64,000 nt of DNA, taken from the sequence record NC_052655.1, one strand, 5' to 3'. Positions 1 through 64,000 of this stretch are shown here, piece after piece. Numbering within the stretch: position 1 is the stretch's first letter; the number at the start of each line of letters is the position of its first letter. The notes under the pieces are model-generated. The model did not search any database and had not been told where the DNA came from. It saw nothing but the letters and a program-made list of their open reading frames with translations. Source of the stretch: Escherichia phage alia. Position numbers and translations under genes: made by a program.

Positions 1-1
1 T

Positions 2-2566
2 AATTTAGGTGCTGTCTTAACTGATCAATCTGGTGGTTATGCTTCAGAATTAAGTGTGTACACTGAAAGTCTATCGGCTATGGATGTAGGCACTACTCAA
101 CAGTTGGTTGCTACAATCAGTCCAGAAGGTGCTAAAGACCTTCCAGATATGGTAATTACATACACCACAACAGATCCAGAAGTAGCTACTGTAAGCCCTA
201 CAGGGTTAATAACTGCTCTTAAAGATGGCGGTTGCCGTATAGGTTGTACTGCAACGTATCAAGGAACAGTTGTGGCCTCTGATAGTTCTTATTTAGGTGT
301 TAATGCTATTCCTGTTATTTCTAATGTAACAGCCGTGGCAAACAGCTATGGAGACGTTCGTGTTGCTTGGGATGTAGCTGATCCGCTAGACGGTGATACT
401 TATACTGTAGAAGTATTAGATTTAAGTGATAATAGTGTCCAGTGGACTACAACAACCACGAATACTTACGCCTATTTTGATATCTCTGACTCTATTCCTC
501 TTTATGGGTTTGCTCCAACATACCTTAAAATTAATGTTAAGAGCACCAAAGCAGCAGCCGTTATCTTTAATAACTCAATAGCTACAGATGATTCATTCAT
601 TAAAGAAGTTATTGTCTTTGCTGGACAAGATAACGTAAATGCACACTTTACAGAACTATCTGGTGCAAATAAAGCAGCAATGGGTAGCACAACAGCCCGT
701 AATGCATATGCTACGCAACGTGGTTTAGCAAATGCTGAAGTTCTTCCGTTAAATACAGCTTCTGGATCATCAGCAGCAGATAAATATGCTGACGATAAAG
801 CTGGAACAGGTACACCAGATAACTACTGGTATGATCTGGATAACACAGCAGATGGGCCATGCTTAACTAACTTTATCACTAAAGTCACACCTTATGCAAG
901 TAAGGTTAAAGCGATTATTTGGGGACAAGGTGAAAATGATGCTGTATCAGCATCTTCTACTGTTGCAGGTAGGTACAGTAACACTACACGTTACCATGAT
1001 GCTACGATAGCCATCTTTGATAAGATGCGTACAATAGTTCCTGCTTCTCAAGCAAAAATTGTTTGGCAGATCCTAGGACGTTCTTATTTATATGGTGTAG
1101 AAGTTAATGGTGTGGATTGGCAGAAGTACAGAAATGTACAAAGAACCATCTCTACAGCACGTGATGATGTTATCATTGGTTCTTGGGTAGATGGTGCTGA
1201 ACGTTACAGTGGTTATGTTTATGAAGAAGGTATTGATGGTCGTATCCATTATGTTTCTTCTGTATACCAAACAGCAGCTACAAAACTTGCTAAATCAGCA
1301 GCAGACGGTACAGACTTAACATCAACGTCACCTGTTTGGGTTGATATGGCTGTTCCAACTGGAGCAACAGCTACTTCCCAACCTAATCAAGATACAATTT
1401 TAGCATGGGATGCTCAAGGCTATAGTAAACACTACTTCCGTAATATTAACGTCTTAACTGCATCTGTATTAACTGAACAAACGCTTAATACGAACAGTTA
1501 TACGTTTACCTATGCAGATCAAGTAGAACAATATGGTTTTGCAGCAGGAACTACTATATTTGATGTTGCATATTATGACGAAGCAAATGATGTGTTATCT
1601 CCTTTAGTACGTTTTAATGTTAACGTTACAGCAGGAACCGTAGAAGATAAACCTGTCGTGATGGACTATGATTTGACGCAAGAAACTCTTCCATCAGATG
1701 TTAAGGTTAATGGTGGGAACTCTTTTGCTCGTGCTTCTGGAGATAAACTTGTAGCCACTAACACCTTGGTTGCTCCGTTGGAGTATGTTGGTACTACCCC
1801 TGTAGGTAGACGTGTAACAGCTAACACAGCTACACAAATTTTTGTCAACAACGCCTTAACAAGCGCAAGCCCGTGGATAAAGACCAAATTAACTGTTGCA
1901 GCTTCATCTGATAACTCTCCGGCTGGAACTACTGCTAATGTATTCAAATTAACTCCGACTACAACCTCTGGTAGTCATATCTTAACTGCAACATATACTA
2001 ACGCGTACAACATATCTGCCGGACGTAACTGGTCTGCCTCTGTTTTCTTGAAAGCGAACGGGATTACTAAGGCCAAACTAAGATTAAAAGCAGGAACTGA
2101 AGTTAATGAGGGTACTTTTGATTTAGCAGCAGGTACATTCACAGGAAGTGAAGCTAATATTATATCTATGGGCAACGGTTGGTATCGTGCTATTCTGCAT
2201 AAAACAGGGATAGCCAAACAGTCCTCCATAAGTTTTGAAATAATTGCCTTGGATGCAACTGGTGCGGAGATTTTCGCTGGAGATGGTACTAGTAACCTTG
2301 CAGTTTGGTTGCCACAGCTTGAAGGTGCTTCTACAGGAGAAACATCAAAAGCTGGATCGCCTTATGTCTGCATATATCCTGGAAATTTAGGAGGAGTATC
2401 CTTCACTATACCAAGGAACGGACATACTGGTGTGGATGTTTACTATTCCAACGGAGACGTTGTTCGTGACGTATTCTCTGGTACGGCATCTACTTGGACA
2501 ATAAACTACTCCAGCTTGTACGATTGGGGATCAGTCTTTATTACAGGTTTGAAATATTACGACTAA
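2..2566 (+). CDS. tail fiber / receptor-binding protein, 5' end outside window; N-terminal Ig-like (Big_2-type) segment, possible carbohydrate esterase-like segment
   Basis: Frame is open from the window edge; track start 56 is an internal GTG. 'TTTDPEVATVSPTGLITALKDGGCRIGCTATYQG' resembles a bacterial Ig-like domain; 'VIVFAGQDN' and 'IIWGQGENDA' resemble SASA/SGNH esterase motifs; Thr/Ser/Asn-rich C-terminus typical of fibers. Confidence 0.55.
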   Translation, partial: NLGAVLTDQSGGYASELSVYTESLSAMDVGTTQQLVATISPEGAKDLPDMVITYTTTDPEVATVSPTGLITALKDGGCRIGCTATYQGTVVASDSSYLGVNAIPVISNVTAVANSYGDVRVAWDVADPLDGDTYTVEVLDLSDNSVQWTTTTTNTYAYFDISDSIPLYGFAPTYLKINVKSTKAAAVIFNNSIATDDSFIKEVIVFAGQDNVNAHFTELSGANKAAMGSTTARNAYATQRGLANAEVLPLNTASGSSAADKYADDKAGTGTPDNYWYDLDNTADGPCLTNFITKVTPYASKVKAIIWGQGENDAVSASSTVAGRYSNTTRYHDATIAIFDKMRTIVPASQAKIVWQILGRSYLYGVEVNGVDWQKYRNVQRTISTARDDVIIGSWVDGAERYSGYVYEEGIDGRIHYVSSVYQTAATKLAKSAADGTDLTSTSPVWVDMAVPTGATATSQPNQDTILAWDAQGYSKHYFRNINVLTASVLTEQTLNTNSYTFTYADQVEQYGFAAGTTIFDVAYYDEANDVLSPLVRFNVNVTAGTVEDKPVVMDYDLTQETLPSDVKVNGGNSFARASGDKLVATNTLVAPLEYVGTTPVGRRVTANTATQIFVNNALTSASPWIKTKLTVAASSDNSPAGTTANVFKLTPTTTSGSHILTATYTNAYNISAGRNWSASVFLKANGITKAKLRLKAGTEVNEGTFDLAAGTFTGSEANIISMGNGWYRAILHKTGIAKQSSISFEIIALDATGAEIFAGDGTSNLAVWLPQLEGASTGETSKAGSPYVCIYPGNLGGVSFTIPRNGHTGVDVYYSNGDVVRDVFSGTASTWTINYSSLYDWGSVFITGLKYYD

Positions 2567-2573
2567 TAAAAAA

Positions 2574-2598
2574 GGAGCCATTAGGCTCCTTTTCTTTT
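2574..2598. terminator. bidirectional intrinsic terminator hairpin (GGAGCC-atta-GGCTCC) between convergent genes
   Basis: Perfect 6-bp GC stem flanked by an A-run upstream and T-run downstream, 8 nt after the fiber stop codon. Confidence 0.6.
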
Positions 2599-2601
2599 AT
2601 C

Positions 2602-3033
2602 TTAGTCAGTGAAAATTACGCTTACATCTTCTTTAGAAAAGAGTTTATGATCTTCACCTTTTGTCTCAAGAGTTTCATACAGGTTAAGAAGTTCTGAAAC
2701 ATCTTTCTCTACCAGTTTCTTCAATGTTGCAATTTTCTGTTTGCGACTCTTAATACGTTCAGCTACAACCTTACGCTGGTATCCGGCAGTACGATAACCT
2801 GAGAAAGTTACACCAGTGAGACTTGCAGTTACAGGATCGTAGTGACGTTCAATCTGAAATTTATTAAAAGGTACAGCGTCATCACGAATAATCTTACCGC
2901 CATTACTTACTTGACGAAGACCAGTAACTTGTTCCAGTCGTGCCATAGAAATCTTTGGAGACAGACCAGAGTCCAGGTTCATACCGTTGTTAATCAGTGC
3001 TTTCAGGGTGATTTTGCTGTTCAGTGTACTCAT
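2602..3033 (-). CDS. hypothetical protein
   Basis: 143-aa ORF with a GGAGG Shine-Dalgarno site upstream of the ATG; no motif recognised. Confidence 0.5.
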   Translation of the reverse strand: MSTLNSKITLKALINNGMNLDSGLSPKISMARLEQVTGLRQVSNGGKIIRDDAVPFNKFQIERHYDPVTASLTGVTFSGYRTAGYQRKVVAERIKSRKQKIATLKKLVEKDVSELLNLYETLETKGEDHKLFSKEDVSVIFTD

Positions 3034-3721
3034 TTAGTCGTTCCTCCGCTTGCTTAAAAATATTTACATCGGCTTCACAGCCTAAGTATTCTCTACCTGT
3101 TAAAAGTGCCGCAACTTGTGTTGTTGCACTTCCAGAGAAGAAGTCTAAGACTACATCTCCTTCGTTGGTGTGTATATTAATAAGGTCACAAAACAAAGTC
3201 AAGTGTTTTTGTGTTGGATGAAAACGATCTGCTCCTTGATAGATAGGATACTCAAACACACCCTTATGGTAGGAAGCATTGAAGGTTGGCTTCGAACCTT
3301 TAACACAAACAATAGCCATCTCTTTAGCGTTACTAAGATAGTTAACACCACTGTTGATGGGTACAGGGTTTGTTTTAATCCATTCGATAGTACGGAACAT
3401 ACGAAAACCAAGTGGTTCAAGGATTTCACGTAGTTCTTGGATCTTCCAGATATCATACCAAACGATGCAAGTACCACCTTTTCTAAGCACCCTGTAGGCT
3501 TCTTTGAATACTTCTTTAAAGTAAGGAATATCTACAACATCCCAATCACCAAAGTTGTAAGATACACGGAATCTATCCGTATCTTTTCCAGTCGGCTCTC
3601 CAGATTGAAAATTTGTGTCACGAGAAATAGCATATGGTGGGTCAGTAAGAATCAAATCTACACTATTGCTTTCGAGGGTTTGCAGGTAGTTTAATGCGGT
3701 GTTGTTTACAAATTCGCTCAT
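2990..3721 (-). CDS. DNA methyltransferase, beta-class (N6-adenine or N4-cytosine)
   Basis: 'TDPPYA' (motif IV) near the N-terminus and 'DFFSGSATT' (FxGxG-like motif I) near the C-terminus give the IV-TRD-I order of beta-class amino-MTases; strong RBS. Confidence 0.8.
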   Translation of the reverse strand: MSEFVNNTALNYLQTLESNSVDLILTDPPYAISRDTNFQSGEPTGKDTDRFRVSYNFGDWDVVDIPYFKEVFKEAYRVLRKGGTCIVWYDIWKIQELREILEPLGFRMFRTIEWIKTNPVPINSGVNYLSNAKEMAIVCVKGSKPTFNASYHKGVFEYPIYQGADRFHPTQKHLTLFCDLINIHTNEGDVVLDFFSGSATTQVAALLTGREYLGCEADVNIFKQAEERLNEYTEQQNHPESTD

Positions 3722-3741
3722 TATATCTCCTTCAAAGAAAA

Positions 3742-3766
3742 GGAGCCGTTAGGCTCCTTATATTCA
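3742..3766 (-). terminator. intrinsic terminator hairpin (GGAGCC-gtta-GGCTCC) downstream of the SSB-like gene
   Basis: Same stem sequence as the hairpin at 2574; T-run follows on the minus strand. Confidence 0.5.
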
Positions 3767-3781
3767 CACAATATTTAACTA

Positions 3782-4729
3782 TTAGAAACAGTGCAGGAAG
3801 TTTCGACCATACTGCAAACCAATAGGAGCAAATGGGATATCATCATCGAAATCTTGAACAACAGGTTCTGGTTCTTTCGGTGCTGGCTCTTTCTTCTCTA
3901 CTTTTTTAGTTTCTTTCTTAACTTCTTGTACCGGGGTAGACATTCCACGGATAGCAGCAGCTACTTTATCAGACAAAGCAAGAACTTCACGAGCAGCTTC
4001 AATAATCTCTTCTGCCGTTACAGTTTTACCTGTATGATCACGACAAGCGTTAAGAATTGCGTGTCCAACTGAAGCACCAAGATCATAGTCAGTCACATCA
4101 ACGCCACGATCTTTAGCAATTTCTGCTTTCAGAGTAACAGTTGCAGATTGTACCACACCAGCCAAGTCGAAAGCATCACCTTTCACACCAGCACGTAGAA
4201 GCTCCAGAGCGCCGTTTACAGCGTGTCCTGTTTCAATCCCTACGGTATCACGTTTTTTGTAGTTAGGCTTGCTACCTTCGTTATTAGATGGCTTATTTCC
4301 ACCTTTTGAAGAAGATTGTGCTTGCTGAACACCTTCTGTTGAAAGAATAGTGATTTTACCTTTAGAGGAATTGTAGTATGTTTTGCCATTCCATTCAGAA
4401 GGTTTAACATCCATAGTTAGTTCTACACCTTTTTCGATAGTAACCCACTTATCACCATCTTTAACTTGCAGGTTTTCATGTTCTGGGTGCAGTTTAACTT
4501 CACCTAGGCTAACCCAAACACCTTTATCATCAGCACCAGCACCTTTCTCTTTAATAAGCAGGGATGCTTTGTGAGTTGATTCAATTTTCTTATCTGGCTG
4601 ACCTGCAACCTTAATATAAGAGACTTTCATTTCATCAAACTTATCCAGTTTGACATATTCAACGATACCTTCAGCCCAGAATGCTTCTTTTTTAGTACGA
4701 CGGTCGATTTCAGAATTAATTACTGGCAT
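3782..4729 (-). CDS. SSB-like protein with acidic 'DFDDDIPF' motif
   Basis: 'QDFDDDIPF' matches the E. coli SSB C-terminal tail, but here it is followed by 15 more residues; the N-terminal region is not obviously an OB fold. Confidence 0.45.
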   Translation of the reverse strand: MPVINSEIDRRTKKEAFWAEGIVEYVKLDKFDEMKVSYIKVAGQPDKKIESTHKASLLIKEKGAGADDKGVWVSLGEVKLHPEHENLQVKDGDKWVTIEKGVELTMDVKPSEWNGKTYYNSSKGKITILSTEGVQQAQSSSKGGNKPSNNEGSKPNYKKRDTVGIETGHAVNGALELLRAGVKGDAFDLAGVVQSATVTLKAEIAKDRGVDVTDYDLGASVGHAILNACRDHTGKTVTAEEIIEAAREVLALSDKVAAAIRGMSTPVQEVKKETKKVEKKEPAPKEPEPVVQDFDDDIPFAPIGLQYGRNFLHCF

Positions 4730-4745
4730 AAATTCTCCTCTATAA

Positions 4746-5144
4746 TTACATTACTTTAACACAAAACTCTCGTAAAAGAGTAGCGTCAGTTTCTTCCAAC
4801 AGGTATTTACCAAGACCAATACCAAATCCTATTTCACCACTTTCGAAATGGAGGATTTGTATCTTTTCTCCACCAAGGTTAATTACTTTTGCTTTTCCAG
4901 GATTATCCAAAACATCTCGTATTGTATCCTGTAGTAGCATTAGTTCACGCTTTGTGATAGTGGTTTCAGATATCTCTTTGTTTTCTACCCTCACTGTTAA
5001 ACGATTGTATCCACCAAAGAGACATAGTATTTGAATAAAAAAGGTATTATCTTGAGGTTCAACATCTTTTTTAGTTAGCTCAAGACGATTAGTTTCTCTA
5101 CTGTAGAACGTCTCGACTAAGATTTTAGAACGATTATCTGTCAT
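4746..5144 (-). CDS. hypothetical protein
   Basis: 132-aa ORF, same strand, tight spacing. Confidence 0.5.
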   Translation of the reverse strand: MTDNRSKILVETFYSRETNRLELTKKDVEPQDNTFFIQILCLFGGYNRLTVRVENKEISETTITKRELMLLQDTIRDVLDNPGKAKVINLGGEKIQILHFESGEIGFGIGLGKYLLEETDATLLREFCVKVM

Positions 5145-5187
5145 TCAAGTCCTCATAATAACACATAATTATAATGTTTGTCAACAC

Positions 5188-5802
5188 TTAAATCTTAAAT
5201 TCTTCGTTGTTAAATGAATCCAGTGTACGTACTTCTGGTTCTTTGGGAATGAAAACGTCTTTTACAAAGCGGAACATAGGGAAACGTTCTGCCATTTTAC
5301 GGACGTGTGCTTCTTTACCTGTGTATCGGTGATTAATAGTGCAAATATTAGTTTTCAATGCAAAGTCAAAATCTGGATGATATACATAATTTTGACCATC
5401 CCAGTAACACAAGCAAATAGCTACATCAAAGTTCCATACGATTTCACTGCGTACACCTTCTTCCATGATCATAAAGTTAAACTTAAGATCTTTATAGTAT
5501 GCTTCAAATACCCATTTCAAATGTGGTAGTTCGGCATAAGTGTGTTCTGTTTGCTTAGTAAGTTGTTTAACATTACGTGCACCAACACCCAACATCAAAA
5601 ATTTCTCTACTAGTACGAGTGTATTGTGGTTAGGCATACGCAAGTAAATGTCAATATCTTGCGCAGGTTTCTCTAATCGCCAGTCACGTACAGCGCCGCC
5701 AGCTACAATTGCAAACGGATCTACCAGTTGGCACATACGTAATACTTCTAAAGCTCGTACTTTTTGATCTTCAATATTCATATTTTCTCCTATCGTGTCC
5801 AC
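5188..5802 (-). CDS. putative Pol-beta-type nucleotidyltransferase (CCA-adding/poly(A) polymerase head-like)
   Basis: 'VAGGAVRDWRL...DIDIY' resembles the GGxVRD...DxD head motif of the tRNA nucleotidyltransferase family; only 204 aa. Confidence 0.4.
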   Translation of the reverse strand: MDTIGENMNIEDQKVRALEVLRMCQLVDPFAIVAGGAVRDWRLEKPAQDIDIYLRMPNHNTLVLVEKFLMLGVGARNVKQLTKQTEHTYAELPHLKWVFEAYYKDLKFNFMIMEEGVRSEIVWNFDVAICLCYWDGQNYVYHPDFDFALKTNICTINHRYTGKEAHVRKMAERFPMFRFVKDVFIPKEPEVRTLDSFNNEEFKI

Positions 5803-6386
5803 TCTTTATGTTGTTCTACATGCTCAAGCATTTCATTATACAGTGCTTTAAGATGTGGAACAACTCTTTCATCTTCAGTTTCAAAGAATTTTGTAAGCTG
5901 TTCTGCCTTAGCTTTCAACCAGCAAAGATGCGCTTCAATTTCAGTATTAAAACGTCCCAGTGTTATAACACGTCCATCACGTTGAATATGGGCTTTATAC
6001 TTTTTACGATCTTTTTCGTAACTACATCCTACCATAGTCCCATGAGATCTTTTACTTACTCTATAAGCTAAGAACTTGTTAAGATCTCCTGTTACTAAAA
6101 GACAGGTATCGGGAGAGTAAACTCTCCCTCCTATAATATCTTTATCAAGTTCTAAGTTTTCCCAGTTATCCCAAGTTTGCAACCAGGAGTAGAAATTGGA
6201 GAACAGTTTCCATTCTTCACAAACCGTCACCCCATTATAACAAGGATCACGTTCTTGTTGACAAGGGGAGTAACACCTCCCCAACATAGCCATCCATTTC
6301 ATATAATGCGGCGTTAGTTTCTTACTACCAGGTAGCGTACTCTCGCCTTCCAAATCATTAATACCTTCACCATATACGGTAAGCAT
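5790..6386 (-). CDS. AP2-domain protein, homing-endonuclease-like
   Basis: 'YKAHIQRDGRVITLGRFNTEIEAHLCW' resembles the AP2 DNA-binding domain common in phage HNH homing endonucleases; sits directly upstream of the DNA polymerase gene. Confidence 0.5.
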   Translation of the reverse strand: MLTVYGEGINDLEGESTLPGSKKLTPHYMKWMAMLGRCYSPCQQERDPCYNGVTVCEEWKLFSNFYSWLQTWDNWENLELDKDIIGGRVYSPDTCLLVTGDLNKFLAYRVSKRSHGTMVGCSYEKDRKKYKAHIQRDGRVITLGRFNTEIEAHLCWLKAKAEQLTKFFETEDERVVPHLKALYNEMLEHVEQHKEWTR

Positions 6387-6413
6387 AAAAACTCCTTTAA
6401 AATCAAAGAGATG

Positions 6414-8993
6414 TCAGTGACAAGACGCCCATGAGTTACCAACATCGTAACCAGCAGTGAGAGGTACATTAAGATTGTAATACTCACCAGCTTTATTAAC
6501 AGCGATAGATGCTAATTCTCCAGCACGACTGTAGGCTGTAAACCAACCACCTTTCGGAGATTCATGTACGTTAGCCCAAATCTTGCCAGTACGTTTCTCT
6601 TCCTCTTCTTTCCAGGCATTAACTTTATCCAAACATTCTTTATCAATTTTCTTTTGTTCTTCTGGATCATCAACTTGAGTCCAACCTAAAGATTCTTTAG
6701 AGAACCATTTAAAATGCACTAGATCACGAGTAACTTCAAGCTGTGCTTCATCGTGATATGCAATCATTTGTTGAACGAATGACTTATTTTTCCAGTCATC
6801 AACAAAAAAGTCAACAGCTAATCCTTCTTCTTCGATAAGATCGTCGTAGATAACCATTGCTCTTTTTGCACAAATAACACCACCACTCTGGAACAGAGAG
6901 TTAAGTATTGCGTGTGCAGATCGTGTAGGTACTTTCCTACCATCAATACCAAGAATGTATTTCTTACCTGTTTTAACCCAAAAGTCATGCAGACGTTCTT
7001 TAAGAAGCGCAAGAGGTTTTGCAGCTTCCCAGAAAGCATCGTATACAAGCTGTCCTGTATACATATCACTACCTATAGTTTTTGCTACTTTTGCAGCTTG
7101 AGCACCATAAGTAATACCATACTTAACAGATTTAGCAGGGCTTCGTTCAAACTTACGACCAATAGTGTCAGAAATACGTCGAGCCATCATTGTATGAACA
7201 TCATTAGGTTTTTCCAATAATAGAGCATTACAATATTCGTGTGGTTCCTGCTCGTACCGCCAACAGTAGTGCGATTCTATTTTTGCCTCAAGAGAATCAA
7301 AGTCATAACCAATTTGGAAGTATTTTGGAACTTCTACACCAAATAAGTTACGCATTTCATATCCGTACAGAGATGTTACACGTGGGATATTTGCTACTAA
7401 CCTATGTTTCATACGAGACGTAGCTGCATCACACGTTGCAGCAGGAGTTGGTATACGACCATCAGCCCTTACTGCTGCCAGATAACCTTTATCGTAATCT
7501 TCTTCATCTTCTTCCCAATCAGCACCACCCCCTAGAATAGAGTTCCTACGGTGTTTATACGTAAGATACTGCACAATCTGCGTAGCATAAGGAAACTTTT
7601 CACCTAGTGCTTCCAAGTTAGGACAAATATCTTTCTCTTGCCCTTTTGTAAAGGAAGGGTTAGTAAGCACTTTAACACCACGACCTTTAGCTTTAGCAAT
7701 ACGATCTCTTAGTTTCCATTCCAAAGTTTCTGGTGTGCACTCCAGATGATCACATCTGTCCTGGCAAAAGTTAGATGCTAACGTTTGATCAACATAATCA
7801 CGAATAGCTTTCTCCATTTGTGCTTCATCTTTCTTAATCTTAGTGCCAGATTTAAGAGTGATATCTTTATCTTTATATTCAGATGGACTCCAACCTAAAC
7901 CAACTAACCAGTTTTTAATATGTGTAGTGTCGTCTAAAGTAGCAGGTACTGTAGGATCACAAATAGGTTCTTCTGCTGGAATAGGTAGTTTAAACTCTTT
8001 ACCTAGTGCAAATAACCACCAACCATCTTCTTTTTGTACAAGTTCACCAGAATGTTTCTCTGCAAACTTTATCATGTTACTTGAAGGTTCACCATTCTTT
8101 TTAAACTGTAGTTTAGGTGGAATGAATGATTTCAAATAACCTTTAGTAGCAGGTTTAGGAGGTAGCACAGGTTCTGCCTCTAAACGACATGCTTCCATTC
8201 GAGCATCCAGATCACGAATATTATCTTCTGCTTGTTTCATGTTGAAAGCAAAGCCACGGTGCTCTTGACGTGTAATAATATCAGCTACACGTTGTTCTAA
8301 GTTAAATGGTTCAGACCACTTATTATAATCACCCCACTCTTCCATCAAATAACGGAACACTGCGGTGTTAGCTTTGTTATCGTAAATACAGTAATACAGC
8401 ATATCTGCTGCAAATGTTTTAAATCTTTCAGTTTCAGGAATGTTTTTTCTAAAATCAATTTTAACATCCCCTCCAGCTTTCTTAGATAACTCTGCCAGAC
8501 TATGACCACCGAAGCGATCAGGGTTTAGTGTCTTACTTAAGATCATAGTATCACAAATTTCAATGTTACTATTACCCCAAGTATTGTACTTAATACTGTA
8601 GTTGAGTTTAAAAAATAATTTAATTGCCAGTAAGTCAAAGTTAATGATGTTATGTCCAACTACTTTGGTAATTTTATAGTTTGAATTACCTTTAAATTTA
8701 CCTGTTCCATTTACAAAATCAGGAAAATCTTTAAGAGGGAAATGGGTATATTCTAAATGCTCATATTCCTCCAGTCGGTATTCATACTTTCCGTCAGTCT
8801 CAACATACGGACGACCATCGAAAAGATATTTATCACCATCATGGAAAGCAATAATCTCTCCAGTATCATGACTTTCGCACACAATACAGTGCATTGCAAA
8901 ACTATCTTTTAAACGATATGGACTTGCCAAGTAATCTACACTTTCGTCATTAAGCAAGTTGTTACTTTCAATGTCGAAAGTAAAAGCTCCCAT
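6414..8993 (-). CDS. DNA polymerase, family A, with N-terminal 3'-5' exonuclease
   Basis: 'FDIES' (exo I), 'DFDSLEAKI' (motif A-like), 'KSVKYGITYGAQ' (motif B) and 'YHDEAQ' (motif C); 859 aa; AAGGAGGG RBS. Confidence 0.9.
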   Translation of the reverse strand: MGAFTFDIESNNLLNDESVDYLASPYRLKDSFAMHCIVCESHDTGEIIAFHDGDKYLFDGRPYVETDGKYEYRLEEYEHLEYTHFPLKDFPDFVNGTGKFKGNSNYKITKVVGHNIINFDLLAIKLFFKLNYSIKYNTWGNSNIEICDTMILSKTLNPDRFGGHSLAELSKKAGGDVKIDFRKNIPETERFKTFAADMLYYCIYDNKANTAVFRYLMEEWGDYNKWSEPFNLEQRVADIITRQEHRGFAFNMKQAEDNIRDLDARMEACRLEAEPVLPPKPATKGYLKSFIPPKLQFKKNGEPSSNMIKFAEKHSGELVQKEDGWWLFALGKEFKLPIPAEEPICDPTVPATLDDTTHIKNWLVGLGWSPSEYKDKDITLKSGTKIKKDEAQMEKAIRDYVDQTLASNFCQDRCDHLECTPETLEWKLRDRIAKAKGRGVKVLTNPSFTKGQEKDICPNLEALGEKFPYATQIVQYLTYKHRRNSILGGGADWEEDEEDYDKGYLAAVRADGRIPTPAATCDAATSRMKHRLVANIPRVTSLYGYEMRNLFGVEVPKYFQIGYDFDSLEAKIESHYCWRYEQEPHEYCNALLLEKPNDVHTMMARRISDTIGRKFERSPAKSVKYGITYGAQAAKVAKTIGSDMYTGQLVYDAFWEAAKPLALLKERLHDFWVKTGKKYILGIDGRKVPTRSAHAILNSLFQSGGVICAKRAMVIYDDLIEEEGLAVDFFVDDWKNKSFVQQMIAYHDEAQLEVTRDLVHFKWFSKESLGWTQVDDPEEQKKIDKECLDKVNAWKEEEEKRTGKIWANVHESPKGGWFTAYSRAGELASIAVNKAGEYYNLNVPLTAGYDVGNSWASCH

Positions 8994-9083
8994 TCTCCCT
9001 CCTTAAAATATTTCTAAAGTCTTAATTTGTTAATACTGTACCACAAATTAATTGTTTTGTAAAGGGGCTTTCGCCCCTTCTTG

Positions 9084-9479
9084 TTATTTATTGTCAGCAC
9101 TTAGTTGTACTTTAATAAGGCAATTAGGGACACCATTGGTATTTCTCAAGCCTACACGTTCAATTTTAACAGTGCCTGTCAAACCATTAAAAGTGGAAAC
9201 AATGTTATTAATGTTTTCATCCTTACTAGTGATATCAAGAATAACTTTATCACTGACATTTTTCAACATACGATCTACAAGCTCTCCCACAAAACCACTG
9301 GTAGTTTGAATGAGAAGGTATAGACAACCATCCTCAAACCACAAATGTTCACCATAAGCATAACCGTATGGTTCTAATTCCGATCCATCTTGAAATTTAA
9401 ACTTAGCAATAGTTTTCGTATAATCATACGCTAAAGCAGAAGGGCATACCCCATAGAGGATATTTTCGTTGTCTTTCAT
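9084..9479 (-). CDS. hypothetical protein
   Basis: Track ORF 9084-9608 overlaps the primase-helicase; start moved to internal Met 'MKDNEN' at 9479. Confidence 0.4.
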   Translation of the reverse strand: MKDNENILYGVCPSALAYDYTKTIAKFKFQDGSELEPYGYAYGEHLWFEDGCLYLLIQTTSGFVGELVDRMLKNVSDKVILDITSKDENINNIVSTFNGLTGTVKIERVGLRNTNGVPNCLIKVQLSADNK

Positions 9480-9489
9480 ATTTTTCTCC

Positions 9490-11262
9490 TTAATAAGAAC
9501 CAGCAGAAATATTTTCTGGGTTACTCGTGTATTGATCGTAATCGTGAAGTGTAGCTGTTTTAATCTCATAGAAGAAACTACCTGCTGCACCAGTCTCTGA
9601 GAACTCACGGTTCTTTAGAATGTAGCAATATGTGCGGTTACGTTCCATAGGATCTTCAGCTTGTTTATCACGCTCCAGCGCAATTGTGATACCAGCACCT
9701 TTAGCAAGGAAGCTACTACCCATTGCATCATCTTCTACAATATGTTCATTACTATTGTTAGAAGACTTTTTAACGTGTGAAATTACAACAATGGTTATTG
9801 CATACTCTTTCATAATGCGTTTGAGCCACGTCGCAAGTTCCTCTTGTTGTGACACGTCCATACCAGAAAGCAAGTCAGAATAAGGGTCGATAACAAGAAT
9901 GGTTACTCCGAAATAAATAATCATTTCCAGAACCTTCTCTTTAATCACATCTACGTTAGCTCCACGATCATCACAAACATAGAAACGTGGTGTTCCATCT
10001 TCTCGTTCGTAAAAATCACGAATCTTTTCTTCATTATCTTTTAAAATCTTTTCCTTCTCTTCTTTTGTTTTACGGTGAAGAGGGATGTGCAAGAATGAAG
10101 ACAGTAAGTTACGAGAATACTTCTTATACGTTGCCTCCAAAGATAAAATACCAAGAGTATGTTCTGGGTGTGCAAGAATAATGTGCTTCGTAATCTCGTT
10201 AACCAACAGTGTCTTACCAATACTTGTTTTTGCAAGTATAACAGTAATTTCTTCTTCTACCAAGCCTCCACCTAACATATTAGAAGCAACACGCATGAAT
10301 GGAGGAAGGGTGATCATTTTAGCTTCCAGGCATTCCAAGGCTGCTTCATACAGTACGTTAGAAGCGTAAACACCAGCAGGTGTGTACAGTTTAGCTTTGA
10401 AAAAGCGATCAATAAAATGATCAATTTTTCCTTCTACTAGTGCCTGGTTAGGATCTTTAACATCCGTTAGTTCCATCACGTAAACTTTATTACGTGGTAA
10501 GATTTTAACACATTTCTCAACTGCTGCACGTCCAGCTTCATCATTATCCATACATAGAACAATCTTTTTAAATTGATCTAAGAATTTATAACGATGTTGA
10601 AGCTGCTTATGCAGAGATGTTTCGCCACAAGTACCAGATACTACAGCAGGAACAGGATATTTACCACCCTTGTTATAATCTTTTAGCATCTGTGTTGCAG
10701 CCAGCATATCGTGTTCACCACCAACGATTAGAATAGTACCGCTGTGGTTACGATATTTAAACTCCCCAAAAAGATCACAATCCTTTCCTGTTTCACCGAT
10801 AGGATGTGAGAAATCTTTTGGATCGATACGTTGTTTATACCCAGCAATATTGTAATCTTTAGTTGTAGGGTATAGTGTTGAAATTACTTCGCCAGTAGCT
10901 TCATCGTACATATAACGTACACCGAAAGGCTTAGAGATATCTTCACGAATACCGCGATAACCTTTTGGATTAGTTCCAGTGCTGGCTTTTAGTTTATCAT
11001 GTACTTCTGGATTAAACTCACTACCCAAGATATCCTCCTCTTCAATTTCTTCGCCGTGTGCATTTAACCATTTTTGATCAGGGATAGTAAAGCCACAAGA
11101 AAAACAATGTGCGCCTCGATGGTCTTCATCGGCATCTAAGCCATATACCATCAAATTGTTTTGTGATCGATCACGCCCTCCTTTCATACAACGAGGACAC
11201 CCAGTATGTCCTTCTTGACTTAGATCAATGTTATACCCATATTTATTTACAACATAAGACAC
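9490..11262 (-). CDS. primase-helicase (T7 gp4-like: zinc ribbon, TOPRIM, DnaB-like helicase)
   Basis: Cys4 element 'CPRCMKGG...CFSCG', TOPRIM-like 'IVLCMDNDEAGRAA', Walker A 'LAKTSIGKT'; 590 aa. Confidence 0.85.
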   Translation of the reverse strand: MSYVVNKYGYNIDLSQEGHTGCPRCMKGGRDRSQNNLMVYGLDADEDHRGAHCFSCGFTIPDQKWLNAHGEEIEEEDILGSEFNPEVHDKLKASTGTNPKGYRGIREDISKPFGVRYMYDEATGEVISTLYPTTKDYNIAGYKQRIDPKDFSHPIGETGKDCDLFGEFKYRNHSGTILIVGGEHDMLAATQMLKDYNKGGKYPVPAVVSGTCGETSLHKQLQHRYKFLDQFKKIVLCMDNDEAGRAAVEKCVKILPRNKVYVMELTDVKDPNQALVEGKIDHFIDRFFKAKLYTPAGVYASNVLYEAALECLEAKMITLPPFMRVASNMLGGGLVEEEITVILAKTSIGKTLLVNEITKHIILAHPEHTLGILSLEATYKKYSRNLLSSFLHIPLHRKTKEEKEKILKDNEEKIRDFYEREDGTPRFYVCDDRGANVDVIKEKVLEMIIYFGVTILVIDPYSDLLSGMDVSQQEELATWLKRIMKEYAITIVVISHVKKSSNNSNEHIVEDDAMGSSFLAKGAGITIALERDKQAEDPMERNRTYCYILKNREFSETGAAGSFFYEIKTATLHDYDQYTSNPENISAGSY

Positions 11263-11274
11263 ATGATTCTCCTA

Positions 11275-11544
11275 CTAAAATGATTCGTTTGTCTCCATAA
11301 TATATTGCATTTCCAAATCTTCCATATGTTTCTTAAATTGGTAAACAATTTCCGATGGGGAAATATCTATATCAAAAAGTTCTTTTGTACCAGAATAAAA
11401 CCTAATACCATCAACAATAAGACCACCATAATAATCCCAATCACTTTCTCGTGAGAAAGGATTAGGTTCTTCATAATAGTAATCTACTTCAACAATAATA
11501 GGTTCTTTATTATCTTGTTTATACTCAAAATCAAAAGTGTTCAT
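11275..11544 (-). CDS. hypothetical protein
   Basis: 89-aa acidic ORF. Confidence 0.4.
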   Translation of the reverse strand: MNTFDFEYKQDNKEPIIVEVDYYYEEPNPFSRESDWDYYGGLIVDGIRFYSGTKELFDIDISPSEIVYQFKKHMEDLEMQYIMETNESF

Positions 11545-12488
11545 TATAAATCCTCGATAAGCAGTCTGCGGGTTTCATTTAAATCATCAATATTGTAGTT
11601 ATCTCTTACATACTTAGCAAGAGCCAATCCTTTCTCAATACAAACATCAGGAGATTCGATTAAGTATTCTACAATATCTTTCCACTCTTTAACTGAATCA
11701 GCAAAGAAGATTAGATCTTTAAATTCTTCAGTATAATAGTTCTCTCGTGGCGAACAAACGAGTGGCAAACCTTTAGCACCAGCTTCAAGAATTTTTAAAT
11801 TACTTTTGGCATTATTAAAATGATTATTTACTAATGGAGCTATGGAGATTTGATGACCATCGTATGCTTCCATATAACACTCATAAGGACGAATACCTTC
11901 ATAAACACAATCTGGTTGAATATTTTCTTTAATTTGCAACCATTGAGCACTACTTAACTCTTCATGATCTCTACGAAATCCACATAAAGTTAAATCTTTA
12001 CCAAAATCAGGAAGAATTGCTAAATCATGTTTATGTGTTTCACTTCCCGCCCAAACCAGTGGACTTTTAGAATAACGGTCTTTCGTAAGAACAAACTGTC
12101 CTTCATCAAAAGGTAATCCGTTAGGCACAATATGTACATTATCATTGTATTGGCTTAATTCAACCTTTAATGCTGGAGTTGTTGTAGTTACAAGATCGCT
12201 TCTTTCAAGGAACCATTTTAGATCATCTCGGATTTGATTTTCAAATAATCCTTCAAGCATATGCCCTTCAGGAATAATTAAAGAATCATCCAGATCCATT
12301 ACCAATTTAAACCCAAGTTGTTTAAGAGCCAGGAAACCTGGCTTTCCACGTGTTGGTACTCCATTGAACACAAAAATATTATGCTTAGGATTAATGGTCA
12401 GTTTGCGTTTATATGGCAAAATGATCCTATGAAAATCACATACACTATACTTTTCATTTCCGCGTGTGTCAAGAATAATATTAGGCAT
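11544..12488 (-). CDS. putative glycosyltransferase, GT-B-like (paralog 1)
   Basis: 'KSNLKILEAGAKGLPLVCSP' resembles the GT1/GT4 C-terminal motif; clear paralog of the next gene. Confidence 0.5.
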   Translation of the reverse strand: MPNIILDTRGNEKYSVCDFHRIILPYKRKLTINPKHNIFVFNGVPTRGKPGFLALKQLGFKLVMDLDDSLIIPEGHMLEGLFENQIRDDLKWFLERSDLVTTTTPALKVELSQYNDNVHIVPNGLPFDEGQFVLTKDRYSKSPLVWAGSETHKHDLAILPDFGKDLTLCGFRRDHEELSSAQWLQIKENIQPDCVYEGIRPYECYMEAYDGHQISIAPLVNNHFNNAKSNLKILEAGAKGLPLVCSPRENYYTEEFKDLIFFADSVKEWKDIVEYLIESPDVCIEKGLALAKYVRDNYNIDDLNETRRLLIEDL

Positions 12489-12499
12489 ATAACTCCTTG

Positions 12500-13474
12500 T
12501 TAAAGACTTTCAATAACTTGACGACGCAGTTCATTGGCATCTGCAAGATTATAATTAAGACGAACGTGTTCTGCAAGCATCATACCACGATCTTCTGTGT
12601 ATCTAGGGTTCCTCATTAGCTTGACAACTTCATAATGCCAAGATGCTTTAGAGTCTGCATAGATAACAGCCTTTGCATCTACCGGATTGAAGTACGGCAG
12701 CACAGGAGAACAGATAATAGGAAGACCCTTTGCACCTGCTTCCAAAATCTTCAAATTGCTTTTACAGTTGTTGAAGTCATTATCTACCAGGGGAGCAATT
12801 GCAATACTGTGACCGTCATACACAGACATATACTCACCTAAATTTTTAATAGCTGGTTTATACTGTGCATTTGGAATTTTACGTTTTATTTTAACCCACT
12901 CCGCAGTAGTTAGATACTGACTATTATTTCCAACAGGTGCAGAAGGATACACTTCATACCCTGCAATTGTCAATAGTGTATCATCAAATGTATTAGCTAC
13001 AAGAGATAAATCAGGCTCATGGCTTGCTCCTCCAGCCCAGATAATAGGTGTGTCAGAACTACGGTCTTTTGTCAAAGTAAATTGACCTTCGTCGTAAGGT
13101 AGTGCGTTTCTAATTACGACAACATTACGATTTAAATGACGAATTTTGTAAGCTAGGTATTCTGTTGTTACAGTAACAACATCTGCTAACTTAACCATCT
13201 CTACAATAGTCTTTGAATGATTAGTAAATACGCCAGCCATATAATGTTCAGGATTAAGTGAATAAAAATCATCTAAATCAACAATAATCTTAACACCTTG
13301 TGCCTTCAGGCGTTTAACCTCGTCTGCTCCACGAGAATACACTCTATTAAAAACTAAAACGTCTTTCTTAGGTTTAAACGTATTTCCAGCAAATGGCATT
13401 ACAATACGATGGTAATCACAACCACTGCCTAACTTATTATCACACTTAAGTACAGGAGTATTAGGATTTACCAT
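12500..13474 (-). CDS. putative glycosyltransferase, GT-B-like (paralog 2)
   Basis: 'KSNLKILEAGAKGLPIICSP'; start set at 'MVNPNTPV', which aligns with the paralog start and has a GAGGAGG RBS. Confidence 0.5.
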   Translation of the reverse strand: MVNPNTPVLKCDNKLGSGCDYHRIVMPFAGNTFKPKKDVLVFNRVYSRGADEVKRLKAQGVKIIVDLDDFYSLNPEHYMAGVFTNHSKTIVEMVKLADVVTVTTEYLAYKIRHLNRNVVVIRNALPYDEGQFTLTKDRSSDTPIIWAGGASHEPDLSLVANTFDDTLLTIAGYEVYPSAPVGNNSQYLTTAEWVKIKRKIPNAQYKPAIKNLGEYMSVYDGHSIAIAPLVDNDFNNCKSNLKILEAGAKGLPIICSPVLPYFNPVDAKAVIYADSKASWHYEVVKLMRNPRYTEDRGMMLAEHVRLNYNLADANELRRQVIESL

Positions 13475-14147
13475 ATTTTTGAGCCTCCTCATAAGAGATA
13501 AAAGTTTTACCATTGCGAAGATCCTCCAGGGATTGTTTATATTGTTCCCAGTTTACACCAATCCCCTGTTCTTTCTCTTCTTTTGACAGATTCGCAAAAG
13601 GTAAAGGATTGTCTCCAAATACATCATCAGGATGGATAAACGCCATAATTCGAATAGGACATGGCACGCCTTGAATACCTCGGTTCAAACCTGCCAGTGG
13701 AACGCGATGAATCCACTCTGCATCTTCATATCCATAACCGTGGGTGTATGAGCGGAAATAGCCAGCTTTCTCAATAACTGCACGGGAATACATACCAAAC
13801 TGGCACATACCTAGTTCCCAAATAACCACTTCCCCTTCAATACCTTTTACTTTATCTTTAAAGTATTCAGGCATACCAAAGAAATCCCAACCATTTTCCT
13901 TCGCCTGTTTTACAAAATATGTTTCCCAACCTTGAACAACAGGATAGCAATCATCATCAAAAATAAACCAGTAATCATACCCTTCATCATAAAACTTTTT
14001 CATCAGTTCATTACGAGCATATGCAACACCTTTTCGCTCCCGATCATACTGCACAACAAAAGTAGCATTAGGATCAGTCACAAGATAATCTTTAAGAGGA
14101 CGCTTACCTACAGTAATAACACCAACACCAATTTTTGTATTTTCCAA
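13461..14147 (-). CDS. putative glycosyltransferase, GT-A-like
   Basis: Possible DxD motif in 'WFIFDDDCYP'; 228 aa. Confidence 0.4.
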   Translation of the reverse strand: MENTKIGVGVITVGKRPLKDYLVTDPNATFVVQYDRERKGVAYARNELMKKFYDEGYDYWFIFDDDCYPVVQGWETYFVKQAKENGWDFFGMPEYFKDKVKGIEGEVVIWELGMCQFGMYSRAVIEKAGYFRSYTHGYGYEDAEWIHRVPLAGLNRGIQGVPCPIRIMAFIHPDDVFGDNPLPFANLSKEEKEQGIGVNWEQYKQSLEDLRNGKTFISYEEAQKYGKS

Positions 14148-14156
14148 AATAACTCC

Positions 14157-14720
14157 TTAAATAATTTTATTCATGTCTTGACAATGTAAAAGGTGTGAAA
14201 TAGCTTTTCTAGGATCATCATTACCTAAACGGTATGTGTGAAATAAATATAACCCACGTAGTAAACCTAGCCTTTTATTGTTAGCGTGCAATGCTTTAGA
14301 GAAAATTATATCAAACTGTATTGATCTTTCCTCAAAAGGGATTTCATTCCACAGACTCTTACGAAAGAGAAGAAAGAATCCTGCTAAGATAGCATCTGTA
14401 GGTACTTCCTCTATTGAGTTTCCCCATTCTAGATGTGCTCTTTTTGCAATCTCAATGTGGTGTAATATATTTGGATCTTCACTTCTTTCATTATTAAATA
14501 ATTGATATGTTGATCCCAATCTATTACAAGATGCACCAAGAACATCAAAATCAGGATTTGAACGGACTATTGATTCCAGCCAAGCAGGTTGTTCTGGAAG
14601 AAGAAACATTGTATCAATGTCTCTTAGGCAAATCCAACTATCTTCTGGTAAAACACTTATTGTGTCATTGATACCTTTTCCAATATCTCCAGAAAGATAG
14701 GGAGTTATGTGAAATATCAT
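14157..14720 (-). CDS. hypothetical protein, possible small glycosyltransferase
   Basis: 'RDIDTMF' could be a DxD-like motif; weak. Confidence 0.35.
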   Translation of the reverse strand: MIFHITPYLSGDIGKGINDTISVLPEDSWICLRDIDTMFLLPEQPAWLESIVRSNPDFDVLGASCNRLGSTYQLFNNERSEDPNILHHIEIAKRAHLEWGNSIEEVPTDAILAGFFLLFRKSLWNEIPFEERSIQFDIIFSKALHANNKRLGLLRGLYLFHTYRLGNDDPRKAISHLLHCQDMNKII

Positions 14721-14777
14721 ACTCCCTCCGTATTATTACTTTAGCATTTTTAGACTAAAAAGTCCAAATGGTTTTAC

Positions 14778-14972
14778 CTATTGATTACGTTTTGCGAGTT
14801 CCATTTGGATAGCTAAACTGTGATCTCGTGCTTCCATATACTCTTTATATGTTTCATTAAGATGATCACGACAAACATCACGCAGTTTAATCAGTTTATC
14901 TGTAGGGATACCACTAAGATCATCCCAAGATTTTACAACTTCACCAGTATCATTGATCCCAATGGTTTTCAT
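14778..14972 (-). CDS. hypothetical protein
   Basis: 64-aa ORF. Confidence 0.35.
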   Translation of the reverse strand: MKTIGINDTGEVVKSWDDLSGIPTDKLIKLRDVCRDHLNETYKEYMEARDHSLAIQMELAKRNQ

Positions 14973-15228
14973 CTACAACCTCCTTAATTGCTACAGCACA
15001 GTTTTTGCAGATACACTGCCCTTTACCTTTAGAAATCTGGATGTAAGGTTCATTTTCATTTTCGCCCTTACGTGAGTCATATATTACAGAATTGAAGCAC
15101 ACAACGCAAATATTTTTTAAGATTGTATACTTATCAACTTTCTTTTTTGTTTTAAAGTTAACTTCAATAACATCAGCCATCAGTGTAACACTCCCAGTAT
15201 GTTGCTTTGTGACATAACCATAGAACAT
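14950..15228 (-). CDS. hypothetical Cys-rich protein
   Basis: 'CVVCFN...CICKNC' suggests a zinc-binding motif. Confidence 0.35.
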   Translation of the reverse strand: MFYGYVTKQHTGSVTLMADVIEVNFKTKKKVDKYTILKNICVVCFNSVIYDSRKGENENEPYIQISKGKGQCICKNCAVAIKEVVDENHWDQ

Positions 15229-15458
15229 TCAACATTATCGTGACTACGTGAAAAACGTTCCCAAACATCTTCATCGACTCGTAAAGCTATACAAGGATAG
15301 ACGTTATCATTGATCATTTCAATTGAATAAACATCCACATTGTCTTCGTCTTCGATGAACATCATTGCAAACTGTTCTAAATGTTTCCTAATGTAATGTA
15401 CATCCTCTTCTGTAAGACCAATAACAAGATAACTTGCAACGATAACGCCATCTTTCAT
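15180..15458 (-). CDS. hypothetical protein
   Basis: 92-aa ORF. Confidence 0.35.
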   Translation of the reverse strand: MKDGVIVASYLVIGLTEEDVHYIRKHLEQFAMMFIEDEDNVDVYSIEMINDNVYPCIALRVDEDVWERFSRSHDNVECSMVMSQSNILGVLH

Positions 15459-15468
15459 CTATATCTCC

Positions 15469-15978
15469 TTAGCGATAGAATTGATGTTCTTTGTAGCGGT
15501 ACACTAGAACCATATCTTTTTCCCAGTGTGCTCTTATTGTAGATTTTTTAAAGTATAATGCTCCTTTTGTAATATCTAATGCAATTCGTAATTCTGGAAA
15601 ATGCGTATCGAGATAAAGTAGACGTTCTGCTATAGCCTTAGCTTCCTTCCACTTATCACGTTCCATAACGTTGAATGTCTTTGTGTAAGAGAATTGTCCT
15701 TTTTGAAACAAAACTTCTTTTATAGTATCAGGGAAATATGAATCTCTAGCCCTATTCAATACTACATTACCAACAGCAGACATACCGCGCTTTCCTTGAT
15801 TACGACTTTCTGCATAGATTGCACAAGCTAATAGATTTTCTTTACTATCACGCTTTGTACACTTGTGAACTACTTTAGCAGTTTTTACGTTTGCAGCTTC
15901 GGCTTGCGCCACGACAGGTGTAAATGTAAAAGCAGTTAAGGATAGTAACGCAATTGCGACAAAGGTTTTTATTGACAA
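15469..15978 (-). CDS. secreted SleB-type cell wall hydrolase
   Basis: N-terminal signal peptide 'IKTFVAIALLSLTAFTFTPVVAQA'; 'CAIYAESRNQGKRGMSAVGNVVLNRARDSYFPDTIKEVLFQKGQFS' matches the SleB/Hydrolase_2 core; TTG start with AGGAGG RBS. Confidence 0.65.
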   Translation of the reverse strand: MSIKTFVAIALLSLTAFTFTPVVAQAEAANVKTAKVVHKCTKRDSKENLLACAIYAESRNQGKRGMSAVGNVVLNRARDSYFPDTIKEVLFQKGQFSYTKTFNVMERDKWKEAKAIAERLLYLDTHFPELRIALDITKGALYFKKSTIRAHWEKDMVLVYRYKEHQFYR

Positions 15979-16071
15979 ACTTGCCTCCTATTTTGTTAAA
16001 CGAACTTTTATTGTAACACAGAAGAGGCTGTTTTGCAAGTGGAGGGGGGATAATCCCCCTCTTACACCCTG

Positions 16072-16674
16072 TTAGATGTTGTAAACCTTCGTATGAGTTA
16101 CTACACCATCTTCTACAAAATCAATACGTTCTTGATCCGTAACTAGTGCAGACAACACTTTAAATTTAATTGTTACACGTTCAAAAGCTGGTTGACCATC
16201 TTTAAGATAATTATGTTCAGTTGTTACTGTCTTGTTTACAAAATCAACTTTCGCTTTACCGTTTTCGCGCAAGTGGAATGTTTTTCCTGCTTTATACACA
16301 ATTTCAACATTACCTTCGAGAGTAATTCCTTCAAAAAGTTCGCCCTCTTCTTCATTTTCTTCACTTTTGAACAGACGACGAAACTCTTCCATATCAAGAT
16401 AAACAACATCTTCAGAATAACTATCAGTAAGGTATGTCTTACCATCCATTAACCCGAAATATTGCCAGATCGCAGAATAAACATCACTAGTTGATCCAAG
16501 GGTATCTCTGAGTTTAGTTCCACGGATTACTTCATAAACTTCAAAATTGAAACCAGACTGCAAAGCATTAAACAGTACATCACTAACTTCTAAAGCATAA
16601 TCTTCATTGTTGTCAATATCCACAAGAAAATTGCCGCTACGAATAAGTTTTTGACCTTCTAAAGTAATACTCAT
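16072..16674 (-). CDS. hypothetical protein
   Basis: 200-aa ORF immediately upstream of the TerD-like gene. Confidence 0.5.
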   Translation of the reverse strand: MSITLEGQKLIRSGNFLVDIDNNEDYALEVSDVLFNALQSGFNFEVYEVIRGTKLRDTLGSTSDVYSAIWQYFGLMDGKTYLTDSYSEDVVYLDMEEFRRLFKSEENEEEGELFEGITLEGNVEIVYKAGKTFHLRENGKAKVDFVNKTVTTEHNYLKDGQPAFERVTIKFKVLSALVTDQERIDFVEDGVVTHTKVYNI

Positions 16675-16701
16675 TGTTTTCTCCTCTTCTATTTAAAATA
16701 T

Positions 16702-16726
16702 GCGCCCCGAAGGGCGCTATGATTTA
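16702..16726 (-). terminator. intrinsic terminator hairpin (GCGCCC-cgaa-GGGCGC)
   Basis: GC hairpin just downstream of the TerD-like stop codon. Confidence 0.4.
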
Positions 16727-17323
16727 TTACTCGAACCAATCGTCGCCAGCGCCAAACGCTTTAACTACATCATAAATGTCAAGTCCAGCTTTACCTACAC
16801 CATATGCTTTCAGTTTCCATTCGTTATCTTCCCGCACCAGGGAGGCAACGTGGCAAATGGTATTACCTGCAAGTTCTGGAGCCAAGAAGTCAAAGTCCAG
16901 CAGTTCAACGTTACGTTCATCATCGAAGATTTTAAGGAAACCTTCGGTAGCGTGACCAAGGCGTTTCTTACCCGTTTCGTCATCAATAGTAATTACGAAT
17001 GCAATTTCCTGTGCTTCAGCAGAGATATTATCCAGTGTAACATCAATCTGCTCCATTTGCCCTACACCGTCACGAACATCTTCACCTGCAAAAGTAGAAC
17101 GTTCAGGATCAAATTTCTGTGCGTAGCATACCAGGTGGCGAGGAGACAACAGTTCCGGCAGACCAGATGCATTGTGTCGGCAAATCAGAGCACTAACATC
17201 CAGATCCAGTTTTTCGTTAGATTTCCAAGAGAATTCCAGACGAATGCGTTTCAGTGCTGGTGCAATCTTTTTCAGAGAAACTTTTTCGCTAGAACCTTTT
17301 TTCAGGGAAATTTTCTGAGTCAT
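16727..17323 (-). CDS. TerD-family protein
   Basis: 'ISLKKGSSEKVSLKKIAPAL', 'DLDVSALI', 'FVITI' and 'NEWKLKAYGVG' align with E. coli TerD; AGGAGG RBS. Confidence 0.85.
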   Translation of the reverse strand: MTQKISLKKGSSEKVSLKKIAPALKRIRLEFSWKSNEKLDLDVSALICRHNASGLPELLSPRHLVCYAQKFDPERSTFAGEDVRDGVGQMEQIDVTLDNISAEAQEIAFVITIDDETGKKRLGHATEGFLKIFDDERNVELLDFDFLAPELAGNTICHVASLVREDNEWKLKAYGVGKAGLDIYDVVKAFGAGDDWFE

Positions 17324-17395
17324 AATTTATTACCTCCTTTGTTGTTAATTTACGTTGTCTATTTTACTAATCTTTTCTACAAAGTCAAGCGTTTT

Positions 17396-18190
17396 TTACG
17401 CTTTTGCTCCAAATTTTTTAACCCACTCGCCAAACTCTTCAGATAGCAGTTTATCGTAAAGTTCTTCGTCAGACAAGGACAAATCTGCAATACCGATAAA
17501 ATCAACATTATCGTATTCTTTTGCCAAGTCTTTCAGGAATTTAAAGTTTGCATTACCTACACCGACCATAAACCAGTAAACAGGAGTGTTGCGGTGTTTG
17601 TTCAGCAAACTACGTACTGCTGAAGTATCCATGTTCTCCCCGTCAGTTTGGAAGAAAATCATTGCAGGAGTACGATCAACTTGTGCATCAGTATCTACAA
17701 CCTGTTCTATAACAGTACGTGTAACTTCTACAAGTTCTTTTTTACCAGTTAGTTTAGCAAGGAAACCCTTAGCCGGAACTTCTTCATACTCAACGACTTG
17801 GCGTGTAATATTTTTCATAGGTACACTACCGAAGTATGTATCATAGATCTCTTGCATTACTGGAGCATAAGCAGTACCACCATTGATGCAAACATTAGAC
17901 ATACAAGAGCCGACATAATCATCATATACATCAGCCGTTGCAGGAGGCAGTTCAAAAGAAGAACTATTGAAAGCCCACATGTCAATCTGTGCATTATCAT
18001 CAAACTTCATACCAAACGGCAGCAGCTTACCTACAAAATCACTAACAGTGCCATCACGATACAGCTCACACATACTACCCGAAATATCTAAGGCGCTTCC
18101 GACACGAAGAACAACATCGTTAATCTTTTTCTTACGCAGAGATACGGTAAGAGTTTCTTGACGTTTTTTAAGACTGATTTTATTGGACAT
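17396..18190 (-). CDS. von Willebrand factor A domain protein (TerY-like)
   Basis: MIDAS motif 'DISGSM'; N-terminus 'ISLKKRQETLTVSLRKK' echoes the TerD N-terminus. Confidence 0.65.
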   Translation of the reverse strand: MSNKISLKKRQETLTVSLRKKKINDVVLRVGSALDISGSMCELYRDGTVSDFVGKLLPFGMKFDDNAQIDMWAFNSSSFELPPATADVYDDYVGSCMSNVCINGGTAYAPVMQEIYDTYFGSVPMKNITRQVVEYEEVPAKGFLAKLTGKKELVEVTRTVIEQVVDTDAQVDRTPAMIFFQTDGENMDTSAVRSLLNKHRNTPVYWFMVGVGNANFKFLKDLAKEYDNVDFIGIADLSLSDEELYDKLLSEEFGEWVKKFGAKA

Positions 18191-18191
18191 A

Positions 18192-18461
18192 TTATTTCTC
18201 CTTTCTGAGTGTAATGTTAGTAACTTCTAAATCCACTTCTACCATTTCTGTATCATATGAAATACAGCTAAGTTGACCTCTTTGTGAACCGTTCAGACAC
18301 ATTGCTTGGTTTGTATTAACTTTAATAAACACTAAGTTTCTGAACGTATCTAAACCAGAATCTTGATACGCAACATAATATACAAATGTATCACCTGCAT
18401 CAAGTTCTCCAAAACATTTAGGTTCATCTGATTCGTCGTCTTTGATATTAAATTTAAGCAC
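18192..18461 (-). CDS. hypothetical protein
   Basis: 89-aa ORF. Confidence 0.4.
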   Translation of the reverse strand: MLKFNIKDDESDEPKCFGELDAGDTFVYYVAYQDSGLDTFRNLVFIKVNTNQAMCLNGSQRGQLSCISYDTEMVEVDLEVTNITLRKEK

Positions 18462-19017
18462 TATCTTCTCCTTTACCTGCTCTCAAGCCTAAATAGAAAG
18501 CCTCTCTGGTGATCTTTTGCAACTCGTTTAAAGAGATAGTTACAACTAAATCATCTTCAATTTCTAGCTTTGAGTCTTCTTCTGTCTCAATGCAAGTATT
18601 ATGCACTTTGTGGTAAGGATTGTCAACACGTTTAAATTTATTATTTTCAGTGCTGAAGAAGCAATCTGGATCTTCTTCCCCATCACCCCAACCCTGGTTA
18701 GGATCTTCTTCAGATCTTTCTGTTGGGATCTCGCCTGTAAAGTGCTCTTCTAATACCAGAGCAATCCCATCTCCAAGATCGGAAGAGAACATCAAATTAC
18801 AAACTTCTTCCCAAGGCATAGACCACTTAAATCTTTTACGATTGCCATGTTTATCTTCTTCGTTAGAGAAAACACTACCATAGCTATCATAATTCCCATA
18901 CATCTCTTCGATAACCTTACCACCTTTCAAAAGAAATAGGTAGCAAGGAGAGCCATCGAAAGAGGTAGAAAGAGCAGCATTACCAGACTCTTTGCACAAG
19001 AAACTAAAACATCCCAT
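18454..19017 (-). CDS. hypothetical protein
   Basis: 187-aa acidic ORF. Confidence 0.45.
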   Translation of the reverse strand: MGCFSFLCKESGNAALSTSFDGSPCYLFLLKGGKVIEEMYGNYDSYGSVFSNEEDKHGNRKRFKWSMPWEEVCNLMFSSDLGDGIALVLEEHFTGEIPTERSEEDPNQGWGDGEEDPDCFFSTENNKFKRVDNPYHKVHNTCIETEEDSKLEIEDDLVVTISLNELQKITREAFYLGLRAGKGEDSA

Positions 19018-19217
19018 TATACACCAGCCTTAAGATCAATTATAGCCAAAGTTGTTTCAGAGTGTGTTTGCTCGTCTACAGGTGCAGTCATATGATAATA
19101 CAAAAAGTCTTCGGCATCATACCAATCTGACTCTTGACCTTGTTTCCAACCATCAATGAAAGCATCTTCCATAATGGTTTGTAACTCTTCACGAGTTAAG
19201 TGAATATCTTTACTCAT
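19017..19217 (-). CDS. hypothetical protein
   Basis: 66-aa ORF; start overlaps the upstream stop. Confidence 0.4.
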   Translation of the reverse strand: MSKDIHLTREELQTIMEDAFIDGWKQGQESDWYDAEDFLYYHMTAPVDEQTHSETTLAIIDLKAGV

Positions 19218-19450
19218 TACACATTCTCCTCTTTTACCAATTCCATCGTTGAACTATCAAAACCATCTTTAGAAGAATAGGTATAGACAGAACGTAGTTC
19301 TCGCAGGACAGTGAATACATTAGGATCATCTAACCAAGCATCCTGGAGGAGAACATAACGATCTTCATTGTCGTACTGGACGGCAATCATAGAACCAGAC
19401 AGTTTGTAAATTTTAATATTCATAATATATTTCTCCTTAAAGTAGACCAC
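19217..19450 (-). CDS. hypothetical protein
   Basis: 77-aa ORF. Confidence 0.4.
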   Translation of the reverse strand: MVYFKEKYIMNIKIYKLSGSMIAVQYDNEDRYVLLQDAWLDDPNVFTVLRELRSVYTYSSKDGFDSSTMELVKEENV

Positions 19451-20540
19451 GTTTAACAGTTTGAATCATACCATCTTCAAGAGATTGTACTTCTTGGATG
19501 TAATCAATACGAGCAGCACGGGCTTCAGTATTGATTCGGTTAGTTTCTTCTAACATTTTAACTAAGTTTTCTTGATCGCGACGTAATGTTTCAATATCCA
19601 ATACTTGACGATTAGCAAGTTGTGTAGCTTCAATTTGGTTTTGTGCAGCCAGATCACTACCCATTGCAATAGCAGCATTAAATTCGTTCAGTACATTGTT
19701 CTGTGTATCTGCTGCTTTCTTCTGGCGTAGACTTTCAATATACATAGAAAAGTTTGCAGAGTAAGCAGGGATAACATTATTCACAATATTACGGGCTGAT
19801 CGCATCAAACTTGCAGATACTTTCTGCATACTTTGTACACGTGGCCCCATCTGAACACACAGTAAACGCAAGGCTTTCAGGTCTGCAATACGAATTTCAA
19901 GCAGATCCATAGTATCACGAGTACGTTGACGCTCTTCTACTTCATTTTCAGGTAGTGTATTAAGGCGAACTTCTTCTTTTTCATAAGTAGCTGTTAGAAG
20001 CTCTATATCCCTGTTTAAGCTAAGAGCATATTTTGCAATAGCCTCTTCTAAACGTTGCAGATATCGTAAAGAATCTTCTTCTTTTTTCAAGTCTGTTTGG
20101 AGTGTCTTTACCAAACCTTCAATACGATTATTGATGGTGTCAAATTCTCCAAACAAATCTTCTTTCATACCTAAAACTTTCTTAAATAGTTTACCTAAAC
20201 CTTTAGATTGTTTAATAGAATTAGGATCAAGTTGCTTTGCTTGCTTAATAAGTGCGGTTAAACGTTCACTCATTTCATCTCCCTGGGATGAACGCTGGTG
20301 TTTAAGCACTTCGGCATTAAGGTTACGAAGAGTAAGTCCTGCATCAGCACCAACTTGTTCAATCTCTTCACGAGACATTGGAGGCAGCATTTGTACAGGT
20401 CGTGCAACAGCAGGGGCATATACAGGGCTTGCATCCATAGCACTTGGAGCAAACAAAGACTTACTTTTTTCTGTTGTTGCCGTGAATACACTCATTTCAG
20501 ACGGTTTGCTTTTTACGGCACTGATAAAAGGACTGGACAT
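19437..20540 (-). CDS. TelA-like protein (toxic anion resistance family), tentative
   Basis: 367-aa helical protein of TelA size sitting between the TerD/vWA and TerC genes; GGAGG RBS. Family call is by context and composition only. Confidence 0.45.
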   Translation of the reverse strand: MSSPFISAVKSKPSEMSVFTATTEKSKSLFAPSAMDASPVYAPAVARPVQMLPPMSREEIEQVGADAGLTLRNLNAEVLKHQRSSQGDEMSERLTALIKQAKQLDPNSIKQSKGLGKLFKKVLGMKEDLFGEFDTINNRIEGLVKTLQTDLKKEEDSLRYLQRLEEAIAKYALSLNRDIELLTATYEKEEVRLNTLPENEVEERQRTRDTMDLLEIRIADLKALRLLCVQMGPRVQSMQKVSASLMRSARNIVNNVIPAYSANFSMYIESLRQKKAADTQNNVLNEFNAAIAMGSDLAAQNQIEATQLANRQVLDIETLRRDQENLVKMLEETNRINTEARAARIDYIQEVQSLEDGMIQTVKRGLL

Positions 20541-20608
20541 TCAATTTCCTCCATATTCTTTAGTAGATGGTGATACCTCTGTACCACCATCATAACACAA
20601 ATTAAGTA

Positions 20609-21460
20609 TTAAACAAACATATCTAAATAATTTGTAGTAATAAATGCTCCATCTGCTTCCAGATTAACATAACCAGTAGCATTAGTGGTTAAGAAATCCA
20701 GATCGAAGGACTCTTTAACACCCCGTACCTCAACACGAGAGATATCGAATACAGGTAGTGTAACAGCCTCTTCGTGCAATACCGTACCTTTGTAGGTTGC
20801 CTTAATGATAAACTTGATATTACCCGTTCCAGCATCATACAAAACACTTTCAAACCCTTTGAGAGTATACTTATCACCAGAAGTGAAGTGCAAAGTTGCT
20901 TTGTTTACAGTACGTTTCTTACGAGGAGTTCCTTTCACACGTTTATGATCACTACGTTTTTTGTACTTAGGAATGAATACAAACGATACACTATCAAGAA
21001 AGGTATCAACATCAAGGATTTTAATATCCTCTGTTGCAGCAAATTTTGAAGTCGTTGCATCAAAATGCTTTTCCCTGCGATCATACATAAAGATATCAAA
21101 ACGATCTTCTAAATCAAACAAATTATGTATCTTAATTTCAGAATGCTTGCACATTGCAGCAACCTTAAACTCTTCAAAACGTGGGTGTTCTACCAGTTCT
21201 TCAAGTTTTACACCAAAGACAGTATATGGCTTCGAAGTTTTTTCTGGCGTTGGCATTACAGAAGCATAATCACCGATTGCGCTTTTAAAGCAAAATTGTT
21301 CTTGACCTGTATTTTTACCAACGAATTTACAATATTCGTCATCGTGCATACTTTCTTTGGTAGTACCAACAAACTCAAAACCATCTTTATTCTTCTCAAG
21401 AATTTCTTGATTAAAGATCCAACCTTCCAGGCGATACACTTTACCAACTTCTAGTTTCAT
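20609..21460 (-). CDS. hypothetical protein
   Basis: 283-aa ORF. Confidence 0.5.
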   Translation of the reverse strand: MKLEVGKVYRLEGWIFNQEILEKNKDGFEFVGTTKESMHDDEYCKFVGKNTGQEQFCFKSAIGDYASVMPTPEKTSKPYTVFGVKLEELVEHPRFEEFKVAAMCKHSEIKIHNLFDLEDRFDIFMYDRREKHFDATTSKFAATEDIKILDVDTFLDSVSFVFIPKYKKRSDHKRVKGTPRKKRTVNKATLHFTSGDKYTLKGFESVLYDAGTGNIKFIIKATYKGTVLHEEAVTLPVFDISRVEVRGVKESFDLDFLTTNATGYVNLEADGAFITTNYLDMFV

Positions 21461-21495
21461 CTGTTTCTCCTTCTTATTTAATCTGTATTAAATTA

Positions 21496-22086
21496 TTAAC
21501 GACGACGTGAGCTACTAAAACTACGTTTCGACGAAGAATAACTTTTCGAAGACTTACTATAAGAGCTAATAGGACTTGAGTAAGACTTACGAGCAGAGTA
21601 ATCACTATTCACTTTTGTTGTTGATGGGCGTGAATACGTTTGTACACTTTGCTGCTTAATTGTGTTTTGTTTAGTGGTTGTATATGTATTTACAGGTTTA
21701 TCATAAAAACTACGCTTTTGTGTTGTATATGATTTACTGTTAGTTGTAGGAGCAGCATTGTTATTAATAATGGTTGTGTTGCTACCACCATCTCTATAAC
21801 CACCACCGCCACTATTACCACTCAACATATGACCAAGAAGCATACCTGTAGCAAAGTCACCTACACCAGAAGAACCACTACCACCTCCTTGCACAACAAC
21901 TGTGGAAGGTTGTGCAGGTGCTGCTTGAACAACTTGAGGTGCAGGTTGATTTACATATTGTTCATCTACCATCTGATTTGGTGTTTGTTGGTAACGTTGA
22001 TTTTGTACATTTTCAGAATCATCACAACCTACCAGCAATGCACTACCTAAAACAACTGCAACAATAAAAGATTTAATGTTTTTCAT
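21496..22086 (-). CDS. putative lipoprotein, low-complexity Gly/Ser/Thr/Tyr-rich
   Basis: 'MKNIKSFIVAVVLGSALLVGC' is a signal peptide with lipobox LVGC; start moved to the internal Met with a GAGAGG RBS. Confidence 0.55.
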   Translation of the reverse strand: MKNIKSFIVAVVLGSALLVGCDDSENVQNQRYQQTPNQMVDEQYVNQPAPQVVQAAPAQPSTVVVQGGGSGSSGVGDFATGMLLGHMLSGNSGGGGYRDGGSNTTIINNNAAPTTNSKSYTTQKRSFYDKPVNTYTTTKQNTIKQQSVQTYSRPSTTKVNSDYSARKSYSSPISSYSKSSKSYSSSKRSFSSSRRR

Positions 22087-22279
22087 TTGTAACCCTCTCA
22101 TTTAAAGTCTCAACACAATTTTTAAAATCCCTAGAGAAACAATACATCTGTTCTCCGTTCCTGTTGATAGTAATTGTATGGTTATCAATATATGTTGTCA
22201 AGATAAAAATCAAACAAAATAACCCTAAAGCAAAACAAATATTTTCAAACAGAATCCAAAGAACACGTAAAACCACCAT
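22073..22279 (-). CDS. hypothetical small membrane protein
   Basis: 68-aa hydrophobic ORF. Confidence 0.35.
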   Translation of the reverse strand: MVVLRVLWILFENICFALGLFCLIFILTTYIDNHTITINRNGEQMYCFSRDFKNCVETLNERVTNEKH

Positions 22280-22289
22280 CAGATCACCT

Positions 22290-22310
22290 CAACAAAGCCC
22301 CCGAAGGGGC
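22290..22310 (-). terminator. intrinsic terminator hairpin (GCCCC-cgaa-GGGGC)
   Basis: GC hairpin 8 nt downstream of the TerC-like stop. Confidence 0.45.
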
Positions 22311-22318
22311 TTAATGAA

Positions 22319-23296
22319 TTAAGCAACAGTCTGGTCTTCTTTTTCAGGGAAGATTAAACTTGCAACAACACCCAACCCAAGAGTACCTAACACAATATAC
22401 ATACTGATCGTCGGATCAATGTGTGCTGGCAGGAAACTCATTTTTGCGTGCAGAGTTTCTGCAAACGGGTGATACATCAGTTTTACACCCACAAATACCA
22501 GGACTACGATAACTGCTTTCTCCAGATGAACCAAATACTTCAGTGCAACACTAAGAACAAAGAACAGAGCACGTAAACCTAAGATTGCACAGAGCATCGA
22601 AGAGAACACCAGCAGAGGTTCTTGTGTCACTGCAATTACTGCTGGAACAGAGTCTACTGCAAAGATTACGTCAACCATTTCCATTACAAACACACAAACC
22701 AGAGCCGGAGTTGCTACACGAACACCATTCTTGATTGTGAAGAACTTCTCACCATCCATCTGATCAGATACAGGGAACAGCTTACGAACAATGCGAGTAG
22801 CCCAGTGTTTAGAGTAATCAACTTCTGCATCATTATCTCCAGCGAATACCATTTTAGCCGCACAGAAAAGGATGACAGCACCGAAGAAGATATTAACATA
22901 CCAGCCCAAACTCAACAAGTAAGTGCCTACTGCTACAAACACACCTCGGAAGACAATCGCACCTGCAATACCCCAAAGTAGAATTTTGTGCTGCAAGTGT
23001 GTGCTTTTAATACCAAAACTTGCGAAGACTGCCACAAATACTACTAAGTTATCTACAGAAAGAGATTTCTCCAACACATACCCACTCAAGAACAAGCTCG
23101 CAAAATCAGCACCGTGTTGGAAGTATACAAAACCATAGTAGGCTAATGATACCCCAATCCAGAAAATTGACCAACCAACTGCCGATTTAAATGAAATCTC
23201 TTTGTTTTCTCTGTGTCCAAAGAAATCAATACAAATCGACAAGACTAAAATACCCACTAAAACAACCACATCAATAATTGGGAAACCCAGTTGCAT
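22319..23296 (-). CDS. TerC-family integral membrane protein
   Basis: Multi-pass hydrophobic protein with 'LSVDNLVVFVAVF' and 'DVIFAVDSVPAVIAVT', the two signature motifs of TerC; AGGAGA RBS. Confidence 0.8.
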   Translation of the reverse strand: MQLGFPIIDVVVLVGILVLSICIDFFGHRENKEISFKSAVGWSIFWIGVSLAYYGFVYFQHGADFASLFLSGYVLEKSLSVDNLVVFVAVFASFGIKSTHLQHKILLWGIAGAIVFRGVFVAVGTYLLSLGWYVNIFFGAVILFCAAKMVFAGDNDAEVDYSKHWATRIVRKLFPVSDQMDGEKFFTIKNGVRVATPALVCVFVMEMVDVIFAVDSVPAVIAVTQEPLLVFSSMLCAILGLRALFFVLSVALKYLVHLEKAVIVVLVFVGVKLMYHPFAETLHAKMSFLPAHIDPTISMYIVLGTLGLGVVASLIFPEKEDQTVA

Positions 23297-23373
23297 TCTT
23301 TTCTCCTCTTTAATGCGGAGGACAATCCTCCGCTCTATGTCGTATACTATAAACTGTTTTTAAAGAAAGTCAA

Positions 23374-23622
23374 CTAGTTCAGTTCTGTAATTTTAAGTTT
23401 ATCTTCTTTGTTAATGATAGGGAAAGCTACAGCATCACCTACATCATCAATAAAGCAAATAGCAAGACCACCTTCCACTTTGCTAACCTGACCATTAAAG
23501 GCGTGATACGGGGCAGGAACAATATCTCCATCTTCAAGGAGAATAGCCTCATAAACCTTACCAATAGTACAATCACGAGTGTTTTTAAATTTTTCAAGCA
23601 CTTCAACATTTACTTTACGCAT
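23374..23622 (-). CDS. hypothetical protein
   Basis: 82-aa ORF. Confidence 0.4.
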   Translation of the reverse strand: MRKVNVEVLEKFKNTRDCTIGKVYEAILLEDGDIVPAPYHAFNGQVSKVEGGLAICFIDDVGDAVAFPIINKEDKLKITELN

Positions 23623-23636
23623 ATAAAGATCCTCTC

Positions 23637-23843
23637 TTATTTGTTAGATTGAAAGATACCACGAAGTACCGCAAGAATGAACGTCACACAGACTACACTC
23701 CAAAACGTTACAGGAACATGATGCCAGTCTAAACCGATAATGTCAATCATATAGTTGTATGCTAAAAGCAGTAGCCAACTAGGGATTAACACAATCAAGA
23801 ACACAACAATAAAACAACCTAATACTGCTAAAACACCTGCCAT
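23637..23843 (-). CDS. hypothetical small membrane protein
   Basis: 68 aa, two hydrophobic helices. Confidence 0.4.
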   Translation of the reverse strand: MAGVLAVLGCFIVVFLIVLIPSWLLLLAYNYMIDIIGLDWHHVPVTFWSVVCVTFILAVLRGIFQSNK

Positions 23844-23852
23844 ACTTTCTCC

Positions 23853-24569
23853 TTATTTCAGTTTGTAAACAATTACATTTAAACCTTTGTTCACTAGAGT
23901 TTCTTCGATCATAAGTTTTACAATATTCCAAGAACCTCCAGCCAAACCACAACCAAGCATTGGTAAACCTACAATTTTACCGCCTGAAGATACAACATCG
24001 TCTCCCATACTATCTAACGCATTGTAGATAGCTTCATAATTCAGGTCACGCTTACCTTCCTCACGACGACTATAACCATATTGTCCATATAAATTATAAA
24101 TTGTCAAATTGTTTTCTGTATATTTGGTAAACGTACCTAATTTTTTATAATCACCACGTTTAGTGGCACAATCTGCTTTAAACGCACCAGGCCACTTGCT
24201 TTTAATTTTTGGTGCAATACCACTACCCATAGTGCAAAAACAGTTACAGCAGTGTGCTATAGCGTCTATATCGCCTCTCTCGGCTGCTGCTAAAAGATCA
24301 CCGTATACCTCAATGATACCTGCCGGATAACTTGTTACAATTTCATCTTCCCAATACATTTTCTCTACACCACCGATCAGTGCAAAGTTTTGTGTAATGC
24401 GATCATCAATATAGTTAAGACCTGAAACATACACAGCGTATTCATCCTGTGCTGTAATACCTTGCACACGAATTCTTAAGACACCATCTTTATCTGTTGC
24501 TACACGCCCAAAATCTTTTTCTGTAATATTGGTGATAGGATCTCCGAAAGTCATTACTTTATTAGACAT
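23853..24569 (-). CDS. macro-domain protein (putative ADP-ribose binding/processing)
   Basis: 'DAIAHCCNCFCTMGSGIAPKI' and 'GKIVGLPMLGCGLAGGSW' resemble macro-domain motifs; start set at 'MSNKVMTF', just past the upstream stop. Confidence 0.55.
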   Translation of the reverse strand: MSNKVMTFGDPITNITEKDFGRVATDKDGVLRIRVQGITAQDEYAVYVSGLNYIDDRITQNFALIGGVEKMYWEDEIVTSYPAGIIEVYGDLLAAAERGDIDAIAHCCNCFCTMGSGIAPKIKSKWPGAFKADCATKRGDYKKLGTFTKYTENNLTIYNLYGQYGYSRREEGKRDLNYEAIYNALDSMGDDVVSSGGKIVGLPMLGCGLAGGSWNIVKLMIEETLVNKGLNVIVYKLK

Positions 24570-25419
24570 AATAATCCCCTTTAACATTAGGTTTGTTGAT
24601 AATGTTGCTTTCAAAAAATTGACGTAGGAAATCAAAGTTCTCTTTGTATTTTTCAATGTTATTGTAACCTTCTGCAAGGCAACCAAAGAACAGTTGTTCT
24701 ACATAATACAAAGGAAGTTGTGAAAGTGCAATTTTAAAATCAACTTCGCTTTGACTCATTAGATACTTAATAGGACGAACCAAACATTTAGCATCAGCTT
24801 CTTGCTTAATCATTTTAATAAAAGCTGCCAGATTATTGATATAGTTGAAGTTAAGTGCAGCTTCGGTGTTGGCTTCTGTACCTTCATACTTTGCAAAGTA
24901 CAGGAAAAACGTATCGTTTTCAACACCTTCTTTGTCTAAAATTTCAATAAGTTTTTCTTCGTGTGTTCCTGTAATATTAACATCATCAATGAAAATCAGA
25001 GTTTTATTACCCCAGAAATCACGATTGATAGAGAAAGTGTCACCATCGATCAAAGCCTTACGATCTTCTTTGCTAAGAAATCCATAATCATTGATATAGC
25101 TCACTTTACGATGAACGATATCCCACTCCACTGCTTTACCCCCTTTGATAGAGATTAGGTAGTTGAGGTGATCTACAAAATGTTCAGATAACACTGTAGC
25201 TGCATTTTTCACATAGTTATATGGAGATGGAATAACAACAAAACTTTCATTTACCAGTCGTTCTTCATACTTAGAAAAGAAACTTTCAGCCAGAATGCGT
25301 CCCATTCTTTTTGCTGCCTGGTTACTACCAAACTTCAGTTTGGAATAATCTGCAATGTTAAATTTTGCTTCCTTCAGGTTAGTAAAAGTATTAGCAAAAT
25401 GTTGAATTTGATTACGCAT
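24562..25419 (-). CDS. type I phosphoribosyltransferase-like protein
   Basis: PRPP-binding-like motif 'TLIFIDDVNITGTH'. Confidence 0.6.
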   Translation of the reverse strand: MRNQIQHFANTFTNLKEAKFNIADYSKLKFGSNQAAKRMGRILAESFFSKYEERLVNESFVVIPSPYNYVKNAATVLSEHFVDHLNYLISIKGGKAVEWDIVHRKVSYINDYGFLSKEDRKALIDGDTFSINRDFWGNKTLIFIDDVNITGTHEEKLIEILDKEGVENDTFFLYFAKYEGTEANTEAALNFNYINNLAAFIKMIKQEADAKCLVRPIKYLMSQSEVDFKIALSQLPLYYVEQLFFGCLAEGYNNIEKYKENFDFLRQFFESNIINKPNVKGDYYV

Positions 25420-26068
25420 TAATAAGTTCCTCTTTTTTAAGTTTAGCCAACAAGTCTTCTGGATTAATAATATGACAGAACTTCATCCCTATGTCAACAG
25501 CTTTCCCATCATAGATCAAACTATCTCCAACGTGTAAAATCTCCTCTGGTGCGAGATCAAACGTTACCATTTCATCAAAAGAGAGTTTAAAAAACCTGGG
25601 ATCTGGTTTACACAAGCAAAACTCATCAGAAAAATGCATAAAATCGAATGGTAATTTTGTCAAGCCAGAATATACAGCTAAGAAACTACCAGGTACAAAA
25701 TTGGTATTGCTTTTAATACTCAAAGAATAGGTTGAACTTAGCTCTTCCAACTTCTTGCAAAGTTCAGGGTTTAATATTGGAGGATGTTTTATAAACATTG
25801 CTAAACAGTCTCTTTTTAACCCATCTACTTTATCAAGATCAATGTTCAAATGAGCAGAAAGTGTTTCCCAAGCATTTCTAGATGTTCCACAAATGCCTTT
25901 TTCTGCTTTTAAATCCAGGAGAGTTTTTACCTCTTTATATACGGTAGCTGCTTCTGCCTCAGAACAAGAGGCATACTCGGCAATAACCTTGTTGCGCTCT
26001 TCTGCATACAAAGGATTAGCAGTAATAAGAGTATTCCATACATCAAAAGAAATATGCTTAACAGTCAT
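25412..26068 (-). CDS. HAD-superfamily hydrolase
   Basis: 'FDVWNTLI' (motif I-like) and 'VGDSLIYDG' (motif IV-like); start moved to 'MTVKHISFD' with a GGAGG RBS. Confidence 0.5.
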   Translation of the reverse strand: MTVKHISFDVWNTLITANPLYAEERNKVIAEYASCSEAEAATVYKEVKTLLDLKAEKGICGTSRNAWETLSAHLNIDLDKVDGLKRDCLAMFIKHPPILNPELCKKLEELSSTYSLSIKSNTNFVPGSFLAVYSGLTKLPFDFMHFSDEFCLCKPDPRFFKLSFDEMVTFDLAPEEILHVGDSLIYDGKAVDIGMKFCHIINPEDLLAKLKKEELINA

Positions 26069-26237
26069 TTTTAATCCTCCGTCCAAAAGAATATCATCTG
26101 CTTAATTTTATTGATTTCTTGATGTAGTAACTTTCCAGCATGTGATTGATCTTTAATATTGACAGCAAGAATTTCAAGTTCCGTTAGTTTTTCTTGGATA
26201 GCTTTATATTCATCATCTGTAAGCATTTTCTTCCCCT

Positions 26238-26441
26238 TTAGAATGGTAATCTTTGTATGTCACTTATCCCCACACCCAGAAGTCTAGCAATATCCTTATC
26301 TAAAAGCAACTCTTTTTGTTCTAAAATGTTAATCAAATCTCCTAATACTTCTTTAATGTCACGATCATTTTTAGCAACGTGACCACCTGCGGTATCAACT
26401 TTATCTTTAAAAACAAAATAATGATCCATAATACCCTCCAT
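26238..26441 (-). CDS. hypothetical protein
   Basis: 67-aa ORF; no clear RBS. Confidence 0.3.
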   Translation of the reverse strand: MEGIMDHYFVFKDKVDTAGGHVAKNDRDIKEVLGDLINILEQKELLLDKDIARLLGVGISDIQRLPF

Positions 26442-26450
26442 ATAAATAAA

Positions 26451-26475
26451 GGAGGCTTTCGCCTCCTTTTATCAC
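26451..26475 (-). terminator. intrinsic terminator hairpin (GGAGGC-tttc-GCCTCC)
   Basis: Perfect 6-bp stem with flanking T-run, directly downstream of the ATPase stop. Confidence 0.5.
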
Positions 26476-27636
26476 TTAGTAAGAACGACCACCAAACACA
26501 TACTCTGTGTAGTTTTTACGTTCTTTGTTTTTAATAACAACTTCAATGTTGTTACCTTTATCATCGGTGAACATAAAGTGATAACCGTCACCACCCATTG
26601 TACGGATGTGTTTTTCATCATACGTCAGCAAGATACGGTCTACACCCCAGTAGTAGTCACCTTCTTCATCTTTATCTTCTACGGTAACAATCCCTTCCAT
26701 TTCAGGAAGATGCTCTTCACCTAGTTTATGGTCTACAGCTACAACATAACGATTACCGCTAAACAAACCTTGTGCTGTCATACCGTCAATATCGGTATCT
26801 GCCGAAACATCTCCTGTACGATCTACACCGTTAACTTTCAGAAGTTTAACCTCTTTTGCAGCATAGCGGTGTTCAGTAATACTGATACCCATTAATGCAA
26901 GTGCATCAGAGAATTTGTCATTAGGATAACGGTTAAGTTCTTCTACTAATGACTGAACAATATCAAAGTTCAAGTCCACGGACAGATTATAAAGCGTTTC
27001 AAAATCTGGTAAAAAGGCTTTGTTCTCCAGATTTTTAGCCAGATAATCATCCATAGTAGCTTTAGGTAGTTTCTTATAGCTAAAGCTGTAGAAAATACGG
27101 CTAGGGCGATTACGCAAAAATTCTGATACATAACCATCATTTTTAGTCAATACAAACAGCTTGTCATAGCCACCAACACCATCCAGCAGGGTAAGCAAAC
27201 CATCCTGTGCATCTTTTTCAGCATACAGTTTATCAAATTCATCGATCATAATCATCACAGGTTGTGTGATTTTAGACATAAAATTGATAAAGCCTTCACC
27301 ATTAAAAGCACTACCGATAGAAATAGTAGGAATACCCATTTCACGAAGAGCAGAAGACAGCATTTTAGCTTGCAAAGTTTTACCGCTACCCTTCGTACCC
27401 TCAAGGAGAACACCTGTGTTTTTACCTTTGCGGCTAAGGAACGTCTTGATAATACGTTCTGATTTATCATCAGTATCACCGTATGTTACTGAAGGGACTT
27501 CCATATCGTTTTTAGGATACAGGAAGAACTCACCACTTTGAGTAACACCTACACCAAAAGTTCCTGCTGGAATTTCTTCGATATCTGTACCAGACTTCTG
27601 ACGCAGGAAGATTTGATTGCCGAATACTGTAAACAT
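26476..27636 (-). CDS. P-loop NTPase (AAA-like), paralog A
   Basis: Walker A 'GTKGSGKT', Walker B 'MIMIDEFD'; about 50% identical by eye to the plus-strand ORF at 41617-42744. Confidence 0.7.
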   Translation of the reverse strand: MFTVFGNQIFLRQKSGTDIEEIPAGTFGVGVTQSGEFFLYPKNDMEVPSVTYGDTDDKSERIIKTFLSRKGKNTGVLLEGTKGSGKTLQAKMLSSALREMGIPTISIGSAFNGEGFINFMSKITQPVMIMIDEFDKLYAEKDAQDGLLTLLDGVGGYDKLFVLTKNDGYVSEFLRNRPSRIFYSFSYKKLPKATMDDYLAKNLENKAFLPDFETLYNLSVDLNFDIVQSLVEELNRYPNDKFSDALALMGISITEHRYAAKEVKLLKVNGVDRTGDVSADTDIDGMTAQGLFSGNRYVVAVDHKLGEEHLPEMEGIVTVEDKDEEGDYYWGVDRILLTYDEKHIRTMGGDGYHFMFTDDKGNNIEVVIKNKERKNYTEYVFGGRSY

Positions 27637-27656
27637 AGTTTTCTCCTCTATTTAAT

Positions 27657-28127
27657 TTAGTCAGATTCCCAAATGTTGTCTTTCTTAATCCACATTCGTT
27701 GATTATCTGAACCTCTATAACGTTTCGTTGTTGGTTGATTCATATCATACTTACCATCTATCACTATGTCAACCAGTTTTTTAATTTTTTCTGGAATTTC
27801 TTCAAAAAGATATCCTGTATATAAGACAATATCTTTTTTGTTTCCAAAACAATCTCTTACCTTCTCAAGAACATACTCTACAGTGTCAATGTTCTCTTTG
27901 TCAAGAGGTTCACCACCTAAAACTGTTAATCCTTTAATGAAAGGTCGAGATAAATCTTTCAAGATAAGATCTAATGTTTCAGTAGTGAACTCTTGTCCGT
28001 AGTTATACGACCAGGCTTTCTGGTTGAAGCAGCCACGGCAACCGTGGCTACAACCGCTCACCCACAAAGAGCATCTTACACCGTCACCGTTGAGCATGTC
28101 AACAGGTTCATATCCGGCATAATTCAA
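27657..28127 (-). CDS. nrdG: anaerobic ribonucleotide reductase activating protein (radical SAM)
   Basis: 'CSHGCRGC' radical-SAM CxxxCxxC cluster; 156 aa; immediately downstream of NrdD. Confidence 0.8.
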   Translation of the reverse strand: MNYAGYEPVDMLNGDGVRCSLWVSGCSHGCRGCFNQKAWSYNYGQEFTTETLDLILKDLSRPFIKGLTVLGGEPLDKENIDTVEYVLEKVRDCFGNKKDIVLYTGYLFEEIPEKIKKLVDIVIDGKYDMNQPTTKRYRGSDNQRMWIKKDNIWESD

Positions 28128-29923
28128 AAATGTTTCTCCCTTTCCAGTACCTCTTGCATTTTACCTTTATTATAAGGGCGAGAGTTAGGGGCAGACAGGT
28201 ATCCTGACACTCTTCTGATTACAGATATAGATTCTTCCTCATGATTGCCACAACTTGGACACTCGAAGCCTTTAGCTGTTGCCTTAAATTCACCATGAAA
28301 ACCACATTTGAAACACTGATCTACAGGTTGGTTCACGCCAAAATAAGGAATTTTGTTGTAGGCATAATCTACAAGAGTTTCCAGTGCTTGCAAGTTATTT
28401 TTAAGGTTTGGTGTTTCTACATAACCTATGTTCCCACCATTACTGATTTGTGCAAAACCTTCCTCATAATCCCACTTTTGGAACGGGGTAGTGTGCATCC
28501 ACACAGGTTGATGGAAAGAGTTTGTCAAGTAGTCACGATCAATAGAACCAGGATAGCGATCATTTAATGCTTTGGCAAATTTATAGCACAAGGATTCTGC
28601 TGGTGTTCCATACAAACTAAAAGCTAAACCAGAACGTTCTTTAAATGTGCCACAGATATCCTTCATATATTGAAGGATGTTTTTACCCATTGCTTTTGGA
28701 TTGGTGTTACCTGGGTATAAAATCTCCATAGCTTCTGCTAAACCTACATAACCGATACTAATAGAGGCATAACCACCTTCGAATAGTTTACCAATCTCTT
28801 CATTAGCTTCTAGTCGAGCTAAAGCCCCTTCCATAAACAATGTAGGGTTTTGGGATGCTTTGGTATGTCTAATACGGTTAACACGTAGTATATGTGCCTT
28901 ATACGCCATCTCCATATGTTGTTCCAACAGTTCAGTAAATAAGATGCCCTTTTCACGGGACTCTGCTGCAATGATAGGTAAGTTTAAAGAAACTACACCT
29001 AAGTTGAAACGACCATCATATTTTTCACCTTGCTCTGTTGCATAGTATGACAAGAAGCTACGGCAACCCATGCTTGTGACGCGACCATCTGAAGATCCTG
29101 TAACTTCTTTGTTTAAAGGTACAGAGATAAAATCAGGATAAATGCGTTCAGCACAACACTCCATTGCCAGTTGCTTCAAATCATAGTTTGGATCGCCAGC
29201 TTTCATGTTAACACCATCTTCCAAGAAGAAGATAACTTTAGGAAACACAGGAGTTACCCTATCTTTTCCTAATCCTTGTTTGTGCACCATTAGGTAGTTT
29301 TTAGTGATCATTCTACCAAAAGCAGAGGTATCCAAACCTAAACTAATTGTTATAAAAGGTGACTGACCATTTACACTCATTAGGGTGTTCACCTGGTAGA
29401 TTAAAGTTTGCATTGCATCATAGACCTGTTTATCTACCATACGCATAGCAATATCATAATCGCCAACATCGGCATATATTTTGTTAAAACTTGCTTTAAC
29501 GTATTGACTAAGCCCAGTATCAATATGTGCACAAGTTTGTCCACCATATTGGCTAGAAGCTACTGCTTGAATAATTTGAGTTAGGACAGTAGTTGCTACA
29601 CCTATAGACTTTGGTTTTTCAATATGTGCATTACCAATACGGAAACCGTTCTCAAGCATATCTTGGTAATTTACCAGGCAACAATTAGTTAGAGGTGAGA
29701 GTAAATAATCTAAATCGTGAATGTGACCATACCCACTTTTGTGCCATTCTGCCAGATCATCCGGTAAAATATGGGTCATTGCCATGTGCTTGCTTAGGAT
29801 ACCTGCTAGTAAGTCTCGGTGAGTATTAACAATCATTGCAGGTTTGTTTGCATTTTCACGAGTAAATTCTTCGGATGTTTGTTCGAGGAATCCGATTACA
29901 TCCTCATATAGTTTTTGGGTCAT
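28124..29923 (-). CDS. nrdD: anaerobic ribonucleoside-triphosphate reductase
   Basis: C-terminal glycyl-radical motif 'RVSGY' preceded by the Cys cluster 'CFKCG...CPSCG'; start moved to the Met with a GGAGGA RBS (track start 29953). Confidence 0.9.
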   Translation of the reverse strand: MTQKLYEDVIGFLEQTSEEFTRENANKPAMIVNTHRDLLAGILSKHMAMTHILPDDLAEWHKSGYGHIHDLDYLLSPLTNCCLVNYQDMLENGFRIGNAHIEKPKSIGVATTVLTQIIQAVASSQYGGQTCAHIDTGLSQYVKASFNKIYADVGDYDIAMRMVDKQVYDAMQTLIYQVNTLMSVNGQSPFITISLGLDTSAFGRMITKNYLMVHKQGLGKDRVTPVFPKVIFFLEDGVNMKAGDPNYDLKQLAMECCAERIYPDFISVPLNKEVTGSSDGRVTSMGCRSFLSYYATEQGEKYDGRFNLGVVSLNLPIIAAESREKGILFTELLEQHMEMAYKAHILRVNRIRHTKASQNPTLFMEGALARLEANEEIGKLFEGGYASISIGYVGLAEAMEILYPGNTNPKAMGKNILQYMKDICGTFKERSGLAFSLYGTPAESLCYKFAKALNDRYPGSIDRDYLTNSFHQPVWMHTTPFQKWDYEEGFAQISNGGNIGYVETPNLKNNLQALETLVDYAYNKIPYFGVNQPVDQCFKCGFHGEFKATAKGFECPSCGNHEEESISVIRRVSGYLSAPNSRPYNKGKMQEVLEREKHF

Positions 29924-29934
29924 TAATCCTCCGT

Positions 29935-29964
29935 GGAAAATAAAAGCCAGCATTAAGCTGGCTT
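29935..29964 (-). terminator. intrinsic terminator hairpin (AAGCCAGC-attaa-GCTGGCTT)
   Basis: 8-bp stem followed by a T-run on the minus strand, downstream of gene 30013-30963. Confidence 0.5.
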
Positions 29965-30012
29965 TAGGGTGGATCTTTATTTTAAATCTTTTTCGTAAGA
30001 TTGTCCTTGATC

Positions 30013-30963
30013 TTAGTCAAGGTTTTTGGTAATACGTGTACAACCGTCAGAAGTCAAACCGTCAACTTGAGTTTCCCAAGTGCCATGAATATTTCGGAAC
30101 AATGTTGTTACACCTTTTGGTTCATTAATAATGATTGCCATAACAAGTTTAGGATCGATAACAGACATAATCTTTTCCTCAATACCCTCTGTAATAACAT
30201 TATTACGCACAATATTAATTACATCTTCTTGTACAGTAAGGGTACTTACGTTCTTAAGAGTATATACCTGCTGCGTAGTGTAAATGATACGAACATAGCT
30301 TACAGAACGAGTAGGCACAGGTTTACGCGGTCGGCGAAAACGTGGTTTTGGTGAAGATTCAGTCTTACTTTCATTTTTTGAATAATACTCCTCAAACAGT
30401 TTAGTAAATGTTTTTACATCAACTACAAACCGATCTTTCCTATATGGAGAATTCTTATGTGCACCATTAATACCACTGTTTTCATCGAAGAAAGTAATGT
30501 TTTCTTCAGTTGAATACATTAGATAATGATCTGCATTTTTCCAATGTGGTTGTGGACAATGAGGATTACAAACGGAAAGCAAATAACTAATATTTTCTTC
30601 CGTGGCCTCAGTATCCAGGAAACACGTATTATGCACAGTCAGTTGTACTTTTTCAGCCATATCTTTTTCTTTATCCTCTTTAGTAAGATATTCAGTACGA
30701 ATAATCTCCAGAAAACCTTCAGGTGTTACTTCCATAAATTTATATTCAGGATGAAGCTCCATATATTCAAACCCACAACCATCTAACTGCTGTAGGAAGT
30801 TAGGGTAGAAGAACAAATCATTAACACTGTGAATCAGATCATTGATTTCTGCTTCAGTTGTGTAACCAAAACTCTTGTGAATTGCTTCGTTAAGAATATG
30901 CAGGATACCCATCTCTTCTGCTGCTTTTTTAACTTCCAGTTTATTAGCGTAAAATGCAATCAT
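30013..30963 (-). CDS. hypothetical protein
   Basis: 316-aa ORF. Confidence 0.5.
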   Translation of the reverse strand: MIAFYANKLEVKKAAEEMGILHILNEAIHKSFGYTTEAEINDLIHSVNDLFFYPNFLQQLDGCGFEYMELHPEYKFMEVTPEGFLEIIRTEYLTKEDKEKDMAEKVQLTVHNTCFLDTEATEENISYLLSVCNPHCPQPHWKNADHYLMYSTEENITFFDENSGINGAHKNSPYRKDRFVVDVKTFTKLFEEYYSKNESKTESSPKPRFRRPRKPVPTRSVSYVRIIYTTQQVYTLKNVSTLTVQEDVINIVRNNVITEGIEEKIMSVIDPKLVMAIIINEPKGVTTLFRNIHGTWETQVDGLTSDGCTRITKNLD

Positions 30964-30980
30964 TATGTTCTCCTTCTAAA

Positions 30981-31415
30981 TTAGTTTAAAATTTCTTTTG
31001 CAATGGTAGAAGCAAGTTTTCCATCATATTGATTCGGATACTCTGCTTTAAGGTGTTTCATCATATCTGGCATTTTCTTGCCTGTCAAGGCAAATTCTTC
31101 AGCAATAGCTCGAAGATCATCTTCAGATAGCATTTCTGGCAAATATTTTTCCAGAGTGGTGATATCACGCATAGCTCGCTCACACTTGCTAATGGAGGCA
31201 TTAACTTTCTTAAGCGAGTCTAGTTCCTCTTTAGCGTGTGCAATACCAATCTTAACAATGTTAATCATAATATCGTCTTCTGATTTATTTAGATTTGCCT
31301 TTTGAGTACGAGCAAGGTCAAACTCACCAATAATATTAGTTAACAAAGCAAAAGCACCCTTATCGGTTGTACGTGCTAAAATACGATCTGCTTTCATTTG
31401 TGTCACAATAGACAT
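30981..31415 (-). CDS. GatB/YqeY-domain protein
   Basis: 'LEKYLPEMLSEDDLRAIAEE' matches the YqeY consensus ('LE.YLPEQLSEEEL'). Confidence 0.6.
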   Translation of the reverse strand: MSIVTQMKADRILARTTDKGAFALLTNIIGEFDLARTQKANLNKSEDDIMINIVKIGIAHAKEELDSLKKVNASISKCERAMRDITTLEKYLPEMLSEDDLRAIAEEFALTGKKMPDMMKHLKAEYPNQYDGKLASTIAKEILN

Positions 31416-31427
31416 TCTATTCTCCTC

Positions 31428-32000
31428 TTATTTGCTAATGCTTTGAGTCTTGTTTACAACACGGTTTATTGCCAGTGAAGCCCTAGGCTCTGCAATACCT
31501 GTTGCATAGATATAAGGATGACCTTTTGGAGACTCCCTCATACCGAATGAACCTAATTCTAAACCATATTCATCCTCTACGTCAACCCCAATATTAGTGG
31601 GTACTAAATATGTTTTAACTCCGTAATAAGTAGAGAAGAAACAGCGCATAGCGTTAGCATACTCTTCAATTGTAGCATCAGGGTAGAACTCAATCAACTC
31701 CAATTTCAAGAAAATATTAAAATGGGTATCATCTAAATTTTCTTCTGTGCGGTAACATGGTGTTAGTGCCATATACGGATTACCTACTGCAAATTCAAAA
31801 CCATCCTTCTCCATTTGCAGGAAAGATTGTTCTGCACTAGCTACATAGTATTTACCGTTAGGATGCCCTAATGGGCGATCCTCTTTATTTTCTGGTAGTG
31901 TATACGCCAGTATATCAGCATCCACGAGATATGGAACTTCTAACATTTGTGCAAATCGACCATAGTAATCAATAGCTTGAGCTATTACTGCAACATTCAT
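31428..32000 (-). CDS. hypothetical protein
   Basis: 190 aa; 'PCYRTEE' is reminiscent of class II aaRS motif 2 but the match is weak. Confidence 0.45.
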   Translation of the reverse strand: MNVAVIAQAIDYYGRFAQMLEVPYLVDADILAYTLPENKEDRPLGHPNGKYYVASAEQSFLQMEKDGFEFAVGNPYMALTPCYRTEENLDDTHFNIFLKLELIEFYPDATIEEYANAMRCFFSTYYGVKTYLVPTNIGVDVEDEYGLELGSFGMRESPKGHPYIYATGIAEPRASLAINRVVNKTQSISK

Positions 32001-32248
32001 GATCGACCTCCATTGCGGAATGCACGTTTAGTAATGTTTGACATAGTGATCAAATCTTGAAGCGTCATACCAGGAAAATGCTGTTCAAGAACACCTTCAA
32101 CAGCACCTACAATATCTGATAACTCAATAAGTTGCATCAGCTTGCAATCTTGATCAATAGCATCTTGAAGTTCATAAAGCTCTTCTTGAATCTTAGCAAC
32201 AGAACCATATTTCTCTTTGCTAATCTCCTTCAGATGATACCCTGCCAC
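31997..32248 (-). CDS. hypothetical protein
   Basis: 83-aa ORF. Confidence 0.4.
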   Translation of the reverse strand: MAGYHLKEISKEKYGSVAKIQEELYELQDAIDQDCKLMQLIELSDIVGAVEGVLEQHFPGMTLQDLITMSNITKRAFRNGGRS

Positions 32249-32258
32249 TTTAACCCCC

Positions 32259-33995
32259 TTAGTTTACCAGTTTATTTATGTCTGGTAAAAGATTTATTTC
32301 ACCTAAGAAATCACCTTCACCTTCCTCTAGCCAACTCTCATATGCTTGTGCATGATTATAGTTACCATCAAAAGAATCTGCAACAAATTTTTCTACAGTT
32401 TTTCGAGATGTGCCAGCGCCAAATACACCAAGTTTAATACCATTGATCGGTAAAGTGGTACTTGTGGGTACTTTCTCTGTTGCAACACGGTTGATATCTA
32501 TAATCTCCTGTACGGTTGTGTTCCATTGTAAGCATTTAACACAACGGGTATGCGCTACATACAGTAGGTTTCGCTCTGCCTCTTCTAGTCCTACCCATTC
32601 ACCAGTCTTTTTATCATAGTTGGAAGGAAAATCATTAGCAACAATAACCTGATCCCACTCCAAACCTTTAGACTTATGTGCTGTAGTCAGTGTGACTTTT
32701 GCTGTAGGAGAATTTCTATGCGTTCTAAGTGTATGTGCTATAGTGTTTGCCTTACCAGAAACTACGATGTTTAACAAGCGTTTAGCATCTGGATCAGCCT
32801 CTGCACACTCAACAAATTCATTCCAGTCTGCGTAAGGTAATACAGTTTCATGTTTTACTTTCTCAATATCTCCTCTCCGAAGAGCATTAACACTATCTAC
32901 CATAGAGATAAAATCCCTGGTATCTACGTTAATAATAATTTCTTCCCCATCTGCAATACGATCCATTGCCTCCATAAGCAAGGTTAAATTCTTGCGAAAG
33001 ATGATAGTGTAAGGTTTTGTATAGTCTACAACATCTGATTTGTAGCTACCTACTACAGTATCAAAGCCTTTACCAACCAAAGGGTGACGCAAAGGTTCTT
33101 TATCGCTTAAAATCATATTGGCAATGTTTGCCACTTTGGGGCCAAAACGGAAGCAAGCAGTTAATGGAAGCTCTGCCCCATATGTAGATGTTTCCTTCAT
33201 CATATTTTGGCTTCCACGGAACTGGTAGATGCTCTGATATTCGTCACCCACCACTACTACTTGTTTTGCAGATTTAGCATTTCGCAGAATAGACAAAAAT
33301 GCAGGGTTAACATCCTGGAATTCATCACCAAAAATAATATCATAACCAAGATCAGCACCAGACAATTCAAATAATTTTACATAGGTGTCATGCGTCATCA
33401 AAGTATCTGTGTTAGGATCGATGCGCTCTCGCCACAATTGTTTTGCATACTTAACTACTTCTGTAATTAGTTTGTGTTCGTTAATACCTTTTCTTTTAAT
33501 ATCTGCAAGATGTACACTAGGAAAATGTTTACGGCTGATAAAAGGATCATCCGAAAATTCAAACTTACCTACGGTTTGTTTGATCATTAAACCAATCATA
33601 GCACGAGTTAAAAGTGTTTTCCCTCGTTTATCAATAAGATTATTAATCTTAAATTTCTTTGCTATCTCACTACCTGTACCTGCAACGTTAACATACTGTC
33701 CTTCTGGTCGTGATAGTTTTGCACGTAAACGATGATCCAGGAATTGATAGCAAATAGAATGCAATGTACGGCATTCTACATTTAGTGGCATCTTACGTCG
33801 TGCTTCTTCTGCCATGCTTTTATTGAAAGCTAAGTAAAGAATGCGATCTTCTGTACTGTTAGCCAGCAAATAAAGTGTTGACGTTTTGCCTGATCCAGAT
33901 TTAGCTTGGATAGTTAAAAAGCGATGGTCTGGAAAAGCCTCCTTAATAGCTGTTTGCTCTTCTGTTGGAGTGAAGCTCAACTCTTTCTTAGCCAT
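32259..33995 (-). CDS. UvrD/PcrA-like superfamily 1 helicase
   Basis: Walker A 'AKSGSGKTSTL', 'VVVVGDEYQSIYQFRGS' (motifs II/III); start moved to 'MAKKELSF'. Confidence 0.8.
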   Translation of the reverse strand: MAKKELSFTPTEEQTAIKEAFPDHRFLTIQAKSGSGKTSTLYLLANSTEDRILYLAFNKSMAEEARRKMPLNVECRTLHSICYQFLDHRLRAKLSRPEGQYVNVAGTGSEIAKKFKINNLIDKRGKTLLTRAMIGLMIKQTVGKFEFSDDPFISRKHFPSVHLADIKRKGINEHKLITEVVKYAKQLWRERIDPNTDTLMTHDTYVKLFELSGADLGYDIIFGDEFQDVNPAFLSILRNAKSAKQVVVVGDEYQSIYQFRGSQNMMKETSTYGAELPLTACFRFGPKVANIANMILSDKEPLRHPLVGKGFDTVVGSYKSDVVDYTKPYTIIFRKNLTLLMEAMDRIADGEEIIINVDTRDFISMVDSVNALRRGDIEKVKHETVLPYADWNEFVECAEADPDAKRLLNIVVSGKANTIAHTLRTHRNSPTAKVTLTTAHKSKGLEWDQVIVANDFPSNYDKKTGEWVGLEEAERNLLYVAHTRCVKCLQWNTTVQEIIDINRVATEKVPTSTTLPINGIKLGVFGAGTSRKTVEKFVADSFDGNYNHAQAYESWLEEGEGDFLGEINLLPDINKLVN

Positions 33996-33996
33996 T

Positions 33997-34473
33997 TCAA
34001 CCTCTCTTAATTTGTTTAACAAGCATAGGAACAAAATCTCGTTTTAAAATTTGTTCAATAATATGATCAGGTAGCTGTTGGAAATTATAATTAAAAGCTA
34101 CTGTCTCACCTTTAGGTGTTTCTACCCGCACATATAACATGTTACGAAGTTTATCCACTTGTGCTGTGTATTCTAAACCATGTAATTGATGCATTGCAAA
34201 CATCAAATCATCAGTTTCAGTTTGGAATCTATCCCTTCCCTGCATCAAGGACAAGGAAAAAGGTAGATTTTCTCTAAGAGCCACCTTCTTAGGCACTAGT
34301 GAAGGGAAATATTCCCCAATAACTGCCTGTGTAAGCTGAATACACTCTTTTTCAAGCTGGTTTTGTTCCTTGAGTTCACAAACACTCTTTTGTAAAGTGT
34401 TAACCTCTTTTTGCAAAGCTGCTAGTTGAGCACTTAACTTTCTTTTTTGATTACGACCAAAACGTTTAGACAT
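33997..34473 (-). CDS. hypothetical protein
   Basis: 158-aa ORF with a coiled-coil-like N-terminus. Confidence 0.45.
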   Translation of the reverse strand: MSKRFGRNQKRKLSAQLAALQKEVNTLQKSVCELKEQNQLEKECIQLTQAVIGEYFPSLVPKKVALRENLPFSLSLMQGRDRFQTETDDLMFAMHQLHGLEYTAQVDKLRNMLYVRVETPKGETVAFNYNFQQLPDHIIEQILKRDFVPMLVKQIKRG

Positions 34474-34482
34474 ATTTTCCCC

Positions 34483-34998
34483 CTAGTAAAACCCTTTAAC
34501 AATCTGTATTAACTCGGCACAACGGTTGACCAACTTTTCCTCATACAATACACGTTGTGGCATATGTTGTATAATATACTCCATTTGCTCATGCCATGTC
34601 CACTTTTCTTTTTTGTCTGGGATAACATCACTAGCACGAGAATTATCTTTTAATGTTTGTATAATCCAATTGCTTGGAAAGTGCTCTCCACCTTTCTTAA
34701 ATGGTTTATAGTGGCCTAGAGTGAATTGAGAATCCCCTGTTAGAGCACCCAATTTATTTAGATGGATAATCAAACTACGAAACACATAATATTCATAAAT
34801 GTTATCCACCGTATAGCAAGCATAATATTTCAAGATGCCCTTATCTCGCGGATACTTACCAACATCCAGATTGCACCAGTTGACATTTTCTGGATCATAG
34901 TGGTGTTCCTTAAGCCATATTTCTCTTTCATCAAAGTCTGGATATATTACCGCTCTGCTTACAGAGTCAACAAGTGGGGATTGAGCATCAAAAAACAT
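34483..34998 (-). CDS. hypothetical protein
   Basis: 171-aa ORF. Confidence 0.45.
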   Translation of the reverse strand: MFFDAQSPLVDSVSRAVIYPDFDEREIWLKEHHYDPENVNWCNLDVGKYPRDKGILKYYACYTVDNIYEYYVFRSLIIHLNKLGALTGDSQFTLGHYKPFKKGGEHFPSNWIIQTLKDNSRASDVIPDKKEKWTWHEQMEYIIQHMPQRVLYEEKLVNRCAELIQIVKGFY

Positions 34999-35019
34999 TA
35001 TATTTTCCTTATTGGTTTG

Positions 35020-35385
35020 TTAAACGTTTTCTAAATCTTTTAAGGCATTACCCAACGTTAGAACAATAACATCGTTTGCTGCCTCTTCCCCGTTGATATT
35101 GGTGAAATTTGGTGTGACAAAAGTAACCATATAAAACTCGTCCACCTGGAAGACAGCAATAACACCATCCATCTTAACATCTTGACGAAAGGAAAAACCA
35201 ATCATCTTCTCTTGCAAAGGCATATCCCCTTCCTTCATTACCGCTAGGGAGTTTTCAGGAATGTTATATTTATCTGCTCCGATGTAGATGTACGTAATGT
35301 TATCTTTATCGTGATGATACAGGGTTGCTTTTTCCATATCTAAACCTGACAGATCAAATACGTTAATTTCTTGTGTAGTCTTCAT
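35020..35385 (-). CDS. hypothetical protein
   Basis: Start moved to internal 'MKTTQEINVF' with a GGGAGGA RBS. Confidence 0.4.
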   Translation of the reverse strand: MKTTQEINVFDLSGLDMEKATLYHHDKDNITYIYIGADKYNIPENSLAVMKEGDMPLQEKMIGFSFRQDVKMDGVIAVFQVDEFYMVTFVTPNFTNINGEEAANDVIVLTLGNALKDLENV

Positions 35386-35773
35386 AAATATCCTCCCAAA
35401 TCCAATAATCATCTGTGTAAGTAGGATGCCTTTTATCCCACTCTGCTCTAGCCCAAGCAACCGCTGCTACCAACACATCACCATGACAAGGTTGAGGTGC
35501 GCAGAAGCAAACTAAGTCTTTCCCTTCTAATTCTAACAAATCATCAAGAGTGATTTTACCACAACGAATTTGTTTCCACAACCACTCTTTATATCTTTGT
35601 ATAGTTGACCCTCGTGGTTCATCATCCTTTAACTTAAAAGGATTTGCAAACTTTGAGGCTTTTAACCCCATAAGAGGCATAGCTCTGCCAATGTAAACTG
35701 CACCTTCAGGTATTACTTTACCTAAGTGGTAAAAATTTAATACTTTCATATTAACCCAAACACATCTGTGCAA
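35363..35773 (-). CDS. DUF4326-like protein
   Basis: 'GRAMPLMGLKASKFANPF...DLVCFCAPQPCHGDVL' resembles the DUF4326 family. Confidence 0.4.
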   Translation of the reverse strand: MHRCVWVNMKVLNFYHLGKVIPEGAVYIGRAMPLMGLKASKFANPFKLKDDEPRGSTIQRYKEWLWKQIRCGKITLDDLLELEGKDLVCFCAPQPCHGDVLVAAVAWARAEWDKRHPTYTDDYWIWEDIYEDYTRN

Positions 35774-36101
35774 TCAAGCCCTGTATAAATTTATTAGCTT
35801 CTTTACTGTCGTAGTCAGTCTCTTCTGGATATCCATCTTCATCGTACACAACTGTACCTTCAATATACCCTGCCTCAATTAAGGCGCGGATCATATCAAA
35901 TTGCCAGCATGAGTTACCAAATGGACGTTTACCATTAAAACACTCTTCTTCTCTCCATAACGTAGAGAGTAGTTGTCGGAAATATTCCCGTACAGTGACA
36001 GTACCAAGATCTGAATCCTCAAACATAACATCCAGGGCATCAGGATTGCTTTTCTCTACATAAGGAATGTATTTAACACCATTAATAGTTACATCAAGCA
36101 T
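35751..36101 (-). CDS. hypothetical protein
   Basis: 116-aa ORF. Confidence 0.4.
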   Translation of the reverse strand: MLDVTINGVKYIPYVEKSNPDALDVMFEDSDLGTVTVREYFRQLLSTLWREEECFNGKRPFGNSCWQFDMIRALIEAGYIEGTVVYDEDGYPEETDYDSKEANKFIQGLIAQMCLG

Positions 36102-36464
36102 TTATTTCTCCTTATCATCATATTCTAGGAACATGTCTGCACGATATGCTTTACGCTCTTCAAACTTAGCAGGATTTACAACAATAAGCAATACAAGGTT
36201 AACATCTAAATACTTCTTAACAAATAGAAATAAATCTTTTCCACAGTTAAAACCTACACCAGTATAGGCATCCCCATATTGATCTACTGATTTAATCTTC
36301 TTACTAACCGTACATTCTATGCTATTCTTTTCTTCTTGGTATAAGGCTTTCCCACCCCAATATGTAAAGAATTTAGTACCGTCAGCACCAAGTTTAAAAC
36401 CTTCTGTTGCATGTCCAGCAAATGAAAGTAAACATAACCAAGTGATCATCAGGTACTTTAGCAT
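36102..36464 (-). CDS. hypothetical secreted protein
   Basis: Signal peptide 'MLKYLMITWLCLLSFAGHA' at the internal Met. Confidence 0.45.
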   Translation of the reverse strand: MLKYLMITWLCLLSFAGHATEGFKLGADGTKFFTYWGGKALYQEEKNSIECTVSKKIKSVDQYGDAYTGVGFNCGKDLFLFVKKYLDVNLVLLIVVNPAKFEERKAYRADMFLEYDDKEK

Positions 36465-36465
36465 T

Positions 36466-36948
36466 TTAACCACCCAATTGCAAATGTTTAGAAAGAACAA
36501 TATCCCATTGATCACCACAACCGTTATCTATGCGGAACATAATGTACGTATCATCTTCTTCTACAATATACCGTACCTCATAGGAATTACAACAGCCTTC
36601 CCAATTTTTAACGGCTTCTGGTGTATGATGTGTAAGAATTTCATTACCATCATATGACCAAAACAAAGGAGTAAGGTTTTCGAAGGTCAGTGAAGTAGGG
36701 TTTACTTCATCTTTAACTGCTTCCTCATATTCTTTATGCGTTTGTACTGCTTTAGTTAGTGTACTCATGTCTATCTCCTTTTCTCCTTCTTGACTATGGA
36801 GGATAGCAAACTCTCTAAACTCCACTTCACGCCATGTTTTCAGGTAGTGCTTTATAATTTTATCAACATCTGCCTGTTCAACATTACTTTTCAAGCAATA
36901 GTAATCATGGTCTTCGCCCATTCTACCCCATATGCTATACATTGTCAT
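36466..36948 (-). CDS. hypothetical protein
   Basis: 160-aa ORF. Confidence 0.45.
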   Translation of the reverse strand: MTMYSIWGRMGEDHDYYCLKSNVEQADVDKIIKHYLKTWREVEFREFAILHSQEGEKEIDMSTLTKAVQTHKEYEEAVKDEVNPTSLTFENLTPLFWSYDGNEILTHHTPEAVKNWEGCCNSYEVRYIVEEDDTYIMFRIDNGCGDQWDIVLSKHLQLGG

Positions 36949-37216
36949 CTGATTGATCCTTTACATTGTCCTTGGCATACACAGGAATAACATCATCATG
37001 ATCTTTATTACTTTCATCTGTTAAAGCCCAAAACAACTTACCTGCTGGATGTTTAAAGATGTAAGCAATAGGTTCCTCTTCCTGTGCTTCTTTGCTACGG
37101 ATGCCATCCCGCCAGGCAAGCCAAGTGTAGATCATCATCTCTTGACGTTCTTCTTCATTAGGCCACAGATGTGGTAGAAAGTTTTTATCAAACCATTGCT
37201 TAAACTCTTCAGTCAT
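36935..37216 (-). CDS. hypothetical protein
   Basis: 93-aa ORF. Confidence 0.4.
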   Translation of the reverse strand: MTEEFKQWFDKNFLPHLWPNEEERQEMMIYTWLAWRDGIRSKEAQEEEPIAYIFKHPAGKLFWALTDESNKDHDDVIPVYAKDNVKDQSDDNV

Positions 37217-37451
37217 AATCTACTCCTTAGCGTACAAAGTTAACTTCTGCTTCTTTCAGCTTTGACACTTCTACATAACCACCATGATCATCTTTAATCC
37301 ATTCTTTTCCTTTACGGATGATAACAGGGTAGGTAGAGTGAGTAAGTTTAGGTACAGATCTTTTTGTTTTAGTAATAGAAATGTTTTGCATAGTAGTCTC
37401 CTTAGTAAATTTTACATAGAGTCTAGCTTATTTAGTAGATAGAGTCAATAA

Positions 37452-37718
37452 CTAATTACTGTTAGATCTGTACTCTGTCTTCCATTCACAATGGTAAACT
37501 TCAACAGGTTCTAACTTCCAATGTTCAGGAACTAATTCAGGACAATATCTACAAAAGAGAAATAGATAGATAACTAAGACAGGTATTAAATAGTAAAATG
37601 GTATACGATCATAACCATACTTACGAGATAACATGTAGACATATAGATAGGGTATAACAATTAATCCTATAACTATAAGTAAGAAGAGAAGTATAAACCT
37701 TAGTGTAGTAACATCCAT
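37452..37718 (-). CDS. hypothetical membrane protein
   Basis: Two hydrophobic helices. Confidence 0.4.
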   Translation of the reverse strand: MDVTTLRFILLFLLIVIGLIVIPYLYVYMLSRKYGYDRIPFYYLIPVLVIYLFLFCRYCPELVPEHWKLEPVEVYHCEWKTEYRSNSN

Positions 37719-37882
37719 AGTATTCTCCTATACAGTAATATACTCTGTTCCTGCCCCTCCATGAGTGACAGGAACAATATCTATAGAGAATACTAACTCG
37801 CTTCGCTCGTCACCTTTCAGGTTTAGGGTAGCATGTTTTTCTGAAAAAGTCAATACTCTCCACAAAACTTTACAAAATACTT

Positions 37883-38155
37883 TTACATAGGTACAACAGA
37901 GTCTGTTTTGAAGTCGTACATATGATTTACACCTGTGATTTTTGACATAGAGATTGCACGTTTAACACCTGCAATTACCTGGTCTGTCTTCTTAATCTCT
38001 TCACGGAACTTACGTACAGTTAGAGAGAAGAAACGATGATCCATCCATTGACGATTCACACGATCACGCTTGAAGTGACGGAAATCTTCAATCTGCTTAT
38101 TGCGCAATCGGCGCAGTACATGCAATAGTTGATAGTAAGGGTGTTTATTTTTCAT
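37883..38155 (-). CDS. hypothetical protein
   Basis: 90-aa basic ORF. Confidence 0.4.
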   Translation of the reverse strand: MKNKHPYYQLLHVLRRLRNKQIEDFRHFKRDRVNRQWMDHRFFSLTVRKFREEIKKTDQVIAGVKRAISMSKITGVNHMYDFKTDSVVPM

Positions 38156-38158
38156 AAA

Positions 38159-38587
38159 TTATTCTCCAAATCGAAAGTCGTCAATATCATCAAACCATAC
38201 ACAATGGCGAGTCCTTTCTTTTTCTGTTGCAGACATTGTTTCAACAGCTTTAGGACTAAGCACAACAGGAATGTAACGAACAGGTCGTTCATAATAGTAG
38301 CCATACTTTTCTGTATTAGCTGCCTCAAAGACTTTACGGCGTTCTTCAAGATCTTCTATGGTGAATCCTACCATATAACCATCATGTTTGCTACCCCATC
38401 CTTCCTCACTTTCAACAATCGGGATATAAAAGCCGTTACGCGTCCCTGACGCTGGTTCTTCTTGAGCCTGAAGGCAAGCCTCCCATCCTGCTTTAAAGAT
38501 GTTATAGAGCGATTTACGCACGTTATGAGTGCCGCTTTCGCTTGCTGGATAGAGTTCATTAAATTTGTCTTGGATTTGTTGCGTCAT
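38159..38587 (-). CDS. hypothetical protein
   Basis: 142-aa ORF. Confidence 0.45.
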   Translation of the reverse strand: MTQQIQDKFNELYPASESGTHNVRKSLYNIFKAGWEACLQAQEEPASGTRNGFYIPIVESEEGWGSKHDGYMVGFTIEDLEERRKVFEAANTEKYGYYYERPVRYIPVVLSPKAVETMSATEKERTRHCVWFDDIDDFRFGE

Positions 38588-38730
38588 ACTCGCCCCTTAG
38601 TGATTATTTGACCAGCTAAACAAATAGCTTGCAGTACAGTAAAGAAATAGCCTAATTTTACACCACCCAATACCCAGAATGCAATGTTTGCAAACAAACA
38701 AAAAGCAATATTAAGTCTAAAGAATAACAT

Positions 38731-38997
38731 TTAATCCCCTTCATATTTAGGTAAAGGCATATATGCCACAATGGGAGGGTAATCAAAGTGAAAATGATGG
38801 TTCACCACAATAATCTTACCAGACATACTTTTATGCACTTCACAATACCCTTTTTCACCATCTTCCATTACCACCACATACTCACCTAGTGGAATATCGT
38901 ATGGATCTTCTACTTTTACCCATTCTGTCATTTTGTAAACTCCTCGTAGTAAGGTAAAGCCTTGATTAGTTGTTCTGAAGTGCCATTTTGCACCCAC
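38731..38997 (-). CDS. hypothetical protein
   Basis: 88-aa ORF. Confidence 0.4.
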   Translation of the reverse strand: MGAKWHFRTTNQGFTLLRGVYKMTEWVKVEDPYDIPLGEYVVVMEDGEKGYCEVHKSMSGKIIVVNHHFHFDYPPIVAYMPLPKYEGD

Positions 38998-39095
38998 GTA
39001 ACACCATTGTCAACAGAAACATACCCTTTTTTGTCAATAAATTTACGCAGACAGCCAGTGAACTTATTTTTGTAGATAGCCATGTTTACTCCTTG

Positions 39096-39452
39096 TTACA
39101 TCCACAGATTATGAAAATACTTAGCAAACAAAATGCGACCTTCTAAACGATCTTGCCGCTGTTTTTCATTAACCTCTTCTGGTGGAGTTGAGTCCTTAAA
39201 AGAAGACTCCATTTTTTCAAGAATTTCTAACCAGTGTTCTGTTGCTCGTTCTTCCATGTAAGGTAGATAGTCACCTTTAGCGTGTGGGTACATCCGACGA
39301 AGTAACCCACTAGGAATTTTAACATTGTTTGTGGCTATCACTTTTGCACGATATGTAGAAAGTGCATTGTAGATCAGTTTACTTAGTGTCACATCTAAGT
39401 CAAGAAGATCACTCTCTTCAAATTGAATTTCATCGTGTACAATTTTCATCAT
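39096..39452 (-). CDS. hypothetical protein
   Basis: 118-aa ORF. Confidence 0.4.
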   Translation of the reverse strand: MMKIVHDEIQFEESDLLDLDVTLSKLIYNALSTYRAKVIATNNVKIPSGLLRRMYPHAKGDYLPYMEERATEHWLEILEKMESSFKDSTPPEEVNEKQRQDRLEGRILFAKYFHNLWM

Positions 39453-39733
39453 GCTTTCTCCCGATCTGCCTCTAATTTCAATAAGAAAGCTGTATACTCT
39501 TCCGAGCCTTGATGTAAAAACATGCGATAAGAGCTTACTAGTTTCTTCGTTGTCGTATAACGTTCCATTTCCCCAACAACACCTCCACCCAAGGTGTAGA
39601 GCACAACACCCTCAAAACCAACATGAGTTACTACTTCAATCAAATCTGTGTTATCCCAATGGTAGTTAGGTGACACAATAAGATCGCCAACTGCCAATTT
39701 AATGTTTGCTGCTTCGTTTTGTGAATAATACAC
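39449..39733 (-). CDS. hypothetical protein
   Basis: 94 aa; start/stop overlap with neighbour. Confidence 0.4.
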   Translation of the reverse strand: MYYSQNEAANIKLAVGDLIVSPNYHWDNTDLIEVVTHVGFEGVVLYTLGGGVVGEMERYTTTKKLVSSYRMFLHQGSEEYTAFLLKLEADREKA

Positions 39734-39745
39734 TTGGTTCTCCTC

Positions 39746-40036
39746 TCACATTAAAACACGTTTTGCATTGCTTGGTGCATTGTCGAACATGTTTATCACT
39801 TTGTCAAGTTTGTGTATTAACTCGTTCGTAATGTTCCACTCTTTGTATGATCTCCATTGTTTCTTATTCTCACCTACCTGGTGTAAAACTTTGATGGGTG
39901 CATTCAAACGTACATTGCGTTCTTTGTCCTCTTCAAAAGAGGCTAACCATTTTTCGTTATGCCCATGAACAGCAATAATAATGCCAAAACCATCAAAAGT
40001 TTCTGTAATATTCTTAGTTGCTAGTGTGATGTTCAT
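39746..40036 (-). CDS. hypothetical protein (first gene of the minus-strand block)
   Basis: 96-aa ORF at the strand-switch point. Confidence 0.4.
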   Translation of the reverse strand: MNITLATKNITETFDGFGIIIAVHGHNEKWLASFEEDKERNVRLNAPIKVLHQVGENKKQWRSYKEWNITNELIHKLDKVINMFDNAPSNAKRVLM

Positions 40037-40155
40037 ATCTAACCTCTTTTGTTACGATGCACACAGAGTACCAGAAATTAATTTCAGATCAAGTATTGAC
40101 ATACTGTTTTATTGTGCTAATCTTAATGTATACACAAATGAGAGGAGATAAACGA
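40037..40155. promoter_or_regulatory. divergent intergenic region (strand switch)
   Basis: About 120 bp separating the divergent gene blocks; contains TTGACA near 40095 and a GAGGAG RBS before the plus-strand ATG. Confidence 0.4.
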
Positions 40156-40707
40156 ATGCAAAACATCGATCTTACTTGGATAGAAGCCAAAGAAGCAATG
40201 TTAAAAGGCAAACGCGTTAAACATAAATACTTTTGCGAAGGAGAATGGTTTGAAATGCGTAACCGATCCATTGTAGATGAAAAAGGGAATGACATGCAAC
40301 AATGGTTCAAAAATGAAATTTGGCAGGGAACAGGTTGGTCTGTAGTTGAAGAGCAGCCTAGCTCAAGCGCACTGTTTAGCCCTATTATGTATCGCGTTAT
40401 CGGTGCTTTAGTTGTTGATCACGGGATTGCAGTGGAAAAAGAATGCTGGGAAGAGGTATCTTTTTTCAACCTGGCTTCTTATGCAAAAAGCCATATGCAC
40501 TTGTTTGAAGAAGGGGATGAATTTGTTCTTCGTATGCGATATGGCAAAGAATTCAGATTACCACTTGATAATGATGTAGACACTGTTGTAAAATGGTTAG
40601 CAGAGCATTACGCTTACGATGCAATTTGTGGTCGCAGCTTCGGCAACGAACGCTGGGACATGATTTGTGAAAAATATGATTTTGAGCCGGAGTACGGAGT
40701 TTTATAA
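40156..40707 (+). CDS. hypothetical protein
   Basis: Start set at 'MQNIDL' with a GAGGAG RBS (track start 40057 is in the same frame). Confidence 0.45.
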   Translation: MQNIDLTWIEAKEAMLKGKRVKHKYFCEGEWFEMRNRSIVDEKGNDMQQWFKNEIWQGTGWSVVEEQPSSSALFSPIMYRVIGALVVDHGIAVEKECWEEVSFFNLASYAKSHMHLFEEGDEFVLRMRYGKEFRLPLDNDVDTVVKWLAEHYAYDAICGRSFGNERWDMICEKYDFEPEYGVL

Positions 40708-40958
40708 TGTTAAGTATCAAACCTAAAATGATAACAGAAGACGAAGCAGACTTTATTTTCAAATGTGGACGTGTATGGAGAGAATTCACAAAAGGGAATG
40801 AAGTGGTTGTTGTTGTCGAACACAAGATATCTATCCAGGATCTGTTTGGACAATATGTTGATGTTATTAAATTAGGTATTGACAAGGGTTTAGTTGAGGT
40901 GTTAACATTAGATCAAGTTGAAGCAGAGCACCTCGATAAAGTGGTGGTTGAATTTTAA
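40707..40958 (+). CDS. hypothetical protein
   Basis: 83 aa; ATG overlaps the upstream stop. Confidence 0.45.
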   Translation: MLSIKPKMITEDEADFIFKCGRVWREFTKGNEVVVVVEHKISIQDLFGQYVDVIKLGIDKGLVEVLTLDQVEAEHLDKVVVEF

Positions 40959-40978
40959 AATACAGACGGGAGAAAGGT

Positions 40979-41152
40979 ATGAGTTTCTTTGTTACAGTAT
41001 TTATGGCTATCTGGATTGTAGTCTCACTCGTTCTTTTCCTGGTGGGTTGTCTGGAAGAGATTAAGAAAGCGGTTATTTGCGGTTTCTTTGGCTTTATTAT
41101 CTCTCCTGCCTGGATGTGGTTCTTCATTATGATTGGTTTCCTTAAAAGGTAA
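40979..41152 (+). CDS. hypothetical small membrane protein
   Basis: 57-aa hydrophobic ORF (below track cutoff) with RBS GGGAGAAAGG. Confidence 0.35.
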   Translation: MSFFVTVFMAIWIVVSLVLFLVGCLEEIKKAVICGFFGFIISPAWMWFFIMIGFLKR

Positions 41153-41166
41153 GTGAGGAATAAAGA

Positions 41167-41604
41167 ATGAGTAAAACAAACGCAATTACAGATAAAGCAA
41201 CTGATGTACTTCTGAACATGGTTAACGTCACTATTCAAACAATGAGTGATGTTGTAGAGTTTGGAAAACAACAAATTCCAGAAGTAATTCATCAATTATT
41301 AATGTGGAAAGCAGTATCCGCAGGTTTATGGCAATTTTTTGGTATTTGCTTTATGTTTATTGCTTTTATTGCTGTGCGGAACCTCATAAAAGCAATTAAA
41401 GATAAAGAATGCCTGTGGTCACGAGATCGCTATGGTGGAGTATCTGCTTTGCCTATTGTTGGTCTTGTTGTCTCTGCTTTCTTTTTCCTTTTAGGATTTA
41501 TTATTTTCTTTTCGAATTTCGATTGGCTAAAAATTATTATTGCACCAAAAGTGTATCTGATTGAATTTGCTGCTGATTTAATTCGTTCATCTCAACAAAG
41601 ATAA
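41167..41604 (+). CDS. hypothetical membrane protein
   Basis: 145 aa with hydrophobic helices. Confidence 0.45.
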   Translation: MSKTNAITDKATDVLLNMVNVTIQTMSDVVEFGKQQIPEVIHQLLMWKAVSAGLWQFFGICFMFIAFIAVRNLIKAIKDKECLWSRDRYGGVSALPIVGLVVSAFFFLLGFIIFFSNFDWLKIIIAPKVYLIEFAADLIRSSQQR

Positions 41605-41616
41605 AAAGGGGTTAAA

Positions 41617-42744
41617 ATGAAATACACTATTTATGGTGATATTGTAAGTGTAAATAAAGATATGGGCGTGGAATCTAACTATCTTCCACCTGGATTCTAT
41701 ACTGTTAGTCGTGATCCCCTTGGCAATTACTTTTTAAGCCGTGGTAATCTAACAGGTGTACCGGATGTTCTGTATGGTGAAACAGAAAAACGAGCAAATC
41801 ACGTTATTCGTACATTCCATCGCCGGAGTGCACAAGGTAAAAATACAGGTTTGCTCCTGACAGGAACTAAGGGCAGTGGTAAAACTATGTTAGCCAAACT
41901 CATTAGTCGTGACCTTGTAGAAGAAGGTATTCCAACTATTATGGTTACTCAAGCCTACAGTGATGCTAATTTCATTGAACTTATTAGCAAGATCACCGAC
42001 AAAGCAGTGATTATTTTTGACGAATTTGATAAAGTATATGAGAAGAAACAAGATCAAGAAGCACTTCTCACTTTGTTAGATGGTACTGGCAGTGGTAATA
42101 AACTGTTTATTCTAACTAAAAACAGTGGCTTTATCTCTGAATTCTTTCTAAATCGTCCTAGTCGTGTGTTTTATAATTTTAATTATGATAAAATCTCACT
42201 AGAAACTATGATTGACTATTTAGATAAAAACCTGGATAACAAAGCACACTTTGATAATTTCCAAAGACTTTGGGATGTAAGTTTAGAGTTGTCCTTTGAT
42301 GTGATCCAAGGTATAGTAGAAGAACTTAATTTCTACCCTGATTTATCCTTTAAAGAATGCATCTCTATGATGGGCGTTTCTTTAGGTGGTGGTAATAAAT
42401 GGGATATTAGCAGTGTTGTTATTAATGGAAAACTTCAGAAAGTTAGCTGGGTATCTAGTTGGCATAACTTCACACCTGCAATCTTTTTAGGTGGTTCGTG
42501 CACACTGGACGTGTACTTGTCATCTCCAAGTGATGCAGACTCTAAAGAAGCCCTTGCTAATAGCTCTTACGTGGTTTTTGATGATGAAGGCGATGCTCGA
42601 ATTCCATTGAATGCGACAAAAATGAAAGCAGATCTTATTACAGGCGGTAAAATCGTTGTGTTTAGTGATGATCCAGAAGATTCTTTCCGTATTGTTCTGG
42701 AACCAACTATCACCAATGGTGCAACTTTGGCAAGTGTGTTTTAA
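41617..42744 (+). CDS. P-loop NTPase (AAA-like), paralog B
   Basis: Walker A 'GTKGSGKT', Walker B 'VIIFDEFD'; collinear similarity to 26476-27636 ('LLTLLDG', 'NRPSR.FY', 'DVIQ.IVEELN'). Confidence 0.7.
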   Translation: MKYTIYGDIVSVNKDMGVESNYLPPGFYTVSRDPLGNYFLSRGNLTGVPDVLYGETEKRANHVIRTFHRRSAQGKNTGLLLTGTKGSGKTMLAKLISRDLVEEGIPTIMVTQAYSDANFIELISKITDKAVIIFDEFDKVYEKKQDQEALLTLLDGTGSGNKLFILTKNSGFISEFFLNRPSRVFYNFNYDKISLETMIDYLDKNLDNKAHFDNFQRLWDVSLELSFDVIQGIVEELNFYPDLSFKECISMMGVSLGGGNKWDISSVVINGKLQKVSWVSSWHNFTPAIFLGGSCTLDVYLSSPSDADSKEALANSSYVVFDDEGDARIPLNATKMKADLITGGKIVVFSDDPEDSFRIVLEPTITNGATLASVF

Positions 42745-42763
42745 GTAAGCCAGCAAATAAAAA

Positions 42764-42783
42764 CCCGCTCCGGCGGGTTTTCT
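42764..42783 (+). terminator. intrinsic terminator hairpin (CCCGC-tccg-GCGGG-TTTTC)
   Basis: GC stem plus T-run 20 nt after the ATPase stop. Confidence 0.55.
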
Positions 42784-42818
42784 TGTATTGATGCCAGATT
42801 TAATAAGAGGAGTAATAG

Positions 42819-44216
42819 ATGACAGCACCAAAATCATGGGAACAATATAAAGAAGAATTAACACCCCTTGCTAAAAATCACAATATTCAAATCCTGGGTT
42901 ATGTTGGGGAATGGAAAGGGAGCAAGACTAAACTTAAACTATCTTGCCCTGATCATGGAGAGTGGGAAAGTACCGTAATCACTAACTTTAAAACTAGAGG
43001 CGGTAAATGTTGCCCCGATTGCAATGGTCATAGAAAAGTAACAGAAGAAAAGGAATGTATTTCCCTTGTTGATGTTGCTAAAGAAAGAGGGTTTACTTTT
43101 ATAGGTCTTGCCGAGGAGTGGCGAGGTGTACGAACAAAAATTCGCATAATTTGCCCTAAACATGGAGAGTGGAACACCACAAATATTATTAGTTTTAGGA
43201 ATGGACATGGTTGTCCGACATGTGCAAGTAATAAGCCGTTAACATGGGAAACAGAATTACCGATCTTGGAAGAGATAGCACAGAAGAAGGGGTATCAAGT
43301 GTTAGGGTACGTTGGAGAATGGAAAAGAAATAAAACAAAACTTGATTTGTTGTGTCATTGTGGTTATAAATGGGATACTACAAGTATTAACAGTTTTAAA
43401 CGTGGTAGTGGTTGTCCTTTATGTGGGTATAAGAATACAGGTAAGTCACAAACAATATCCGACGATCAACATATTGCAGATTTCTTTTCTACTGGTGTCT
43501 TCCCTGAAGGCACTATCTTCACTAACACAGGAGCACGGGGGAAAGGATGTGGGCATATTATCTGGATGGTTGAATGTCCTGTTTGCTCTCATGATGAATA
43601 TGTTCAAGCAGGTGTTTGCGATGGTAAATTTTACTCTAAAGGATATAACCTTAAACGAGGACACATGCCGTGTCGTTGTGGAAACTATCATTATACAGAA
43701 GACCAGATCACCTACAAAGTGAGAAAGGAAGTAGAGAGTAAAGGGTATATTTGGGTAGGATGGATCAGTAAACCTAGTGCAAAAGGCAAGTTTAAATATT
43801 GGTGCAATAAACACGGGGAGCAAATTGGAAATGCTGATAGTTTGATACATAGGGGAGCTGGGTGTCCACAGTGTGCTGGTCATAGTCAACAGCAATTATA
43901 TATTAATATTGTTAAAGATAATGATATTATAGTTGCTCTTAAGTTTGGTATAGCTAAAGATAGCGATAGACGATTAAACCGTCAAAATAACCATAATATG
44001 TTTTTTATGGAGCGTATTTGTTTATATGATTTTAGTACAACGAAACAGTGTAAGGCTGCTGAAAGAGCTATAAAGAAAAAATTAAAAACTGGTATCTTAA
44101 CAGCAAGAGAGTTGAAAGACGGTTATACAGAAACAGTAAGTGTTTCTGATTTGGAAAATCTTCAAAAAATTATTACACAATATGGTGGCAAATTAGTATA
44201 TAGTAAGGAGGTGTAA
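42819..44216 (+). CDS. Zn-ribbon repeat protein, possible GIY-YIG/T5orf172-like C-terminal domain
   Basis: Four to five tandem ~45-aa repeats of the form 'GYVGEWKG.KTKL.L.CP.HGEW......F..G.GCP.C'; C-terminus 'ALKFGIAKDSDRRLNRQ'; GAGGAG RBS. Confidence 0.45.
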   Translation: MTAPKSWEQYKEELTPLAKNHNIQILGYVGEWKGSKTKLKLSCPDHGEWESTVITNFKTRGGKCCPDCNGHRKVTEEKECISLVDVAKERGFTFIGLAEEWRGVRTKIRIICPKHGEWNTTNIISFRNGHGCPTCASNKPLTWETELPILEEIAQKKGYQVLGYVGEWKRNKTKLDLLCHCGYKWDTTSINSFKRGSGCPLCGYKNTGKSQTISDDQHIADFFSTGVFPEGTIFTNTGARGKGCGHIIWMVECPVCSHDEYVQAGVCDGKFYSKGYNLKRGHMPCRCGNYHYTEDQITYKVRKEVESKGYIWVGWISKPSAKGKFKYWCNKHGEQIGNADSLIHRGAGCPQCAGHSQQQLYINIVKDNDIIVALKFGIAKDSDRRLNRQNNHNMFFMERICLYDFSTTKQCKAAERAIKKKLKTGILTARELKDGYTETVSVSDLENLQKIITQYGGKLVYSKEV

Positions 44217-44768
44217 ATGCGGATTACTGACAAGTATGTATTCTTCTTCTCAGCAAAAGATGAATTTAGCAACTGGTATCTATCATCTTTTATTGAACCT
44301 TTAGCACCCAAGTATAATAATTCTATTACAAATTCTGTTGAATTTACTTGTGTGGAACAATATATGATGTGGAGAAAAGCATGTTTATTTTATGATTACA
44401 ACATTGCATCCTCTATTTTAACCGGAGATCTAAGATATACAGGAGAAAAAGAACAAGCATATTATAAACGACTAGGCAGATTAGTTAAAGATTATGATGA
44501 AGATACCTGGACTTCTTTACGGGAGAAGATTGTCAAGCGTGGTTTGTATCTTAAATACACACAAAATGAAGATCTCAAAAATAAACTTATCGCTTACGCA
44601 GATAAGGAGTTTGTAGAAGCAAGCCCTTATGATTCTATTTATGGTATCAAAATGGGGATGTGGGATCGGGACGTGGAAAATAAGGATTGTTGGAAAGGAC
44701 AAAATCTTTTAGGAAAATGGCATACAGACCTTGCTGTTTATCTAAAAGCACAATCTGATATTTCCTGA
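44217..44768 (+). CDS. NADAR/YbiA-family protein
   Basis: 'FFFSAKDEFSNWYLS', 'EQYMMWRKACLF', 'LGRLVKDYDEDTW', 'KYTQNEDLKNKLI', 'FVEASPYDSIYGIKMG' follow the YbiA/DUF1768 pattern. Confidence 0.65.
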   Translation: MRITDKYVFFFSAKDEFSNWYLSSFIEPLAPKYNNSITNSVEFTCVEQYMMWRKACLFYDYNIASSILTGDLRYTGEKEQAYYKRLGRLVKDYDEDTWTSLREKIVKRGLYLKYTQNEDLKNKLIAYADKEFVEASPYDSIYGIKMGMWDRDVENKDCWKGQNLLGKWHTDLAVYLKAQSDIS

Positions 44769-44983
44769 TATTTTGAAAATTTTTATTTCTATAAAAAGGG
44801 GTGTGGGTTTCATGTACGGAAATTCACCCTCTGCACAGTATATCCAGAGTAAGTAGTATTCTGTACTCTGTTAATAAAGTATTTAATTTGTTTGTTGGAT
44901 TATGGTAGCTGATCTTTAAAAGGCATACTATCTCTTAACTACTACTTATAACAGAACAGTAAAATCGTTTTTATAAAAAGGAC

Positions 44984-45191
44984 AAAATTATTTAAAGTTT
45001 TTACAGATTTTTGGATACAAATTTTGAAAATGAAAAGTTCAAGTTTGGTCAAAATTATTTAAAGTTTTTGTACGTATTTCTATCCAGATTTTGAAAATGA
45101 AAACTTCAATTTTTTAAAAATTCCCCAGTTTATTTAAAGTTTTTTTGCCTTTTTCCGTAGAAAAATCAAAAATGAAAAGTTCAATTTCGTG
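44984..45191. repeat. three tandem ~67-bp direct repeats
   Basis: Units starting near 44984, 45051 and 45129, each '(A)AAATTATTTAAAGTTTTT-(N20-30)-GAAAATGAAAA(G/C)TTCAA'; AT-rich, non-coding. Confidence 0.7.
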
Positions 45192-45208
45192 TTTTTATAG
45201 GTATGCGT

Positions 45209-45319
45209 ATGATAATCATTCTCATTTGTAAATGAGAATCATTATCATTTAATTATGTAAGTGATAATCATTCTCAGTAAGAGAATGAGAATCATTAGCA
45301 AATGAGAATTTTCTCATTT
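45209..45319. promoter_or_regulatory. cluster of three Fur-box-like palindromes
   Basis: 'TGATAATCATTCTCATTTG-TA-AATGAGAATCATTATCA', 'GATAATCATTCTCA...GAGAATGAGAATCATTA' and 'AATGAGAA-TT-TTCTCATT'; core GATAATCATT matches the Fur-box half-site. Confidence 0.45.
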
Positions 45320-45580
45320 AGAGAATAACGCGCAGGGGCGGTGTTTGTCTCGCGCTCCCGTGTCCCCTCGCCATACAATAAGAATAGCATAACCAACAAC
45401 AAAAGCAAGCGATTATTTTTATCTTTACATTTCTTTACAAATTTATTTTAGACGAGCTACCGGCGATCAACCTTCCAACCAGTGCCCCCTGGTATGTTAG
45501 CCCCGCCTTTACGCCGTGGGGGTGGCGCTTCCTCTTCTGTATGTAAAACAGTATAAGCCCGATCCCTGGGCTTGTCAAGA

Positions 45581-45847
45581 TTATTTTTTGTTTTCTTGCC
45601 AGGATAGGACACCTAACCAAAAATACATGTCGCCCCGCGCCCCTGGCGGGATCTTGCTTTCCCCGCCGCCACTGCAAGCCCATAGATAACCATTAGCGAA
45701 CGGATCAAAATGATCTATTTCTTCCACCTTATAATCGCCCAGGTTGAGAACGGTTTCAACCTTTAAGCCCGTTGCGCTTGCTACCTGGTGCACCGTGCCG
45801 CCTTGCCAGCCCAATGAGTGCATGAGATGTAAAGGAGTATTTGTCAT
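45581..45847 (-). CDS. candidate small ORF inside a GC-rich island
   Basis: 88-aa ORF ('MTNTPLHLMHSLGWQGGTVHQV...') in a clearly more GC-rich stretch (about 45330-46100); several overlapping minus-strand ORFs make the coding call uncertain. Confidence 0.3.
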   Translation of the reverse strand: MTNTPLHLMHSLGWQGGTVHQVASATGLKVETVLNLGDYKVEEIDHFDPFANGYLWACSGGGESKIPPGARGDMYFWLGVLSWQENKK

Positions 45848-46217
45848 GGTATCGCCCTTTCTTTGATGTGCGCCCTGGTTGGCGCGGTAGAAAGATAATA
45901 GCCGTTTCCTTTATAGATAGCAAGCAAAAAAGAAATGAAAAAAGATTAAAAAAATGGTTGACGTTCCTCACCTGGTAGCGTAGTATTCATCTTGTCGAGG
46001 GGGGCGAGGCACAACGACAATAAACAAAAGGAGGGCGCAATGTAGGACGGGCAAAGGTGAGGATCTCCACAATCCACCGTCACAATAACATTACTTATAA
46101 AAGGTTGATAACGATGATCAAGAAAGAAAACAGCTTGACGGTTGGAACGATTAACGCTATCATTCTTGCCGTTCCATTTTGGGTTGTAGTAGCGGTTATT
46201 ATTTTTAAAAAATATTC

Positions 46218-46275
46218 TTGACAACGTTTTTTAATCTGATAAGATGTATCACATAGGGCGGCAATAGTGCCGCTC
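46218..46275 (+). promoter_or_regulatory. promoter + 5' stem-loop module
   Basis: TTGACA-N16-TAAGAT followed by 'CACATAGGGCGGCAATAGTGCCGCTC' (stem GCGGCA/TGCCGC), 22 nt upstream of the ATG. Confidence 0.6.
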
Positions 46276-46297
46276 ATAACAGAAGAGAGAAATAATC

Positions 46298-46570
46298 ATG
46301 GCATCATATAGCGCATCAATGATTGTAATGGGTATCACTGGTAAACCTATGCGCGGTGGCGGATCTTTCGCTAATATTAATATTGATGGACGTTTATCCC
46401 TGGACGCAGCGATCACAGTGGCACGGGAAACGTTTAAAAAAGAATGTAATTTCAATAAACAAGATTATCTCGGCTTCGTTATTGAAAAAACCGCGCGCTT
46501 TGTTGATTATAAAAGCCCGAAAATGATCGACACTACACTAAAGGCGCAAGATGTAGCTTTTTTGCTTTAA
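46298..46570 (+). CDS. hypothetical small protein (cassette gene)
   Basis: 90 aa; RBS GAGAGA. Confidence 0.5.
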   Translation: MASYSASMIVMGITGKPMRGGGSFANINIDGRLSLDAAITVARETFKKECNFNKQDYLGFVIEKTARFVDYKSPKMIDTTLKAQDVAFLL

Positions 46571-46573
46571 GGC

Positions 46574-46633
46574 TTGACACTGAAAAATAATTTGGTAATA
46601 TATACCACATAAGGCGGGAAATGGTTTCCCGCC
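46574..46633 (+). promoter_or_regulatory. promoter + 5' stem-loop module
   Basis: TTGACA-N17-AATATA followed by 'GGCGGGAAATGGTTTCCCGCC' (9-bp stem). Confidence 0.6.
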
Positions 46634-46658
46634 AGGCCATCAAAGAAAGGGTAACACA

Positions 46659-47021
46659 ATGAGCAAGCAAATCAATACTATCATGTTAAACCTGGTATCT
46701 TTCCGCGACGACGTGAAAAATCTTCCACGTGATGCAGTGGATGCACGGATCGAAAGCTATCGCTCACAGATCGCAACGCTACCGCTAAAACGTGATCAAC
46801 ATGCCGCTAATATGATGCTTAATGCTATGCTTAAAAAGATGATTCAATGTGATCTTACTCTGGCTTATGAATATGCTGGCGATCTTTTTGTAACATATAA
46901 CAAGCCCGTTCCAGGTATGAGCACCACGGAAGAATTGCATGCCTTAAATCTGCGACAAGATGCATGGGATAACATGCGCCGTGTTATGGTATGGGTAGAA
47001 AGCGGTAAAATTTACGAATAA
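46659..47021 (+). CDS. hypothetical small protein (cassette gene)
   Basis: 120 aa; RBS AAAGGG. Confidence 0.5.
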   Translation: MSKQINTIMLNLVSFRDDVKNLPRDAVDARIESYRSQIATLPLKRDQHAANMMLNAMLKKMIQCDLTLAYEYAGDLFVTYNKPVPGMSTTEELHALNLRQDAWDNMRRVMVWVESGKIYE

Positions 47022-47027
47022 AAACGG

Positions 47028-47080
47028 TTGACATTGCACTAAAACCTGATAAGCTATCTTAAAGCGGGAATAGTTCCCGC
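47028..47080 (+). promoter_or_regulatory. promoter + 5' stem-loop module
   Basis: TTGACA-N16-TAAGCT followed by 'GCGGGAATAGTTCCCGC'. Confidence 0.55.
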
Positions 47081-47099
47081 TTACATAGGATAAAACTTT

Positions 47100-47246
47100 A
47101 TGAAACAATATGTAATGAGTATTCACACCAAAAACGGCGCTACTGTTACGACTCCGGCACGGTTTGCACTTGTAAACCGTTGCAAGAGACTAAAACGAGA
47201 GCTAAAAAACAACCGTGCAACGGGCTTTAAACGCTGGGGAGGATAA
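47100..47246 (+). CDS. hypothetical small basic protein
   Basis: 48-aa ORF (below track cutoff) directly after the module. Confidence 0.35.
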   Translation: MKQYVMSIHTKNGATVTTPARFALVNRCKRLKRELKNNRATGFKRWGG

Positions 47247-47248
47247 TC

Positions 47249-47521
47249 TTGTTTTTTCTAAAAGTTTTTGATAATGTGATCGCTTTTGAACATGCTGCAA
47301 CGTTCAACCTGGCGAGATACGCTATCAGGTTTAAAGATAATGTTTATCCCCGTGCTGGTGGCGGTTACACTATCTTTAATCATCGTAACGCTCAATTAAC
47401 GGATATAACGAATCCAGATCCTGGAGTGTATCGCATAGGTTGGCTACCGTCAAAAGACGCGGCAAGCATGTTTAAGGTGTGTAAACTACTAACAGAAGAG
47501 GCGAACGAACATGGGGCGTGA
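47249..47521 (+). CDS. hypothetical small protein
   Basis: 90 aa, TTG start, GGAGGA RBS 8 nt upstream. Confidence 0.45.
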   Translation: MFFLKVFDNVIAFEHAATFNLARYAIRFKDNVYPRAGGGYTIFNHRNAQLTDITNPDPGVYRIGWLPSKDAASMFKVCKLLTEEANEHGA

Positions 47522-48065
47522 ATATGTGATCCAGTCCTGGGTAAAGCATGATGCTGATGATCCGCGCATAATACCAGATGACATGATCGATCACATGGTA
47601 GGGTATAGCGGGGAGCAGATAGGAAATCGAGCGGCAAAGAGCAACGGCAACACAAAGGCGCGATCCGTTCGCCCTGGTTGGCTGGCAAATGGTAACGCTG
47701 ACATTGCAAGCGCCGCAGATCCAAGCGATGACGCTAAAACTAATCCCTTATACAGCATTGATCCGGCTTTTAAGGTGTTAGAAGAGTATCCCGCTAAATT
47801 AGCCGCACTAGATAAGGCATACGAAGAAAAGCGCATGGCATGGACTGTATACAACACCGCTAAAATGGTGCTAGATGCAAAATTGATTAAAGCCCAGGAG
47901 AAGATCAATAAACTTGTTACCATAGTGCAAGAGGAAGACCAGGACGACCAGGAGGAAGAGGAAGAAATCATGCCTAACCTGGAAGAGGAAGAGATCCAGC
48001 CATACATGCCGACGGAAGAGGAAAAAAGACAAGCCCTAAAAAATTATGAAAATTGTCTTGTGTAA
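47511..48065 (+). CDS. hypothetical protein with acidic low-complexity tail
   Basis: 184 aa; 'QEEDQDDQEEEEEIMPNLEEEEIQ'. Confidence 0.5.
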   Translation: MGREYVIQSWVKHDADDPRIIPDDMIDHMVGYSGEQIGNRAAKSNGNTKARSVRPGWLANGNADIASAADPSDDAKTNPLYSIDPAFKVLEEYPAKLAALDKAYEEKRMAWTVYNTAKMVLDAKLIKAQEKINKLVTIVQEEDQDDQEEEEEIMPNLEEEEIQPYMPTEEEKRQALKNYENCLV

Positions 48066-48068
48066 GGC

Positions 48069-48125
48069 TTGACATATGCAAACAAGCCCCGTAATATGTA
48101 CCACATAAAGCGGGGCAACGCCCCA
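48069..48125 (+). promoter_or_regulatory. promoter + 5' stem-loop module
   Basis: TTGACA-N17-TAATAT followed by hairpin 'GCGGGGCAACGCCCC'. Confidence 0.55.
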
Positions 48126-48147
48126 TAAGGTGAAATAAAAAAATCAC

Positions 48148-48175
48148 TTGACACCTGAAATCAGTAAGCTATAAT
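48148..48175 (+). promoter_or_regulatory. consensus sigma70 promoter (tandem, second)
   Basis: Perfect TTGACA-N16-TATAAT; no stem-loop. Confidence 0.6.
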
Positions 48176-48212
48176 GCTTATATAGATTGAAACATTACTA
48201 AGGAATAAAAGC

Positions 48213-48392
48213 ATGGCTATTATTGCAAAGACTGAGATCGTAGGTTTAGATTCTATCATCCTGGCATATGAGGAAGCTATAGAAATGTATGTGGTTTCCT
48301 ATGGTGATTATATCCGTGAATATAAATCTATTGATCTAGCTTTTGAATGTTATATTCGCCAGGTCAATAAAGCCTATGATGATTATCGTTAA
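48213..48392 (+). CDS. hypothetical small protein
   Basis: 59-aa ORF (just below track cutoff) downstream of the tandem promoters. Confidence 0.35.
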   Translation: MAIIAKTEIVGLDSIILAYEEAIEMYVVSYGDYIREYKSIDLAFECYIRQVNKAYDDYR

Positions 48393-48411
48393 AAGTTTTA
48401 GTCTTGTGCTA

Positions 48412-48440
48412 TTGACAACGAACGATAGTACAAGCATAAT
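48412..48440 (+). promoter_or_regulatory. sigma70-like promoter
   Basis: TTGACA-N17-CATAAT; no stem-loop. Confidence 0.5.
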
Positions 48441-48487
48441 AACTTTTATCGGGAATACTCCTAACTAATCAAAAGAGATTAAAGACT

Positions 48488-48853
48488 ATGGCTAAAAATA
48501 TCAATGTTTCTGCTTATGCTACCCTGGCTAACACTGCTAAAATTGAACTATCCAGCATTGAAGCGGTACATATTAGCGCCCGTCGCTGGTTTCAAAAGTC
48601 TTATGGTAATACTTATTTCTCTTTGATGGTTGACGTTGAGATCGGCGGTAAACTGATTGAAGTCGTTAACGTTCCGTTTCAATATGGTTATGGTGATCAT
48701 TTTGATACCGTTGCCCTAGAAGAGTTTAGCAAGGTTATCAACCTGGAAGGTAAAGACTTTTCAAATTATGCTTACCTTTCCCGTTTTTGCCGTGACAATG
48801 GGATCGCTGTATACAGTCATGCAAGCGATGTTAAACGTAAAAAAGATTTATAA
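48488..48853 (+). CDS. hypothetical small protein (cassette gene)
   Basis: 121 aa. Confidence 0.5.
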   Translation: MAKNINVSAYATLANTAKIELSSIEAVHISARRWFQKSYGNTYFSLMVDVEIGGKLIEVVNVPFQYGYGDHFDTVALEEFSKVINLEGKDFSNYAYLSRFCRDNGIAVYSHASDVKRKKDL

Positions 48854-48859
48854 AAAGCA

Positions 48860-48917
48860 TTGACAGCACGAATAAAAAGCATATAATACTTATATCGAGA
48901 GCGGGAATAGTTCCCGC
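48860..48917 (+). promoter_or_regulatory. promoter + 5' stem-loop module
   Basis: TTGACA-N16-TATAAT followed by 'GCGGGAATAGTTCCCGC'. Confidence 0.65.
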
Positions 48918-48941
48918 CTCACTGAAAAAGAGATTAACATC

Positions 48942-49181
48942 ATGGCTAAATCTAAAATGTACAACGGTCACAAAAATAAAACTCATTGGAATGTAAGCCT
49001 TTGGATCAACAACGATGAAGGTTTTTATAATCTTGCGCGTGAATTTATCGCAGCTAACACCAATAAGAATGACGCAGCGCGTGATATGATGTTATTTCTT
49101 GAAAGTATGGATCAAGATAAAACGCCAGACGGATTCAAGTTCAGTAAAACTGCAATCCGTGCCGCTATGGTTGGAATGTAA
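48942..49181 (+). CDS. hypothetical small protein (cassette gene)
   Basis: 79 aa. Confidence 0.5.
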   Translation: MAKSKMYNGHKNKTHWNVSLWINNDEGFYNLAREFIAANTNKNDAARDMMLFLESMDQDKTPDGFKFSKTAIRAAMVGM

Positions 49182-49194
49182 AGGAGACATAAAA

Positions 49195-49275
49195 ATGAAA
49201 CATCGTTCGACCTATCTGACAAAACGTTTTAGCTTAGATCATAAATTAGGCTATTACGGAAGAAATAGAAAATAA
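49195..49275 (+). CDS. hypothetical micro-ORF
   Basis: 26-aa ORF with a GGAGA RBS; may be non-coding. Confidence 0.2.
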   Translation: MKHRSTYLTKRFSLDHKLGYYGRNRK

Positions 49276-49276
49276 T

Positions 49277-49336
49277 TTGACAACGTTTAAAATTAGTGTA
49301 AGATGTATCACATAGGGCGGGAAATGGTTTCCCGCC
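49277..49336 (+). promoter_or_regulatory. promoter + 5' stem-loop module
   Basis: TTGACA-N16-TAAGAT followed by 'CACATAGGGCGGGAAATGGTTTCCCGCC'. Confidence 0.6.
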
Positions 49337-49358
49337 AAATCAAAGAAAGGTTATCATT

Positions 49359-49586
49359 ATGGCTATCGTTATTGTTCGCGTATCCGGTACGGTTGGGATC
49401 TCCCAGGTAGTAGCAGTTATCACCGAGAAGAAAGGAGATGATCTTCACTCCTCCTTGAATAGCTGGGCGGTCGCTAACTTTGGGCAATGGTCGAGCGTTG
49501 AGTACATCGAATCCTACCAGGTGCCAACGATTAGCCTAACCGATCTAAATGTTGATCGCTTGTTGTGCCTGGATCAATTAAACTAA
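49359..49586 (+). CDS. hypothetical small protein (cassette gene)
   Basis: 75 aa. Confidence 0.5.
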   Translation: MAIVIVRVSGTVGISQVVAVITEKKGDDLHSSLNSWAVANFGQWSSVEYIESYQVPTISLTDLNVDRLLCLDQLN

Positions 49587-49594
49587 AAATAATA

Positions 49595-49652
49595 TTGACA
49601 AGATAACTAAAATCAGTAAAATGTAATGCATAGGGCGGCAATAGTGCCGCTC
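49595..49652 (+). promoter_or_regulatory. promoter + 5' stem-loop module
   Basis: TTGACA-N16-TAAAAT followed by 'GCATAGGGCGGCAATAGTGCCGCTC'. Confidence 0.6.
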
Positions 49653-49673
49653 CTAGTGAGAGAGATTATCAAG

Positions 49674-49889
49674 ATGGCTAATATCCGCACACTGTTAAAA
49701 AATGCAAGTCAAGTTTTATTTTCAGATGACGAGTATTTCAACAAAGACATTACAGGCGTGAAAAATTTAAAAGACGTGAAGGATGTTATCGGTATCCGTG
49801 GATCTTTACGTAAAGGTGACATATACGGTAACAAGGTGCAATATAAACTGTCAAAAGATTATGATTTTACTTTGACATTTATTTCATAA
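49674..49889 (+). CDS. hypothetical small protein (cassette gene)
   Basis: Start at 'MANIRT' (track start 49626 lies inside the stem-loop). Confidence 0.5.
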   Translation: MANIRTLLKNASQVLFSDDEYFNKDITGVKNLKDVKDVIGIRGSLRKGDIYGNKVQYKLSKDYDFTLTFIS

Positions 49890-49895
49890 AACCGC

Positions 49896-49956
49896 TTGCA
49901 ATACTGCAAAAATAAAGTAAACTGTATTCATCAAGGCGGTGGAATAGCCCACCGCC
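49896..49956 (+). promoter_or_regulatory. promoter + 5' stem-loop module
   Basis: TTGCAA-N16-TAAACT followed by 'GGCGGTGGAATAGCCCACCGCC' (8-bp stem). Confidence 0.5.
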
Positions 49957-49979
49957 TAACAAAGAGAAGAGGAAACATC

Positions 49980-50150
49980 ATGATCACTTTCGCTACCCGT
50001 GAAGCCGCTCGCAACGTTGCACGTAAAGTTAACGCCGCCAACCTGGGCGCTACGCTTAAAGCCCCGGTAAAAGATGAATCAGGTAAATGGATCTTCCCTG
50101 GTCTGCGTCACGCTGATAAGCTGGGAACGTTAACGCTAAAAAATAAATAA
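49980..50150 (+). CDS. hypothetical small protein (cassette gene)
   Basis: 56 aa, start at 'MITFATRE' with a GAGGAAA RBS. Confidence 0.45.
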   Translation: MITFATREAARNVARKVNAANLGATLKAPVKDESGKWIFPGLRHADKLGTLTLKNK

Positions 50151-50157
50151 AATCCGC

Positions 50158-50216
50158 TTGACAGTAGCATCATTTATAAGTAAAGTAACAACAACGGCGG
50201 GAAATGGTTTCCCGCC
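50158..50216 (+). promoter_or_regulatory. promoter + 5' stem-loop module
   Basis: TTGACA-N17-TAAAGT followed by 'GGCGGGAAATGGTTTCCCGCC'. Confidence 0.6.
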
Positions 50217-50236
50217 ATCAATAAAGAGATAAGATC

Positions 50237-50596
50237 ATGAAATCAGTAAAAGCAATTAAAACTTACATTGTGTCGGCTATTTCTTTTGATGGTACTACAA
50301 CCGAAAAAGAAAAGATCACCGAACTGATGCGCCGTTTTAACTCTGAATACTGGTATCCCGATAATCAAAAACGTTACAATTATAACGTGATCAAGGCGAT
50401 AGCCTCATGGTTACAAGGTTTACCGTCAGAAATCAATATTGCTTTTGATTATAACGAGATCGATCACTTGTTAATTGAATGGAAGTACATAAAAGAAACA
50501 AGCAAAGAAACAACCGTTACCCGTGAGCGGGAAAATTATTGGTTATATATTGCAAGCATGATCGTAATCCTGGCAAAACAGCATAACGTGGCGTAA
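50237..50596 (+). CDS. hypothetical small protein (cassette gene)
   Basis: 119 aa. Confidence 0.5.
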   Translation: MKSVKAIKTYIVSAISFDGTTTEKEKITELMRRFNSEYWYPDNQKRYNYNVIKAIASWLQGLPSEINIAFDYNEIDHLLIEWKYIKETSKETTVTRERENYWLYIASMIVILAKQHNVA

Positions 50597-50611
50597 TTAA
50601 GAGGAAGAAAC

Positions 50612-50749
50612 ATGAACGCATCACAGCAGATCGAAAAATTCAACCGCAGCAAGGCGCGTAAAGATTGGAACGAAGAGATCACCAAAAAAGGCGACAAGCG
50701 GAACAAAACAAAGAGAGATCGCAGCACAAAAAGATACTGGAACGAATAA
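50612..50749 (+). CDS. hypothetical small Lys/Arg-rich protein
   Basis: 45-aa ORF with a GAGGAAGAAA RBS. Confidence 0.35.
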   Translation: MNASQQIEKFNRSKARKDWNEEITKKGDKRNKTKRDRSTKRYWNE

Positions 50750-50756
50750 CAAAAAA

Positions 50757-50777
50757 GGGCGCAATAAGCGCCCTTTT
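50757..50777 (+). terminator. intrinsic terminator (GGGCGC-aataa-GCGCCC-TTTT)
   Basis: Perfect 6-bp GC stem plus T-run. Confidence 0.6.
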
Positions 50778-50867
50778 AGCTTATATAGAGGCTTGTTACC
50801 CATAGGCAATGGTAACGCCAGGATAAGCCTATAAACCACGTTAGACAGCTTTACAGGAGCTTTAAAA

Positions 50868-51050
50868 ATGAAATTAGAAGAAATAAGCAAGGCACTAGCC
50901 CAGGGGCAAAGGTTAAACGCCCGTTATCGTGATCAATATGGCTTCATAACCAGCGGCGTGATCCTGGGGATTGAAGGCAATAAGATTTTTATTGACACGT
51001 TGAAAAACGTTGTATATAGTGACAATATAATCTCAATAAAACATATATGA
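50868..51050 (+). CDS. hypothetical small protein
   Basis: 60 aa; upstream hairpin 'GTTACC-cataggcaat-GGTAAC' near 50797. Confidence 0.45.
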   Translation: MKLEEISKALAQGQRLNARYRDQYGFITSGVILGIEGNKIFIDTLKNVVYSDNIISIKHI

Positions 51051-51058
51051 GGCAAGAA

Positions 51059-51460
51059 ATGAAAAAATTATTGATCGCTGGTTTAATCTCTTTTGGCATG
51101 GTTGGAACATCTAGCGCGGCGATATCCTCCACAGTAGCAGAATTAAGCGCCGTTGATGCAATGGAAAACGTCATGCTTATTAATAATGCGATCCCCGATG
51201 AAATCATGGAGGATTCACACATGATCGCTTATGGTGCTGTTACACAACTAACGGCAAAAATAGATAAATCTATTGCTAATGGCTTAAATGAAGATGTACC
51301 ATGTGAAATTATTACCAGTGTGCTAACGACTCAAAATTTTACGCCGTGGTTAAAAAGTATTCAAAAGGTACACAGCACCGCCGCAGATCGTAGCAATGAA
51401 AAACTGGTGTCAGCACTTGCAACGTATACCCTAGCAAAATGCACCGAAATAAAAGATTGA
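51059..51460 (+). CDS. hypothetical secreted protein
   Basis: Signal peptide 'MKKLLIAGLISFGMVGTSSAA'; start moved from 51047. Confidence 0.5.
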   Translation: MKKLLIAGLISFGMVGTSSAAISSTVAELSAVDAMENVMLINNAIPDEIMEDSHMIAYGAVTQLTAKIDKSIANGLNEDVPCEIITSVLTTQNFTPWLKSIQKVHSTAADRSNEKLVSALATYTLAKCTEIKD

Positions 51461-51484
51461 CAACATAGAAAGCACGTTATAAGA
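51458..51484 (+). promoter_or_regulatory. sigma70-like promoter
   Basis: TTGACA (overlapping the upstream stop)-N15-TATAAG; GGAGAA RBS follows. Confidence 0.35.
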
Positions 51485-51507
51485 TACACACAACAAAGGA
51501 GAACTAC

Positions 51508-51810
51508 ATGAACGGCATAGCTAAAACGTTTTTTCTTTTTTCTGGTGTAAATAATCCATCAATAAAAGTCGATAGTGTAAAAGAAAACAATACTATCACC
51601 GCTAAATTGTTTCAAGATGAAACAAATAACGTGCTAATCATTAATCTTAAAGAAATAACGAAAGGTTATTATACTATTGCTTACCATGCGATCTATCATG
51701 CGGGTACTAGTGAGGAAGTGCAAACAAGCAACAACGAAAGCGCGGCGCTACCTGGTGATCTGGTGCTGGGTGTTATCAGTTTAATTGTCAATGATTTTTT
51801 TAAGGAGTAA
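51508..51810 (+). CDS. hypothetical protein
   Basis: 100 aa. Confidence 0.45.
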   Translation: MNGIAKTFFLFSGVNNPSIKVDSVKENNTITAKLFQDETNNVLIINLKEITKGYYTIAYHAIYHAGTSEEVQTSNNESAALPGDLVLGVISLIVNDFFKE

Positions 51811-52068
51811 AACCATGCCCTATTTACATTTATTTTTCGGGATCTTATTGTCAGGATCTTTTTTCTTCTGTATACTTGTTTCTATTGTAAACCACGTTTT
51901 AAGACATTAAGGAAACAGCATGAAAATTATTCCCGTACAATATAGCGTAATAAATCCAGCATACGAGGAAGGAAGGAAAACAAGCATGGCTTTATGTTGT
52001 ATTGCTACTATAGCCATGTTGTTATGCATTGTGTTTTAATAGGTTTTATAGTTGTACGCTTTAAAGGC

Positions 52069-52097
52069 TTGACAATTTTTTGTTATGCTTTAAACTA
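52069..52097 (+). promoter_or_regulatory. sigma70-like promoter
   Basis: TTGACA-N17-AAACTA; weak -10. Confidence 0.35.
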
Positions 52098-52139
52098 TAT
52101 CTTGAAAACGGCAAAGGCCGCAAACAAAAGGGTAAAATT

Positions 52140-52463
52140 ATGAAATCTGTGATCGGTGTTTATTTGGATAACTCTGATTTTTTCTATCATCGTGCTCGTT
52201 TCCTTGATGCGATTGAAATGATAGAATCAGGCTTTAAAGAGTATCGCCTTGCACATGATGACCTGGAAGCATTACAGGGCAATAGTGTTTTTACATTGCA
52301 AGCTAAAGCACTATGCAAAAGCCGGATCGACATTGCGAGCAAAAAGATAGAACGCGGCATGTCCTGGTTACGCACCGCAGAAATCAACATGGGGCAATGG
52401 TACGGCGAAAACTTAGAAAATAAACATGCTTTTGTCAATGTAGAAAATATTGAAGATTATTGA
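52140..52463 (+). CDS. hypothetical small protein (cassette gene)
   Basis: Start at 'MKSVIGVY' (track start 52080). Confidence 0.45.
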   Translation: MKSVIGVYLDNSDFFYHRARFLDAIEMIESGFKEYRLAHDDLEALQGNSVFTLQAKALCKSRIDIASKKIERGMSWLRTAEINMGQWYGENLENKHAFVNVENIEDY

Positions 52464-52525
52464 TTGACAGCACACCTGATAAGGAGTATATTGTATCTCA
52501 TAGAGCGGGGAAATGGTTTCCCCGC
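52464..52525 (+). promoter_or_regulatory. promoter + 5' stem-loop module
   Basis: TTGACA-N17-TATATT followed by 'GCGGGGAAATGGTTTCCCCGC'. Confidence 0.6.
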
Positions 52526-52545
52526 CTTAACAGAAGAGATAAGAT

Positions 52546-52830
52546 ATGAAGATCACAAAAGCACTTTCCAACTATGCAGCACGTCGCGGATTATGCTTAT
52601 CCGTTGAAAACTTAGGGAAAGAAGATTTTTTGTGCTTTTGGGAGCTTGAGAATGATAATGAGTGGATCTTCTCTTATTCTATCTGCGAAGATCAAAACGG
52701 TTGTTTATTAACCTGGCGCGGTAATATCTATCTACCGGAAGAAATCAAAGAAGAATTGCCAGGCACGATCATGACTGAGAAACAGCTTAAGGAAGTGATT
52801 AATTTTGTAGGGCAAAACATTAAAAAATAA
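52546..52830 (+). CDS. hypothetical small protein (cassette gene)
   Basis: 94 aa. Confidence 0.5.
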   Translation: MKITKALSNYAARRGLCLSVENLGKEDFLCFWELENDNEWIFSYSICEDQNGCLLTWRGNIYLPEEIKEELPGTIMTEKQLKEVINFVGQNIKK

Positions 52831-52831
52831 T

Positions 52832-52891
52832 TTGACACTAGGCAAACAACGTAGTAAAGTTTATCACATAGGGCGGGAAATGGTTTCCCGC
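52832..52891 (+). promoter_or_regulatory. promoter + 5' stem-loop module
   Basis: TTGACA-N17-TAAAGT followed by 'CACATAGGGCGGGAAATGGTTTCCCGC'. Confidence 0.6.
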
Positions 52892-52914
52892 TCACAACAG
52901 AAGAGAAACACATC

Positions 52915-53085
52915 ATGATCCCGACTATGTTTTACGTATCGCGCAAAGGTCACAATATTTTTTGGTCTGAAGATTTAAATGAAGCCATGACGTTTGCCCG
53001 TGATCGTGTTGCTATCGGTGGCGTTAACATTACCGTAACCGATGAAAACGGCATTGAATACTATAACGGCGACGATGAAGAGTAA
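52915..53085 (+). CDS. hypothetical small protein
   Basis: 56-aa ORF (below track cutoff). Confidence 0.4.
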   Translation: MIPTMFYVSRKGHNIFWSEDLNEAMTFARDRVAIGGVNITVTDENGIEYYNGDDEE

Positions 53086-53092
53086 TTAATAA

Positions 53093-53113
53093 GGCGGGGG
53101 AGTATTCCCCGCC
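53093..53113 (+). promoter_or_regulatory. 5' stem-loop without an obvious -35/-10
   Basis: 'GGCGGGGGAGTATTCCCCGCC' 20 nt upstream of the next ATG. Confidence 0.4.
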
Positions 53114-53132
53114 GTCAATAAAGAGGTAAATC

Positions 53133-53402
53133 ATGAAAATATCTTTGGACGTTGCAATCAAGGCCATCGAATCCGGTTACACCCTGGTAAAAGATGATAA
53201 GGCTAAAACCGTGCACCACGTTAACAAGGAAACAGGCGAAAGCATGATCACATATAAAGCCGCCTACTTTCTCCAATCAGTAGCAGATCCGCGCGTACAA
53301 CGCCAGGTTACAGCGGCTATTGCTAAAAAATTATGTGCTTTACAGGGCACAAGTTTTAACGAGATCGCCCCGTGTTTTGACTGGTCGAGCTTGAAAAAAT
53401 AG
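53133..53402 (+). CDS. hypothetical small protein (cassette gene)
   Basis: 89 aa. Confidence 0.5.
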   Translation: MKISLDVAIKAIESGYTLVKDDKAKTVHHVNKETGESMITYKAAYFLQSVADPRVQRQVTAAIAKKLCALQGTSFNEIAPCFDWSSLKK

Positions 53403-53403
53403 T

Positions 53404-53461
53404 TTGACAACAATTATAAATCGGGTAGAATGTATTTCGTAGGGCGGCAATAGTGCCGCTC
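53404..53461 (+). promoter_or_regulatory. promoter + 5' stem-loop module
   Basis: TTGACA-N16-TAGAAT followed by 'GGGCGGCAATAGTGCCGCTC'. Confidence 0.6.
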
Positions 53462-53482
53462 ACAACTAAAAGAGAAATCAGC

Positions 53483-53677
53483 ATGGCGCTTAAAAAACTA
53501 ACAAGCAATACTCGTTGGGATGAAATCGACGGAGAAGTTTACATTTTCGCCCGTAAACCAGGTGATCAAAAATGGTCAAAGGCTTTTACTTGCCACCCTG
53601 CAACAATAGATCTAATAAAAAGTAAAGGTTTACGTGAAGCAGTAGCGAGAAGTTTACTGATCCCTTATAAAAAATAG
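53483..53677 (+). CDS. hypothetical small protein (cassette gene)
   Basis: Start at 'MALKKLTS' (track start 53453). Confidence 0.45.
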   Translation: MALKKLTSNTRWDEIDGEVYIFARKPGDQKWSKAFTCHPATIDLIKSKGLREAVARSLLIPYKK

Positions 53678-53678
53678 T

Positions 53679-53740
53679 TTGACAATATGCTGTTATCTGG
53701 TAAAGTGTACGACATAGGGCGGGGCAATAAGGCAACGCCC
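53679..53740 (+). promoter_or_regulatory. promoter + 5' stem-loop module (variant loop)
   Basis: TTGACA-N16-TAAAGT followed by 'GGGCG-gggcaataaggcaa-CGCCC'. Confidence 0.5.
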
Positions 53741-53758
53741 ATTAATGAGGGTAGAATC

Positions 53759-53863
53759 ATGTTAGAGAAAATTTTCACGGTTGTAATAGTGGGCCTGGCG
53801 TTATCGGTTGGATTGGTTGCAACTATGGCTAACATGATCCTATCTTCCCACGGTATTGGATAA
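53759..53863 (+). CDS. hypothetical hydrophobic micro-protein
   Basis: 34-aa ORF 'MLEKIFTVVIVGLALSVGLVATMANMILSSHGIG'. Confidence 0.3.
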   Translation: MLEKIFTVVIVGLALSVGLVATMANMILSSHGIG

Positions 53864-53873
53864 GGTGAATCAA

Positions 53874-54089
53874 ATGATCACGAATAAGACAGGTAAAACA
53901 GAATTTTTACGCGGCTTGCAAATAGGTAAACCTGAGATCTGGCATTGCACTAAATCCGCGCATAATGAAATGAAAGATTTTACCGCTACTTTACAACGTG
54001 TTAAAATATCTATCACACAGAAAAAAGCCTTGTTAGTAGTAGAAAACGAGATCCCGCAAACCATTATTATTGTCGAGCGTACAGCATGA
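53874..54089 (+). CDS. hypothetical small protein
   Basis: Start at 'MITNKTG' (track start 53856). Confidence 0.45.
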   Translation: MITNKTGKTEFLRGLQIGKPEIWHCTKSAHNEMKDFTATLQRVKISITQKKALLVVENEIPQTIIIVERTA

Positions 54090-54472
54090 AAACTGAAATC
54101 ATTAACGAAATGATCAACGGCTATAAAGAAGCCTTTATTTTTGCCGAACCAGCGACGGATCACAATGGGGAATATATTGAGAATCTAGACGATTATGATT
54201 TTTCTCCTAGCGCCCTGAAACGTATTACCAGCGATGTGACCGCCTTTTGTAGTGCCAATGTTGCCGCTATCTCTGAGGCAATGAGCGACGGCGCAACAGC
54301 AAACCAGATCGGGAATGACTTACATTTCACCCGTAACGGTCACGGCGTAGGCTTTTGGGATCGCCCTGAAATATACACTACTAACACCGCCAACCGCCTA
54401 ACAAATGCAGCTAAATTAATGCCATCGGTGCATGCTTACATTGGTGAAGATAATTTGATTTATATTGAATAA
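54086..54472 (+). CDS. hypothetical protein
   Basis: 128 aa; ATGA start/stop overlap. Confidence 0.5.
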   Translation: MKTEIINEMINGYKEAFIFAEPATDHNGEYIENLDDYDFSPSALKRITSDVTAFCSANVAAISEAMSDGATANQIGNDLHFTRNGHGVGFWDRPEIYTTNTANRLTNAAKLMPSVHAYIGEDNLIYIE

Positions 54473-54478
54473 AAAGTA

Positions 54479-54537
54479 TTGACACCGATCCCCAATATGG
54501 TATTATTTACCACGTAGGCGGGAAATGGTTTCCCGCC
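54479..54537 (+). promoter_or_regulatory. promoter + 5' stem-loop module
   Basis: TTGACA-N16-TATTAT followed by 'GGCGGGAAATGGTTTCCCGCC'. Confidence 0.6.
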
Positions 54538-54560
54538 AGGTAATCAAAAAGGTAAATACT

Positions 54561-54950
54561 ATGCGCAACCTGGTTTCTGTTTCTAACGTTGAAAAATTCC
54601 AATCTTTACAGGGTATCGTTAACAACGTAGCGCCTTTTTTAGTAAACGGCTTGATTGCAAAGATGAAAAATAAACATCATGCGGCATGGTCTGCTTATTG
54701 CTTTGATAATGATGAAAAAGCGGCTGAAATGATGTTAGATATGCTGTTAGATAGTGTAGAAACATCTTTACCGGAAAACATCGCAGAAGAGATCACCTAT
54801 CGTTATAATATGGCGATCACTTACCAGGAGGTTGCGCAATTCAACATGATGGATGATGACGAACAACAGGATCAAGAAATGTTTTGGGAGTATGCAGATC
54901 GTCAATCGGCTTTTGATGAAAAGTTAGCGATGTATTATAACGAATATTAA
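54561..54950 (+). CDS. hypothetical small acidic protein (cassette gene)
   Basis: Start at 'MRNLVSVS' (track start 54525). Confidence 0.5.
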   Translation: MRNLVSVSNVEKFQSLQGIVNNVAPFLVNGLIAKMKNKHHAAWSAYCFDNDEKAAEMMLDMLLDSVETSLPENIAEEITYRYNMAITYQEVAQFNMMDDDEQQDQEMFWEYADRQSAFDEKLAMYYNEY

Positions 54951-54967
54951 TACACGGTAAAAGAAAG

Positions 54968-54990
54968 GGGCGCACTAAGCGCCCTTTTTT
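54968..54990 (+). terminator. intrinsic terminator (GGGCGC-actaa-GCGCCC-TTTTTT)
   Basis: Same stem as the terminators at 50757 and 56137. Confidence 0.65.
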
Positions 54991-55335
54991 GTATTCTTTT
55001 TTCACGATGGAAACAACACGTAAAGAATAGGCGTAAAGGTGGCGTAAAACAGTCTAAAACCGATTATAACCGCTTAAACAAGGTAACAATGACTAATCAC
55101 CTTGCCAGGATGAAAAAGCTGTTAGAAAGCTGTTTAGAGCGTTTAAAGCACATAGGAAATAACTTGCTTTTTATCTTGCCTTTTATCCTGCTTTTGATTA
55201 TTATTATGGAACGGGCGGCACCTGGGGACAGGGGAAGATAATCACCGGAAGATCTTATCATATATTGATAGCTTCCCCCTATCAAACAACAAAACATTAA
55301 AGAGATAAACTATCAAATCTTTACAATCCTACCTA

Positions 55336-55364
55336 TTGACCGATAAATCACAACAGTTTAATAT
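55336..55364 (+). promoter_or_regulatory. sigma70-like promoter
   Basis: TTGACC-N17-TAATAT, about 48 nt upstream of the ATG at 55413. Confidence 0.4.
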
Positions 55365-55412
55365 TGTTTTTAGAGGTTAGAATATTCCCCAAACGAAAAC
55401 AGGAAAAAGAAA

Positions 55413-55649
55413 ATGAAAGAAGTCATGATCCTCAAAAAATCACCTATTTTACGTGGCGGTTTTATCGCTTACTCTGATGATCTGTTAATTGCAACAGTTG
55501 CAAAAATACTAAAATCAGAAGAGGATAGTAAAAACGGCGTTTATCGTATCTGTTTCACCCGTGGAAAATTACAAGGCAAGATCGCCTATGCCTTTGATTT
55601 ACAAGATGTAAATGATAAAATCTGCGCTGTTATTGATTATGCAAAATAA
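55413..55649 (+). CDS. hypothetical small protein
   Basis: 78 aa. Confidence 0.45.
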   Translation: MKEVMILKKSPILRGGFIAYSDDLLIATVAKILKSEEDSKNGVYRICFTRGKLQGKIAYAFDLQDVNDKICAVIDYAK

Positions 55650-55661
55650 TTAACTTTCTTA

Positions 55662-55690
55662 TTGACACCGGATCACGCTTACATTATTAT
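55662..55690 (+). promoter_or_regulatory. sigma70-like promoter
   Basis: TTGACA-N17-TATTAT; downstream 'CACGTAGGGCAAATC' looks like a degenerate copy of the stem-loop. Confidence 0.5.
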
Positions 55691-55736
55691 TTATCACGTA
55701 GGGCAAATCATTTTAAACGGTAAACGAGGAAACACC

Positions 55737-56120
55737 ATGAGCAATATCATCAACCTGGCGGCTACTGTAAACGGTAAAGATTTTAACGGCGCTGTAGATC
55801 GTGATCCTATGTGGTGCTTATCAGTGTTTAAAGGCGATCTGGTTGAAGTTAGAACAACCGAAGGGTATAGCGATGATTATAAATGCGAGATCCATTTACA
55901 TAACTGGTACACGGGTAAAACTTATGCGCTGAATCATGCGTTTATCGGGAAAATTGAATATCGCGAGATGATCGACGAAGAAACGGGGCAAGATTTTAGC
56001 GAGCATGTTTATATTCGTTCAGAAACATTAGCCGAACGTTTGATCGAGAAAATGAAAGCAAAAAATAAAATTAATTTATCTCATTGGATTGATATAACAA
56101 ACGATCCGGCTTATCAGTAA
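55737..56120 (+). CDS. hypothetical small protein (cassette gene)
   Basis: Start at 'MSNIINLA' (track start 55662) with a GAGGAAA RBS. Confidence 0.5.
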   Translation: MSNIINLAATVNGKDFNGAVDRDPMWCLSVFKGDLVEVRTTEGYSDDYKCEIHLHNWYTGKTYALNHAFIGKIEYREMIDEETGQDFSEHVYIRSETLAERLIEKMKAKNKINLSHWIDITNDPAYQ

Positions 56121-56136
56121 ATAACATTTCATACAA

Positions 56137-56162
56137 GGGCGCTTATTGCGCCCTTTCTTTTT
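56137..56162 (+). terminator. intrinsic terminator (GGGCGC-ttatt-GCGCCC-TTTCTTTTT)
   Basis: Third copy of the GGGCGC/GCGCCC stem; closes the cassette region. Confidence 0.65.
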
Positions 56163-56364
56163 ACCTAAATAAAGATGATAGCTTTTACCTATCAAAAACG
56201 TTCACCGAAAAAAGTGAATAGATCGCGGTATCGAGCTAATCAAGGAGCAGATGAACAACCATACCATGAAGATCATAAGGCGCTTACAGCGTGTTTTAGA
56301 CCGCTTATTTTTAATTTCTTCATGTAACTATCTGGCAAAAACAGCCTTTTTCTTGTCTTTCCTC

Positions 56365-56445
56365 TTAAATGATAATCATTCTTATTTATAGCTGATTATT
56401 TATGCAATAAACTGCATAATGCAATAATGATAATCATTCTTAACT
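56365..56445. promoter_or_regulatory. Fur-box-like repeats
   Basis: Two copies of 'AATGATAATCATTCTTA' separated by about 40 nt. Confidence 0.4.
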
Positions 56446-56819
56446 TAAGACCATCTAACTTATAAAATAATAAGTTATCTAACTAAATTAAAGCTAATTA
56501 TCTTACTTTTATTTATAACATACTGTTACTATCTTATTGATAACCTTATATTAAACAACAATAATCAATGTAAATCATTACTAAGCTAACTATAATCTAT
56601 CTAACCCTTAAAACTACAATTATAATCTATCAAATTGTTGCACAAAGTAACTATTAAATTGTTAGTAACATTGCTAAATAATTAATATCCTATCTATTTA
56701 TGATCTAATCTTTACCTCCCTATCTATTACCTAAATAACCATTTCATGTGGTAATCATTTCATACAATAACTATAACAAGAAATATAATTCGCAAGCGTA
56801 TCATTAGCAGCCTATGCCG

Positions 56820-56985
56820 GACACATAGGCGGCTAATAATAACGCAACTACACACCCCACATAATAACCATCACCGATAGTTATTATTTGTGCTTATGTA
56901 GCTTGCAACAATTGCAAGCGCAACAATATACATGGTATATTGTATCCCTTACATTGTTGCGGTGCGTTATTATTAGCTAATGTTT
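56820..56985. repeat. inverted repeats around a TTGCAA-caa-TTGCAA palindrome
   Basis: 'GCTAATAATAACGCA' with its reverse complement 'GCGTTATTATTAGC' about 130 nt away; central 'GCTTGCAA-caa-TTGCAAGC'; hairpin 'GCCTATG-ccggaca-CATAGGC'. Confidence 0.5.
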
Positions 56986-57282
56986 AGAACATTGGCTATA
57001 ATATAAGCTAAGTAATAAGCTAGTCAATAATAAACATAATGAATAATGACATTAATGATCATAATGCGCCACCCTCCAGGGGGCGCTATGTGAACACAAA
57101 GAAATCATTCTTGTCAAGAAAAATATCACCCTATTGCGCAAAATTATTTATATCTGAATAGATGATTTTTCATACTATTGCCCCCTATAACATACCTCAT
57201 TTGTTGAGCCTACTTTCTTAAAAGCGCAATAAAGTAGAATTATCTTGATTTTTAGTCGGTTTTATAGTACAGAAAGTATGCA

Positions 57283-57298
57283 AATGATAATCATTATC
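57283..57298. promoter_or_regulatory. near-consensus Fur box
   Basis: 'AATGATAATCATTATC' matches 16 of 19 positions of GATAATGATAATCATTATC. Confidence 0.45.
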
Positions 57299-57462
57299 AG
57301 CTATCCTCCAGGGTGGCACTATTTCACGCCAGATCATTTCATTTGGCAAGGTGTATATAGATGTTTAGAAATGCCAAGCCATTGATTTACTTAGAATTTA
57401 TCTGTTTTGTTGTGAGTAGTACCTTTCTTGCTTAGAAAATAATCAAAAGTCTTATAAGTCAT

Positions 57463-57498
57463 TGAATGATAATGCAAATGATAATTATTCTCATTGAT
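57463..57498. promoter_or_regulatory. Fur-box-like hexamer array
   Basis: 'TGAATGATAATGCAAATGATAATTATTCTCATTGAT'. Confidence 0.4.
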
Positions 57499-57940
57499 AT
57501 TTGAGGGGGACGGTCGGCAGAAATCGGGGGGCGCTGAAAATCGCGTTAAGCACCTCTCGCAAGCGAGCAGTATTTTGCGGCAAGTTATTGATATTATTGA
57601 CTTTACGCTTATGAAAAGGGGTGTGTCGAAATAAATCGGGTATACCGGAAAATTTTTTGTGGCATAGATATTTATTTGTCTATATTATGTACAAAGGGGT
57701 GTGTTAAAAATAATAGGTATATATAGAATAATTGATAGGGAAATCCTATACTAAATCCTTCATTAATGATGTTCCTATGTTGCTGTTCTTGTAACAGATG
57801 AAAAGACGCTGTATGATGTGTAGCATGAGACGTAAATTTATAAGATGCAAATAATGCTTGCATTGAATAGAAATGTCTGTACACTGTGTTCCATAAGATA
57901 TGCAATATCGCGCATAACAAACTACTAATGAGAGGTGTAA

Positions 57941-58258
57941 ATGAGAACCTTAGCTTTGTATATTGATCCTCACTCCATTCGAGAAATGCGAGATGTACAA
58001 CAGGATTATGAATTCTACCCAGAAATTTGTGAACGCTATGAAACTATTCTTAGTTCTGTAGAAGATCCAGATACTAGTGAAACAGGTGCTTCCCACTTAC
58101 TGTGGATGTTGAATGAAATTCAGGATGGGTGTAATGATATGTCTGAAACCAAACGCCATCGTTGGCTAGGCTATATTCAGGGTGTTATGGTTATGAAAAA
58201 CCTTATTACAGTGAACGATGAACGTAACGCTACACGCCCCGTCTTTAATGGAGCATAA
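57941..58258 (+). CDS. hypothetical protein (first gene of a coupled operon)
   Basis: 105 aa; GAGAGG RBS. Confidence 0.5.
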   Translation: MRTLALYIDPHSIREMRDVQQDYEFYPEICERYETILSSVEDPDTSETGASHLLWMLNEIQDGCNDMSETKRHRWLGYIQGVMVMKNLITVNDERNATRPVFNGA

Positions 58259-58259
58259 C

Positions 58260-58475
58260 ATGAAAAGCATTCAGGTGTGTATTGAAAATAATTGTGGTTA
58301 TCTGGGATTGACACACGTTGCTTTCCCTCTTATGTTAAATGCCGATATCGCTTACAGCGGAGTTGCTTATGTGTCATTCAAGACAATGAGCCAAGTACCT
58401 GGCTGGAAGTGGGAAGTAGTTGATGTTGTTGAAGGAGAAGACTATGTTTTCCTTCCACACGAATATACTGTTTAA
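58260..58475 (+). CDS. hypothetical protein
   Basis: Start 'MKSIQVC' two nt after the upstream stop (track start 58218). Confidence 0.45.
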   Translation: MKSIQVCIENNCGYLGLTHVAFPLMLNADIAYSGVAYVSFKTMSQVPGWKWEVVDVVEGEDYVFLPHEYTV

Positions 58476-58490
58476 AGAGAGGAAAAGCAG

Positions 58491-58673
58491 ATGGATAAAC
58501 AAACTACTGTGTACTTAGTAACAAAGAATACCCTAGACTGGAACCAATGCAGCACTGTCCCTTACAAGATCTGTGCAACATTAGAACTAGCACAACGCGC
58601 AGAAGCAGAAGTGGATGCCATGCAAATGCAACACAGCTATGGTGAGATCATTCCTCTTACTCTTGAACAATAA
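58491..58673 (+). CDS. hypothetical protein
   Basis: 60 aa. Confidence 0.45.
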   Translation: MDKQTTVYLVTKNTLDWNQCSTVPYKICATLELAQRAEAEVDAMQMQHSYGEIIPLTLEQ

Positions 58674-58684
58674 GGATTTGTGTA

Positions 58685-59137
58685 ATGTTTGAAATTGGTA
58701 AAGTGTATCGTTTTAAGAACCCATCTTATATCCGTAAGTTTGCTAACATGTCTGAGTGCAATAGCAGGATTGCTTCTTTTTTAGGTGATTCCTATTTTCG
58801 TGTATTAGATGTGGATGATTGGTATGGTGTCACTGCTTTGCAATCCTTAGCAGGAGAACAAGAAATTATCGCTCAAAATGAAGGAGACTTTCTTCAGTGT
58901 TACACGTTGCTTGCAAAAAGTGAGTTTGAGTATTTTGTAGAAGTCTTAGAGGAAGCACCAAAAAGTAAACACGAAGAGAAATACCTGCTTGTAGTGGATG
59001 GAGTTCCGATCATGGAAACCATCTCCCGTGAGGAAGTTGAAAAAGAGGCGAAACGTTACAAGCTGGATCGTACACAGAGTGTAGTTGAAATCTATTCTCT
59101 TATTGGTGTTGCAGATATTAGTGTGAACATCGTATAA
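58685..59137 (+). CDS. hypothetical protein
   Basis: 150 aa. Confidence 0.5.
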   Translation: MFEIGKVYRFKNPSYIRKFANMSECNSRIASFLGDSYFRVLDVDDWYGVTALQSLAGEQEIIAQNEGDFLQCYTLLAKSEFEYFVEVLEEAPKSKHEEKYLLVVDGVPIMETISREEVEKEAKRYKLDRTQSVVEIYSLIGVADISVNIV

Positions 59138-59140
59138 TAT

Positions 59141-59353
59141 ATGTGTAATGACAGATACATTCTTCGTGTATCTGATAAGTCTCCTATGTTTGACTGGCGG
59201 GGCTGGTGGCTACTAGCTCCGATGCAAGGTCTGACAGACGTGGAAAAGGAGGCTTATGTGTATACAAAAGAAGAGATAGAAGATAGTCTTTATTTGACAG
59301 ATAACATTAAGAATGGTATCTTTGAGTGTAAATTGAAAGGAGAGGAAGAATGA
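59141..59353 (+). CDS. hypothetical protein
   Basis: 70 aa. Confidence 0.45.
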   Translation: MCNDRYILRVSDKSPMFDWRGWWLLAPMQGLTDVEKEAYVYTKEEIEDSLYLTDNIKNGIFECKLKGEEE

Positions 59354-59649
59354 CTGTTACAGAAAAACTGCGTTGTATTGCAAAGCAAAGTGGAGAAGGC
59401 TTATGGTTTCCTATTGATGAAGTTATTCAGGACTGTTATGATCAGGCTAAGACTGGCAAATATTCCAAAGCATTTAAACCATCTGTTTTCGGTTTGGATG
59501 ACTATCCGACAAATGAACAAGCAAAGAAACGCCAAGTTGATTTGATTGATCTTGCTATGGAAGCACTACGAGAGCGTGGACTTAGTAAGGTGTATGCTTT
59601 AAACACCAAAGAGGGTTTTGTAGATTCAGTGATCGTAGACTGGTATTAA
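59350..59649 (+). CDS. hypothetical protein
   Basis: 99 aa; ATGA overlap. Confidence 0.5.
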   Translation: MTVTEKLRCIAKQSGEGLWFPIDEVIQDCYDQAKTGKYSKAFKPSVFGLDDYPTNEQAKKRQVDLIDLAMEALRERGLSKVYALNTKEGFVDSVIVDWY

Positions 59650-59658
59650 GGAGAAGTC

Positions 59659-60027
59659 ATGCAAGAAAATAATAAAGTGTGTAACATGAAAAGCAGCCCC
59701 TATTTGCTACAATTTTATGAGTGGTGGTTAGAACAAGAAGATACAAACTTTAGCAAAAAGCATTATGGTCTTTGCACGTGTCTTGTAGACTTCTTATACA
59801 ATATTGCTTGGATAAAAGATGTTGAGAGTGTATCAAAGCTCCAATCCTCTGTACGAGAGGAAATGAAGGAACAATTTAAGAAAGCGGGTTTGAACCATTT
59901 ACATCCGTTTAATACGGATTTCTCGCACTACTTTACGGAAACAGAGCTAGGCATTGCACACCTTAATAAAGAACGTGTACAATGGGTGATTGATCGTATT
60001 CGTGATATGGAGGAATACAATGGTTAA
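59659..60027 (+). CDS. hypothetical protein, paralog of 60937-61521
   Basis: Shares 'LLQFYEWWL', 'HPFN' and 'HLNKERVQWV' with the later ORF. Confidence 0.5.
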   Translation: MQENNKVCNMKSSPYLLQFYEWWLEQEDTNFSKKHYGLCTCLVDFLYNIAWIKDVESVSKLQSSVREEMKEQFKKAGLNHLHPFNTDFSHYFTETELGIAHLNKERVQWVIDRIRDMEEYNG

Positions 60028-60229
60028 GTTTAAAACTTTCTGTGCAATCACTGTTTGTCTTATTCTTGCATACGTGTTATTCTCTGGTATCGTTCGTTTA
60101 GGTGAGTATATGGCAAGAGAAGCTCGTGAAAGTGCAGCTAAAAAAGAACAGTGTATTGTGTTCAAGCATCAAAGAGATGCTGAAAAATTTCTTGAACAGG
60201 ATTGTGGGCGCTATGTGAATTATAATTAG
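60020..60229 (+). CDS. hypothetical membrane-anchored protein
   Basis: Start 'MVKFKTFCAITVCLILAYVLF' (track start 59990). Confidence 0.45.
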   Translation: MVKFKTFCAITVCLILAYVLFSGIVRLGEYMAREARESAAKKEQCIVFKHQRDAEKFLEQDCGRYVNYN

Positions 60230-60238
60230 GAGGGAGAT

Positions 60239-60487
60239 ATGTTAGATATTTTTACCTTTGATCGTGTTGGTACACCGATTACCGAAGAAGAACGTACCAA
60301 AATTGAACAAGAATTGGATGCTTTACGTGCGTCTCTTACAGACACAGCCTCACTACAACGTGAAGCTGCACATCTCACAGAGATCACTGGTATTCAGTGG
60401 AGCACGGAGTGGGTTGTAATTACAATTGAAGCGGATATTTGGGGACATGAAGAGACGCTACGTACCGGAGTAGTAACGATTTGGTGA
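60239..60487 (+). CDS. hypothetical protein
   Basis: 82 aa; GGAGGGAG RBS. Confidence 0.5.
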   Translation: MLDIFTFDRVGTPITEEERTKIEQELDALRASLTDTASLQREAAHLTEITGIQWSTEWVVITIEADIWGHEETLRTGVVTIW

Positions 60488-60533
60488 TAGATGTTATTCT
60501 TTTGTGTTTCTTGATATATAAATAGGAGGACTT

Positions 60534-60758
60534 ATGGTAAAACGTTTGGAATGGGATGCGTGTACTGCTCACGCTTGTCACTGCGATATTGTTGAAGATC
60601 CTAATGGAGAGATGGTGTATTATGAGGATTACGAAGCATTGCACAATGCTGTGATTGCTTTACTGGATGACATTAGCTCACGCTATCCAGGACAACAGTT
60701 TACGTGTCCACATATCCAACTATTAGCCAAACTTACGGAGTATCCAAGTGTTCCATAA
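60534..60758 (+). CDS. hypothetical protein
   Basis: 74 aa; GGAGGA RBS. Confidence 0.5.
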   Translation: MVKRLEWDACTAHACHCDIVEDPNGEMVYYEDYEALHNAVIALLDDISSRYPGQQFTCPHIQLLAKLTEYPSVP

Positions 60759-60759
60759 T

Positions 60760-60927
60760 ATGGGTGTCCCTGAACAACTGCTCTTTATTGTAGGATTAGT
60801 AGGCTTATTGGCGGCTGGCGCTAAAGCCGCTTCTCACACGCATCACATAATGTTAAGATTTCTATTCCTGCTCCCTTCTATCCTCGTACTACTAGTCATA
60901 CTGATCGATAACATTTTTCACAATTAA
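60760..60927 (+). CDS. hypothetical small membrane protein
   Basis: 55-aa hydrophobic ORF between track ORFs. Confidence 0.35.
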   Translation: MGVPEQLLFIVGLVGLLAAGAKAASHTHHIMLRFLFLLPSILVLLVILIDNIFHN

Positions 60928-60936
60928 GGAGAGGCT

Positions 60937-61521
60937 ATGAGTAAAATTATACCAAGCAGTTATGAATTATTGCAGTTTTATGTATATTACTTAGACTGGG
61001 TTAATAGATCGAATGTTAAAGACAATGCGATGTTTAGTAAAAACATCTGTTTAACAGAAAGTATCTTCCGTTATTGGCACACAGGCAGAAAGTGTACACA
61101 CAGTGAAGCTATGCGTATTGTAGGTGAATACCTGGAGCAATTGCAAAAAGCAGAACTTCCTGTCCTTCACCCATTCAATGAATCTAAAGAAGAATTAGAA
61201 CAAGAGTGTAGAGAAGGTAAGTGCCATTTGAATGAAAAACGTATCGAATGGGTGAGGCAACGTTTAGCCGATGCAGGAAAGACTCCTAGTGACTCTGACT
61301 ATACGTGGTATGATGTAGAGGGTTTAGTTCAAGGTTTTGAGGCTTGTGCTATAGATAATACAAACTTTGCCAAAGTTTTATGCGAGGCGTATGACCTGGC
61401 AGATAAAATCCGAAATCACGGATGGAAACAAGAGCATAAAGAATCATATGAACGCCTTGACAAGATTTTCAAACAGATCTATTCTAACCACAAGAAGATG
61501 TTCCAAATGGAGGATGTGTAA
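60937..61521 (+). CDS. hypothetical protein, paralog of 59659-60027
   Basis: 'LLQFYVYYL', 'HPFN', 'HLNEKRIEWV'; 194 aa. Confidence 0.5.
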   Translation: MSKIIPSSYELLQFYVYYLDWVNRSNVKDNAMFSKNICLTESIFRYWHTGRKCTHSEAMRIVGEYLEQLQKAELPVLHPFNESKEELEQECREGKCHLNEKRIEWVRQRLADAGKTPSDSDYTWYDVEGLVQGFEACAIDNTNFAKVLCEAYDLADKIRNHGWKQEHKESYERLDKIFKQIYSNHKKMFQMEDV

Positions 61522-61587
61522 TGAAAGAGATTATGTTTGAAGGGCATCGCATTGAATTGCTAAAACACGTTAAATAAGGAGAGTAAT

Positions 61588-61992
61588 ATGTGGTCTGTTA
61601 AAATCAAATATAATGCGCAGTATTATGGTGGAAAGCCTTACGAAGTTGTTATTTGTGACTGTATCTCTAAAGAAGTTGCACAGCTTTGTGGTGCTGGTGT
61701 TAGTGAAGCTATGAACAAAATGCATAACTCGACTGTGCGTTACCTGGATCAAGATATTCCAGAAGATGTAAATGACTATGCTTACGAAGTTATTTACAGT
61801 GAAGGTAAGAAGCTCTCTATTGAAGATGCACTTAAAGCACTACCTGTTATGTGCAGCCCAACACCAGAAGCAGTTAAAGAGATTTTACCAGAATCCAACC
61901 CCGATGAATATGCTTCTATGGTTGCTTCAGATATGTGGAATCTCTGTCGAGAAACTATGATTAAAAATCTTGTGGAAATGGCGCATGAGTAA
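61588..61992 (+). CDS. hypothetical protein
   Basis: 134 aa; GGAGAG RBS. Confidence 0.5.
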   Translation: MWSVKIKYNAQYYGGKPYEVVICDCISKEVAQLCGAGVSEAMNKMHNSTVRYLDQDIPEDVNDYAYEVIYSEGKKLSIEDALKALPVMCSPTPEAVKEILPESNPDEYASMVASDMWNLCRETMIKNLVEMAHE

Positions 61993-62203
61993 AACACACT
62001 TTATACATCCGTTTGATCCAAAGAACAAGGCGGTTATACACCGCCGTTGGACTGAAACGCGCATTACAAAATGTCCTGTGCCAGCAGCACAGGAATATAA
62101 CAAAACATATAAAGCAGAATTTGTGGAGTACACCTTTGTAAATAACAAAGGGAAGGAGGTTTATGTTCCAGAATACTGCCTTTGGATAAAATGGGAGGAA
62201 TAA
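61985..62203 (+). CDS. hypothetical protein
   Basis: Start 'MSKTHFIHPF' overlapping the upstream stop. Confidence 0.45.
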   Translation: MSKTHFIHPFDPKNKAVIHRRWTETRITKCPVPAAQEYNKTYKAEFVEYTFVNNKGKEVYVPEYCLWIKWEE

Positions 62204-62370
62204 TGCAAACATTTTTTATCGACAAGTTCAATAAAAGTATGAACACGTGGATGGCAACATTCACTATGCAATTTGCGTCATTTAAAGAAGCTCAAGAATG
62301 GTGCGATCAACACAAGGATTTTGATTTTTACTATCAAGTTAATGCAAACCTTTCTCCAGAGGAGAAATAA
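62203..62370 (+). CDS. hypothetical protein
   Basis: Start 'MQTFFIDK' with a GGGAGGAA RBS. Confidence 0.45.
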   Translation: MQTFFIDKFNKSMNTWMATFTMQFASFKEAQEWCDQHKDFDFYYQVNANLSPEEK

Positions 62371-62371
62371 T

Positions 62372-62716
62372 ATGTTAGCTGATATTGAAATCCTTATGTA
62401 CCGACAAGGTATGATCAAAATGTGGCTAGATTCTTTTAGCAACATATACTGCACAGTACGATCAGCAGACGAGCGTAAAACGCTTATTTTATCTGCTATT
62501 GTTGATAAACAACGTTTCTTCAAAGAAATTTTGCAAACAGGCTTCTCCGATGCAGGAGTAGAGATTGCAACGCTTAGTCTTGGAGTGCTGTCTTACTTGG
62601 AATCCGTTGTTTTATATGTCTTCTCTTTAGAAGAACACTTGCAATTTGAAGCATTAAAACTTATCTTAGATGCTGCAATTGACATAGAACAAAATCGAAT
62701 TGATTCTTTTGAATAA
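62372..62716 (+). CDS. hypothetical protein
   Basis: Start 'MLADIEIL' with a GGAGAGGAGAAA RBS. Confidence 0.45.
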   Translation: MLADIEILMYRQGMIKMWLDSFSNIYCTVRSADERKTLILSAIVDKQRFFKEILQTGFSDAGVEIATLSLGVLSYLESVVLYVFSLEEHLQFEALKLILDAAIDIEQNRIDSFE

Positions 62717-62732
62717 AAATAAGGAGGAAACT

Positions 62733-63191
62733 ATGCAAGAGGTTAAACATTATCCACATGGTCGTAGTTTTGTAGCTGTATGGCATGTTCCTGCTCGTAA
62801 TGAACTATTTTGTGCATCTTTTCATTACAAAGATGGACAATATTTCACCTATGACGAAACGATGGATGATTTTATCCCAGAGTGCGATCATGGGTATACA
62901 CCAATGTTCTTTAAACGTATGAAAGCTCGTTTCTTCGTTACAGATGTTGATGGTGAACCTACTTGGCACATCGAAGAAGATTGGCAAGATTCTGTGGATA
63001 TTAAAGAAGCCCCAGAATGGGCTACATTACTGGTACACGTCAAAACCCCTACTCTTGACGTTATGGCGTGGGTTAATCATGATGATACCCATTACCAATA
63101 CATAAATGGTAGCACAGAGATTTCTGGTGAGATTATTGGTCGTTGGAAGCCTACGAATCAGGTTGCTATTGTCGGGTATAAGACAGTATAA
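62733..63191 (+). CDS. hypothetical protein
   Basis: Start 'MQEVKHYP' with an AAGGAGGAAA RBS. Confidence 0.5.
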   Translation: MQEVKHYPHGRSFVAVWHVPARNELFCASFHYKDGQYFTYDETMDDFIPECDHGYTPMFFKRMKARFFVTDVDGEPTWHIEEDWQDSVDIKEAPEWATLLVHVKTPTLDVMAWVNHDDTHYQYINGSTEISGEIIGRWKPTNQVAIVGYKTV

Positions 63192-63192
63192 T

Positions 63193-63387
63193 ATGAAAAA
63201 TAATGTAGATTGGGATGATTTATCCGATTTTGAAAAATGGTTCTTAGGTAGTGGTTGTTATGCAGACGGGGATCTCGAAAGAGATCCTTCTGGAAACTAC
63301 ACTATGCCATTAACCCAAGGTTTTTATGAGTGCTGGTGCGCAGCACAAAACAACGTACTGAATAAGGAGACAACACAATGCAATTAA
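63193..63387 (+). CDS. hypothetical protein
   Basis: Start 'MKNNVDWDD' (track start 63106). Confidence 0.45.
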   Translation: MKNNVDWDDLSDFEKWFLGSGCYADGDLERDPSGNYTMPLTQGFYECWCAAQNNVLNKETTQCN

Positions 63388-63617
63388 ACATCGGACAACC
63401 AATTTTTGATGCAGATACTGGTCAATATGCAGTGATTGTTGCTCGTATGAGCGGTGATGACCTTATTGTTTCAGAACTACTCGGATCAGATCCGCAACTG
63501 CGCGTAGTATGTGACCTATATCTTCGAGACGAAAGTGATCGCATTGCACTGAAAGAAGATGGTATGCTCTACTACACCTGGACTAGAGATCCTGGAGTAA
63601 CGGAGGTAGAGGTATAA
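63378..63617 (+). CDS. hypothetical protein
   Basis: 79 aa; AAGGAGA RBS. Confidence 0.5.
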   Translation: MQLNIGQPIFDADTGQYAVIVARMSGDDLIVSELLGSDPQLRVVCDLYLRDESDRIALKEDGMLYYTWTRDPGVTEVEV

Positions 63618-63916
63618 TGGTAAGGAATAGGGGTTTACATAAAAGAAGACACCTTACTTACTGGCATCGTAAAGTACATGAACCTGTATCAAAGAAAGAA
63701 TGGCAATATCTGCCTTATGGGAAGGAGCGAAGAAAGTATTTGTTAGCTCATTTAAGGGTACATGGTTCTCTTCCTGTTAACAGTAAGTGGCAATTGCAAA
63801 CAGCTTATGACGAAGATATGAAATATCTGTTAAAGAGAGGCATTATTTGCCTTGTTAAGATCGGACGATGGAAATCTCGTCAATCTTATATCGTACTTAA
63901 ACAGGAGAAACGATGA
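63617..63916 (+). CDS. hypothetical basic protein
   Basis: 99 aa; start overlaps the upstream stop. Confidence 0.5.
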   Translation: MVRNRGLHKRRHLTYWHRKVHEPVSKKEWQYLPYGKERRKYLLAHLRVHGSLPVNSKWQLQTAYDEDMKYLLKRGIICLVKIGRWKSRQSYIVLKQEKR

Positions 63917-64000
63917 ATATCAAAGATGTTGTAGCATACGTAGAAGATGAAGTTAAAAACCATACAAGTTTACTGAAAGTAATGGTTGTGGTTAAAGATG
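63913..64000 (+). CDS. hypothetical protein, 3' end outside window
   Basis: ATG overlaps the preceding stop; frame stays open to the window edge. Confidence 0.35.
   Translation, partial: MNIKDVVAYVEDEVKNHTSLLKVMVVVKD

Follow-up and report, generated by a model that had tools for sequence, protein, structure and literature searches.

The window analysed here is a stretch of 64,000 nucleotides (64 kb) from Escherichia phage alia, a phi92-like coliphage of the genus Justusliebigvirus, and has a G+C content of 37.7%. Within a block of plus-strand genes lies the 465-aa open reading frame at 42819–44216 that a preliminary description had singled out, and it is present exactly as given there. The gene and its immediate surroundings comprise the following features.

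41617–42744 (+), gene for an AAA ATPase, the upstream neighbour (Pfam AAA; PHROG 2376, E=7e-108)
42760–42781 (+), strong hairpin resembling an intrinsic terminator, in the ATPase/endonuclease spacer (9-bp stem with 5 GC pairs, T-rich tail)
42805–42812 (+), Shine-Dalgarno-like AAGAGGAG, 6 nt before the ATG, as read from the sequence
42819–44216 (+), whole endonuclease gene, from the ORF list (ATG start, 465 aa), with five CapR-type zinc fingers and a T5orf172 nuclease domain
44217–44768 (+), NADAR/YbiA-like gene, the downstream neighbour (Pfam NADAR, E=2e-36)

Over its 3.2 kb the locus shares about 93% identity with other Justusliebigvirus genomes, such as those of PaulScherrer, inny and phi92. 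A database entry 100% identical to the alia protein is named "endonuclease [Escherichia phage alia]", whereas UniRef names the identical protein "CapR homology domain-containing protein". The whole protein is a full-length match to, and thereby a member of, PHROG 681 'endonuclease' (E=4.1e-92, aa 1–462 on profile positions 89–545 of 576). Neither a tblastn search nor searches with HMMs for the repeat and the nuclease domain described below found a paralogue of it within the 64-kb window.

The spacer between the ATPase and endonuclease genes is 75 nt long, and the phi92 annotation has an AGGAG ribosome-binding site at the same place as the alia AAGAGGAG. At its other end the endonuclease stop codon directly abuts the NADAR ATG (GGAGGTG TAA ATG), and because there is no gap between them the NADAR ribosome-binding site lies inside the endonuclease gene. 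The NADAR gene also matches the NCBIfam riboflavin-intermediate N-glycosidase domain and PADLOC PDC-M42C (E=1e-34), and in Phapecoctavirus two small genes are situated between it and the endonuclease gene. A diverged second copy of the AAA ATPase is present at approximately 27017–27428 on the minus strand (64.5% nt identity over 417 nt). The roughly 1.5 kb at 44800–46300 contain short ORFs only (82–92 aa at most), several terminator-like hairpins, and tandem repeats at 44983–45113 (period 67) and 45215–45276 (period 29); this segment has no tRNA or Rfam match, tRNA and Rfam scans of the endonuclease neighbourhood likewise returned nothing, and inny has a repeat_region annotated at the corresponding position. 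Near 40 kb the GC skew changes sign and coding moves from the minus to the plus strand, and this is therefore a point of divergent transcription about 2.8 kb upstream of the endonuclease gene.

Five CapR homology domains in tandem

Pfam PF21817 (CapR homology domain) matches the whole protein in five stretches (E=4.7e-48, 161.7 bits), the best of which lies in R3 (aa 150–203). Every repeat unit was also scanned alone against the gathering threshold of 24.2 bits, and all five exceed it and are CapR homology domains by this measure.

42819–43043 (+), R1, CapR homology domain, aa 1–75; 40.3 bits alone; putative zinc ligands C43, H46, C65 and C68
43044–43244 (+), R2, CapR homology domain, aa 76–142; 41.6 bits alone; putative zinc ligands C112, H115, C132 and C135
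43245–43460 (+), R3, CapR homology domain, aa 143–214; 54.3 bits alone; putative zinc ligands C179, C181, C199 and C202
43461–43697 (+), R4, divergent CxxC...CxC variant, aa 215–293; 47.1 bits alone; putative ligands C253, C256, C285 and C287
43698–43892 (+), R5, CapR homology domain, aa 294–358; 27.1 bits alone; putative ligands C329, H332, C349 and C352

The preliminary description had four to five repeats of about 45 aa. The tandem repeats are real, but they number five and their period is 65–79 aa, the figure of about 45 aa being that of the conserved core, which runs from the GxxxEW strand to the CPxC knuckle. Their periodicity is formally detectable in the pairwise scores, in the per-unit Pfam scans above and in the DNA itself, where direct repeats are spaced 201, 207 and 408 nt apart, equivalent to 67, 69 and 136 codons. 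When scored by Smith-Waterman alignment against 500 shuffles, R1, R2 and R3 resemble one another strongly (z=19–24) and R5 resembles R1–R3 less closely (z=5–10). R4 is not detectably similar to the other repeats in this pairwise comparison (z at most 3.5) and a MAFFT alignment of the five repeats misaligned it, so that its membership comes from the profile, which alone recognises it. A BLASTP self-comparison of the protein gave the identity hit alone.

The W, K, HGEW and CPxC positions that had been ascribed to every repeat are found in R1–R3, in the form of the motifs GEWKG..TK, CP[DK]HGEW and CPxC, and partially in R5 (CNKHGEQ and CPQC), whereas R4 has CPVC...CRC in their place. From R1 to R5 the first knuckles read CPDH, CPKH, CHC, CPVC and CNKH, and the second knuckles, 20–32 residues further on, CPDC, CPTC, CPLC, CRC and CPQC. 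The candidate ligands thus follow the pattern CxxH...CxxC in R1, R2 and R5, CxC...CxxC in R3 and C253xxC256...C285xC287 in R4, and all five repeats have the two putative zinc-ligand pairs, approximately 20–30 residues apart, that a CapR homology domain requires. Among 44 homologues the putative ligand columns are invariant or nearly so and are among the most conserved, with C199 and C202 of R3 and C329, C349 and C352 of R5 invariant.

In AlphaFold models each unit is predicted to consist of one long helix, three strands and a short helix. A full-length AF2 model has a pLDDT of 86 and a pTM of 0.46, with high confidence inside the units and low confidence in the linkers, and this combination of a low pTM with low-confidence linkers fits an arrangement of independently folded beads on a string. 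The Zn-ribbon-like, DNA-binding repeats of the preliminary description are accordingly recognisable as CapR homology domains, and by analogy with CapR they would be expected to bind zinc and DNA; in CapR of the phage satellite PLE, DNA binding by the zinc finger needs the Cys pairs, as judged from Cys-to-Ser mutants (PMC8096241).

The C-terminal domain

The remainder of the protein, which had been suggested to be GIY-YIG/T5orf172-like, makes up a single feature.

43893–44216 (+), T5orf172 domain with a predicted GIY-YIG nuclease fold, and stop codon, aa 359–465; invariant Y361, K375, G377, R385, E415 and E438

HMM searches bear out the suggestion. With the T5orf172 model (PF10544) the complete protein reaches 20.1 bits and its isolated C-terminus 22.4 bits (E=1.8e-4), so that the cut-off of 20 is exceeded, though marginally; the related MUG113 model, at 17.4 bits, stays under its own cut-off of 22.3. 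Structure prediction gives the same picture, of finger beads followed by a domain with the GIY-YIG fold. A model of aa 294–465 (44 sequences) has a mean pLDDT of 95, with R5 above 90, and structure comparison confirms that the predicted C-terminus has the alpha/beta fold of the GIY-YIG nucleases. A Foldseek search of the model against the PDB returned nothing significant, and a profile search of PDB sequences found no match at E<0.1 for either domain, and thus no solved structure of a CapR-type domain.

Y361, K375, G377, R385, E415 and E438 are invariant in the 44 homologues, which extend down to 25% identity, and the conserved Tyr of the motif and the putative catalytic Arg and Glu of a T5orf172 domain are all present. 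The Glu that would be equivalent to E75 of I-TevI and E180 of Odn was matched by eye. At the second Tyr of the GIY-YIG motif the sequence is K-F-G instead, and hhalign comparison of the nuclease-domain alignment with the I-TevI catalytic domain, using an approximate I-TevI sequence, gave nothing (probability 1.9%) and is a lead only. Conservation within the protein is highest in the nuclease domain (dN 0.03). Cleavage by such a domain has a precedent in Odn of phage ICP1, which cleaves DNA in vitro and requires the conserved Glu, the E180A mutant being inactive, and is the only T5orf172 member for which we found in vitro cleavage shown in the literature (PMC8263062).

Alleles and distribution among phages

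Comparison with PaulScherrer, inny and phi92 reveals a marked discontinuity at the gene. The ATPase protein is 100% identical in these three phages and the NADAR protein 98–99% identical, but the endonuclease protein is merely 84, 84 and 67% identical respectively. In 100-nt windows the flanks are 94–100% identical and the nuclease domain 90–99%, while identity within R4–R5 is 51–89%; the corresponding dS values are 0.06–0.18 for the flanks, 0.10–0.16 for the nuclease domain and 0.4–1.7 for R4–R5 (0.9–1.7 for R5), so that R4 belongs to the hypervariable segment. As dS in R4–R5 is far above that of the flanks, this segment has a different history, which points to recombination or the persistence of old alleles and not to fast evolution or relaxed constraint alone. 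The DNA-binding region is thus a mosaic, and the gene departs from its conserved flanks in the manner of a free-standing homing endonuclease gene. No donor of the divergent R4–R5 segment was found among 50,697 phage records, where the best match is about 83% identical. The G+C content is 28% in the nuclease segment (43893–44216) and 42% in R4–R5 (43461–43892), compared with 37.7% for the window, and this split within the gene fits separate histories of the two parts. The ATPase protein adjacent to the endonuclease is identical in the three relatives despite differences of 6–10% at synonymous sites between the genes.

The number of modules also varies. Orthologues fall into length classes of about 263, 325–332, 390–408, 465–477 and 547–562 aa, the four larger classes having 3, 4, 5 and 6 fingers respectively, and the frames are full-length in all orthologues examined. 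The VEcB/EmilieFrey alleles have 3 fingers and that of inny has 4. The allele in inny is without exactly one 69-aa (207-nt) unit, spanning the interval between the first knuckles of R1 and R2, and retains an R1/R2 chimera. Its junction lies within a shared TTGCCCT...CATGGAGAGTGG motif, at the TTGCCCT of the R1 homology, and the two partners of this in-register indel are short homologies.

42940–42958 (+), short homology in R1, left partner of the one-repeat indel; codes for SCPDHG; direct-repeat family D3, with its partner 207 nt away
43147–43165 (+), short homology in R2, right partner of the one-repeat indel; codes for ICPKHG

Over the whole gene dN/dS is 0.30–0.42, and the protein is therefore under purifying selection.

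Homologues are present in 566 phage records from many host genera. In all six loci inspected, three from Justusliebigvirus and three from Phapecoctavirus, the homologue is directly 3' of the ATPase gene, and the 52 records with at least 80% coverage of the 3.2-kb locus are in keeping with this; the homologues in Phapecoctavirus nieznany and ZCKP1 are 37% identical only. The genomes of the closest relatives each have a single tblastn place. In more distant relatives synteny breaks at the position of the endonuclease gene, and in two Stephanstirmvirinae, Citrobacter phage Tr1 and Klebsiella phage phi1_175008, the ATPase gene and terminator are followed by unrelated genes, although here the whole downstream module differs and this is not a clean presence/absence polymorphism. 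A hairpin equivalent to that of alia is situated 3' of the ATPase gene in relatives without the nuclease gene (two loci, at approximately 4625–4665 of one and 4640–4670 of the other), and because gene content changes immediately 3' of it, the ATPase terminator forms the border between a conserved and a variable module.

None of the inspected loci of close relatives is an 'empty site'. The presence of the gene at every one of them is atypical for an actively cycling homing endonuclease, and fits a fixed and possibly domesticated gene equally well. Escherichia phage WPEC1 (PV659873.1, 57223–65002) was considered as an empty site and rejected, as the region consists of inverted and shuffled pieces of the normal locus, those after the ATPase including an endonuclease-gene fragment in opposite orientation; this arrangement is probably a misassembly and is unfit for the purpose.

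Interpretation and relation to known systems

We propose that the product of the gene is probably an endonuclease that cuts DNA in a sequence-specific manner, with targeting by the finger array. It would belong to the T5orf172 phage homing endonucleases, which form a branch of the GIY-YIG superfamily. The five CapR homology domains, the T5orf172 domain and the match to PHROG 681 together support, on sequence grounds, the homing-endonuclease-like protein envisaged in the preliminary description. From what is known of the family, such a protein would bind zinc and DNA, cleave at a target site, and home. In this model the five CapR-type modules, independently folded and on flexible linkers, would jointly read a long DNA target, and the array would tether the C-terminal domain so that it cuts nearby. 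If a related phage with a sensitive sequence took part in a mixed infection, the break made in its genome would be repaired from the gene-carrying genome, leading to spread of the gene and of neighbouring markers, and specificity could evolve through the loss, gain and exchange of whole finger modules.

It is also possible, though we consider it rather unlikely, that this is a domesticated, non-selfish nuclease, fixed in the phi92-like lineage for the benefit of the phage, with variable fingers that track changing targets. The benefit might lie in the exclusion of co-infecting phages, in cutting a satellite or mobile element as Odn does, or in cutting host DNA. The finding of a homologue in the same place at every one of the six loci inspected in Justusliebigvirus and Phapecoctavirus, and the agreement of the 52 records with at least 80% coverage, argue for such a role, as do the intact frame, the purifying selection and the invariant putative catalytic residues. 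A hypervariable DNA-binding part beside a conserved nuclease part is suggestive of an arms race; however, mutual conversion of homing alleles with different specificities predicts the same pattern. Odn is a precedent, and inny and muut, which belong to the same genus as alia, are proposed carriers of Odn-like RepA_N-T5orf172 nucleases (PMC8263062, PMC10448857). Against domestication, 5,426 complete E. coli genomes contain no nucleotide-level homologue, including in a satellite or prophage, so that nothing indicates an exchange of domains between phage and satellite of the kind by which Odn and CapR were recognised, and the endonuclease protein has no NCBIfam or PADLOC match. Only tentatively could one picture a fixed weapon of phi92-like phages, each bead reading a short sub-site, with the fingers retargeted by cassette swapping and by in-register loss and gain of repeats against competing phages or mobile DNA.

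That the protein is a DNA-binding regulator, a CapR-like repressor that uses the finger array alone while its nuclease domain is dead or vestigial, seems improbable, notwithstanding that a transcriptional repressor served to define the CapR domain (PMC8096241), that I-TevI doubles as an autorepressor (cited in PMC8096241 and PMC10448857), and that the gene is closely preceded by a terminator and abuts the start of the NADAR gene. CapR has lost the T5orf172 domain and the alia protein keeps it; moreover, as the nuclease-motif residues are invariant in the 44 homologues and the nuclease domain is the best conserved of all, unlike a decaying domain, the regulatory protein that had been offered as an alternative is less likely as a sole function. 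Most improbable of all is that the gene is a functionless, decaying remnant of a homing endonuclease gene that is being lost. Such genes commonly degenerate once fixed (PMC13619312), and repeat number does differ between alleles, but every orthologue examined has a full-length frame, dN/dS lies well under 1, the indels preserve both the reading frame and the repeat register, and both the putative zinc ligands and the nuclease motif are conserved.

Considered as a homing-type endonuclease, the alia protein is an ordinary and already annotated member of the published T5orf172 family, and every feature described here is an instance of the descriptions in Barth et al. 2023 (PMC10448857), a survey of T5orf172 homing endonucleases whose accession tables include inny. 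In that survey zinc fingers of the CapR, DUF723 or DUF4379 type are found in most T5orf172 homing endonucleases, often in tandem as "beads on a string", DNA-binding and nuclease modules are swapped between T5orf172 genes, and the genes are found at boundaries of genetic exchange (PMC10448857). One allele of ICP1 gp174 has an in-frame 228-bp deletion that arose by recombination between repeats (PMC10448857), the counterpart of which is the 207-bp, one-repeat difference between alia and inny. The family, its repeated zinc-finger architecture and its recombination-driven evolution have thus been published already (PMC10448857, PMC8096241, PMC8263062). What this locus adds is a clean natural series of alleles in a well-sampled coliphage group, with 3, 4, 5 or 6 fingers and one hypervariable two-finger segment within near-identical flanks. 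The series could provide a tractable E. coli system for asking by what rules CapR-type fingers recognise DNA, whether homing by T5orf172 genes actually occurs, and how the number and identity of fingers shift target specificity.

The ICP1 proteins Gp174, Gp165, Gp121, Gp53 and Gp130, like the alia protein, have one or more N-terminal CapR-type fingers followed by a C-terminal T5orf172 domain. The alia protein finds ICP1 genomes by tblastn at E of about 1e-24 to 1e-25, in up to five places per genome, and the T5orf172 proteins of ICP1 are about 29–31% identical to it over part of its length. Unlike the ICP1 homing endonucleases, that of alia has five fingers and is present as a single copy in the 64-kb window; its gene follows an AAA ATPase, whereas those of ICP1 are near capsid, terminase or nrd genes. 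The T5orf172 homing endonuclease genes of Vibrio phage Helene, of which six repeat regions have been compared (Fig. 6 of PMC10448857), also have a tandem zinc-finger array before the T5orf172 domain. There is evidence that their DNA-binding region and nuclease domain have different histories, which is paralleled by the identities of R4–R5 and the nuclease domain in alia, although host and phage lineage differ and the likeness is one of description, not of direct sequence comparison (PMC10448857).

CapR of PLE, a Vibrio cholerae satellite, represses the capsid operon of ICP1 and belongs to the same PF21817 family, its CxxC...CxC pattern being that of R4 (PMC8096241). CapR is a repressor with no nuclease domain, however, while the alia protein has five fingers and an apparently intact T5orf172 domain, and four of these fingers differ from CapR in having a C-x2-H or C-x-C first knuckle together with a CPxC second knuckle. 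Odn (Gp88 of ICP1) shares the T5orf172 catalytic domain with its conserved Arg and Glu, but is targeted by a RepA_N domain derived from its satellite, and not, as the alia protein would be, by zinc fingers; it has been domesticated as a weapon against satellites. I-TevI has its nuclease at the N-terminus, the reverse of the order in alia, and the DNA-binding part of I-TevI and the T4 Seg proteins consists of a zinc finger, a minor-groove helix and a helix-turn-helix in place of a repeat array. Slx1 and At-HIGLE are nucleases of eukaryotic DNA repair whose substrate is branched DNA and which work together with partner proteins, and at 14–15% identity their likeness to the alia nuclease domain is one of fold and not of function.

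Follow-up and report, generated by a model that had tools for sequence, protein, structure and literature searches.

The gene at 44217-44768 on the plus strand of the DNA analysed here encodes a 183-aa NADAR-domain protein and, judged by its sequence, is the ortholog of AdfN^Bas60, an anti-DarT1 protein already described from a related E. coli phage. The window, by which we mean the whole stretch that was analysed, comprises 64,000 nucleotides of Escherichia phage alia (NC_052655.1). The protein very probably belongs to the AdfN class, as a stand-alone NADAR ADP-ribosylglycohydrolase that resembles an orphan antitoxin and would reverse the marks set by DarT1. The support obtained in this analysis consists of the open reading frame, the family, the fold, the active-site residues and the orthology.

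An ORF of 183 codons, running from ATG to TGA, was found at exactly 44217-44768, where the first-pass annotation had placed it. A strong Shine-Dalgarno sequence, AAGGAGGTG (44205-44213, plus strand), could be read directly in the sequence and is separated from the ATG by a gap of 3 nt, and the TAA stop of the upstream gene (44214-44216) immediately abuts this ATG. The comparison with the Bas60 ortholog revealed 19 nucleotide differences, 16 of which lie at third codon positions, and at the codon level 15 changes are synonymous and three are non-synonymous. By this pattern, the gene evidently evolves as a coding gene and under purifying selection.

The assignment to the NADAR/YbiA family, made in the first-pass annotation from the protein sequence, was borne out by the HMM search, the predicted fold and the catalytic residues. 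The search against the Pfam NADAR profile (PF08719/DUF1768), which that annotation had proposed as a check, returned a score of 126.2 bits (E=1.9e-36), where 35.1 bits are required by the gathering cutoff, and the alignment spanned residues 13-168 of the protein and profile positions 9-154 of 163. PHROG 1017, a family of unknown function, matched residues 1-180 with E=2e-50, and PADLOC assigned the NADAR component of the candidate system PDC-M42C to the same protein. The NCBIfam model NF053876 (DS32_2 NADAR anti-phage protein) gave 26.2 bits and stayed below its cutoff of 240. When the PDB was searched by sequence, the sole match was the NADAR protein of Phytophthora nicotianae (PnNADAR, 8bau; E=9e-13). 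The AlphaFold2 model, which was built from a 60-sequence alignment, reached a pLDDT of 96.4 and a pTM of 0.90, and the Foldseek search of the PDB with this model found just two significant matches, PnNADAR with ADP-ribose (8bau, TM 0.77) and E. coli YbiA (2b3w, TM 0.69-0.75).

The residues E47, K54, K84, R88 and E134 of the phage protein were aligned with E43, K50, K75, R79 and E125 of PnNADAR, respectively, and were found to be invariant or at least 90% conserved in the 60 homologues. In PnNADAR the distal ribose is coordinated by E43 and E125 (Schuller et al., PMC11543638), K50 is essential and coordinates phosphate, and K75 and R79 cover the pyrophosphate, and the mutagenesis of E88, K95 and D171 in E. 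coli C7 backs these residue roles (PMC11543638). The first-pass annotation had held that an absence of conserved catalytic residues would speak against its claim, and all five ADP-ribose-binding or catalytic positions turned out to be conserved. The subfamily-diagnostic position is occupied by Glu (E134), as in YbiA and PnNADAR. Thus, on the evidence of the HMM, the predicted fold and the catalytic residues, the 183-aa protein belongs to the NADAR superfamily. The NADAR clade of the Stephanstirmvirinae has two insertions of its own, at residues ~28-40 and ~70-82, which in the alignment are absent from YbiA, PnNADAR, T4 AdfN and most other homologues. Both were modelled at high confidence by AlphaFold2, and the one at residues ~70-82 directly precedes the helix bearing the phosphate-binding K84 and R88.

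The 5-kb neighbourhood of the NADAR gene showed 94-95% DNA identity to Justusliebigvirus phages (Stephanstirmvirinae), the best match being Escherichia phage PaulScherrer (Bas60, MZ501100) with ~95%, and by these matches the window is that of a Justusliebigvirus-type E. coli myovirus. The NADAR protein and bas60_0111 (QXV83846.1) are of equal length and identical at 180 of 183 residues (98%); the three substitutions (N39S, N62S and A178T) are conservative and none of them falls at a catalytic position. In the record MZ501100, bas60_0111 is labelled as a putative YbiA-like N-glycosidase. All six frames of the complete Bas60 genome were then scanned with a pair of NADAR HMMs, one of them including T4 AdfN, YbiA and PnNADAR, and exactly one NADAR ORF was detected, at 82014-82562, which is bas60_0111 (E~1e-70; second-best match E>0.1). 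Because this is the sole NADAR ORF in the Bas60 genome, AdfN^Bas60 could be equated with bas60_0111.

The published work on this protein bears directly on its likely role. Johannesman et al. (Nat Commun 2025, PMC11825919) gave the name AdfN^Bas60 to a NADAR that they found in Bas60, Bas61 and Bas62, and in the published phylogeny it groups with bacterial NADARs that are associated neither with YbiA nor with DarT (PMC11825919). It neutralises the toxicity of DarT1 in uninfected E. coli without other phage factors, and when it is expressed ectopically, RB69, T5 and Bas25 again plate at full titre on hosts with DarTG1, while T5 is not rescued on DarTG2 (PMC11825919). In the sections of that paper dealing with the Bas60-type protein, the support comes from ectopic expression only (PMC11825919), and it was AdfN^T4, DarG1 and other NADARs that were assayed in vitro and mutated at catalytic residues. 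Guanine-linked ADP-ribose (G-ADPr) is hydrolysed in vitro by every NADAR family tested to date, and T-ADPr by none of them, albeit the protection in vivo differs between families (PMC11125620, PMC12945103). DarT1 neutralisation, rescue on DarTG1 and guanine-ADPr specificity have been reported for the ortholog, and by its close similarity the window's protein would be expected to share them. The counter-defence role proposed in the first-pass annotation, that is, reversal of ADP-ribosylation on bases, is therefore supported, since the 98%-identical AdfN^Bas60 neutralises DarT1 and rescues phages on DarTG1 and not on DarTG2.

A mechanism can be proposed on the model of these enzymes. In a host with DarTG1, DarT1 moves ADP-ribose from NAD+ onto the guanine N2 of phage DNA, and replication is blocked by this modification. 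The ADP-ribose would be bound by the phage NADAR with its pyrophosphate held by K84 and R88 and its distal ribose surrounded by E47, K54 and E134, and hydrolysis of the N-glycosidic bond between ribose and guanine would restore unmodified DNA on which replication could proceed. The enzyme would act on the product of the reaction and therefore should work whichever guanine-specific transferase made the mark. Thymine-linked ADP-ribose from DarT2 would be left unremoved by NADAR, and the candidate for its removal is a macrodomain protein encoded at 23853-24587. No ART or DarT domain was detected by Pfam or PADLOC in the neighbours of the NADAR gene, and because no transferase gene adjoins it, the NADAR is regarded as an orphan. 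Inferred are the chemistry of the clade, the role and necessity of the gene in its own phage, and when it is expressed. It has been reported that enzymes of the "NADAR family" and of the YbiA family remove cytidine-linked and RNA-linked ADP-ribose (PMC12945103). As a more speculative extension, the clade with Glu and the two insertions may have a wider substrate range than T4 AdfN or DarG1, including cytidine- and RNA-linked ADP-ribose, and might protect the phage from ADP-ribosyltransferase defences or toxins other than DarT1; we consider this a tentative suggestion that is rather less likely to hold than to fail.

The NADAR gene sits among many small hypothetical genes in a rightward block that starts from a divergent switch near 39.3 kb. 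The product of the gene immediately upstream (42819-44216, plus strand) is 465 aa long and combines five CapR-homology zinc-ribbon repeats with a T5orf172 domain at its C terminus (Pfam CapR 161.7 bits, T5orf172 20.1 bits); it also falls in PHROG 681, annotated as endonuclease. This CapR/T5orf172 gene and the NADAR gene are probably co-transcribed. A strong hairpin resembling an intrinsic terminator (42760-42781, plus strand; 9 bp with 5 GC and a T-rich tail) lies between the two-gene unit and an AAA-ATPase gene upstream of it, and no convincing sigma-70 promoter was found between this hairpin and position 42819. The possibility of the CapR/T5orf172 gene being an obligate or conserved partner of NADAR was rejected, as two small genes intervene in Phapecoctavirus and the context in Seunavirus is different. 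By itself, the gene is possibly a mobile gene of the homing-endonuclease-like type. The AAA-ATPase gene (41617-42744, plus strand) encodes 375 aa, and its counterparts in relatives bear the label "FtsH-like protease" or "ATPase or Zn metalloprotease"; Pfam shows an AAA+ ATPase domain only and no peptidase domain, and the protease label therefore looks unsupported. Downstream, the NADAR gene is followed by 1.5 kb of non-coding DNA. Neither tRNAs nor Rfam families were found anywhere in the window.

Homologues of the NADAR protein are present in 715 phage records. Their amino acid identity is 95-99% within Justusliebigvirus and falls to 57-59% for those of Phapecoctavirus, and large virulent phages that infect Staphylococcus, Listeria, Enterococcus, Bacillus, Klebsiella and others have homologues with 32-45% identity. 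The nearest metagenomic relatives, ~42-44% identical, were found on jumbo-phage-like contigs of 455 kb (L006:4026-5477) and 310 kb (L008:5001-10480). There, either an NMNAT-like (CTP_transf_like) gene immediately precedes the NADAR gene, or a NAMPT gene lies ~4 kb away and a nucleoside deoxyribosyltransferase-like gene next to it, and this gene context suggests a link of some NADARs to NAD salvage; no DarT was found near the homologues on these contigs. Bas60 itself encodes a sirtuin-family protein and an adjacent pair of PRPP-synthetase-like and nicotinamide-phosphoribosyltransferase-like (NAMPT-like) genes (L012:17001-17813, L013:4142-6840). The pair, which resembles the published NARP1 pair for NAD+ reconstitution, is ~60 kb from the NADAR gene and outside the region matching the window. 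From the sirtuin and the NARP1-like pair it follows that the phage group carries a broad NAD/ADP-ribose toolkit.

A different substrate was also weighed. The protein could act mainly on soluble derivatives of ADP-ribose or on immune signals that derive from NAD+, or it could bind ADPr without catalysis, with DarT1 reversal as a side activity. A role in soluble ADPr or NAD-derived molecules was hypothesised by Iyer et al., and a NADAR-type phage inhibitor of Retron-Eco1 is described, as cited in PMC11825919, as working without catalysis (Carabias 2024); the contigs of 310-455 kb, with an NMNAT-like gene adjoining or NAMPT nearby, and the sirtuin and the gene pair of Bas60 point in the same direction. 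However, the complete catalytic set is conserved and under selection, the phenotype demonstrated directly for the ortholog concerns the DNA-targeting DarT1 (PMC11825919), and no NAD-salvage gene is adjacent to NADAR in the window. We therefore judge this explanation unlikely as the main one. In addition to the reversal of DarT1 marks, a role on soluble ADPr or other soluble substrates is possible because the jumbo-phage-like relatives adjoin NAD-salvage genes.

The protein could also be a metabolite-repair N-glycosidase of the YbiA type, acting on reactive intermediates of the riboflavin pathway or on nucleotide-like metabolites in salvage or housekeeping during infection. The NCBIfam model TIGR02464, named "riboflavin biosynthesis intermediates N-glycosidase", was passed with 109.8 bits against a cutoff of 73.7, several relatives are labelled "YbiA-like N-glycosidase" or "GTP cyclohydrolase II", and E134 places the same Glu at the subfamily-diagnostic position as in YbiA. 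Yet YbiA itself hydrolyses G-ADPr in vitro (PMC11125620), and therefore the name of TIGR02464 cannot separate the two activities. Furthermore, the phage protein is nearer to the non-YbiA PnNADAR (34% identity) than to YbiA (26-27%), its ortholog neutralises a DNA ADP-ribosyltransferase in vivo (PMC11825919), and the annotations of relatives across the window, like those of the rest of Bas60, contain no riboflavin genes. With these findings, the metabolite-repair function appears very improbable. The nucleotide-salvage alternative mentioned in the first-pass annotation likewise found little support, as the relatives' annotations across the window include neither NAD-salvage nor riboflavin genes. 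That the gene is an inactive or decaying passenger without a role in the phage is scarcely credible: a terminator upstream with no obvious promoter after it, and a dispensability on E. coli K-12 that is presumed from the case of T4 adfN, could be cited in its favour, but the ORF is intact, is preceded by a strong Shine-Dalgarno sequence and shows the excess of synonymous changes noted above, the catalytic residues are invariant, the gene is conserved over Justusliebigvirus and Phapecoctavirus with homologues in hundreds of phage records, and the ortholog is active on expression (PMC11825919). The reversal of DarT1 marks by an orphan NADAR is hence the reading retained below.

The first-pass annotation had paired the NADAR gene with a macro-domain protein at 23853, and such an ORF does exist. 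The mechanical ORF is 23853-24686 on the minus strand, and with the start annotated in relatives it becomes 23853-24587, encoding 244 aa. It matched Pfam Macro with 30.8 bits against a cutoff of 22, and over the macrodomain, which makes up the C-terminal ~150 residues, it matched the PADLOC DarG model (E=1.1e-13) and T4 Tk.4 (30% identity, E=1e-17). The N-terminal ~90 residues gave no domain match and are confined to close relatives, and in Bas60 the protein is labelled "putative macrodomain protein". T4 Tk.4 has been named AdfM, an anti-DarTG2 factor needed for the growth of T4 on DarTG2 (2025 preprint). By sequence comparison, the macro protein is DarG-like and homologous to T4 Tk.4/AdfM, and by analogy it is a candidate for a second ADP-ribose hydrolase directed against DarT2. 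The idea of two ADP-ribose-removing candidates in one phage is reasonable in the light of the matches to the DarG model and to T4 Tk.4/AdfM, which parallel the AdfN/AdfM pair of T4. The macro and NADAR genes lie on opposite strands with 20 kb between them and so do not form one operon, and no obvious co-regulation was noticed. The run of genes around the macro gene (22319-26086, minus strand) also encodes a ComF-like phosphoribosyltransferase (PF15610, 143.7 bits), a HAD-family hydrolase and a TerC-family membrane protein.

The DNA 3' of the NADAR gene was also analysed. The region spanning 44769-46297 is poor in ORFs yet highly organised. It contains three tandem AT-rich repeats of ~70 nt (44968-45187; 71-73% identical, at spacings of 67 and 75 nt) in a part with a GC content of 0.23-0.28, and these repeats look iteron-like or DUE-like. 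They are followed at 45210-45300 by four near-palindromes of 15 nt, TGATAATCATTCTCA, spaced 23-29 nt, which resemble the E. coli Fur box. In the whole window, the Fur 19-mer consensus with up to three mismatches gave 5 matches against 0 expected, and the 15-nt palindrome 18 against 3.6 expected. Further clusters of the palindrome lie at 56370-56442 and 57280-57493, where another stretch (~56330-57670, or about 56.3-57.7 kb) is likewise poor in ORFs. The copy ATGAGAATGATTCTCAT was invariant in all 16 of the 16 homologous modules, which came from seven or more genera.

A GC-rich island (45227-46005) with a core at ~45301-45547 on the minus strand is set in this AT-rich non-coding DNA. It is 89% identical to Phapecoctavirus, against ~70-74%, in patches, for the NADAR gene. 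At least five other rV5-like genera, among them Seunavirus, Certrevirus, Mydovirus and Henunavirus, share the core of about 125-240 nt with 72-84% identity, and beneath these matches there is usually nothing annotated. The core starts where the best sigma-70-like promoter of the region (TTGACA-17-TATACT, minus strand, 45578->45550) has its predicted +1. Neither a conserved reading frame nor an Rfam family was found in the core. The z-scores of single-sequence RNA folds of the conserved module were -0.6 and +0.2, and RNAalifold with 8 and then 16 copies showed weak covariation, with only three pairs with compensatory changes, the best of which is A-U in nine and G-C in seven of the 16 copies. 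Candidate identities are an sRNA gene, a regulatory region under the control of a repressor and an origin-like region; a literature search on rV5/phi92-like phages returned no description of an origin, an sRNA or a Fur site. The island also holds an ORF of 88 aa (45581-45847, minus strand) that matches no Pfam family. Its protein is 96.6% identical between Justusliebigvirus and Phapecoctavirus, against ~57% for the neighbouring proteins, and it is annotated as "hypothetical" in some relatives and left unannotated in others.

Since the ortholog has been published as AdfN^Bas60, the biology of the NADAR gene is already known and the gene by itself adds little. Nevertheless, a genuine anti-defence gene was recognisable from sequence alone, and many of its relatives in GenBank, which still carry the label "hypothetical", "GTP cyclohydrolase II", "DNA methyltransferase" or "YbiA-like N-glycosidase", could be re-annotated. 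The phage group has a NADAR against DarT1 together with a DarG-like macrodomain as the candidate against DarT2, mirroring AdfN and AdfM of T4, and this pair is relevant to host-range prediction for therapeutic phi92/rV5-like phages.

Among known systems, the closest is AdfN^Bas60 itself, which shares with the window's NADAR the length, the genomic position, the neighbours and 180 of 183 residues; both are orphans without an adjacent toxin, and they differ in three conservative substitutions and in the host phage, which is another isolate with ~95% DNA identity. The window's protein shows the features of the AdfN class, being a phage NADAR without a neighbouring ADP-ribosyltransferase and orthologous to a validated AdfN. 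AdfN^T4 (gp30.3) belongs to the same superfamily, its E36 and K43 match the Glu and Lys of the window's NADAR, and the function reported for it and for the AdfN class is alike, namely the removal of guanine-linked ADP-ribose against DarTG1. However, BLASTP detected no similarity between the two proteins (E=2.0), and the T4-type has its hallmark His (PMC11543638, PMC11825919) where the window's protein has E134, so that membership in the T4-type "phage NADAR" group was rejected. AdfN^T4 depends on a T-even context to be fully active, and AdfN^Bas60 acts by itself (PMC11825919). AdfN^T4 and the window's NADAR were acquired independently.

The cellular proteins differ from the phage clade in other ways. 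DarG1 (for example, of E. coli C7 and G. lovleyi) does an equal job as a type IV antitoxin-like protein that reverses guanine ADP-ribosylation by DarT1, but it has 229-234 aa with an N-terminal extension of the YbiA-like fold and is encoded in an operon with DarT1 (PMC11543638). The window's NADAR has 183 aa, its domain begins at about residue 8, and it has neither this extension nor an adjacent DarT1, so that it was not placed in the DarG1 family. YbiA (2b3w) shares the fold, the diagnostic Glu and a TIGR02464 score above the cutoff with the phage protein, but the sequence identity is low and the gene of the window has no riboflavin context. YbiA gives no protection against DarT1 in vivo (PMC11125620), whereas the Bas60 ortholog does (PMC11825919). 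Kinship with YbiA and with RibA- or RibD-fused proteins in a riboflavin context was likewise rejected, the PDB sequence search having found the non-YbiA PnNADAR only. The best match in sequence and structure is thus to PnNADAR and the "NADAR family" (EcNADAR and ScNADAR SCO5665), with 28-34% identity. The residues of PnNADAR that contact ADPr are identical to those of the window's NADAR, and these cellular proteins are without the insertions at ~28-40 and ~70-82 that mark the phage clade.

Follow-up and report, generated by a model that had tools for sequence, protein, structure and literature searches.

The 11-mer AAAGGGGTGTG, which a first-pass annotation had singled out at three non-coding sites of the window (the 64,000 nt of Escherichia phage alia analyzed here, NC_052655.1, which is a Justusliebigvirus, that is, a phi92-like E. 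coli phage), is the right (3') half of a two-part DNA element of about 40 bp that, judged by its sequence, looks like a site for a specific factor and not like a general promoter class. The element is built from GATATT, often in tandem with a 9-10 bp period; an AT-rich spacer of about 19-26 nt; a G-run; and TGT(G/C). Good copies number only three per genome and share one orientation; in the window, where we call them S1, S2 and S3 (Table 1), the gap between GATATT and AAAGGGGTGTG is N19-22.

Table 1. Positions of the two-part elements and associated features in the window.
Feature	Position	Strand	Description
Element S1	44757..44805	+	tandem GATATT (44757-62, 44767-72), 22-nt AT-rich spacer, AAAGGGGTGTG at 44795-44805
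S1 hairpin	44797..44832	+	AGGGG-U-GUGGGUUUC / GAAAUUCAC-CCUCU, 14 pairs, z = -2.3; 5' arm is the S1 motif
Partial inverted copy	56850..56867	-	TTATTATGTGGGGTGTGT, without GATATT, inside a 146-nt inverted-repeat structure
Collapsed direct terminal repeat	57207..57548		342 bp; equivalent to phi92 positions 1-343 (phi92 annotation and alignment)
S-1, possible degenerate fourth element	57496..57531	+	GATATT-N24-GGGGGG, within the terminal repeat
Element S2	57590..57625	+	GATATT (57590-95), TTGACT, spacer, 11-mer at 57615-57625
Element S3	57667..57703	+	GATATT (57667-72), spacer, 11-mer at 57693-57703

The first-pass annotation had proposed counting the motif against expectation and looking for it in coding regions. 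Exact matches to AAAGGGGTGTG occur three times on the + strand of the window and 0 times on the minus strand, against 0.05 expected, a count reached in 0 of 100 dinucleotide shuffles; tolerating one mismatch adds no further sites in the window, and the two-part pattern GATATT-N19-26-RGGGGTG is found 3 times where 0.01 are expected. None of the three copies is coding, in agreement with that annotation, and the chance of three random matches all falling in non-coding DNA is p ~0.0015, a value that rests on a non-coding fraction of ~11.5% in a related genome (crude ORF mask). The TATG/TATA-like sequence it had described does stand before every copy (TATAAAAAGGGG, TATGAAAAGGGG, TATGTACAAAGGGG), and its placement of two copies less than 330 bp upstream of the operon beginning at 57941 also holds, S2 and S3 lying 326 and 248 bp from the ORF start there, within a 1.6-kb ORF-free stretch (56327-57940). 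The upstream GATATT half, the proximity of two copies to the terminal repeat and the adjoining Fur-box clusters were absent from it. No annotated features lie beneath the 11-mer matches in relatives, k-mer enrichment over crude intergenic segments gave no informative signal, and we found no mention in the literature of the 11-mer motif in a phage.

At S1 the element overlaps the end of a NADAR gene (ORF 44217-44768), whose TGA stop sits within TGATATT, with the 11-mer starting 27 nt past the stop; an IHF core consensus on the minus strand (57581-93) overlaps the left edge of S2; and a conserved block, AAAAATAAT-GGTATATATAGAATAATTGATAGG, follows S3. Within the terminal repeat, 17 nt separate the end of the G-run of the degenerate S-1 from the inner boundary. 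Sequence comparison leaves the membership of S-1 in the family uncertain, this copy being clear in a Klebsiella phage (GGGGGTGCC) but weak in Phapecoctavirus, where the G-run is reduced to GG, while the partial inverted copy is probably not a family member.

The extent of the terminal repeat agrees with the BME3 record, whose ends map to 57207 and 57547 and whose terminal repeat was placed at 342 bp by PhageTerm (PMC12210895). Its inner boundary falls within the conserved sequence GAAAATCGCGTTA-AGCAC, between these two parts, and the boundary sequence is kept in three lineages; an IMG/VR scan with the boundary 15-mer returned mostly chance matches, with only 3 relatives among them. Relative to this boundary, S2 is 67 bp and S3 145 bp inward, upstream of the first left-end operon. 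S1, ~12 kb (8.1%) from the phi92 right end, marks the start of an ORF-free control region that precedes the array of early promoters. Every site stands at the 5' edge of a non-coding region leading rightward into + strand small-gene arrays. S1 is followed by three 70-bp tandem repeats in a stretch rich in repeats, both direct and inverted, and S2 is preceded by a 1.2-kb region of 32% GC. The 11-mer motif itself does not match the Fur box (GATAATGATAATCATTATC). Genuine, conserved Fur-box matches are nevertheless clustered beside both loci, and these clusters may be a more striking feature than the 11-mer element.

Orthologous elements occupy these three positions in Justusliebigvirus, Phapecoctavirus and Klebsiella Stephanstirmvirinae alike, and a complete relative genome (148,885 bp) contains exactly three copies, at the same three loci. 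GATATT is invariant in 13 of 13 copies and spacer length is conserved site by site; with a relaxed pattern, only these three non-coding matches are recovered per genome in two genera, versus 0.57 in shuffles. The S1 orthologue follows the NADAR stop as GATATT-N26-GGTGTC in Phapecoctavirus 536P1 and as GATATT-N25-GGGGGTGGGG in Klebsiella phage KP13-26, whereas conservation outside the subfamily, sought through the NADAR gene, was rejected, the Vequintavirinae gene standing in another context without such an element. At S2, Phapecoctavirus and Klebsiella phages carry a -35-like TTGnCn, 17 nt, and then GGTGTG, GGTGTC or GGGTGG. The bases after the G-run differ between lineages and tend to match within a genome (TGTG at all three sites of the window, TGTC at all three of 536P1, TGG(G/C) in KP13-26). 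A clean argument from within-genome covariation is, however, weakened by BI-EHEC (TGTG at S2, TGTC at S3), phiWec179 (G-run lost at S1, GGGGGCAT at S2) and arall (TGTA at S3). The G-run is 3-6 long across isolates, a variation that could partly be sequencing error.

The first-pass annotation had left open a phage-specific promoter or a regulator-binding site. The latter fits best, whereas a promoter class agrees poorly with three copies per genome and no properly spaced -10/-35 pair. In the complete 148.9-kb genome none of the three copies lies upstream of the minus-strand structural operons, and because there are only three per complete genome the element cannot be a general middle or late promoter. 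The T4-type late promoter TATAAATA did not account for the set, S1 (TATAAAAA) matching at 7/8, S2 (TATGAAAA) at 6/8 and S3 not at all, and its 6 occurrences in the window are unrelated to S1-S3. A profile of the phage's own early promoter/stem-loop cassette of ~70 bp (nhmmer, 13 members) recovers 14 cassettes at E-values of 1e-5 to 1e-17, whereas S1-S3 go undetected at E <= 100. Besides sigma70 promoters, the rV5 paper describes just one motif, the late TggTAaAAtA (PMC3606486). Inspection by eye for CRP, FNR, sigma32, sigma54, DnaA-box, RfaH ops and boxA gave nothing convincing, the best being an 8/9 relaxed DnaA box at S3, and Chi-like protection from RecBCD was set aside by reasoning, the sequence being unlike GCTGGTGG and its orientation wrong for end protection.

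We tentatively interpret S1-S3 as the sites recognized by a DNA-binding factor, sequence-specific and probably encoded by the phage, that would control transcription into the two small-gene arrays; protein binding, the phage origin of the factor and a transcriptional output are all three what we infer from sequence comparison. One factor would read all copies, and a phage-encoded one is likelier than a host one because the bases after the G-run are lineage-specific even though Justusliebigvirus and Phapecoctavirus share the host E. coli. It would influence transcription at the upstream margin of each ORF-free control region, S1 gating the region that leads into the early-gene array and S2 and S3 gating the first left-end operon (gp001 homologues from 57941), either as a factor-dependent promoter or as an operator or roadblock, and the sites would not be recognized by host sigma70 RNA polymerase alone. 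This agrees with the lack of any strong sigma70 promoter upstream of 57941, and a transcriptional role is easier to reconcile than packaging with S1, which is far from the terminus and carries the identical 11-mer. Against it stand the absence of a -10-like hexamer at a consistent position, the imperfect agreement after the G-run within genomes, a G-run length that is odd for a rigid site, the lack of any protein-coding gene within 1.5 kb downstream of S1, and the clustering of 3 of 4 candidate copies at the terminal-repeat boundary, which would also fit packaging.

If the sites were weak promoters for host sigma70, whose -10 would be TATAAA, TATGAA or TATGTA and whose GC-rich discriminator and start region would be the G-run, the TAT-type hexamer before every copy would be explained, and two sites score comparatively well (GTGGCA-16-TATATT at S3, 8.4; CTGATA-18-TAGAAT at the Klebsiella S1, 8.6). 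We nonetheless regard this as highly improbable: the hexamers lack the -7 T and shift position among sites and lineages, the spacers run from 15 to 19 nt, and a scan for consensus sigma70 promoters listed none of S1-S3, which hold no properly spaced -10/-35 pair. PWM scores at 10 sites from 4 lineages (-1.2 to 8.6, mean ~4) do not stand out from the null for those AT-rich regions (mean 2.8, 95th percentile 7.7), while promoters of the early array score 13-15 and the best candidate before 57941 scores 9.5, which bears out the first-pass distinction between these sites and the consensus early promoters. Other promoter geometries were rejected as well: GATATT as a -10 has no -35 at 16-18 nt in any copy (by eye); the motif as a -35 fits S3 alone (GTGTTA-17-TAGAAT, 7.3), phAPEC8 and 536P1 having TGGGAT there; and a minus-strand promoter at S2 (TCGACA-18-TAAAGT) is not common to S1, S3 or other genera. 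An action at the RNA level, as a 5' stabilizing hairpin, processing site, terminator or Shine-Dalgarno-like sequence, strikes us as extremely unlikely even though the S1 motif forms one arm of a hairpin, with a 13-pair hairpin of different sequence maintained at the equivalent point in the Klebsiella phage, GGGGUG could pair with the anti-Shine-Dalgarno by complementarity, and at S1 an ATG follows at 8-nt spacing and opens a 14-codon ORF. The Phapecoctavirus fold differs; S2 and S3 fold weakly (z = -1.4 and -0.2) and have no fold in common; no intrinsic terminator was called at S1-S3, the S1 hairpin lacking a U-run; Rfam gave nothing at the gathering threshold and only chance-level matches at E <= 1; and the sites hold no tRNA. 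A Shine-Dalgarno sequence with a mini-ORF was likewise rejected, there being no start codon after S2 or S3 and no conservation of the ORF at S1.

Packaging is unlikely but draws on the positions of most copies. S-1, S2 and S3 would form an array of sites for the terminase small subunit around the inner terminal-repeat cut, with S1 an outlying or secondary copy; these three lie within 150 bp of the cut, as terminase repeats should, S1 does not, and all copies point inward from the left end, with the IHF consensus overlapping S2. Ejection beginning with the right end, which carries the strong early promoters, would presumably imply that packaging begins at the left end, the location of the array. 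Yet S1 carries the identical 11-mer 12.8 kb away with no cut-site-like sequence, S-1, the closest of the copies to the cut, diverges most (GGGGGGCGCT), its G-run being all but absent in Phapecoctavirus, and the spacing between boundary and S2 ranges over 40-53 nt among lineages. Rather less probable, to our minds, are replication-origin elements, either initiator sites or start zones for primer transcripts beside AT-rich unwinding regions, where the non-template G-run would favor R-loops as at T4 and T7 origins. Low copy number and the AT-rich, repeat-rich, ORF-free DNA at both loci would suit an origin, and the tandem S2 and S3, 78 bp apart, recall the paired promoters of the T7 primary origin, but the PWM finds no apparent promoter for a primer transcript and GC skew in the window tracks gene orientation only. 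Site-specific nicks or pauses in DNA ejection, read by a phage enzyme or virion protein with S1 delimiting a T5-like first-entering early segment, are a very doubtful explanation. Three same-strand, low-copy, lineage-specific sites resemble the consensus sequences at which the DNA of T5 and of phiKMV-like phages is nicked, S1 is suitably placed toward the phi92 right end before the repeat-dense region, and a junction in the visibly mis-assembled BME3 record falls inside the S2 G-run; that junction, however, is most simply an assembly or annotation artefact, and there are no reports of nicks or two-step ejection in the subfamily. It would be a surprise if a phage-encoded or virion factor recognized the sites so as to structure the linear genome physically, in an unrelated myovirus subfamily as in T5, by nicks or ejection pauses, with S1 bounding the first-entering segment and S2 and S3 the opposite end, or if they were a new type of factor-dependent promoter in which a sigma70-like -35 is joined to a G-rich element replacing the -10.

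Apart from predicted sigma70 promoters, we know of no regulatory circuitry described for Stephanstirmvirinae, which include phi92, phAPEC8 and many candidates for phage therapy. An element conserved in three copies across the subfamily, bracketing the block of early genes and the end of the genome, would give a handle on the predicted phage factor, whether that factor switches transcription or organizes packaging or replication, and, taken with the conserved clusters of Fur boxes, it marks out two compact control regions. Should it be an ordinary operator or pac repeat, its value would lie mainly in better annotation of ~100 sequenced genomes.

Several known systems resemble parts of this arrangement. 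The phage's own early promoter and stem-loop cassettes (PeSL-like, ~14 copies, 46.2-55.7 kb) have in common with the elements an A/T-rich stretch upstream, with S2 a TTGAC-like hexamer, and with S1 a G-rich sequence and hairpin immediately downstream, but S1-S3 lack their TAnnnT hexamer at 16-17 nt and give no profile match even at E = 100. T4 MotA middle promoters are alike in idea only, a phage factor reading a short box without a full sigma70 promoter; T4 has ~30 of them with a good -10 at fixed spacing, whereas here there are three sites and no fixed -10. N4 early promoters, of which there are three close to the left genome end, transcribed by an RNA polymerase that the phage supplies, are similarly of very low copy, near an end, in one orientation and unlike sigma70, and the hairpin at S1 adds to the likeness; S2 and S3, however, lack a conserved hairpin, one copy lies well away from the end, and we know of no phage RNA polymerase in Stephanstirmvirinae. 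The boundary of first-step transfer in T5, or injection stop region, is comparable in that a repeat-rich non-coding region ~8% from the genome end bounds the early genes, but the T5 early block lies in a 10-kb terminal repeat and no two-step ejection is known here, so the likeness is positional only. In lambda cosB, the R sites are binding repeats for the terminase small subunit with an IHF site beside the cut; R1-R3 are likewise a few direct repeats within ~150 bp on the genome-internal side of a cut, with an IHF consensus at one copy. The phage elements differ in being bipartite with a spacer of ~19-26 nt, in having a further identical copy (S1) 12.8 kb off, and in belonging to a genome with a direct terminal repeat in place of cohesive ends, and terminase binding is putative here. 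The promoters of T7 are dissimilar in sequence, present in 17 copies and read by T7 RNA polymerase, but phiOL/phiOR and the origin pair offer a positional parallel, S2 lying ~409 nt from the phi92 left end, just past the terminal repeat, with the pair ~78 bp apart, and in both phages transcription, replication and packaging may be linked.

The 11-mer AAAGGGGTGTG, which the first-pass annotation placed at three non-coding sites, each behind a TATG/TATA-like sequence, occurs as an exact match at 44795 (S1), 57615 (S2) and 57693 (S3); all three copies lie on the + strand and outside ORFs, and TATA or TATG does precede each of them. Set against shuffles of the window, the count is 3 versus 0.05 expected. 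The - strand of the window holds no copy, and allowing one mismatch adds no further sites there. Intergenic placement of all three copies is also non-random, because only ~11.5% of the bases of a related complete genome are non-coding by a crude mask. The recurrence is real and conserved.

When the sites are anchored on the 11-mer, itself one half of a larger element, an upstream half becomes apparent: GATATT lies 19-22 nt upstream at 3/3 sites. GATATT alone occurs approximately once per 1.7 kb of strand; GATATT-N19-26-RGGGGTG has 3 matches versus 0.01 expected. At S1 the hexamer is present in tandem (GATATTtcctGATATT) and the stop codon of the NADAR gene is contained in TGATATT, while at S2 a TTGACT hexamer follows GATATT. 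A possible fourth copy, S-1, whose membership in the element family is uncertain, looks persuasive in the Klebsiella phage (GGGGGTGCC) but weak in Phapecoctavirus. An IHF core consensus (TATCAATAACTTG) on the - strand at 57581-57593 overlaps the GATATT of S2, with TATCAATATGTTG as its equivalent in the Klebsiella phage; this consensus is not enriched across the whole window (9 found versus 7 expected).

The window is 95-97% identical to many genomes of Justusliebigvirus, the phi92-like E. coli myoviruses of subfamily Stephanstirmvirinae. Four 'Campylobacter phage' records (A150, A145, C3, A110a [GenBank:MG065639, MG065645, MG065656, MG065689]) match this E. coli phage type at ~96% identity over the region, and are probably contaminants or mislabelled. 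Genes lie on the - strand over 1-40000 and on the + strand over 40000-64000, and no tRNAs or Rfam families were detected in the window. The deposited phi92 record places a 343-bp direct terminal repeat at positions 1-343; by alignment, phi92 position 1 corresponds to 57207 and the inner boundary of the repeat to 57548, within GAAAATCGCGTTA/AGCAC. The ends of the BME3 record, whose PhageTerm-derived terminal repeat is reported as 342 bp (PMC12210895), map to 57207 and 57547; we used these record ends alone, as the internal layout and DTR feature of that record are inconsistent. These positions identify the window as a permuted assembly in which the repeat has collapsed. AGC directly follows both cuts. 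At the left genome end, S2 is found 67 bp and S3 145 bp into unique sequence, preceding the homologues of phi92 genes from gp001 on, and S1 lies ~12 kb from the right end, immediately 3' of the NADAR gene (Pfam), where it opens a 1.5-kb region without a + strand gene ahead of the early array. The BME3 record (PP239276.1, 145700-147371) also shows a 415-nt duplicated end piece with its junction within the S2 G-run, and a DTR-L feature 73 nt off the record end, most likely artefacts of assembly or annotation.

Features of the window around the three sites and the genome ends (a slash marks the cut)
Feature	Position	Strand	Description
465-aa protein	42819-44216		five CapR-homology domains and a T5orf172 (GIY-YIG-like) domain; two genes upstream of S1
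Three tandem ~70-bp AT-rich repeats	44968-45187		…ATTATTTAAAGTTTTT…AAATGAAAAGTTCAA…; between S1 and Fur-box cluster
GC-rich stretch	45320-45900		unusually high nucleotide-level conservation across genera
Strong promoter-like site	45578-45550	-	leftward across Fur-box cluster towards S1
~70-bp cassette, ~14 copies	46208-55708		consensus sigma70 promoter TTGACA-16/17-TAnnnT, then gtatCACATAGGGCGGGAAATGGTTTCCCGCC, 5' stem-loop
146-nt structure	56832-56977		closed by perfect 15-bp inverted repeat GCTAATAATAACGCA / TGCGTTATTATTAGC
Outer terminal-repeat boundary	57195-57215		...TTTGTTG/AGCCTAC
Possible fourth copy, S-1	57496 (GATATT)		GATATT-N24-GGGGGG; within terminal repeat; G-run ends 17 nt before boundary
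Inner terminal-repeat boundary	57532-57553		...TCGCGTTA/AGCAC; conserved in three lineages

Outside Justusliebigvirus, distant BLAST aligns the terminus region only in short blocks around S2 and S3 and the flank of S1 not at all. Despite this divergence of the flanks, other lineages carry the element at each of the three positions. In Phapecoctavirus 536P1 it reads GATATT-N26-GGTGTC after the NADAR stop, with GATATT-N23-GGGTGTC and GATATT-N24-GGGGTGTC as the other two copies; in Klebsiella phage KP13-26 the copy behind the corresponding gene is GATATT-N25-GGGGGTGGGG, the S2 copy is GATATT-N22-GGGGGTGGC, and S3 lacks the G-run. GATATT is retained in 13/13 copies, and spacer length is site-specific, constant at each orthologous site. 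G-run length varies among isolates (4-6 at S2, 3-5 at S3), which may partly be homopolymer sequencing error. Within one genome, the bases that follow the G-run tend to be alike (TGTG, TGTC or TGG), with exceptions in BI-EHEC (both TGTG and TGTC), phiWec179 (no G-run at S1, GGGGGCAT at S2) and arall (TGTA at S3). As two of the lineages have a host in common, this within-genome agreement suggests that the reader of the element is phage-encoded. No such element was found by the NADAR gene in Vequintavirinae, where the gene neighbourhood differs.

In the complete VEcB genome (148,885 bp) the motif, with G4-7 allowed, has just three copies, all of them at the orthologous loci; a relaxed bipartite pattern returns the same three non-coding matches plus two coding ones, in VEcB and in a Phapecoctavirus, versus 0.57 in shuffles. 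Because copies are so few, a general promoter class is ruled out. Of the two roles the first-pass annotation had offered, a phage-specific promoter is not supported as a class, and a regulator-binding site is plausible. Its proposed distinction from the sigma70-like early promoters holds.

Several further features lie around the sites. The small-gene array at 46.1-55.7 kb has a near-consensus sigma70 promoter ahead of each gene, followed in ~14 cases by a conserved 5' stem-loop. One ~70-bp cassette precedes each small early gene; these cassettes resemble the promoter-early stem-loops of T4-type phages, and S1-S3 are not members. Near-consensus E. coli Fur boxes cluster beside both loci (45207-45310, 56367-56445, 57280-57298, 57476-57494), one of them within the terminal repeat. 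The 19-mer GATAATGATAATCATTATC has 5 matches with up to 3 mismatches (0.00 expected) and TGATAATCATTCTCA has 12 with up to 2 (0.29 expected), 10 of the 12 in the two ORF-free regions, and the boxes are conserved in Phapecoctavirus and Klebsiella phages. They suggest that a virulent phage uses iron/Fur-dependent control or titrates Fur; our literature search found no report of this, and the clusters merit separate attention. Phapecoctavirus and the Klebsiella phage have similar repeats where the window has the AT-rich ones. The GC-rich stretch, which may be coding or a structured RNA, holds only short - strand ORFs (a phi92 gp224 homologue) without a Pfam match. Near the right genome end, the 146-nt structure, which includes a partial inverted motif copy and has compensatory changes in its arms in Phapecoctavirus (…AAGCCA / TGGCTT…), may form a cruciform or a structured RNA. 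The 465-aa protein, which has a shorter homologue in phi92, is probably a mobile endonuclease.

Together these results support a bipartite DNA element that is functional, oriented and low in copy number, with a specific putative reader factor. We rank a shared transcriptional role first, as a factor-dependent promoter or an operator/roadblock, because one such role accounts for both locations, although we hold it tentatively and at somewhat below even odds. S1 leads into the ORF-free control region preceding the early array, and S2 with S3 lead into the first left-end operon, which itself lacks a strong host promoter. A role in packaging, which gives a good account of the terminus cluster, is unlikely: it leaves S1 unexplained, and similarity is lowest in the copy closest to the cut.

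The remaining roles are less supported than either transcription or packaging. A replication origin is improbable, and a nick or ejection-stop site more so. Equally improbable is a weak sigma70 promoter: S1-S3 offer no hexamer pair with proper spacing, T is missing at -7 from their TAT-type hexamers, and ten sites scored by PWM do not outperform random positions in the same regions. Least probable is a role at the RNA level, since a common fold is rejected; the strong hairpin occurs at S1 only, where the Klebsiella phage retains it. Intrinsic terminators, known RNA families and a translated mini-ORF at the motif were likewise rejected. Our literature search found no mention of the motif in a phage, and the novelty of the element is modest: it is an undescribed example within a familiar category, the cis-acting recognition repeats of phages.

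Follow-up and report, generated by a model that had tools for sequence, protein, structure and literature searches.

The window (the whole stretch of 64,000 nucleotides of Escherichia phage alia, NC_052655.1, analysed here) holds at 44984..45191 three tandem direct repeats that would be a cis-acting DNA site rather than a gene. Tentatively, we read these repeats as an iteron-like protein-binding array, most likely working as a transcription-activated replication origin. The array is best filed as a variant of the iteron/protein-binding-array kind, one that appears ancient in its architecture. Together with the Fur-like palindromes, the structured block and the leftward promoter to its right, it makes up a conserved non-coding module.

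In unit 1 (44984..45050), box A with its T-run, TTATTTAAAGTTTTT, occupies 44988-45002 and the 3′ block, AAAATGAAAAGTTCAA, 45027-45042. In unit 2 (45051..45125), box A lies at 45055-45069 and the 3′ block, AAAATGAAAACTTCAA, at 45094-45109, with the terminal junction TTTTTTAAAAATT. In unit 3 (45126..45191), the corresponding segments are 45130-45144 and 45169-45184. The units are direct repeats to which no strand is assigned. In each, an exact TTATTTAAAGTTTTT is followed by AAAATGAAAA(G/C)TTCAA at a constant start-to-start distance of 39 bp. The three exact copies of TTATTTAAAGTTTTT (at 44988, 45055 and 45130) are the only ones in the 64-kb window; AAAATGAAAASTTCAA is likewise exact three times (at 45027, 45094 and 45169), with no further match in the window at up to two mismatches. 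The earlier note had described three direct repeats of about 67 bp at these positions, with conserved 5′ and 3′ blocks. The three repeats and the conserved 5′ block are as it described; the spacings are 67 and 75 bp rather than uniform, and the 3′ block is conserved except for its leading G, since unit 3 reads CAAAAATGAAAAGTTCAA.

Tandem Repeats Finder reports two copies only (period 67, 44983-45113, score 185), because unit 3 is offset by 75 bp. A repeat search recovers all three copies, spaced 67 and 75 bp apart, the second and third having 73% and 71% identity to unit 1. Ungapped columns common to all three units number 42 out of 63, against 18.4 ± 1.1 (maximum 22) when this AT-rich non-coding stretch is shuffled 200 times with its dinucleotide content preserved. 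The identity of the repeats is thus well above that expected for AT-rich sequence, the point on which their reality had been made to depend.

The region had also been called free of open reading frames. This is correct apart from a 36-codon, TTG-initiated frame on the minus strand (44942-45052), the sole one touching the array and one with no counterpart in the other lineages. Mini-frames starting within each 3′ block (ATG AAA AGT TCA...) were rejected: they have no Shine–Dalgarno sequence, and the ATG is missing from the Klebsiella and Phapecoctavirus units. Consensus sites for IHF and sigma-54, checked by eye, are not conserved between units. DnaA boxes were set aside too, with units 1 and 2 matching seven of nine positions by eye and the sequence varying between close strains (at sites 45015 and 45082). 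A terminator role for AAAGGGGTGTG was rejected as well: on the minus strand the hairpin at 44797-44835 is weak, and neither of the other two copies folds.

The array is under purifying selection. Among seven Justusliebigvirus genomes, variable sites number 0 of 45 in box A, 0 of 48 in the 3′ blocks, 4 of 72 in the unit middles and 2 of 52 in the linkers, or 6 of 217 over the whole array. The left non-coding flank varies at 27 of 215 sites (12.6%) and the right Fur-like region at 13 of 116. The middles, described before as variable, do differ between units, yet they are nearly invariant between strains. The same stability, with only three units and conserved blocks of 15–16 nt within units of 67–75 bp, bears out the earlier view that this is not a CRISPR array; no cas genes occur among the annotated genes of the relative EmilieFrey.

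The bipartite unit, sought elsewhere in the genome as the earlier note had suggested, occurs at the array locus only: in the complete genome of EmilieFrey (146,666 bp), TATTTAAA-N30-AAAANNRAAA is found three times, all within the array, and the window contains no further copy. Three units are present in every genome read directly. BLAST matches span the region fully, and their coverage gives no sign of unit expansion or contraction. A search for homology to plasmid origins and the host chromosome matched only Fur-like boxes in Moraxella plasmids, and the array has no match in 5,426 E. coli genomes.

The phage is a phi92-like E. coli myophage (Justusliebigvirus, Stephanstirmvirinae). The 1.6 kb around the array are 96–98% identical to about 50 such phages, with phage Nernie the best match (98.4%). 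The annotation of the relative EmilieFrey places the locus within a 30-kb block of small plus-strand genes without assigned function, flanked by two large minus-strand blocks with DNA-metabolism genes; by the annotation of that genome, the replisome is of the T7 type (family A polymerase and primase–helicase). The gap that holds the array (44769-46297) contains only short open reading frames. As had been noted, the array sits between the NADAR gene and the Fur-like palindromes (45205-45320). The NADAR/YbiA-like gene (44217-44768; Pfam NADAR, E = 1.9e-36) is on the left of the array, and a run of small genes follows on the right of the gap. The genes around the array encode NADAR, a CapR/T5orf172 endonuclease, an AAA ATPase and proteins without assigned function. 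In a few GenBank records, the first two units are marked as an anonymous "repeat_region"; the phi92 record has no annotation at the array.

Where the NADAR gene comes to its 3′ end, the plus strand has CTGATATTT(C/T) twice (44755..44773; period 10, 100% match). In Vequintavirinae, two to four copies of TGATATTT(G/C) occur at the equivalent relative place. These copies may belong, as an additional set of binding sites, to the control region of the array, their membership being uncertain. On the other side, beside the structured block, the minus-strand gene at 45581-45847 has no Pfam match and belongs to a PHROG without assigned function; its best PDB sequence match (E 0.22) is not significant, and its single-sequence AlphaFold model (pLDDT 35.5) is uninformative. 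A tRNA search found none. GC skew tracks gene orientation only and is uninformative for the origin; the skew analysis of the rV5 authors reached the same conclusion, with only transcription-linked changes (PMC3606486).

Homologous regions were fetched through a conserved 16-mer anchor from the GC-rich block and by BLAST of the block. Tandem units of 63–78 bp occur at the equivalent place in 13 of the 14 enterobacterial rV5-like lineages examined: in Justusliebigvirus, Phapecoctavirus tuntematon, Klebsiella phage phi1_175008, an IMG/VR relative and the PVP-SE1 group, as well as in EC152, Mydo, Av-05, Kashira, phiTE, CR3, A73 and Henunavirus. In all of them, the units are immediately left of the Fur-like palindromes. 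Most lineages have three units. A73 and phiTE show four box copies each, and only two units are recognised by pattern in tuntematon (where the middle unit is degenerate) and in Kashira. The exception is FBKp34, with no three-unit array and two different repeats about 190 bp apart. In Aeromonas phages, only the core of the block is kept, with neither array nor palindromes.

A box of 10–12 bp stands at the start of each unit and is specific to the lineage. Its sequence is TTATTTAAA(G/C), i.e., TTATTTAAAS, in Stephanstirmvirinae; GTTCTCGATCGA or GGTCTCGATCGA in Seuna-, Mydo-, Avuna- and Certrevirus, where it is sometimes the perfect palindrome TCTCGATCGAGA; and GAACTTGAGRGG in A73 and Henunavirus. 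The box is followed by T-runs of the TTTTC type and by a common core resembling TTTTSAAAAYG. Extra partial boxes (GGTCTCGG, GAACTTGAGC) are also present. The unit spacings change with the lineage (67/75, 67/77, 75/67, 74/71, 78/63 and 74/67), and the distance from the first to the third box is 138–148 bp in all (141–148 bp by script, and 138–142 bp by hand in tuntematon and the Klebsiella phage). The same box within a genome, a different one between genomes and a fixed frame suggest that the sites co-evolve with a dedicated binding protein. Perfectly palindromic boxes are as expected for dimeric helix–turn–helix binders. On these comparisons, the architecture of the array appears far older than its sequence.

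Directly right of the array lies the cluster of Fur-box-like palindromes (TGATAATCATTCTCA and variants; 45205..45320, inverted repeats). The window contains 12 such sites for 0.61 expected. They differ at one or two positions from the E. coli Fur 7-1-7 motif, TGATAATnATTATCA. A candidate −10 element of a rightward promoter, GAGAAT (45321..45326, plus strand), follows, with the last Fur-like palindrome as its spacer; the element is proposed from sequence only. The Vequintavirinae counterpart reads TTGAAT-(palindrome)-cAGAAT or TAGAAT. Such a rightward promoter could possibly be gated by Fur.

Just past the candidate −10 begins a conserved non-coding block of about 215 nt (45327..45541), found in 244 phage records of Stephanstirmvirinae, Vequintavirinae and beyond. 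Its secondary structure is conserved: on the plus strand of a 12-lineage alignment, 92.5% of the cells are paired, against at most 53% in slid controls, for a structure that we specified on the basis of the RNAalifold consensus. There are many changes from U-G to U-A or C-G, which work on the plus strand only; the minus strand has some covariation too. In Rfam, neither the array nor the block has a match at gathering thresholds over the whole window, and a search of 44700-46400 with E values up to 5 gave only chance matches, on the palindromes. The block would be an undescribed structured RNA element.

The minus strand has a strong sigma-70 promoter, TTGACA-17-TATACT (45550..45578; 11 of 12 matches), preceded by an A-rich, UP-like run. 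It is directed leftward, across the block and the palindromes and into the array. At this position a script picked a sigma-70-like site in 14 of 14 lineages, its choices for CR3 and the window not being the best sites by eye, and an A-rich run precedes the −35 in 12 of the 14. The array is therefore downstream from a strong leftward promoter and upstream of the candidate rightward one. Early promoters lying a few hundred bp to the right come close to the consensus (TTGACG-17-TAGTAT and TTGACA-16-TAAGAT).

Nearest-neighbour energies place the array among the three or four least stable stretches of 100–200 bp in the genome (z about 3.2–3.5). Stability is lower still, and over a broader stretch, in a second non-coding region (56371-56776), which is therefore an equally good candidate for unwinding. 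Units 2 and 3 form the most curved 105-bp segment of the EmilieFrey genome (146.7 kb), with an end-to-end/contour ratio of 0.742 against 0.954 ± 0.029, in a wedge model that uses Bolshoy–Trifonov parameters and was checked solely against a synthetic A-tract control. Of the 14 lineages, only 6 have their curvature maximum at the array or next to it, so that curvature is a trait of the window's lineage and is not universal.

These observations can be assembled as follows. One protein that recognises a specific DNA sequence, and is probably encoded by the phage, would dock on the three units as equivalent sites. Each site would consist of a recognition box of 10–12 bp followed by T- and A-tracts, and the three would share a frame of about 142 bp. 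On them could assemble a bent nucleoprotein complex over easily melted DNA. The complex, with the protein loaded on the three boxes, would mark the replication origin of the phage. The transcript from the leftward promoter (45578..45550) would cross the structured, G-rich block and the palindromes and enter the array, where transcription may help to open the DNA or prime its synthesis. In this scheme, protein binding, the identity of the protein and the replication function are all what we infer.

The origin reading is supported by the uniqueness of the array, the lineage-specific boxes in a three-unit frame, the low stability and the facing promoter. Direct repeats of one sequence at a single locus, as looked for in an origin, are found in EmilieFrey (three units), and AT-rich, easily unwound DNA is in or next to the repeats. 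The background precedent is lambda ori, with palindromic iterons, sequence-induced curvature and transcriptional activation. Against an origin count the spacings of 63–78 bp, compared with about 20 bp in classical iterons. No initiator gene was seen beside the array or in the window's lineage. In PVP-SE1, gp213, a small winged-helix protein resembling a "replication initiation protein", is encoded 4–5 kb from the array. A gp213-like gene is detected in Seunavirus and Mydovirus only, and tblastn finds no homologue in EmilieFrey or in the window; gp213 was therefore rejected as the box-binding protein, being absent from the window's lineage. Of the roles listed in the earlier note, the iteron or origin role is still the best single guess. 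Our confidence in it is kept low because no initiator was found in the window's lineage, the unit length is odd for iterons and a second AT-rich region competes as the unwinding site.

The main rival to the origin is a regulatory array for the neighbouring Fur-gated RNA. The boxes would bind a dedicated phage regulator or form a bent upstream structure and thereby, with Fur, control the adjacent convergent pair of promoters and so the RNA of about 215 nt, with replication uninvolved, a possibility that we rate as somewhat unlikely. The array is indeed directly upstream of a candidate promoter that has a Fur-like palindrome as spacer, and the block starts just past its −10. The conserved fold of that block, with U-G to U-A or C-G changes fitting the plus strand only, and the co-occurrence of array, palindromes and block in nearly all lineages point the same way, and bent AT-rich DNA is often found upstream of promoters. 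In the window, however, the end of the array is at least 110 bp from the candidate promoter, which is far for a sigma-70 activator, and the candidate −35 is poor in Stephanstirmvirinae. A regulator with one target locus in 146 kb would be unusual, and the Aeromonas phages retain the core of the block in the absence of the rest. Transcription might instead start within the array. The tandem sigma-70 promoters of the earlier note are disfavoured: a scan of 44984-45191 finds no plus-strand pair of hexamers at 16–18 bp spacing and, on the minus strand, one weak match in unit 2 only (TAGAAA-17-AATAAT, 9 of 12). The box, moreover, differs between E. coli phages (TTATTTAAAG in the window, GAACTTGAGRGG in A73), which argues against sigma-70 promoters in phages served by one host RNA polymerase. 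Three factor-dependent promoters, with box A in place of the −35 and read by a phage activator or a sigma-like factor, would be an improbable variant of that claim, in which weak −10-like TAnnnT elements, about 18–19 bp downstream, would serve for rightward transcription into the conserved RNA. Type 2 units do have −10-like TATTTT, TATTCT or TATTAT at a fixed distance from box A, the right half of which (TCGAGA or TCGAGT) falls at the −35 position, and T7 has three tandem early promoters, A1–A3. Type 1 units, by contrast, have a −10-like element of varying position and without the final T, and Mydo and Av-05 have TATTTG. The units of the window contain no plus-strand sigma-70 promoter, a promoter class would recur in the genome whereas box A is found at a single locus, and the real early promoters nearby are near-consensus.

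It is also improbable that the array is a packaging site, with boxes bound by the small terminase subunit and marking the headful start. Three repeated sites, a bend and lineage-specific boxes formally resemble lambda cosB and the pac sites of SPP1 and P1, and Type 2 units carry two GATC sites each, like P1 pac; Type 1 units have none. Relatives are reported to be terminally redundant and circularly permuted (PMC3475682, PMC3606486), which counts in favour of this reading. By our count, about 6 of the roughly 175 GenBank records listed begin no more than 600 bp from the array, where about 1.4 would be expected. These starts are scattered over 1.1 kb, however; PQ002170 is an assembly break in the repeats (80-bp terminal overlap, one collapsed unit), and the EC152 record is broken inside unit 1. 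The clustering is thus due, at least in part, to short-read assemblies breaking in repeats. In PQ002170, only two units are present and the 80-bp overlap is mislabelled attL/attR. In EmilieFrey, about 75 kb separate the array from the large terminase gene, and no small subunit is annotated. Nor would a pac site be expected to have a structured RNA, Fur-like boxes or strong promoters in convergent orientation. At the level of RNA, a leftward long non-coding transcript could carry the three repeats as a protein sponge or as an antitoxin mimic resembling pseudo-ToxI, which we consider highly improbable. A strong leftward promoter does face the array, and the related phage phiTE uses expandable pseudo-ToxI RNA repeats against ToxIN (PMC3475682). 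The array of the window, on the other hand, gives no fold signal on either strand (MFE z +0.3 and +0.07), the units (67–75 nt in the window, 63–78 nt over the lineages) are longer than ToxI-type repeats (34–45 nt), and no toxin gene is adjacent. The copy number is three in all the genomes read directly and unchanged by BLAST coverage. Identity with the phiTE pseudo-ToxI was rejected, the escape locus of phiTE (106.7 kb) being 67 kb from its own array module (39.6 kb).

The comparison with known systems returns to the origin reading. Lambda ori is alike in being a unique locus of direct repeats, with some dyad boxes, bends at A/T-tracts, easily melted DNA and a promoter transcribing toward the site; related phages differ in the box and keep the same frame. 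Lambda ori itself has four iterons bound by the O protein, is curved and is activated by transcription from pR. Its iterons, in contrast, are of 18–19 bp, about 20–24 bp apart and inside the initiator gene, whereas the array has three non-coding units 63–78 bp apart, with no initiator found. In the T7 primary origin, T4 oriF and oriG, and ColE1 RNA II, as at the array, a promoter is followed by AT-rich DNA that opens easily. The RNA running into the array would be G-rich and structured, and the phage has a T7-type replisome. Such transcript-primed origins differ in not needing repeated recognition boxes.

Among other systems, lambda cosB (R3-I1-R2-R1) and the pac sites of SPP1 and P1 present three bent repeated elements over about 120–150 bp, with box specificity varying between related phages; the array differs in being far from the terminase genes and amid promoters, Fur-like boxes and an RNA element. 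In sopC of the F plasmid (twelve repeats of 43 bp with one SopB site each), long units similarly contain a short conserved motif. This is a partition centromere of a plasmid, for which a strictly lytic phage has no evident need, and no ParB-like gene is seen near the array.

T5-like phages match the palindrome part of the module only. In the "injection stop" Repeat Region 3 of T5 (AY587007, 9194-10409), Fur-box-like palindromes (AAATGAGAATCATTATCATT) correspond to "direct repeat C" and "palindrome E-I", with paired DnaA boxes before them and a 7.9% nick after them (10.1101/866236). The two regions are alike in being long, conserved and untranslated, with many direct repeats and protein-binding boxes just left of the palindromes. 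T5 differs in that the boxes next to the palindromes are paired DnaA boxes rather than these units, and in that the region belongs to the terminal repeat. A Fur-like palindrome module with arrays of boxes for protein binding beside it is thus common to two unrelated groups of virulent coliphages.

In the rV5 paper (PMC3606486) and the literature searched, there is no known origin, packaging site or early control region for these phages, and no description of the array appears in the literature searched on rV5-like origins, promoters, phage Fur boxes and transcriptomes. The array is among the few features that are unique in the genome, under selection and of an architecture common to two subfamilies, and these properties make it a concrete, testable candidate for a cis-element of the origin, of packaging or of early control. 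There are practical sides as well. The phi92-, phAPEC8-, rV5- and PVP-SE1-like phages are candidates for broad-host-range therapy and biocontrol, and phage engineers should avoid disrupting the array. Short-read assemblies, too, break at the array: the first base of one deposited genome falls within the repeats, and a second genome begins at the edge of the array and has one unit collapsed.

The module as a whole is of more interest than the array alone, since it offers testable candidates for origin and control and a possible link to iron sensing. It is unlikely, though worth stating, that array, palindromes, convergently transcribed block and leftward promoter make up one iron-status switch. 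Fur bound between the promoter and the array would then gate transcription into a phage-specific iteron origin, and the start of DNA replication, or an early RNA programme, would be tied to the iron status of the host. If so, solving the module here could also explain the "injection stop" puzzle of T5, because the palindrome module is common to both. A module linking phage development to the iron sensing of the host would, if true, be a new kind of host–phage coupling.

Between the Fur-box-like palindromes and the leftward promoter of the control region, a non-coding block of ~215 nt (45327-45541) is conserved in 244 phage records, from both the Stephanstirmvirinae (the subfamily of this phage) and the Vequintavirinae, and its core alone reaches the Aeromonas Plateaulakevirus. 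The fold of the block is conserved, with 92.5% of cells paired versus at most 53% in slid controls. An Rfam search returned no family for the block. Because predicted convergent promoters flank it on both sides, the block probably encodes a phage RNA not described before. On the minus strand, the sequence scan finds a sigma-70 promoter close to consensus at 45550-45578 (TTGACA-17-TATACT, preceded by an A-rich UP-like run), where it overlaps the terminal hairpin of a small minus-strand gene (45581-45847). At its position, a sigma-70-like site is picked in 14 of the 14 lineages examined.

On the other side of the repeat array, two to four copies of TGATATTT(G/C) lie, in both subfamilies, at the 3′ end of the gene that borders the control region on its left (44755-44773 in the window; L026-L029, L033-L035 and L039 among the segments from related phages). 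These repeats may serve as further binding sites, next to those of the array. The motif AAAGGGGTGTG has three copies in the window (44795-44805, 57615-57625 and 57693-57703), all of them in the two large non-coding regions. It was considered as a terminator and rejected, since only the first of the three copies forms a hairpin.

The product of the gene at 42819-44216 is 465 aa long and combines a T5orf172 domain with five CapR-homology zinc-finger repeats; its PHROG annotation is "endonuclease". The gene resembles an insert of the homing-endonuclease type and varies in length from one close relative to another: 978 bp in EmilieFrey against 1173-1191 bp in inny and phi92. In PVP-SE1, a T5orf172 endonuclease gene also adjoins the gene of a winged-helix protein of 92 aa (NC_016071, 131798-132076; L037, 9799-10077, minus strand), which is assigned to HTH_36 and DnaD_N and to the PHROG "replication initiation protein". 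The gene of this protein was detected in Seunavirus and Mydovirus only, 4-5 kb from the array, and its product may be a candidate for binding boxes of the GTTCTCGATCGA type.

Five records carry the label of a Campylobacter jejuni phage, and four of them ("Campylobacter phage" MG065645, MG065689, MG065656 and MG065650) are among the matches listed. Over the array region, three of these four share ~97-99% identity with E. coli phi92-like phages; mislabelled hosts or contaminated samples are the probable cause. PQ002170.1 (L040, L041), filed under Demerecviridae yet PVP-SE1-like, has an array of two repeat units only, and its ends overlap by 80 bp, a stretch annotated as attL/attR. The EC152 record PP681140.1 (L038, L039) is cut inside unit 1. 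Both assemblies broke in the repeat array or at its edge.

Fur-box-like palindromes (TGATAATCATTCTCA) cluster at 45205-45320 and recur at 56370-56444, 57283-57301 and 57477-57495, with 12 sites in the 64-kb window versus 0.61 expected. TGATAATCATTCTCA has one mismatch to the 7-1-7 Fur motif of E. coli. T5 carries these palindromes too, in its untranslated "injection stop" region (AY587007, 9468-9640), as do other T5-like phages. Such sites might serve as operators or as decoys for Fur; the phage of the window encodes iron-dependent ribonucleotide reductases.

The stretch of lowest duplex stability in the genome, about 400 bp at 56371-56776, falls in the second non-coding region (56121-57940, 1.8 kb). 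Four TATCTAW motifs, further Fur-like boxes and several short direct repeats lie there as well. Beside the array, this region is a candidate for an alternative origin of replication of the phage.
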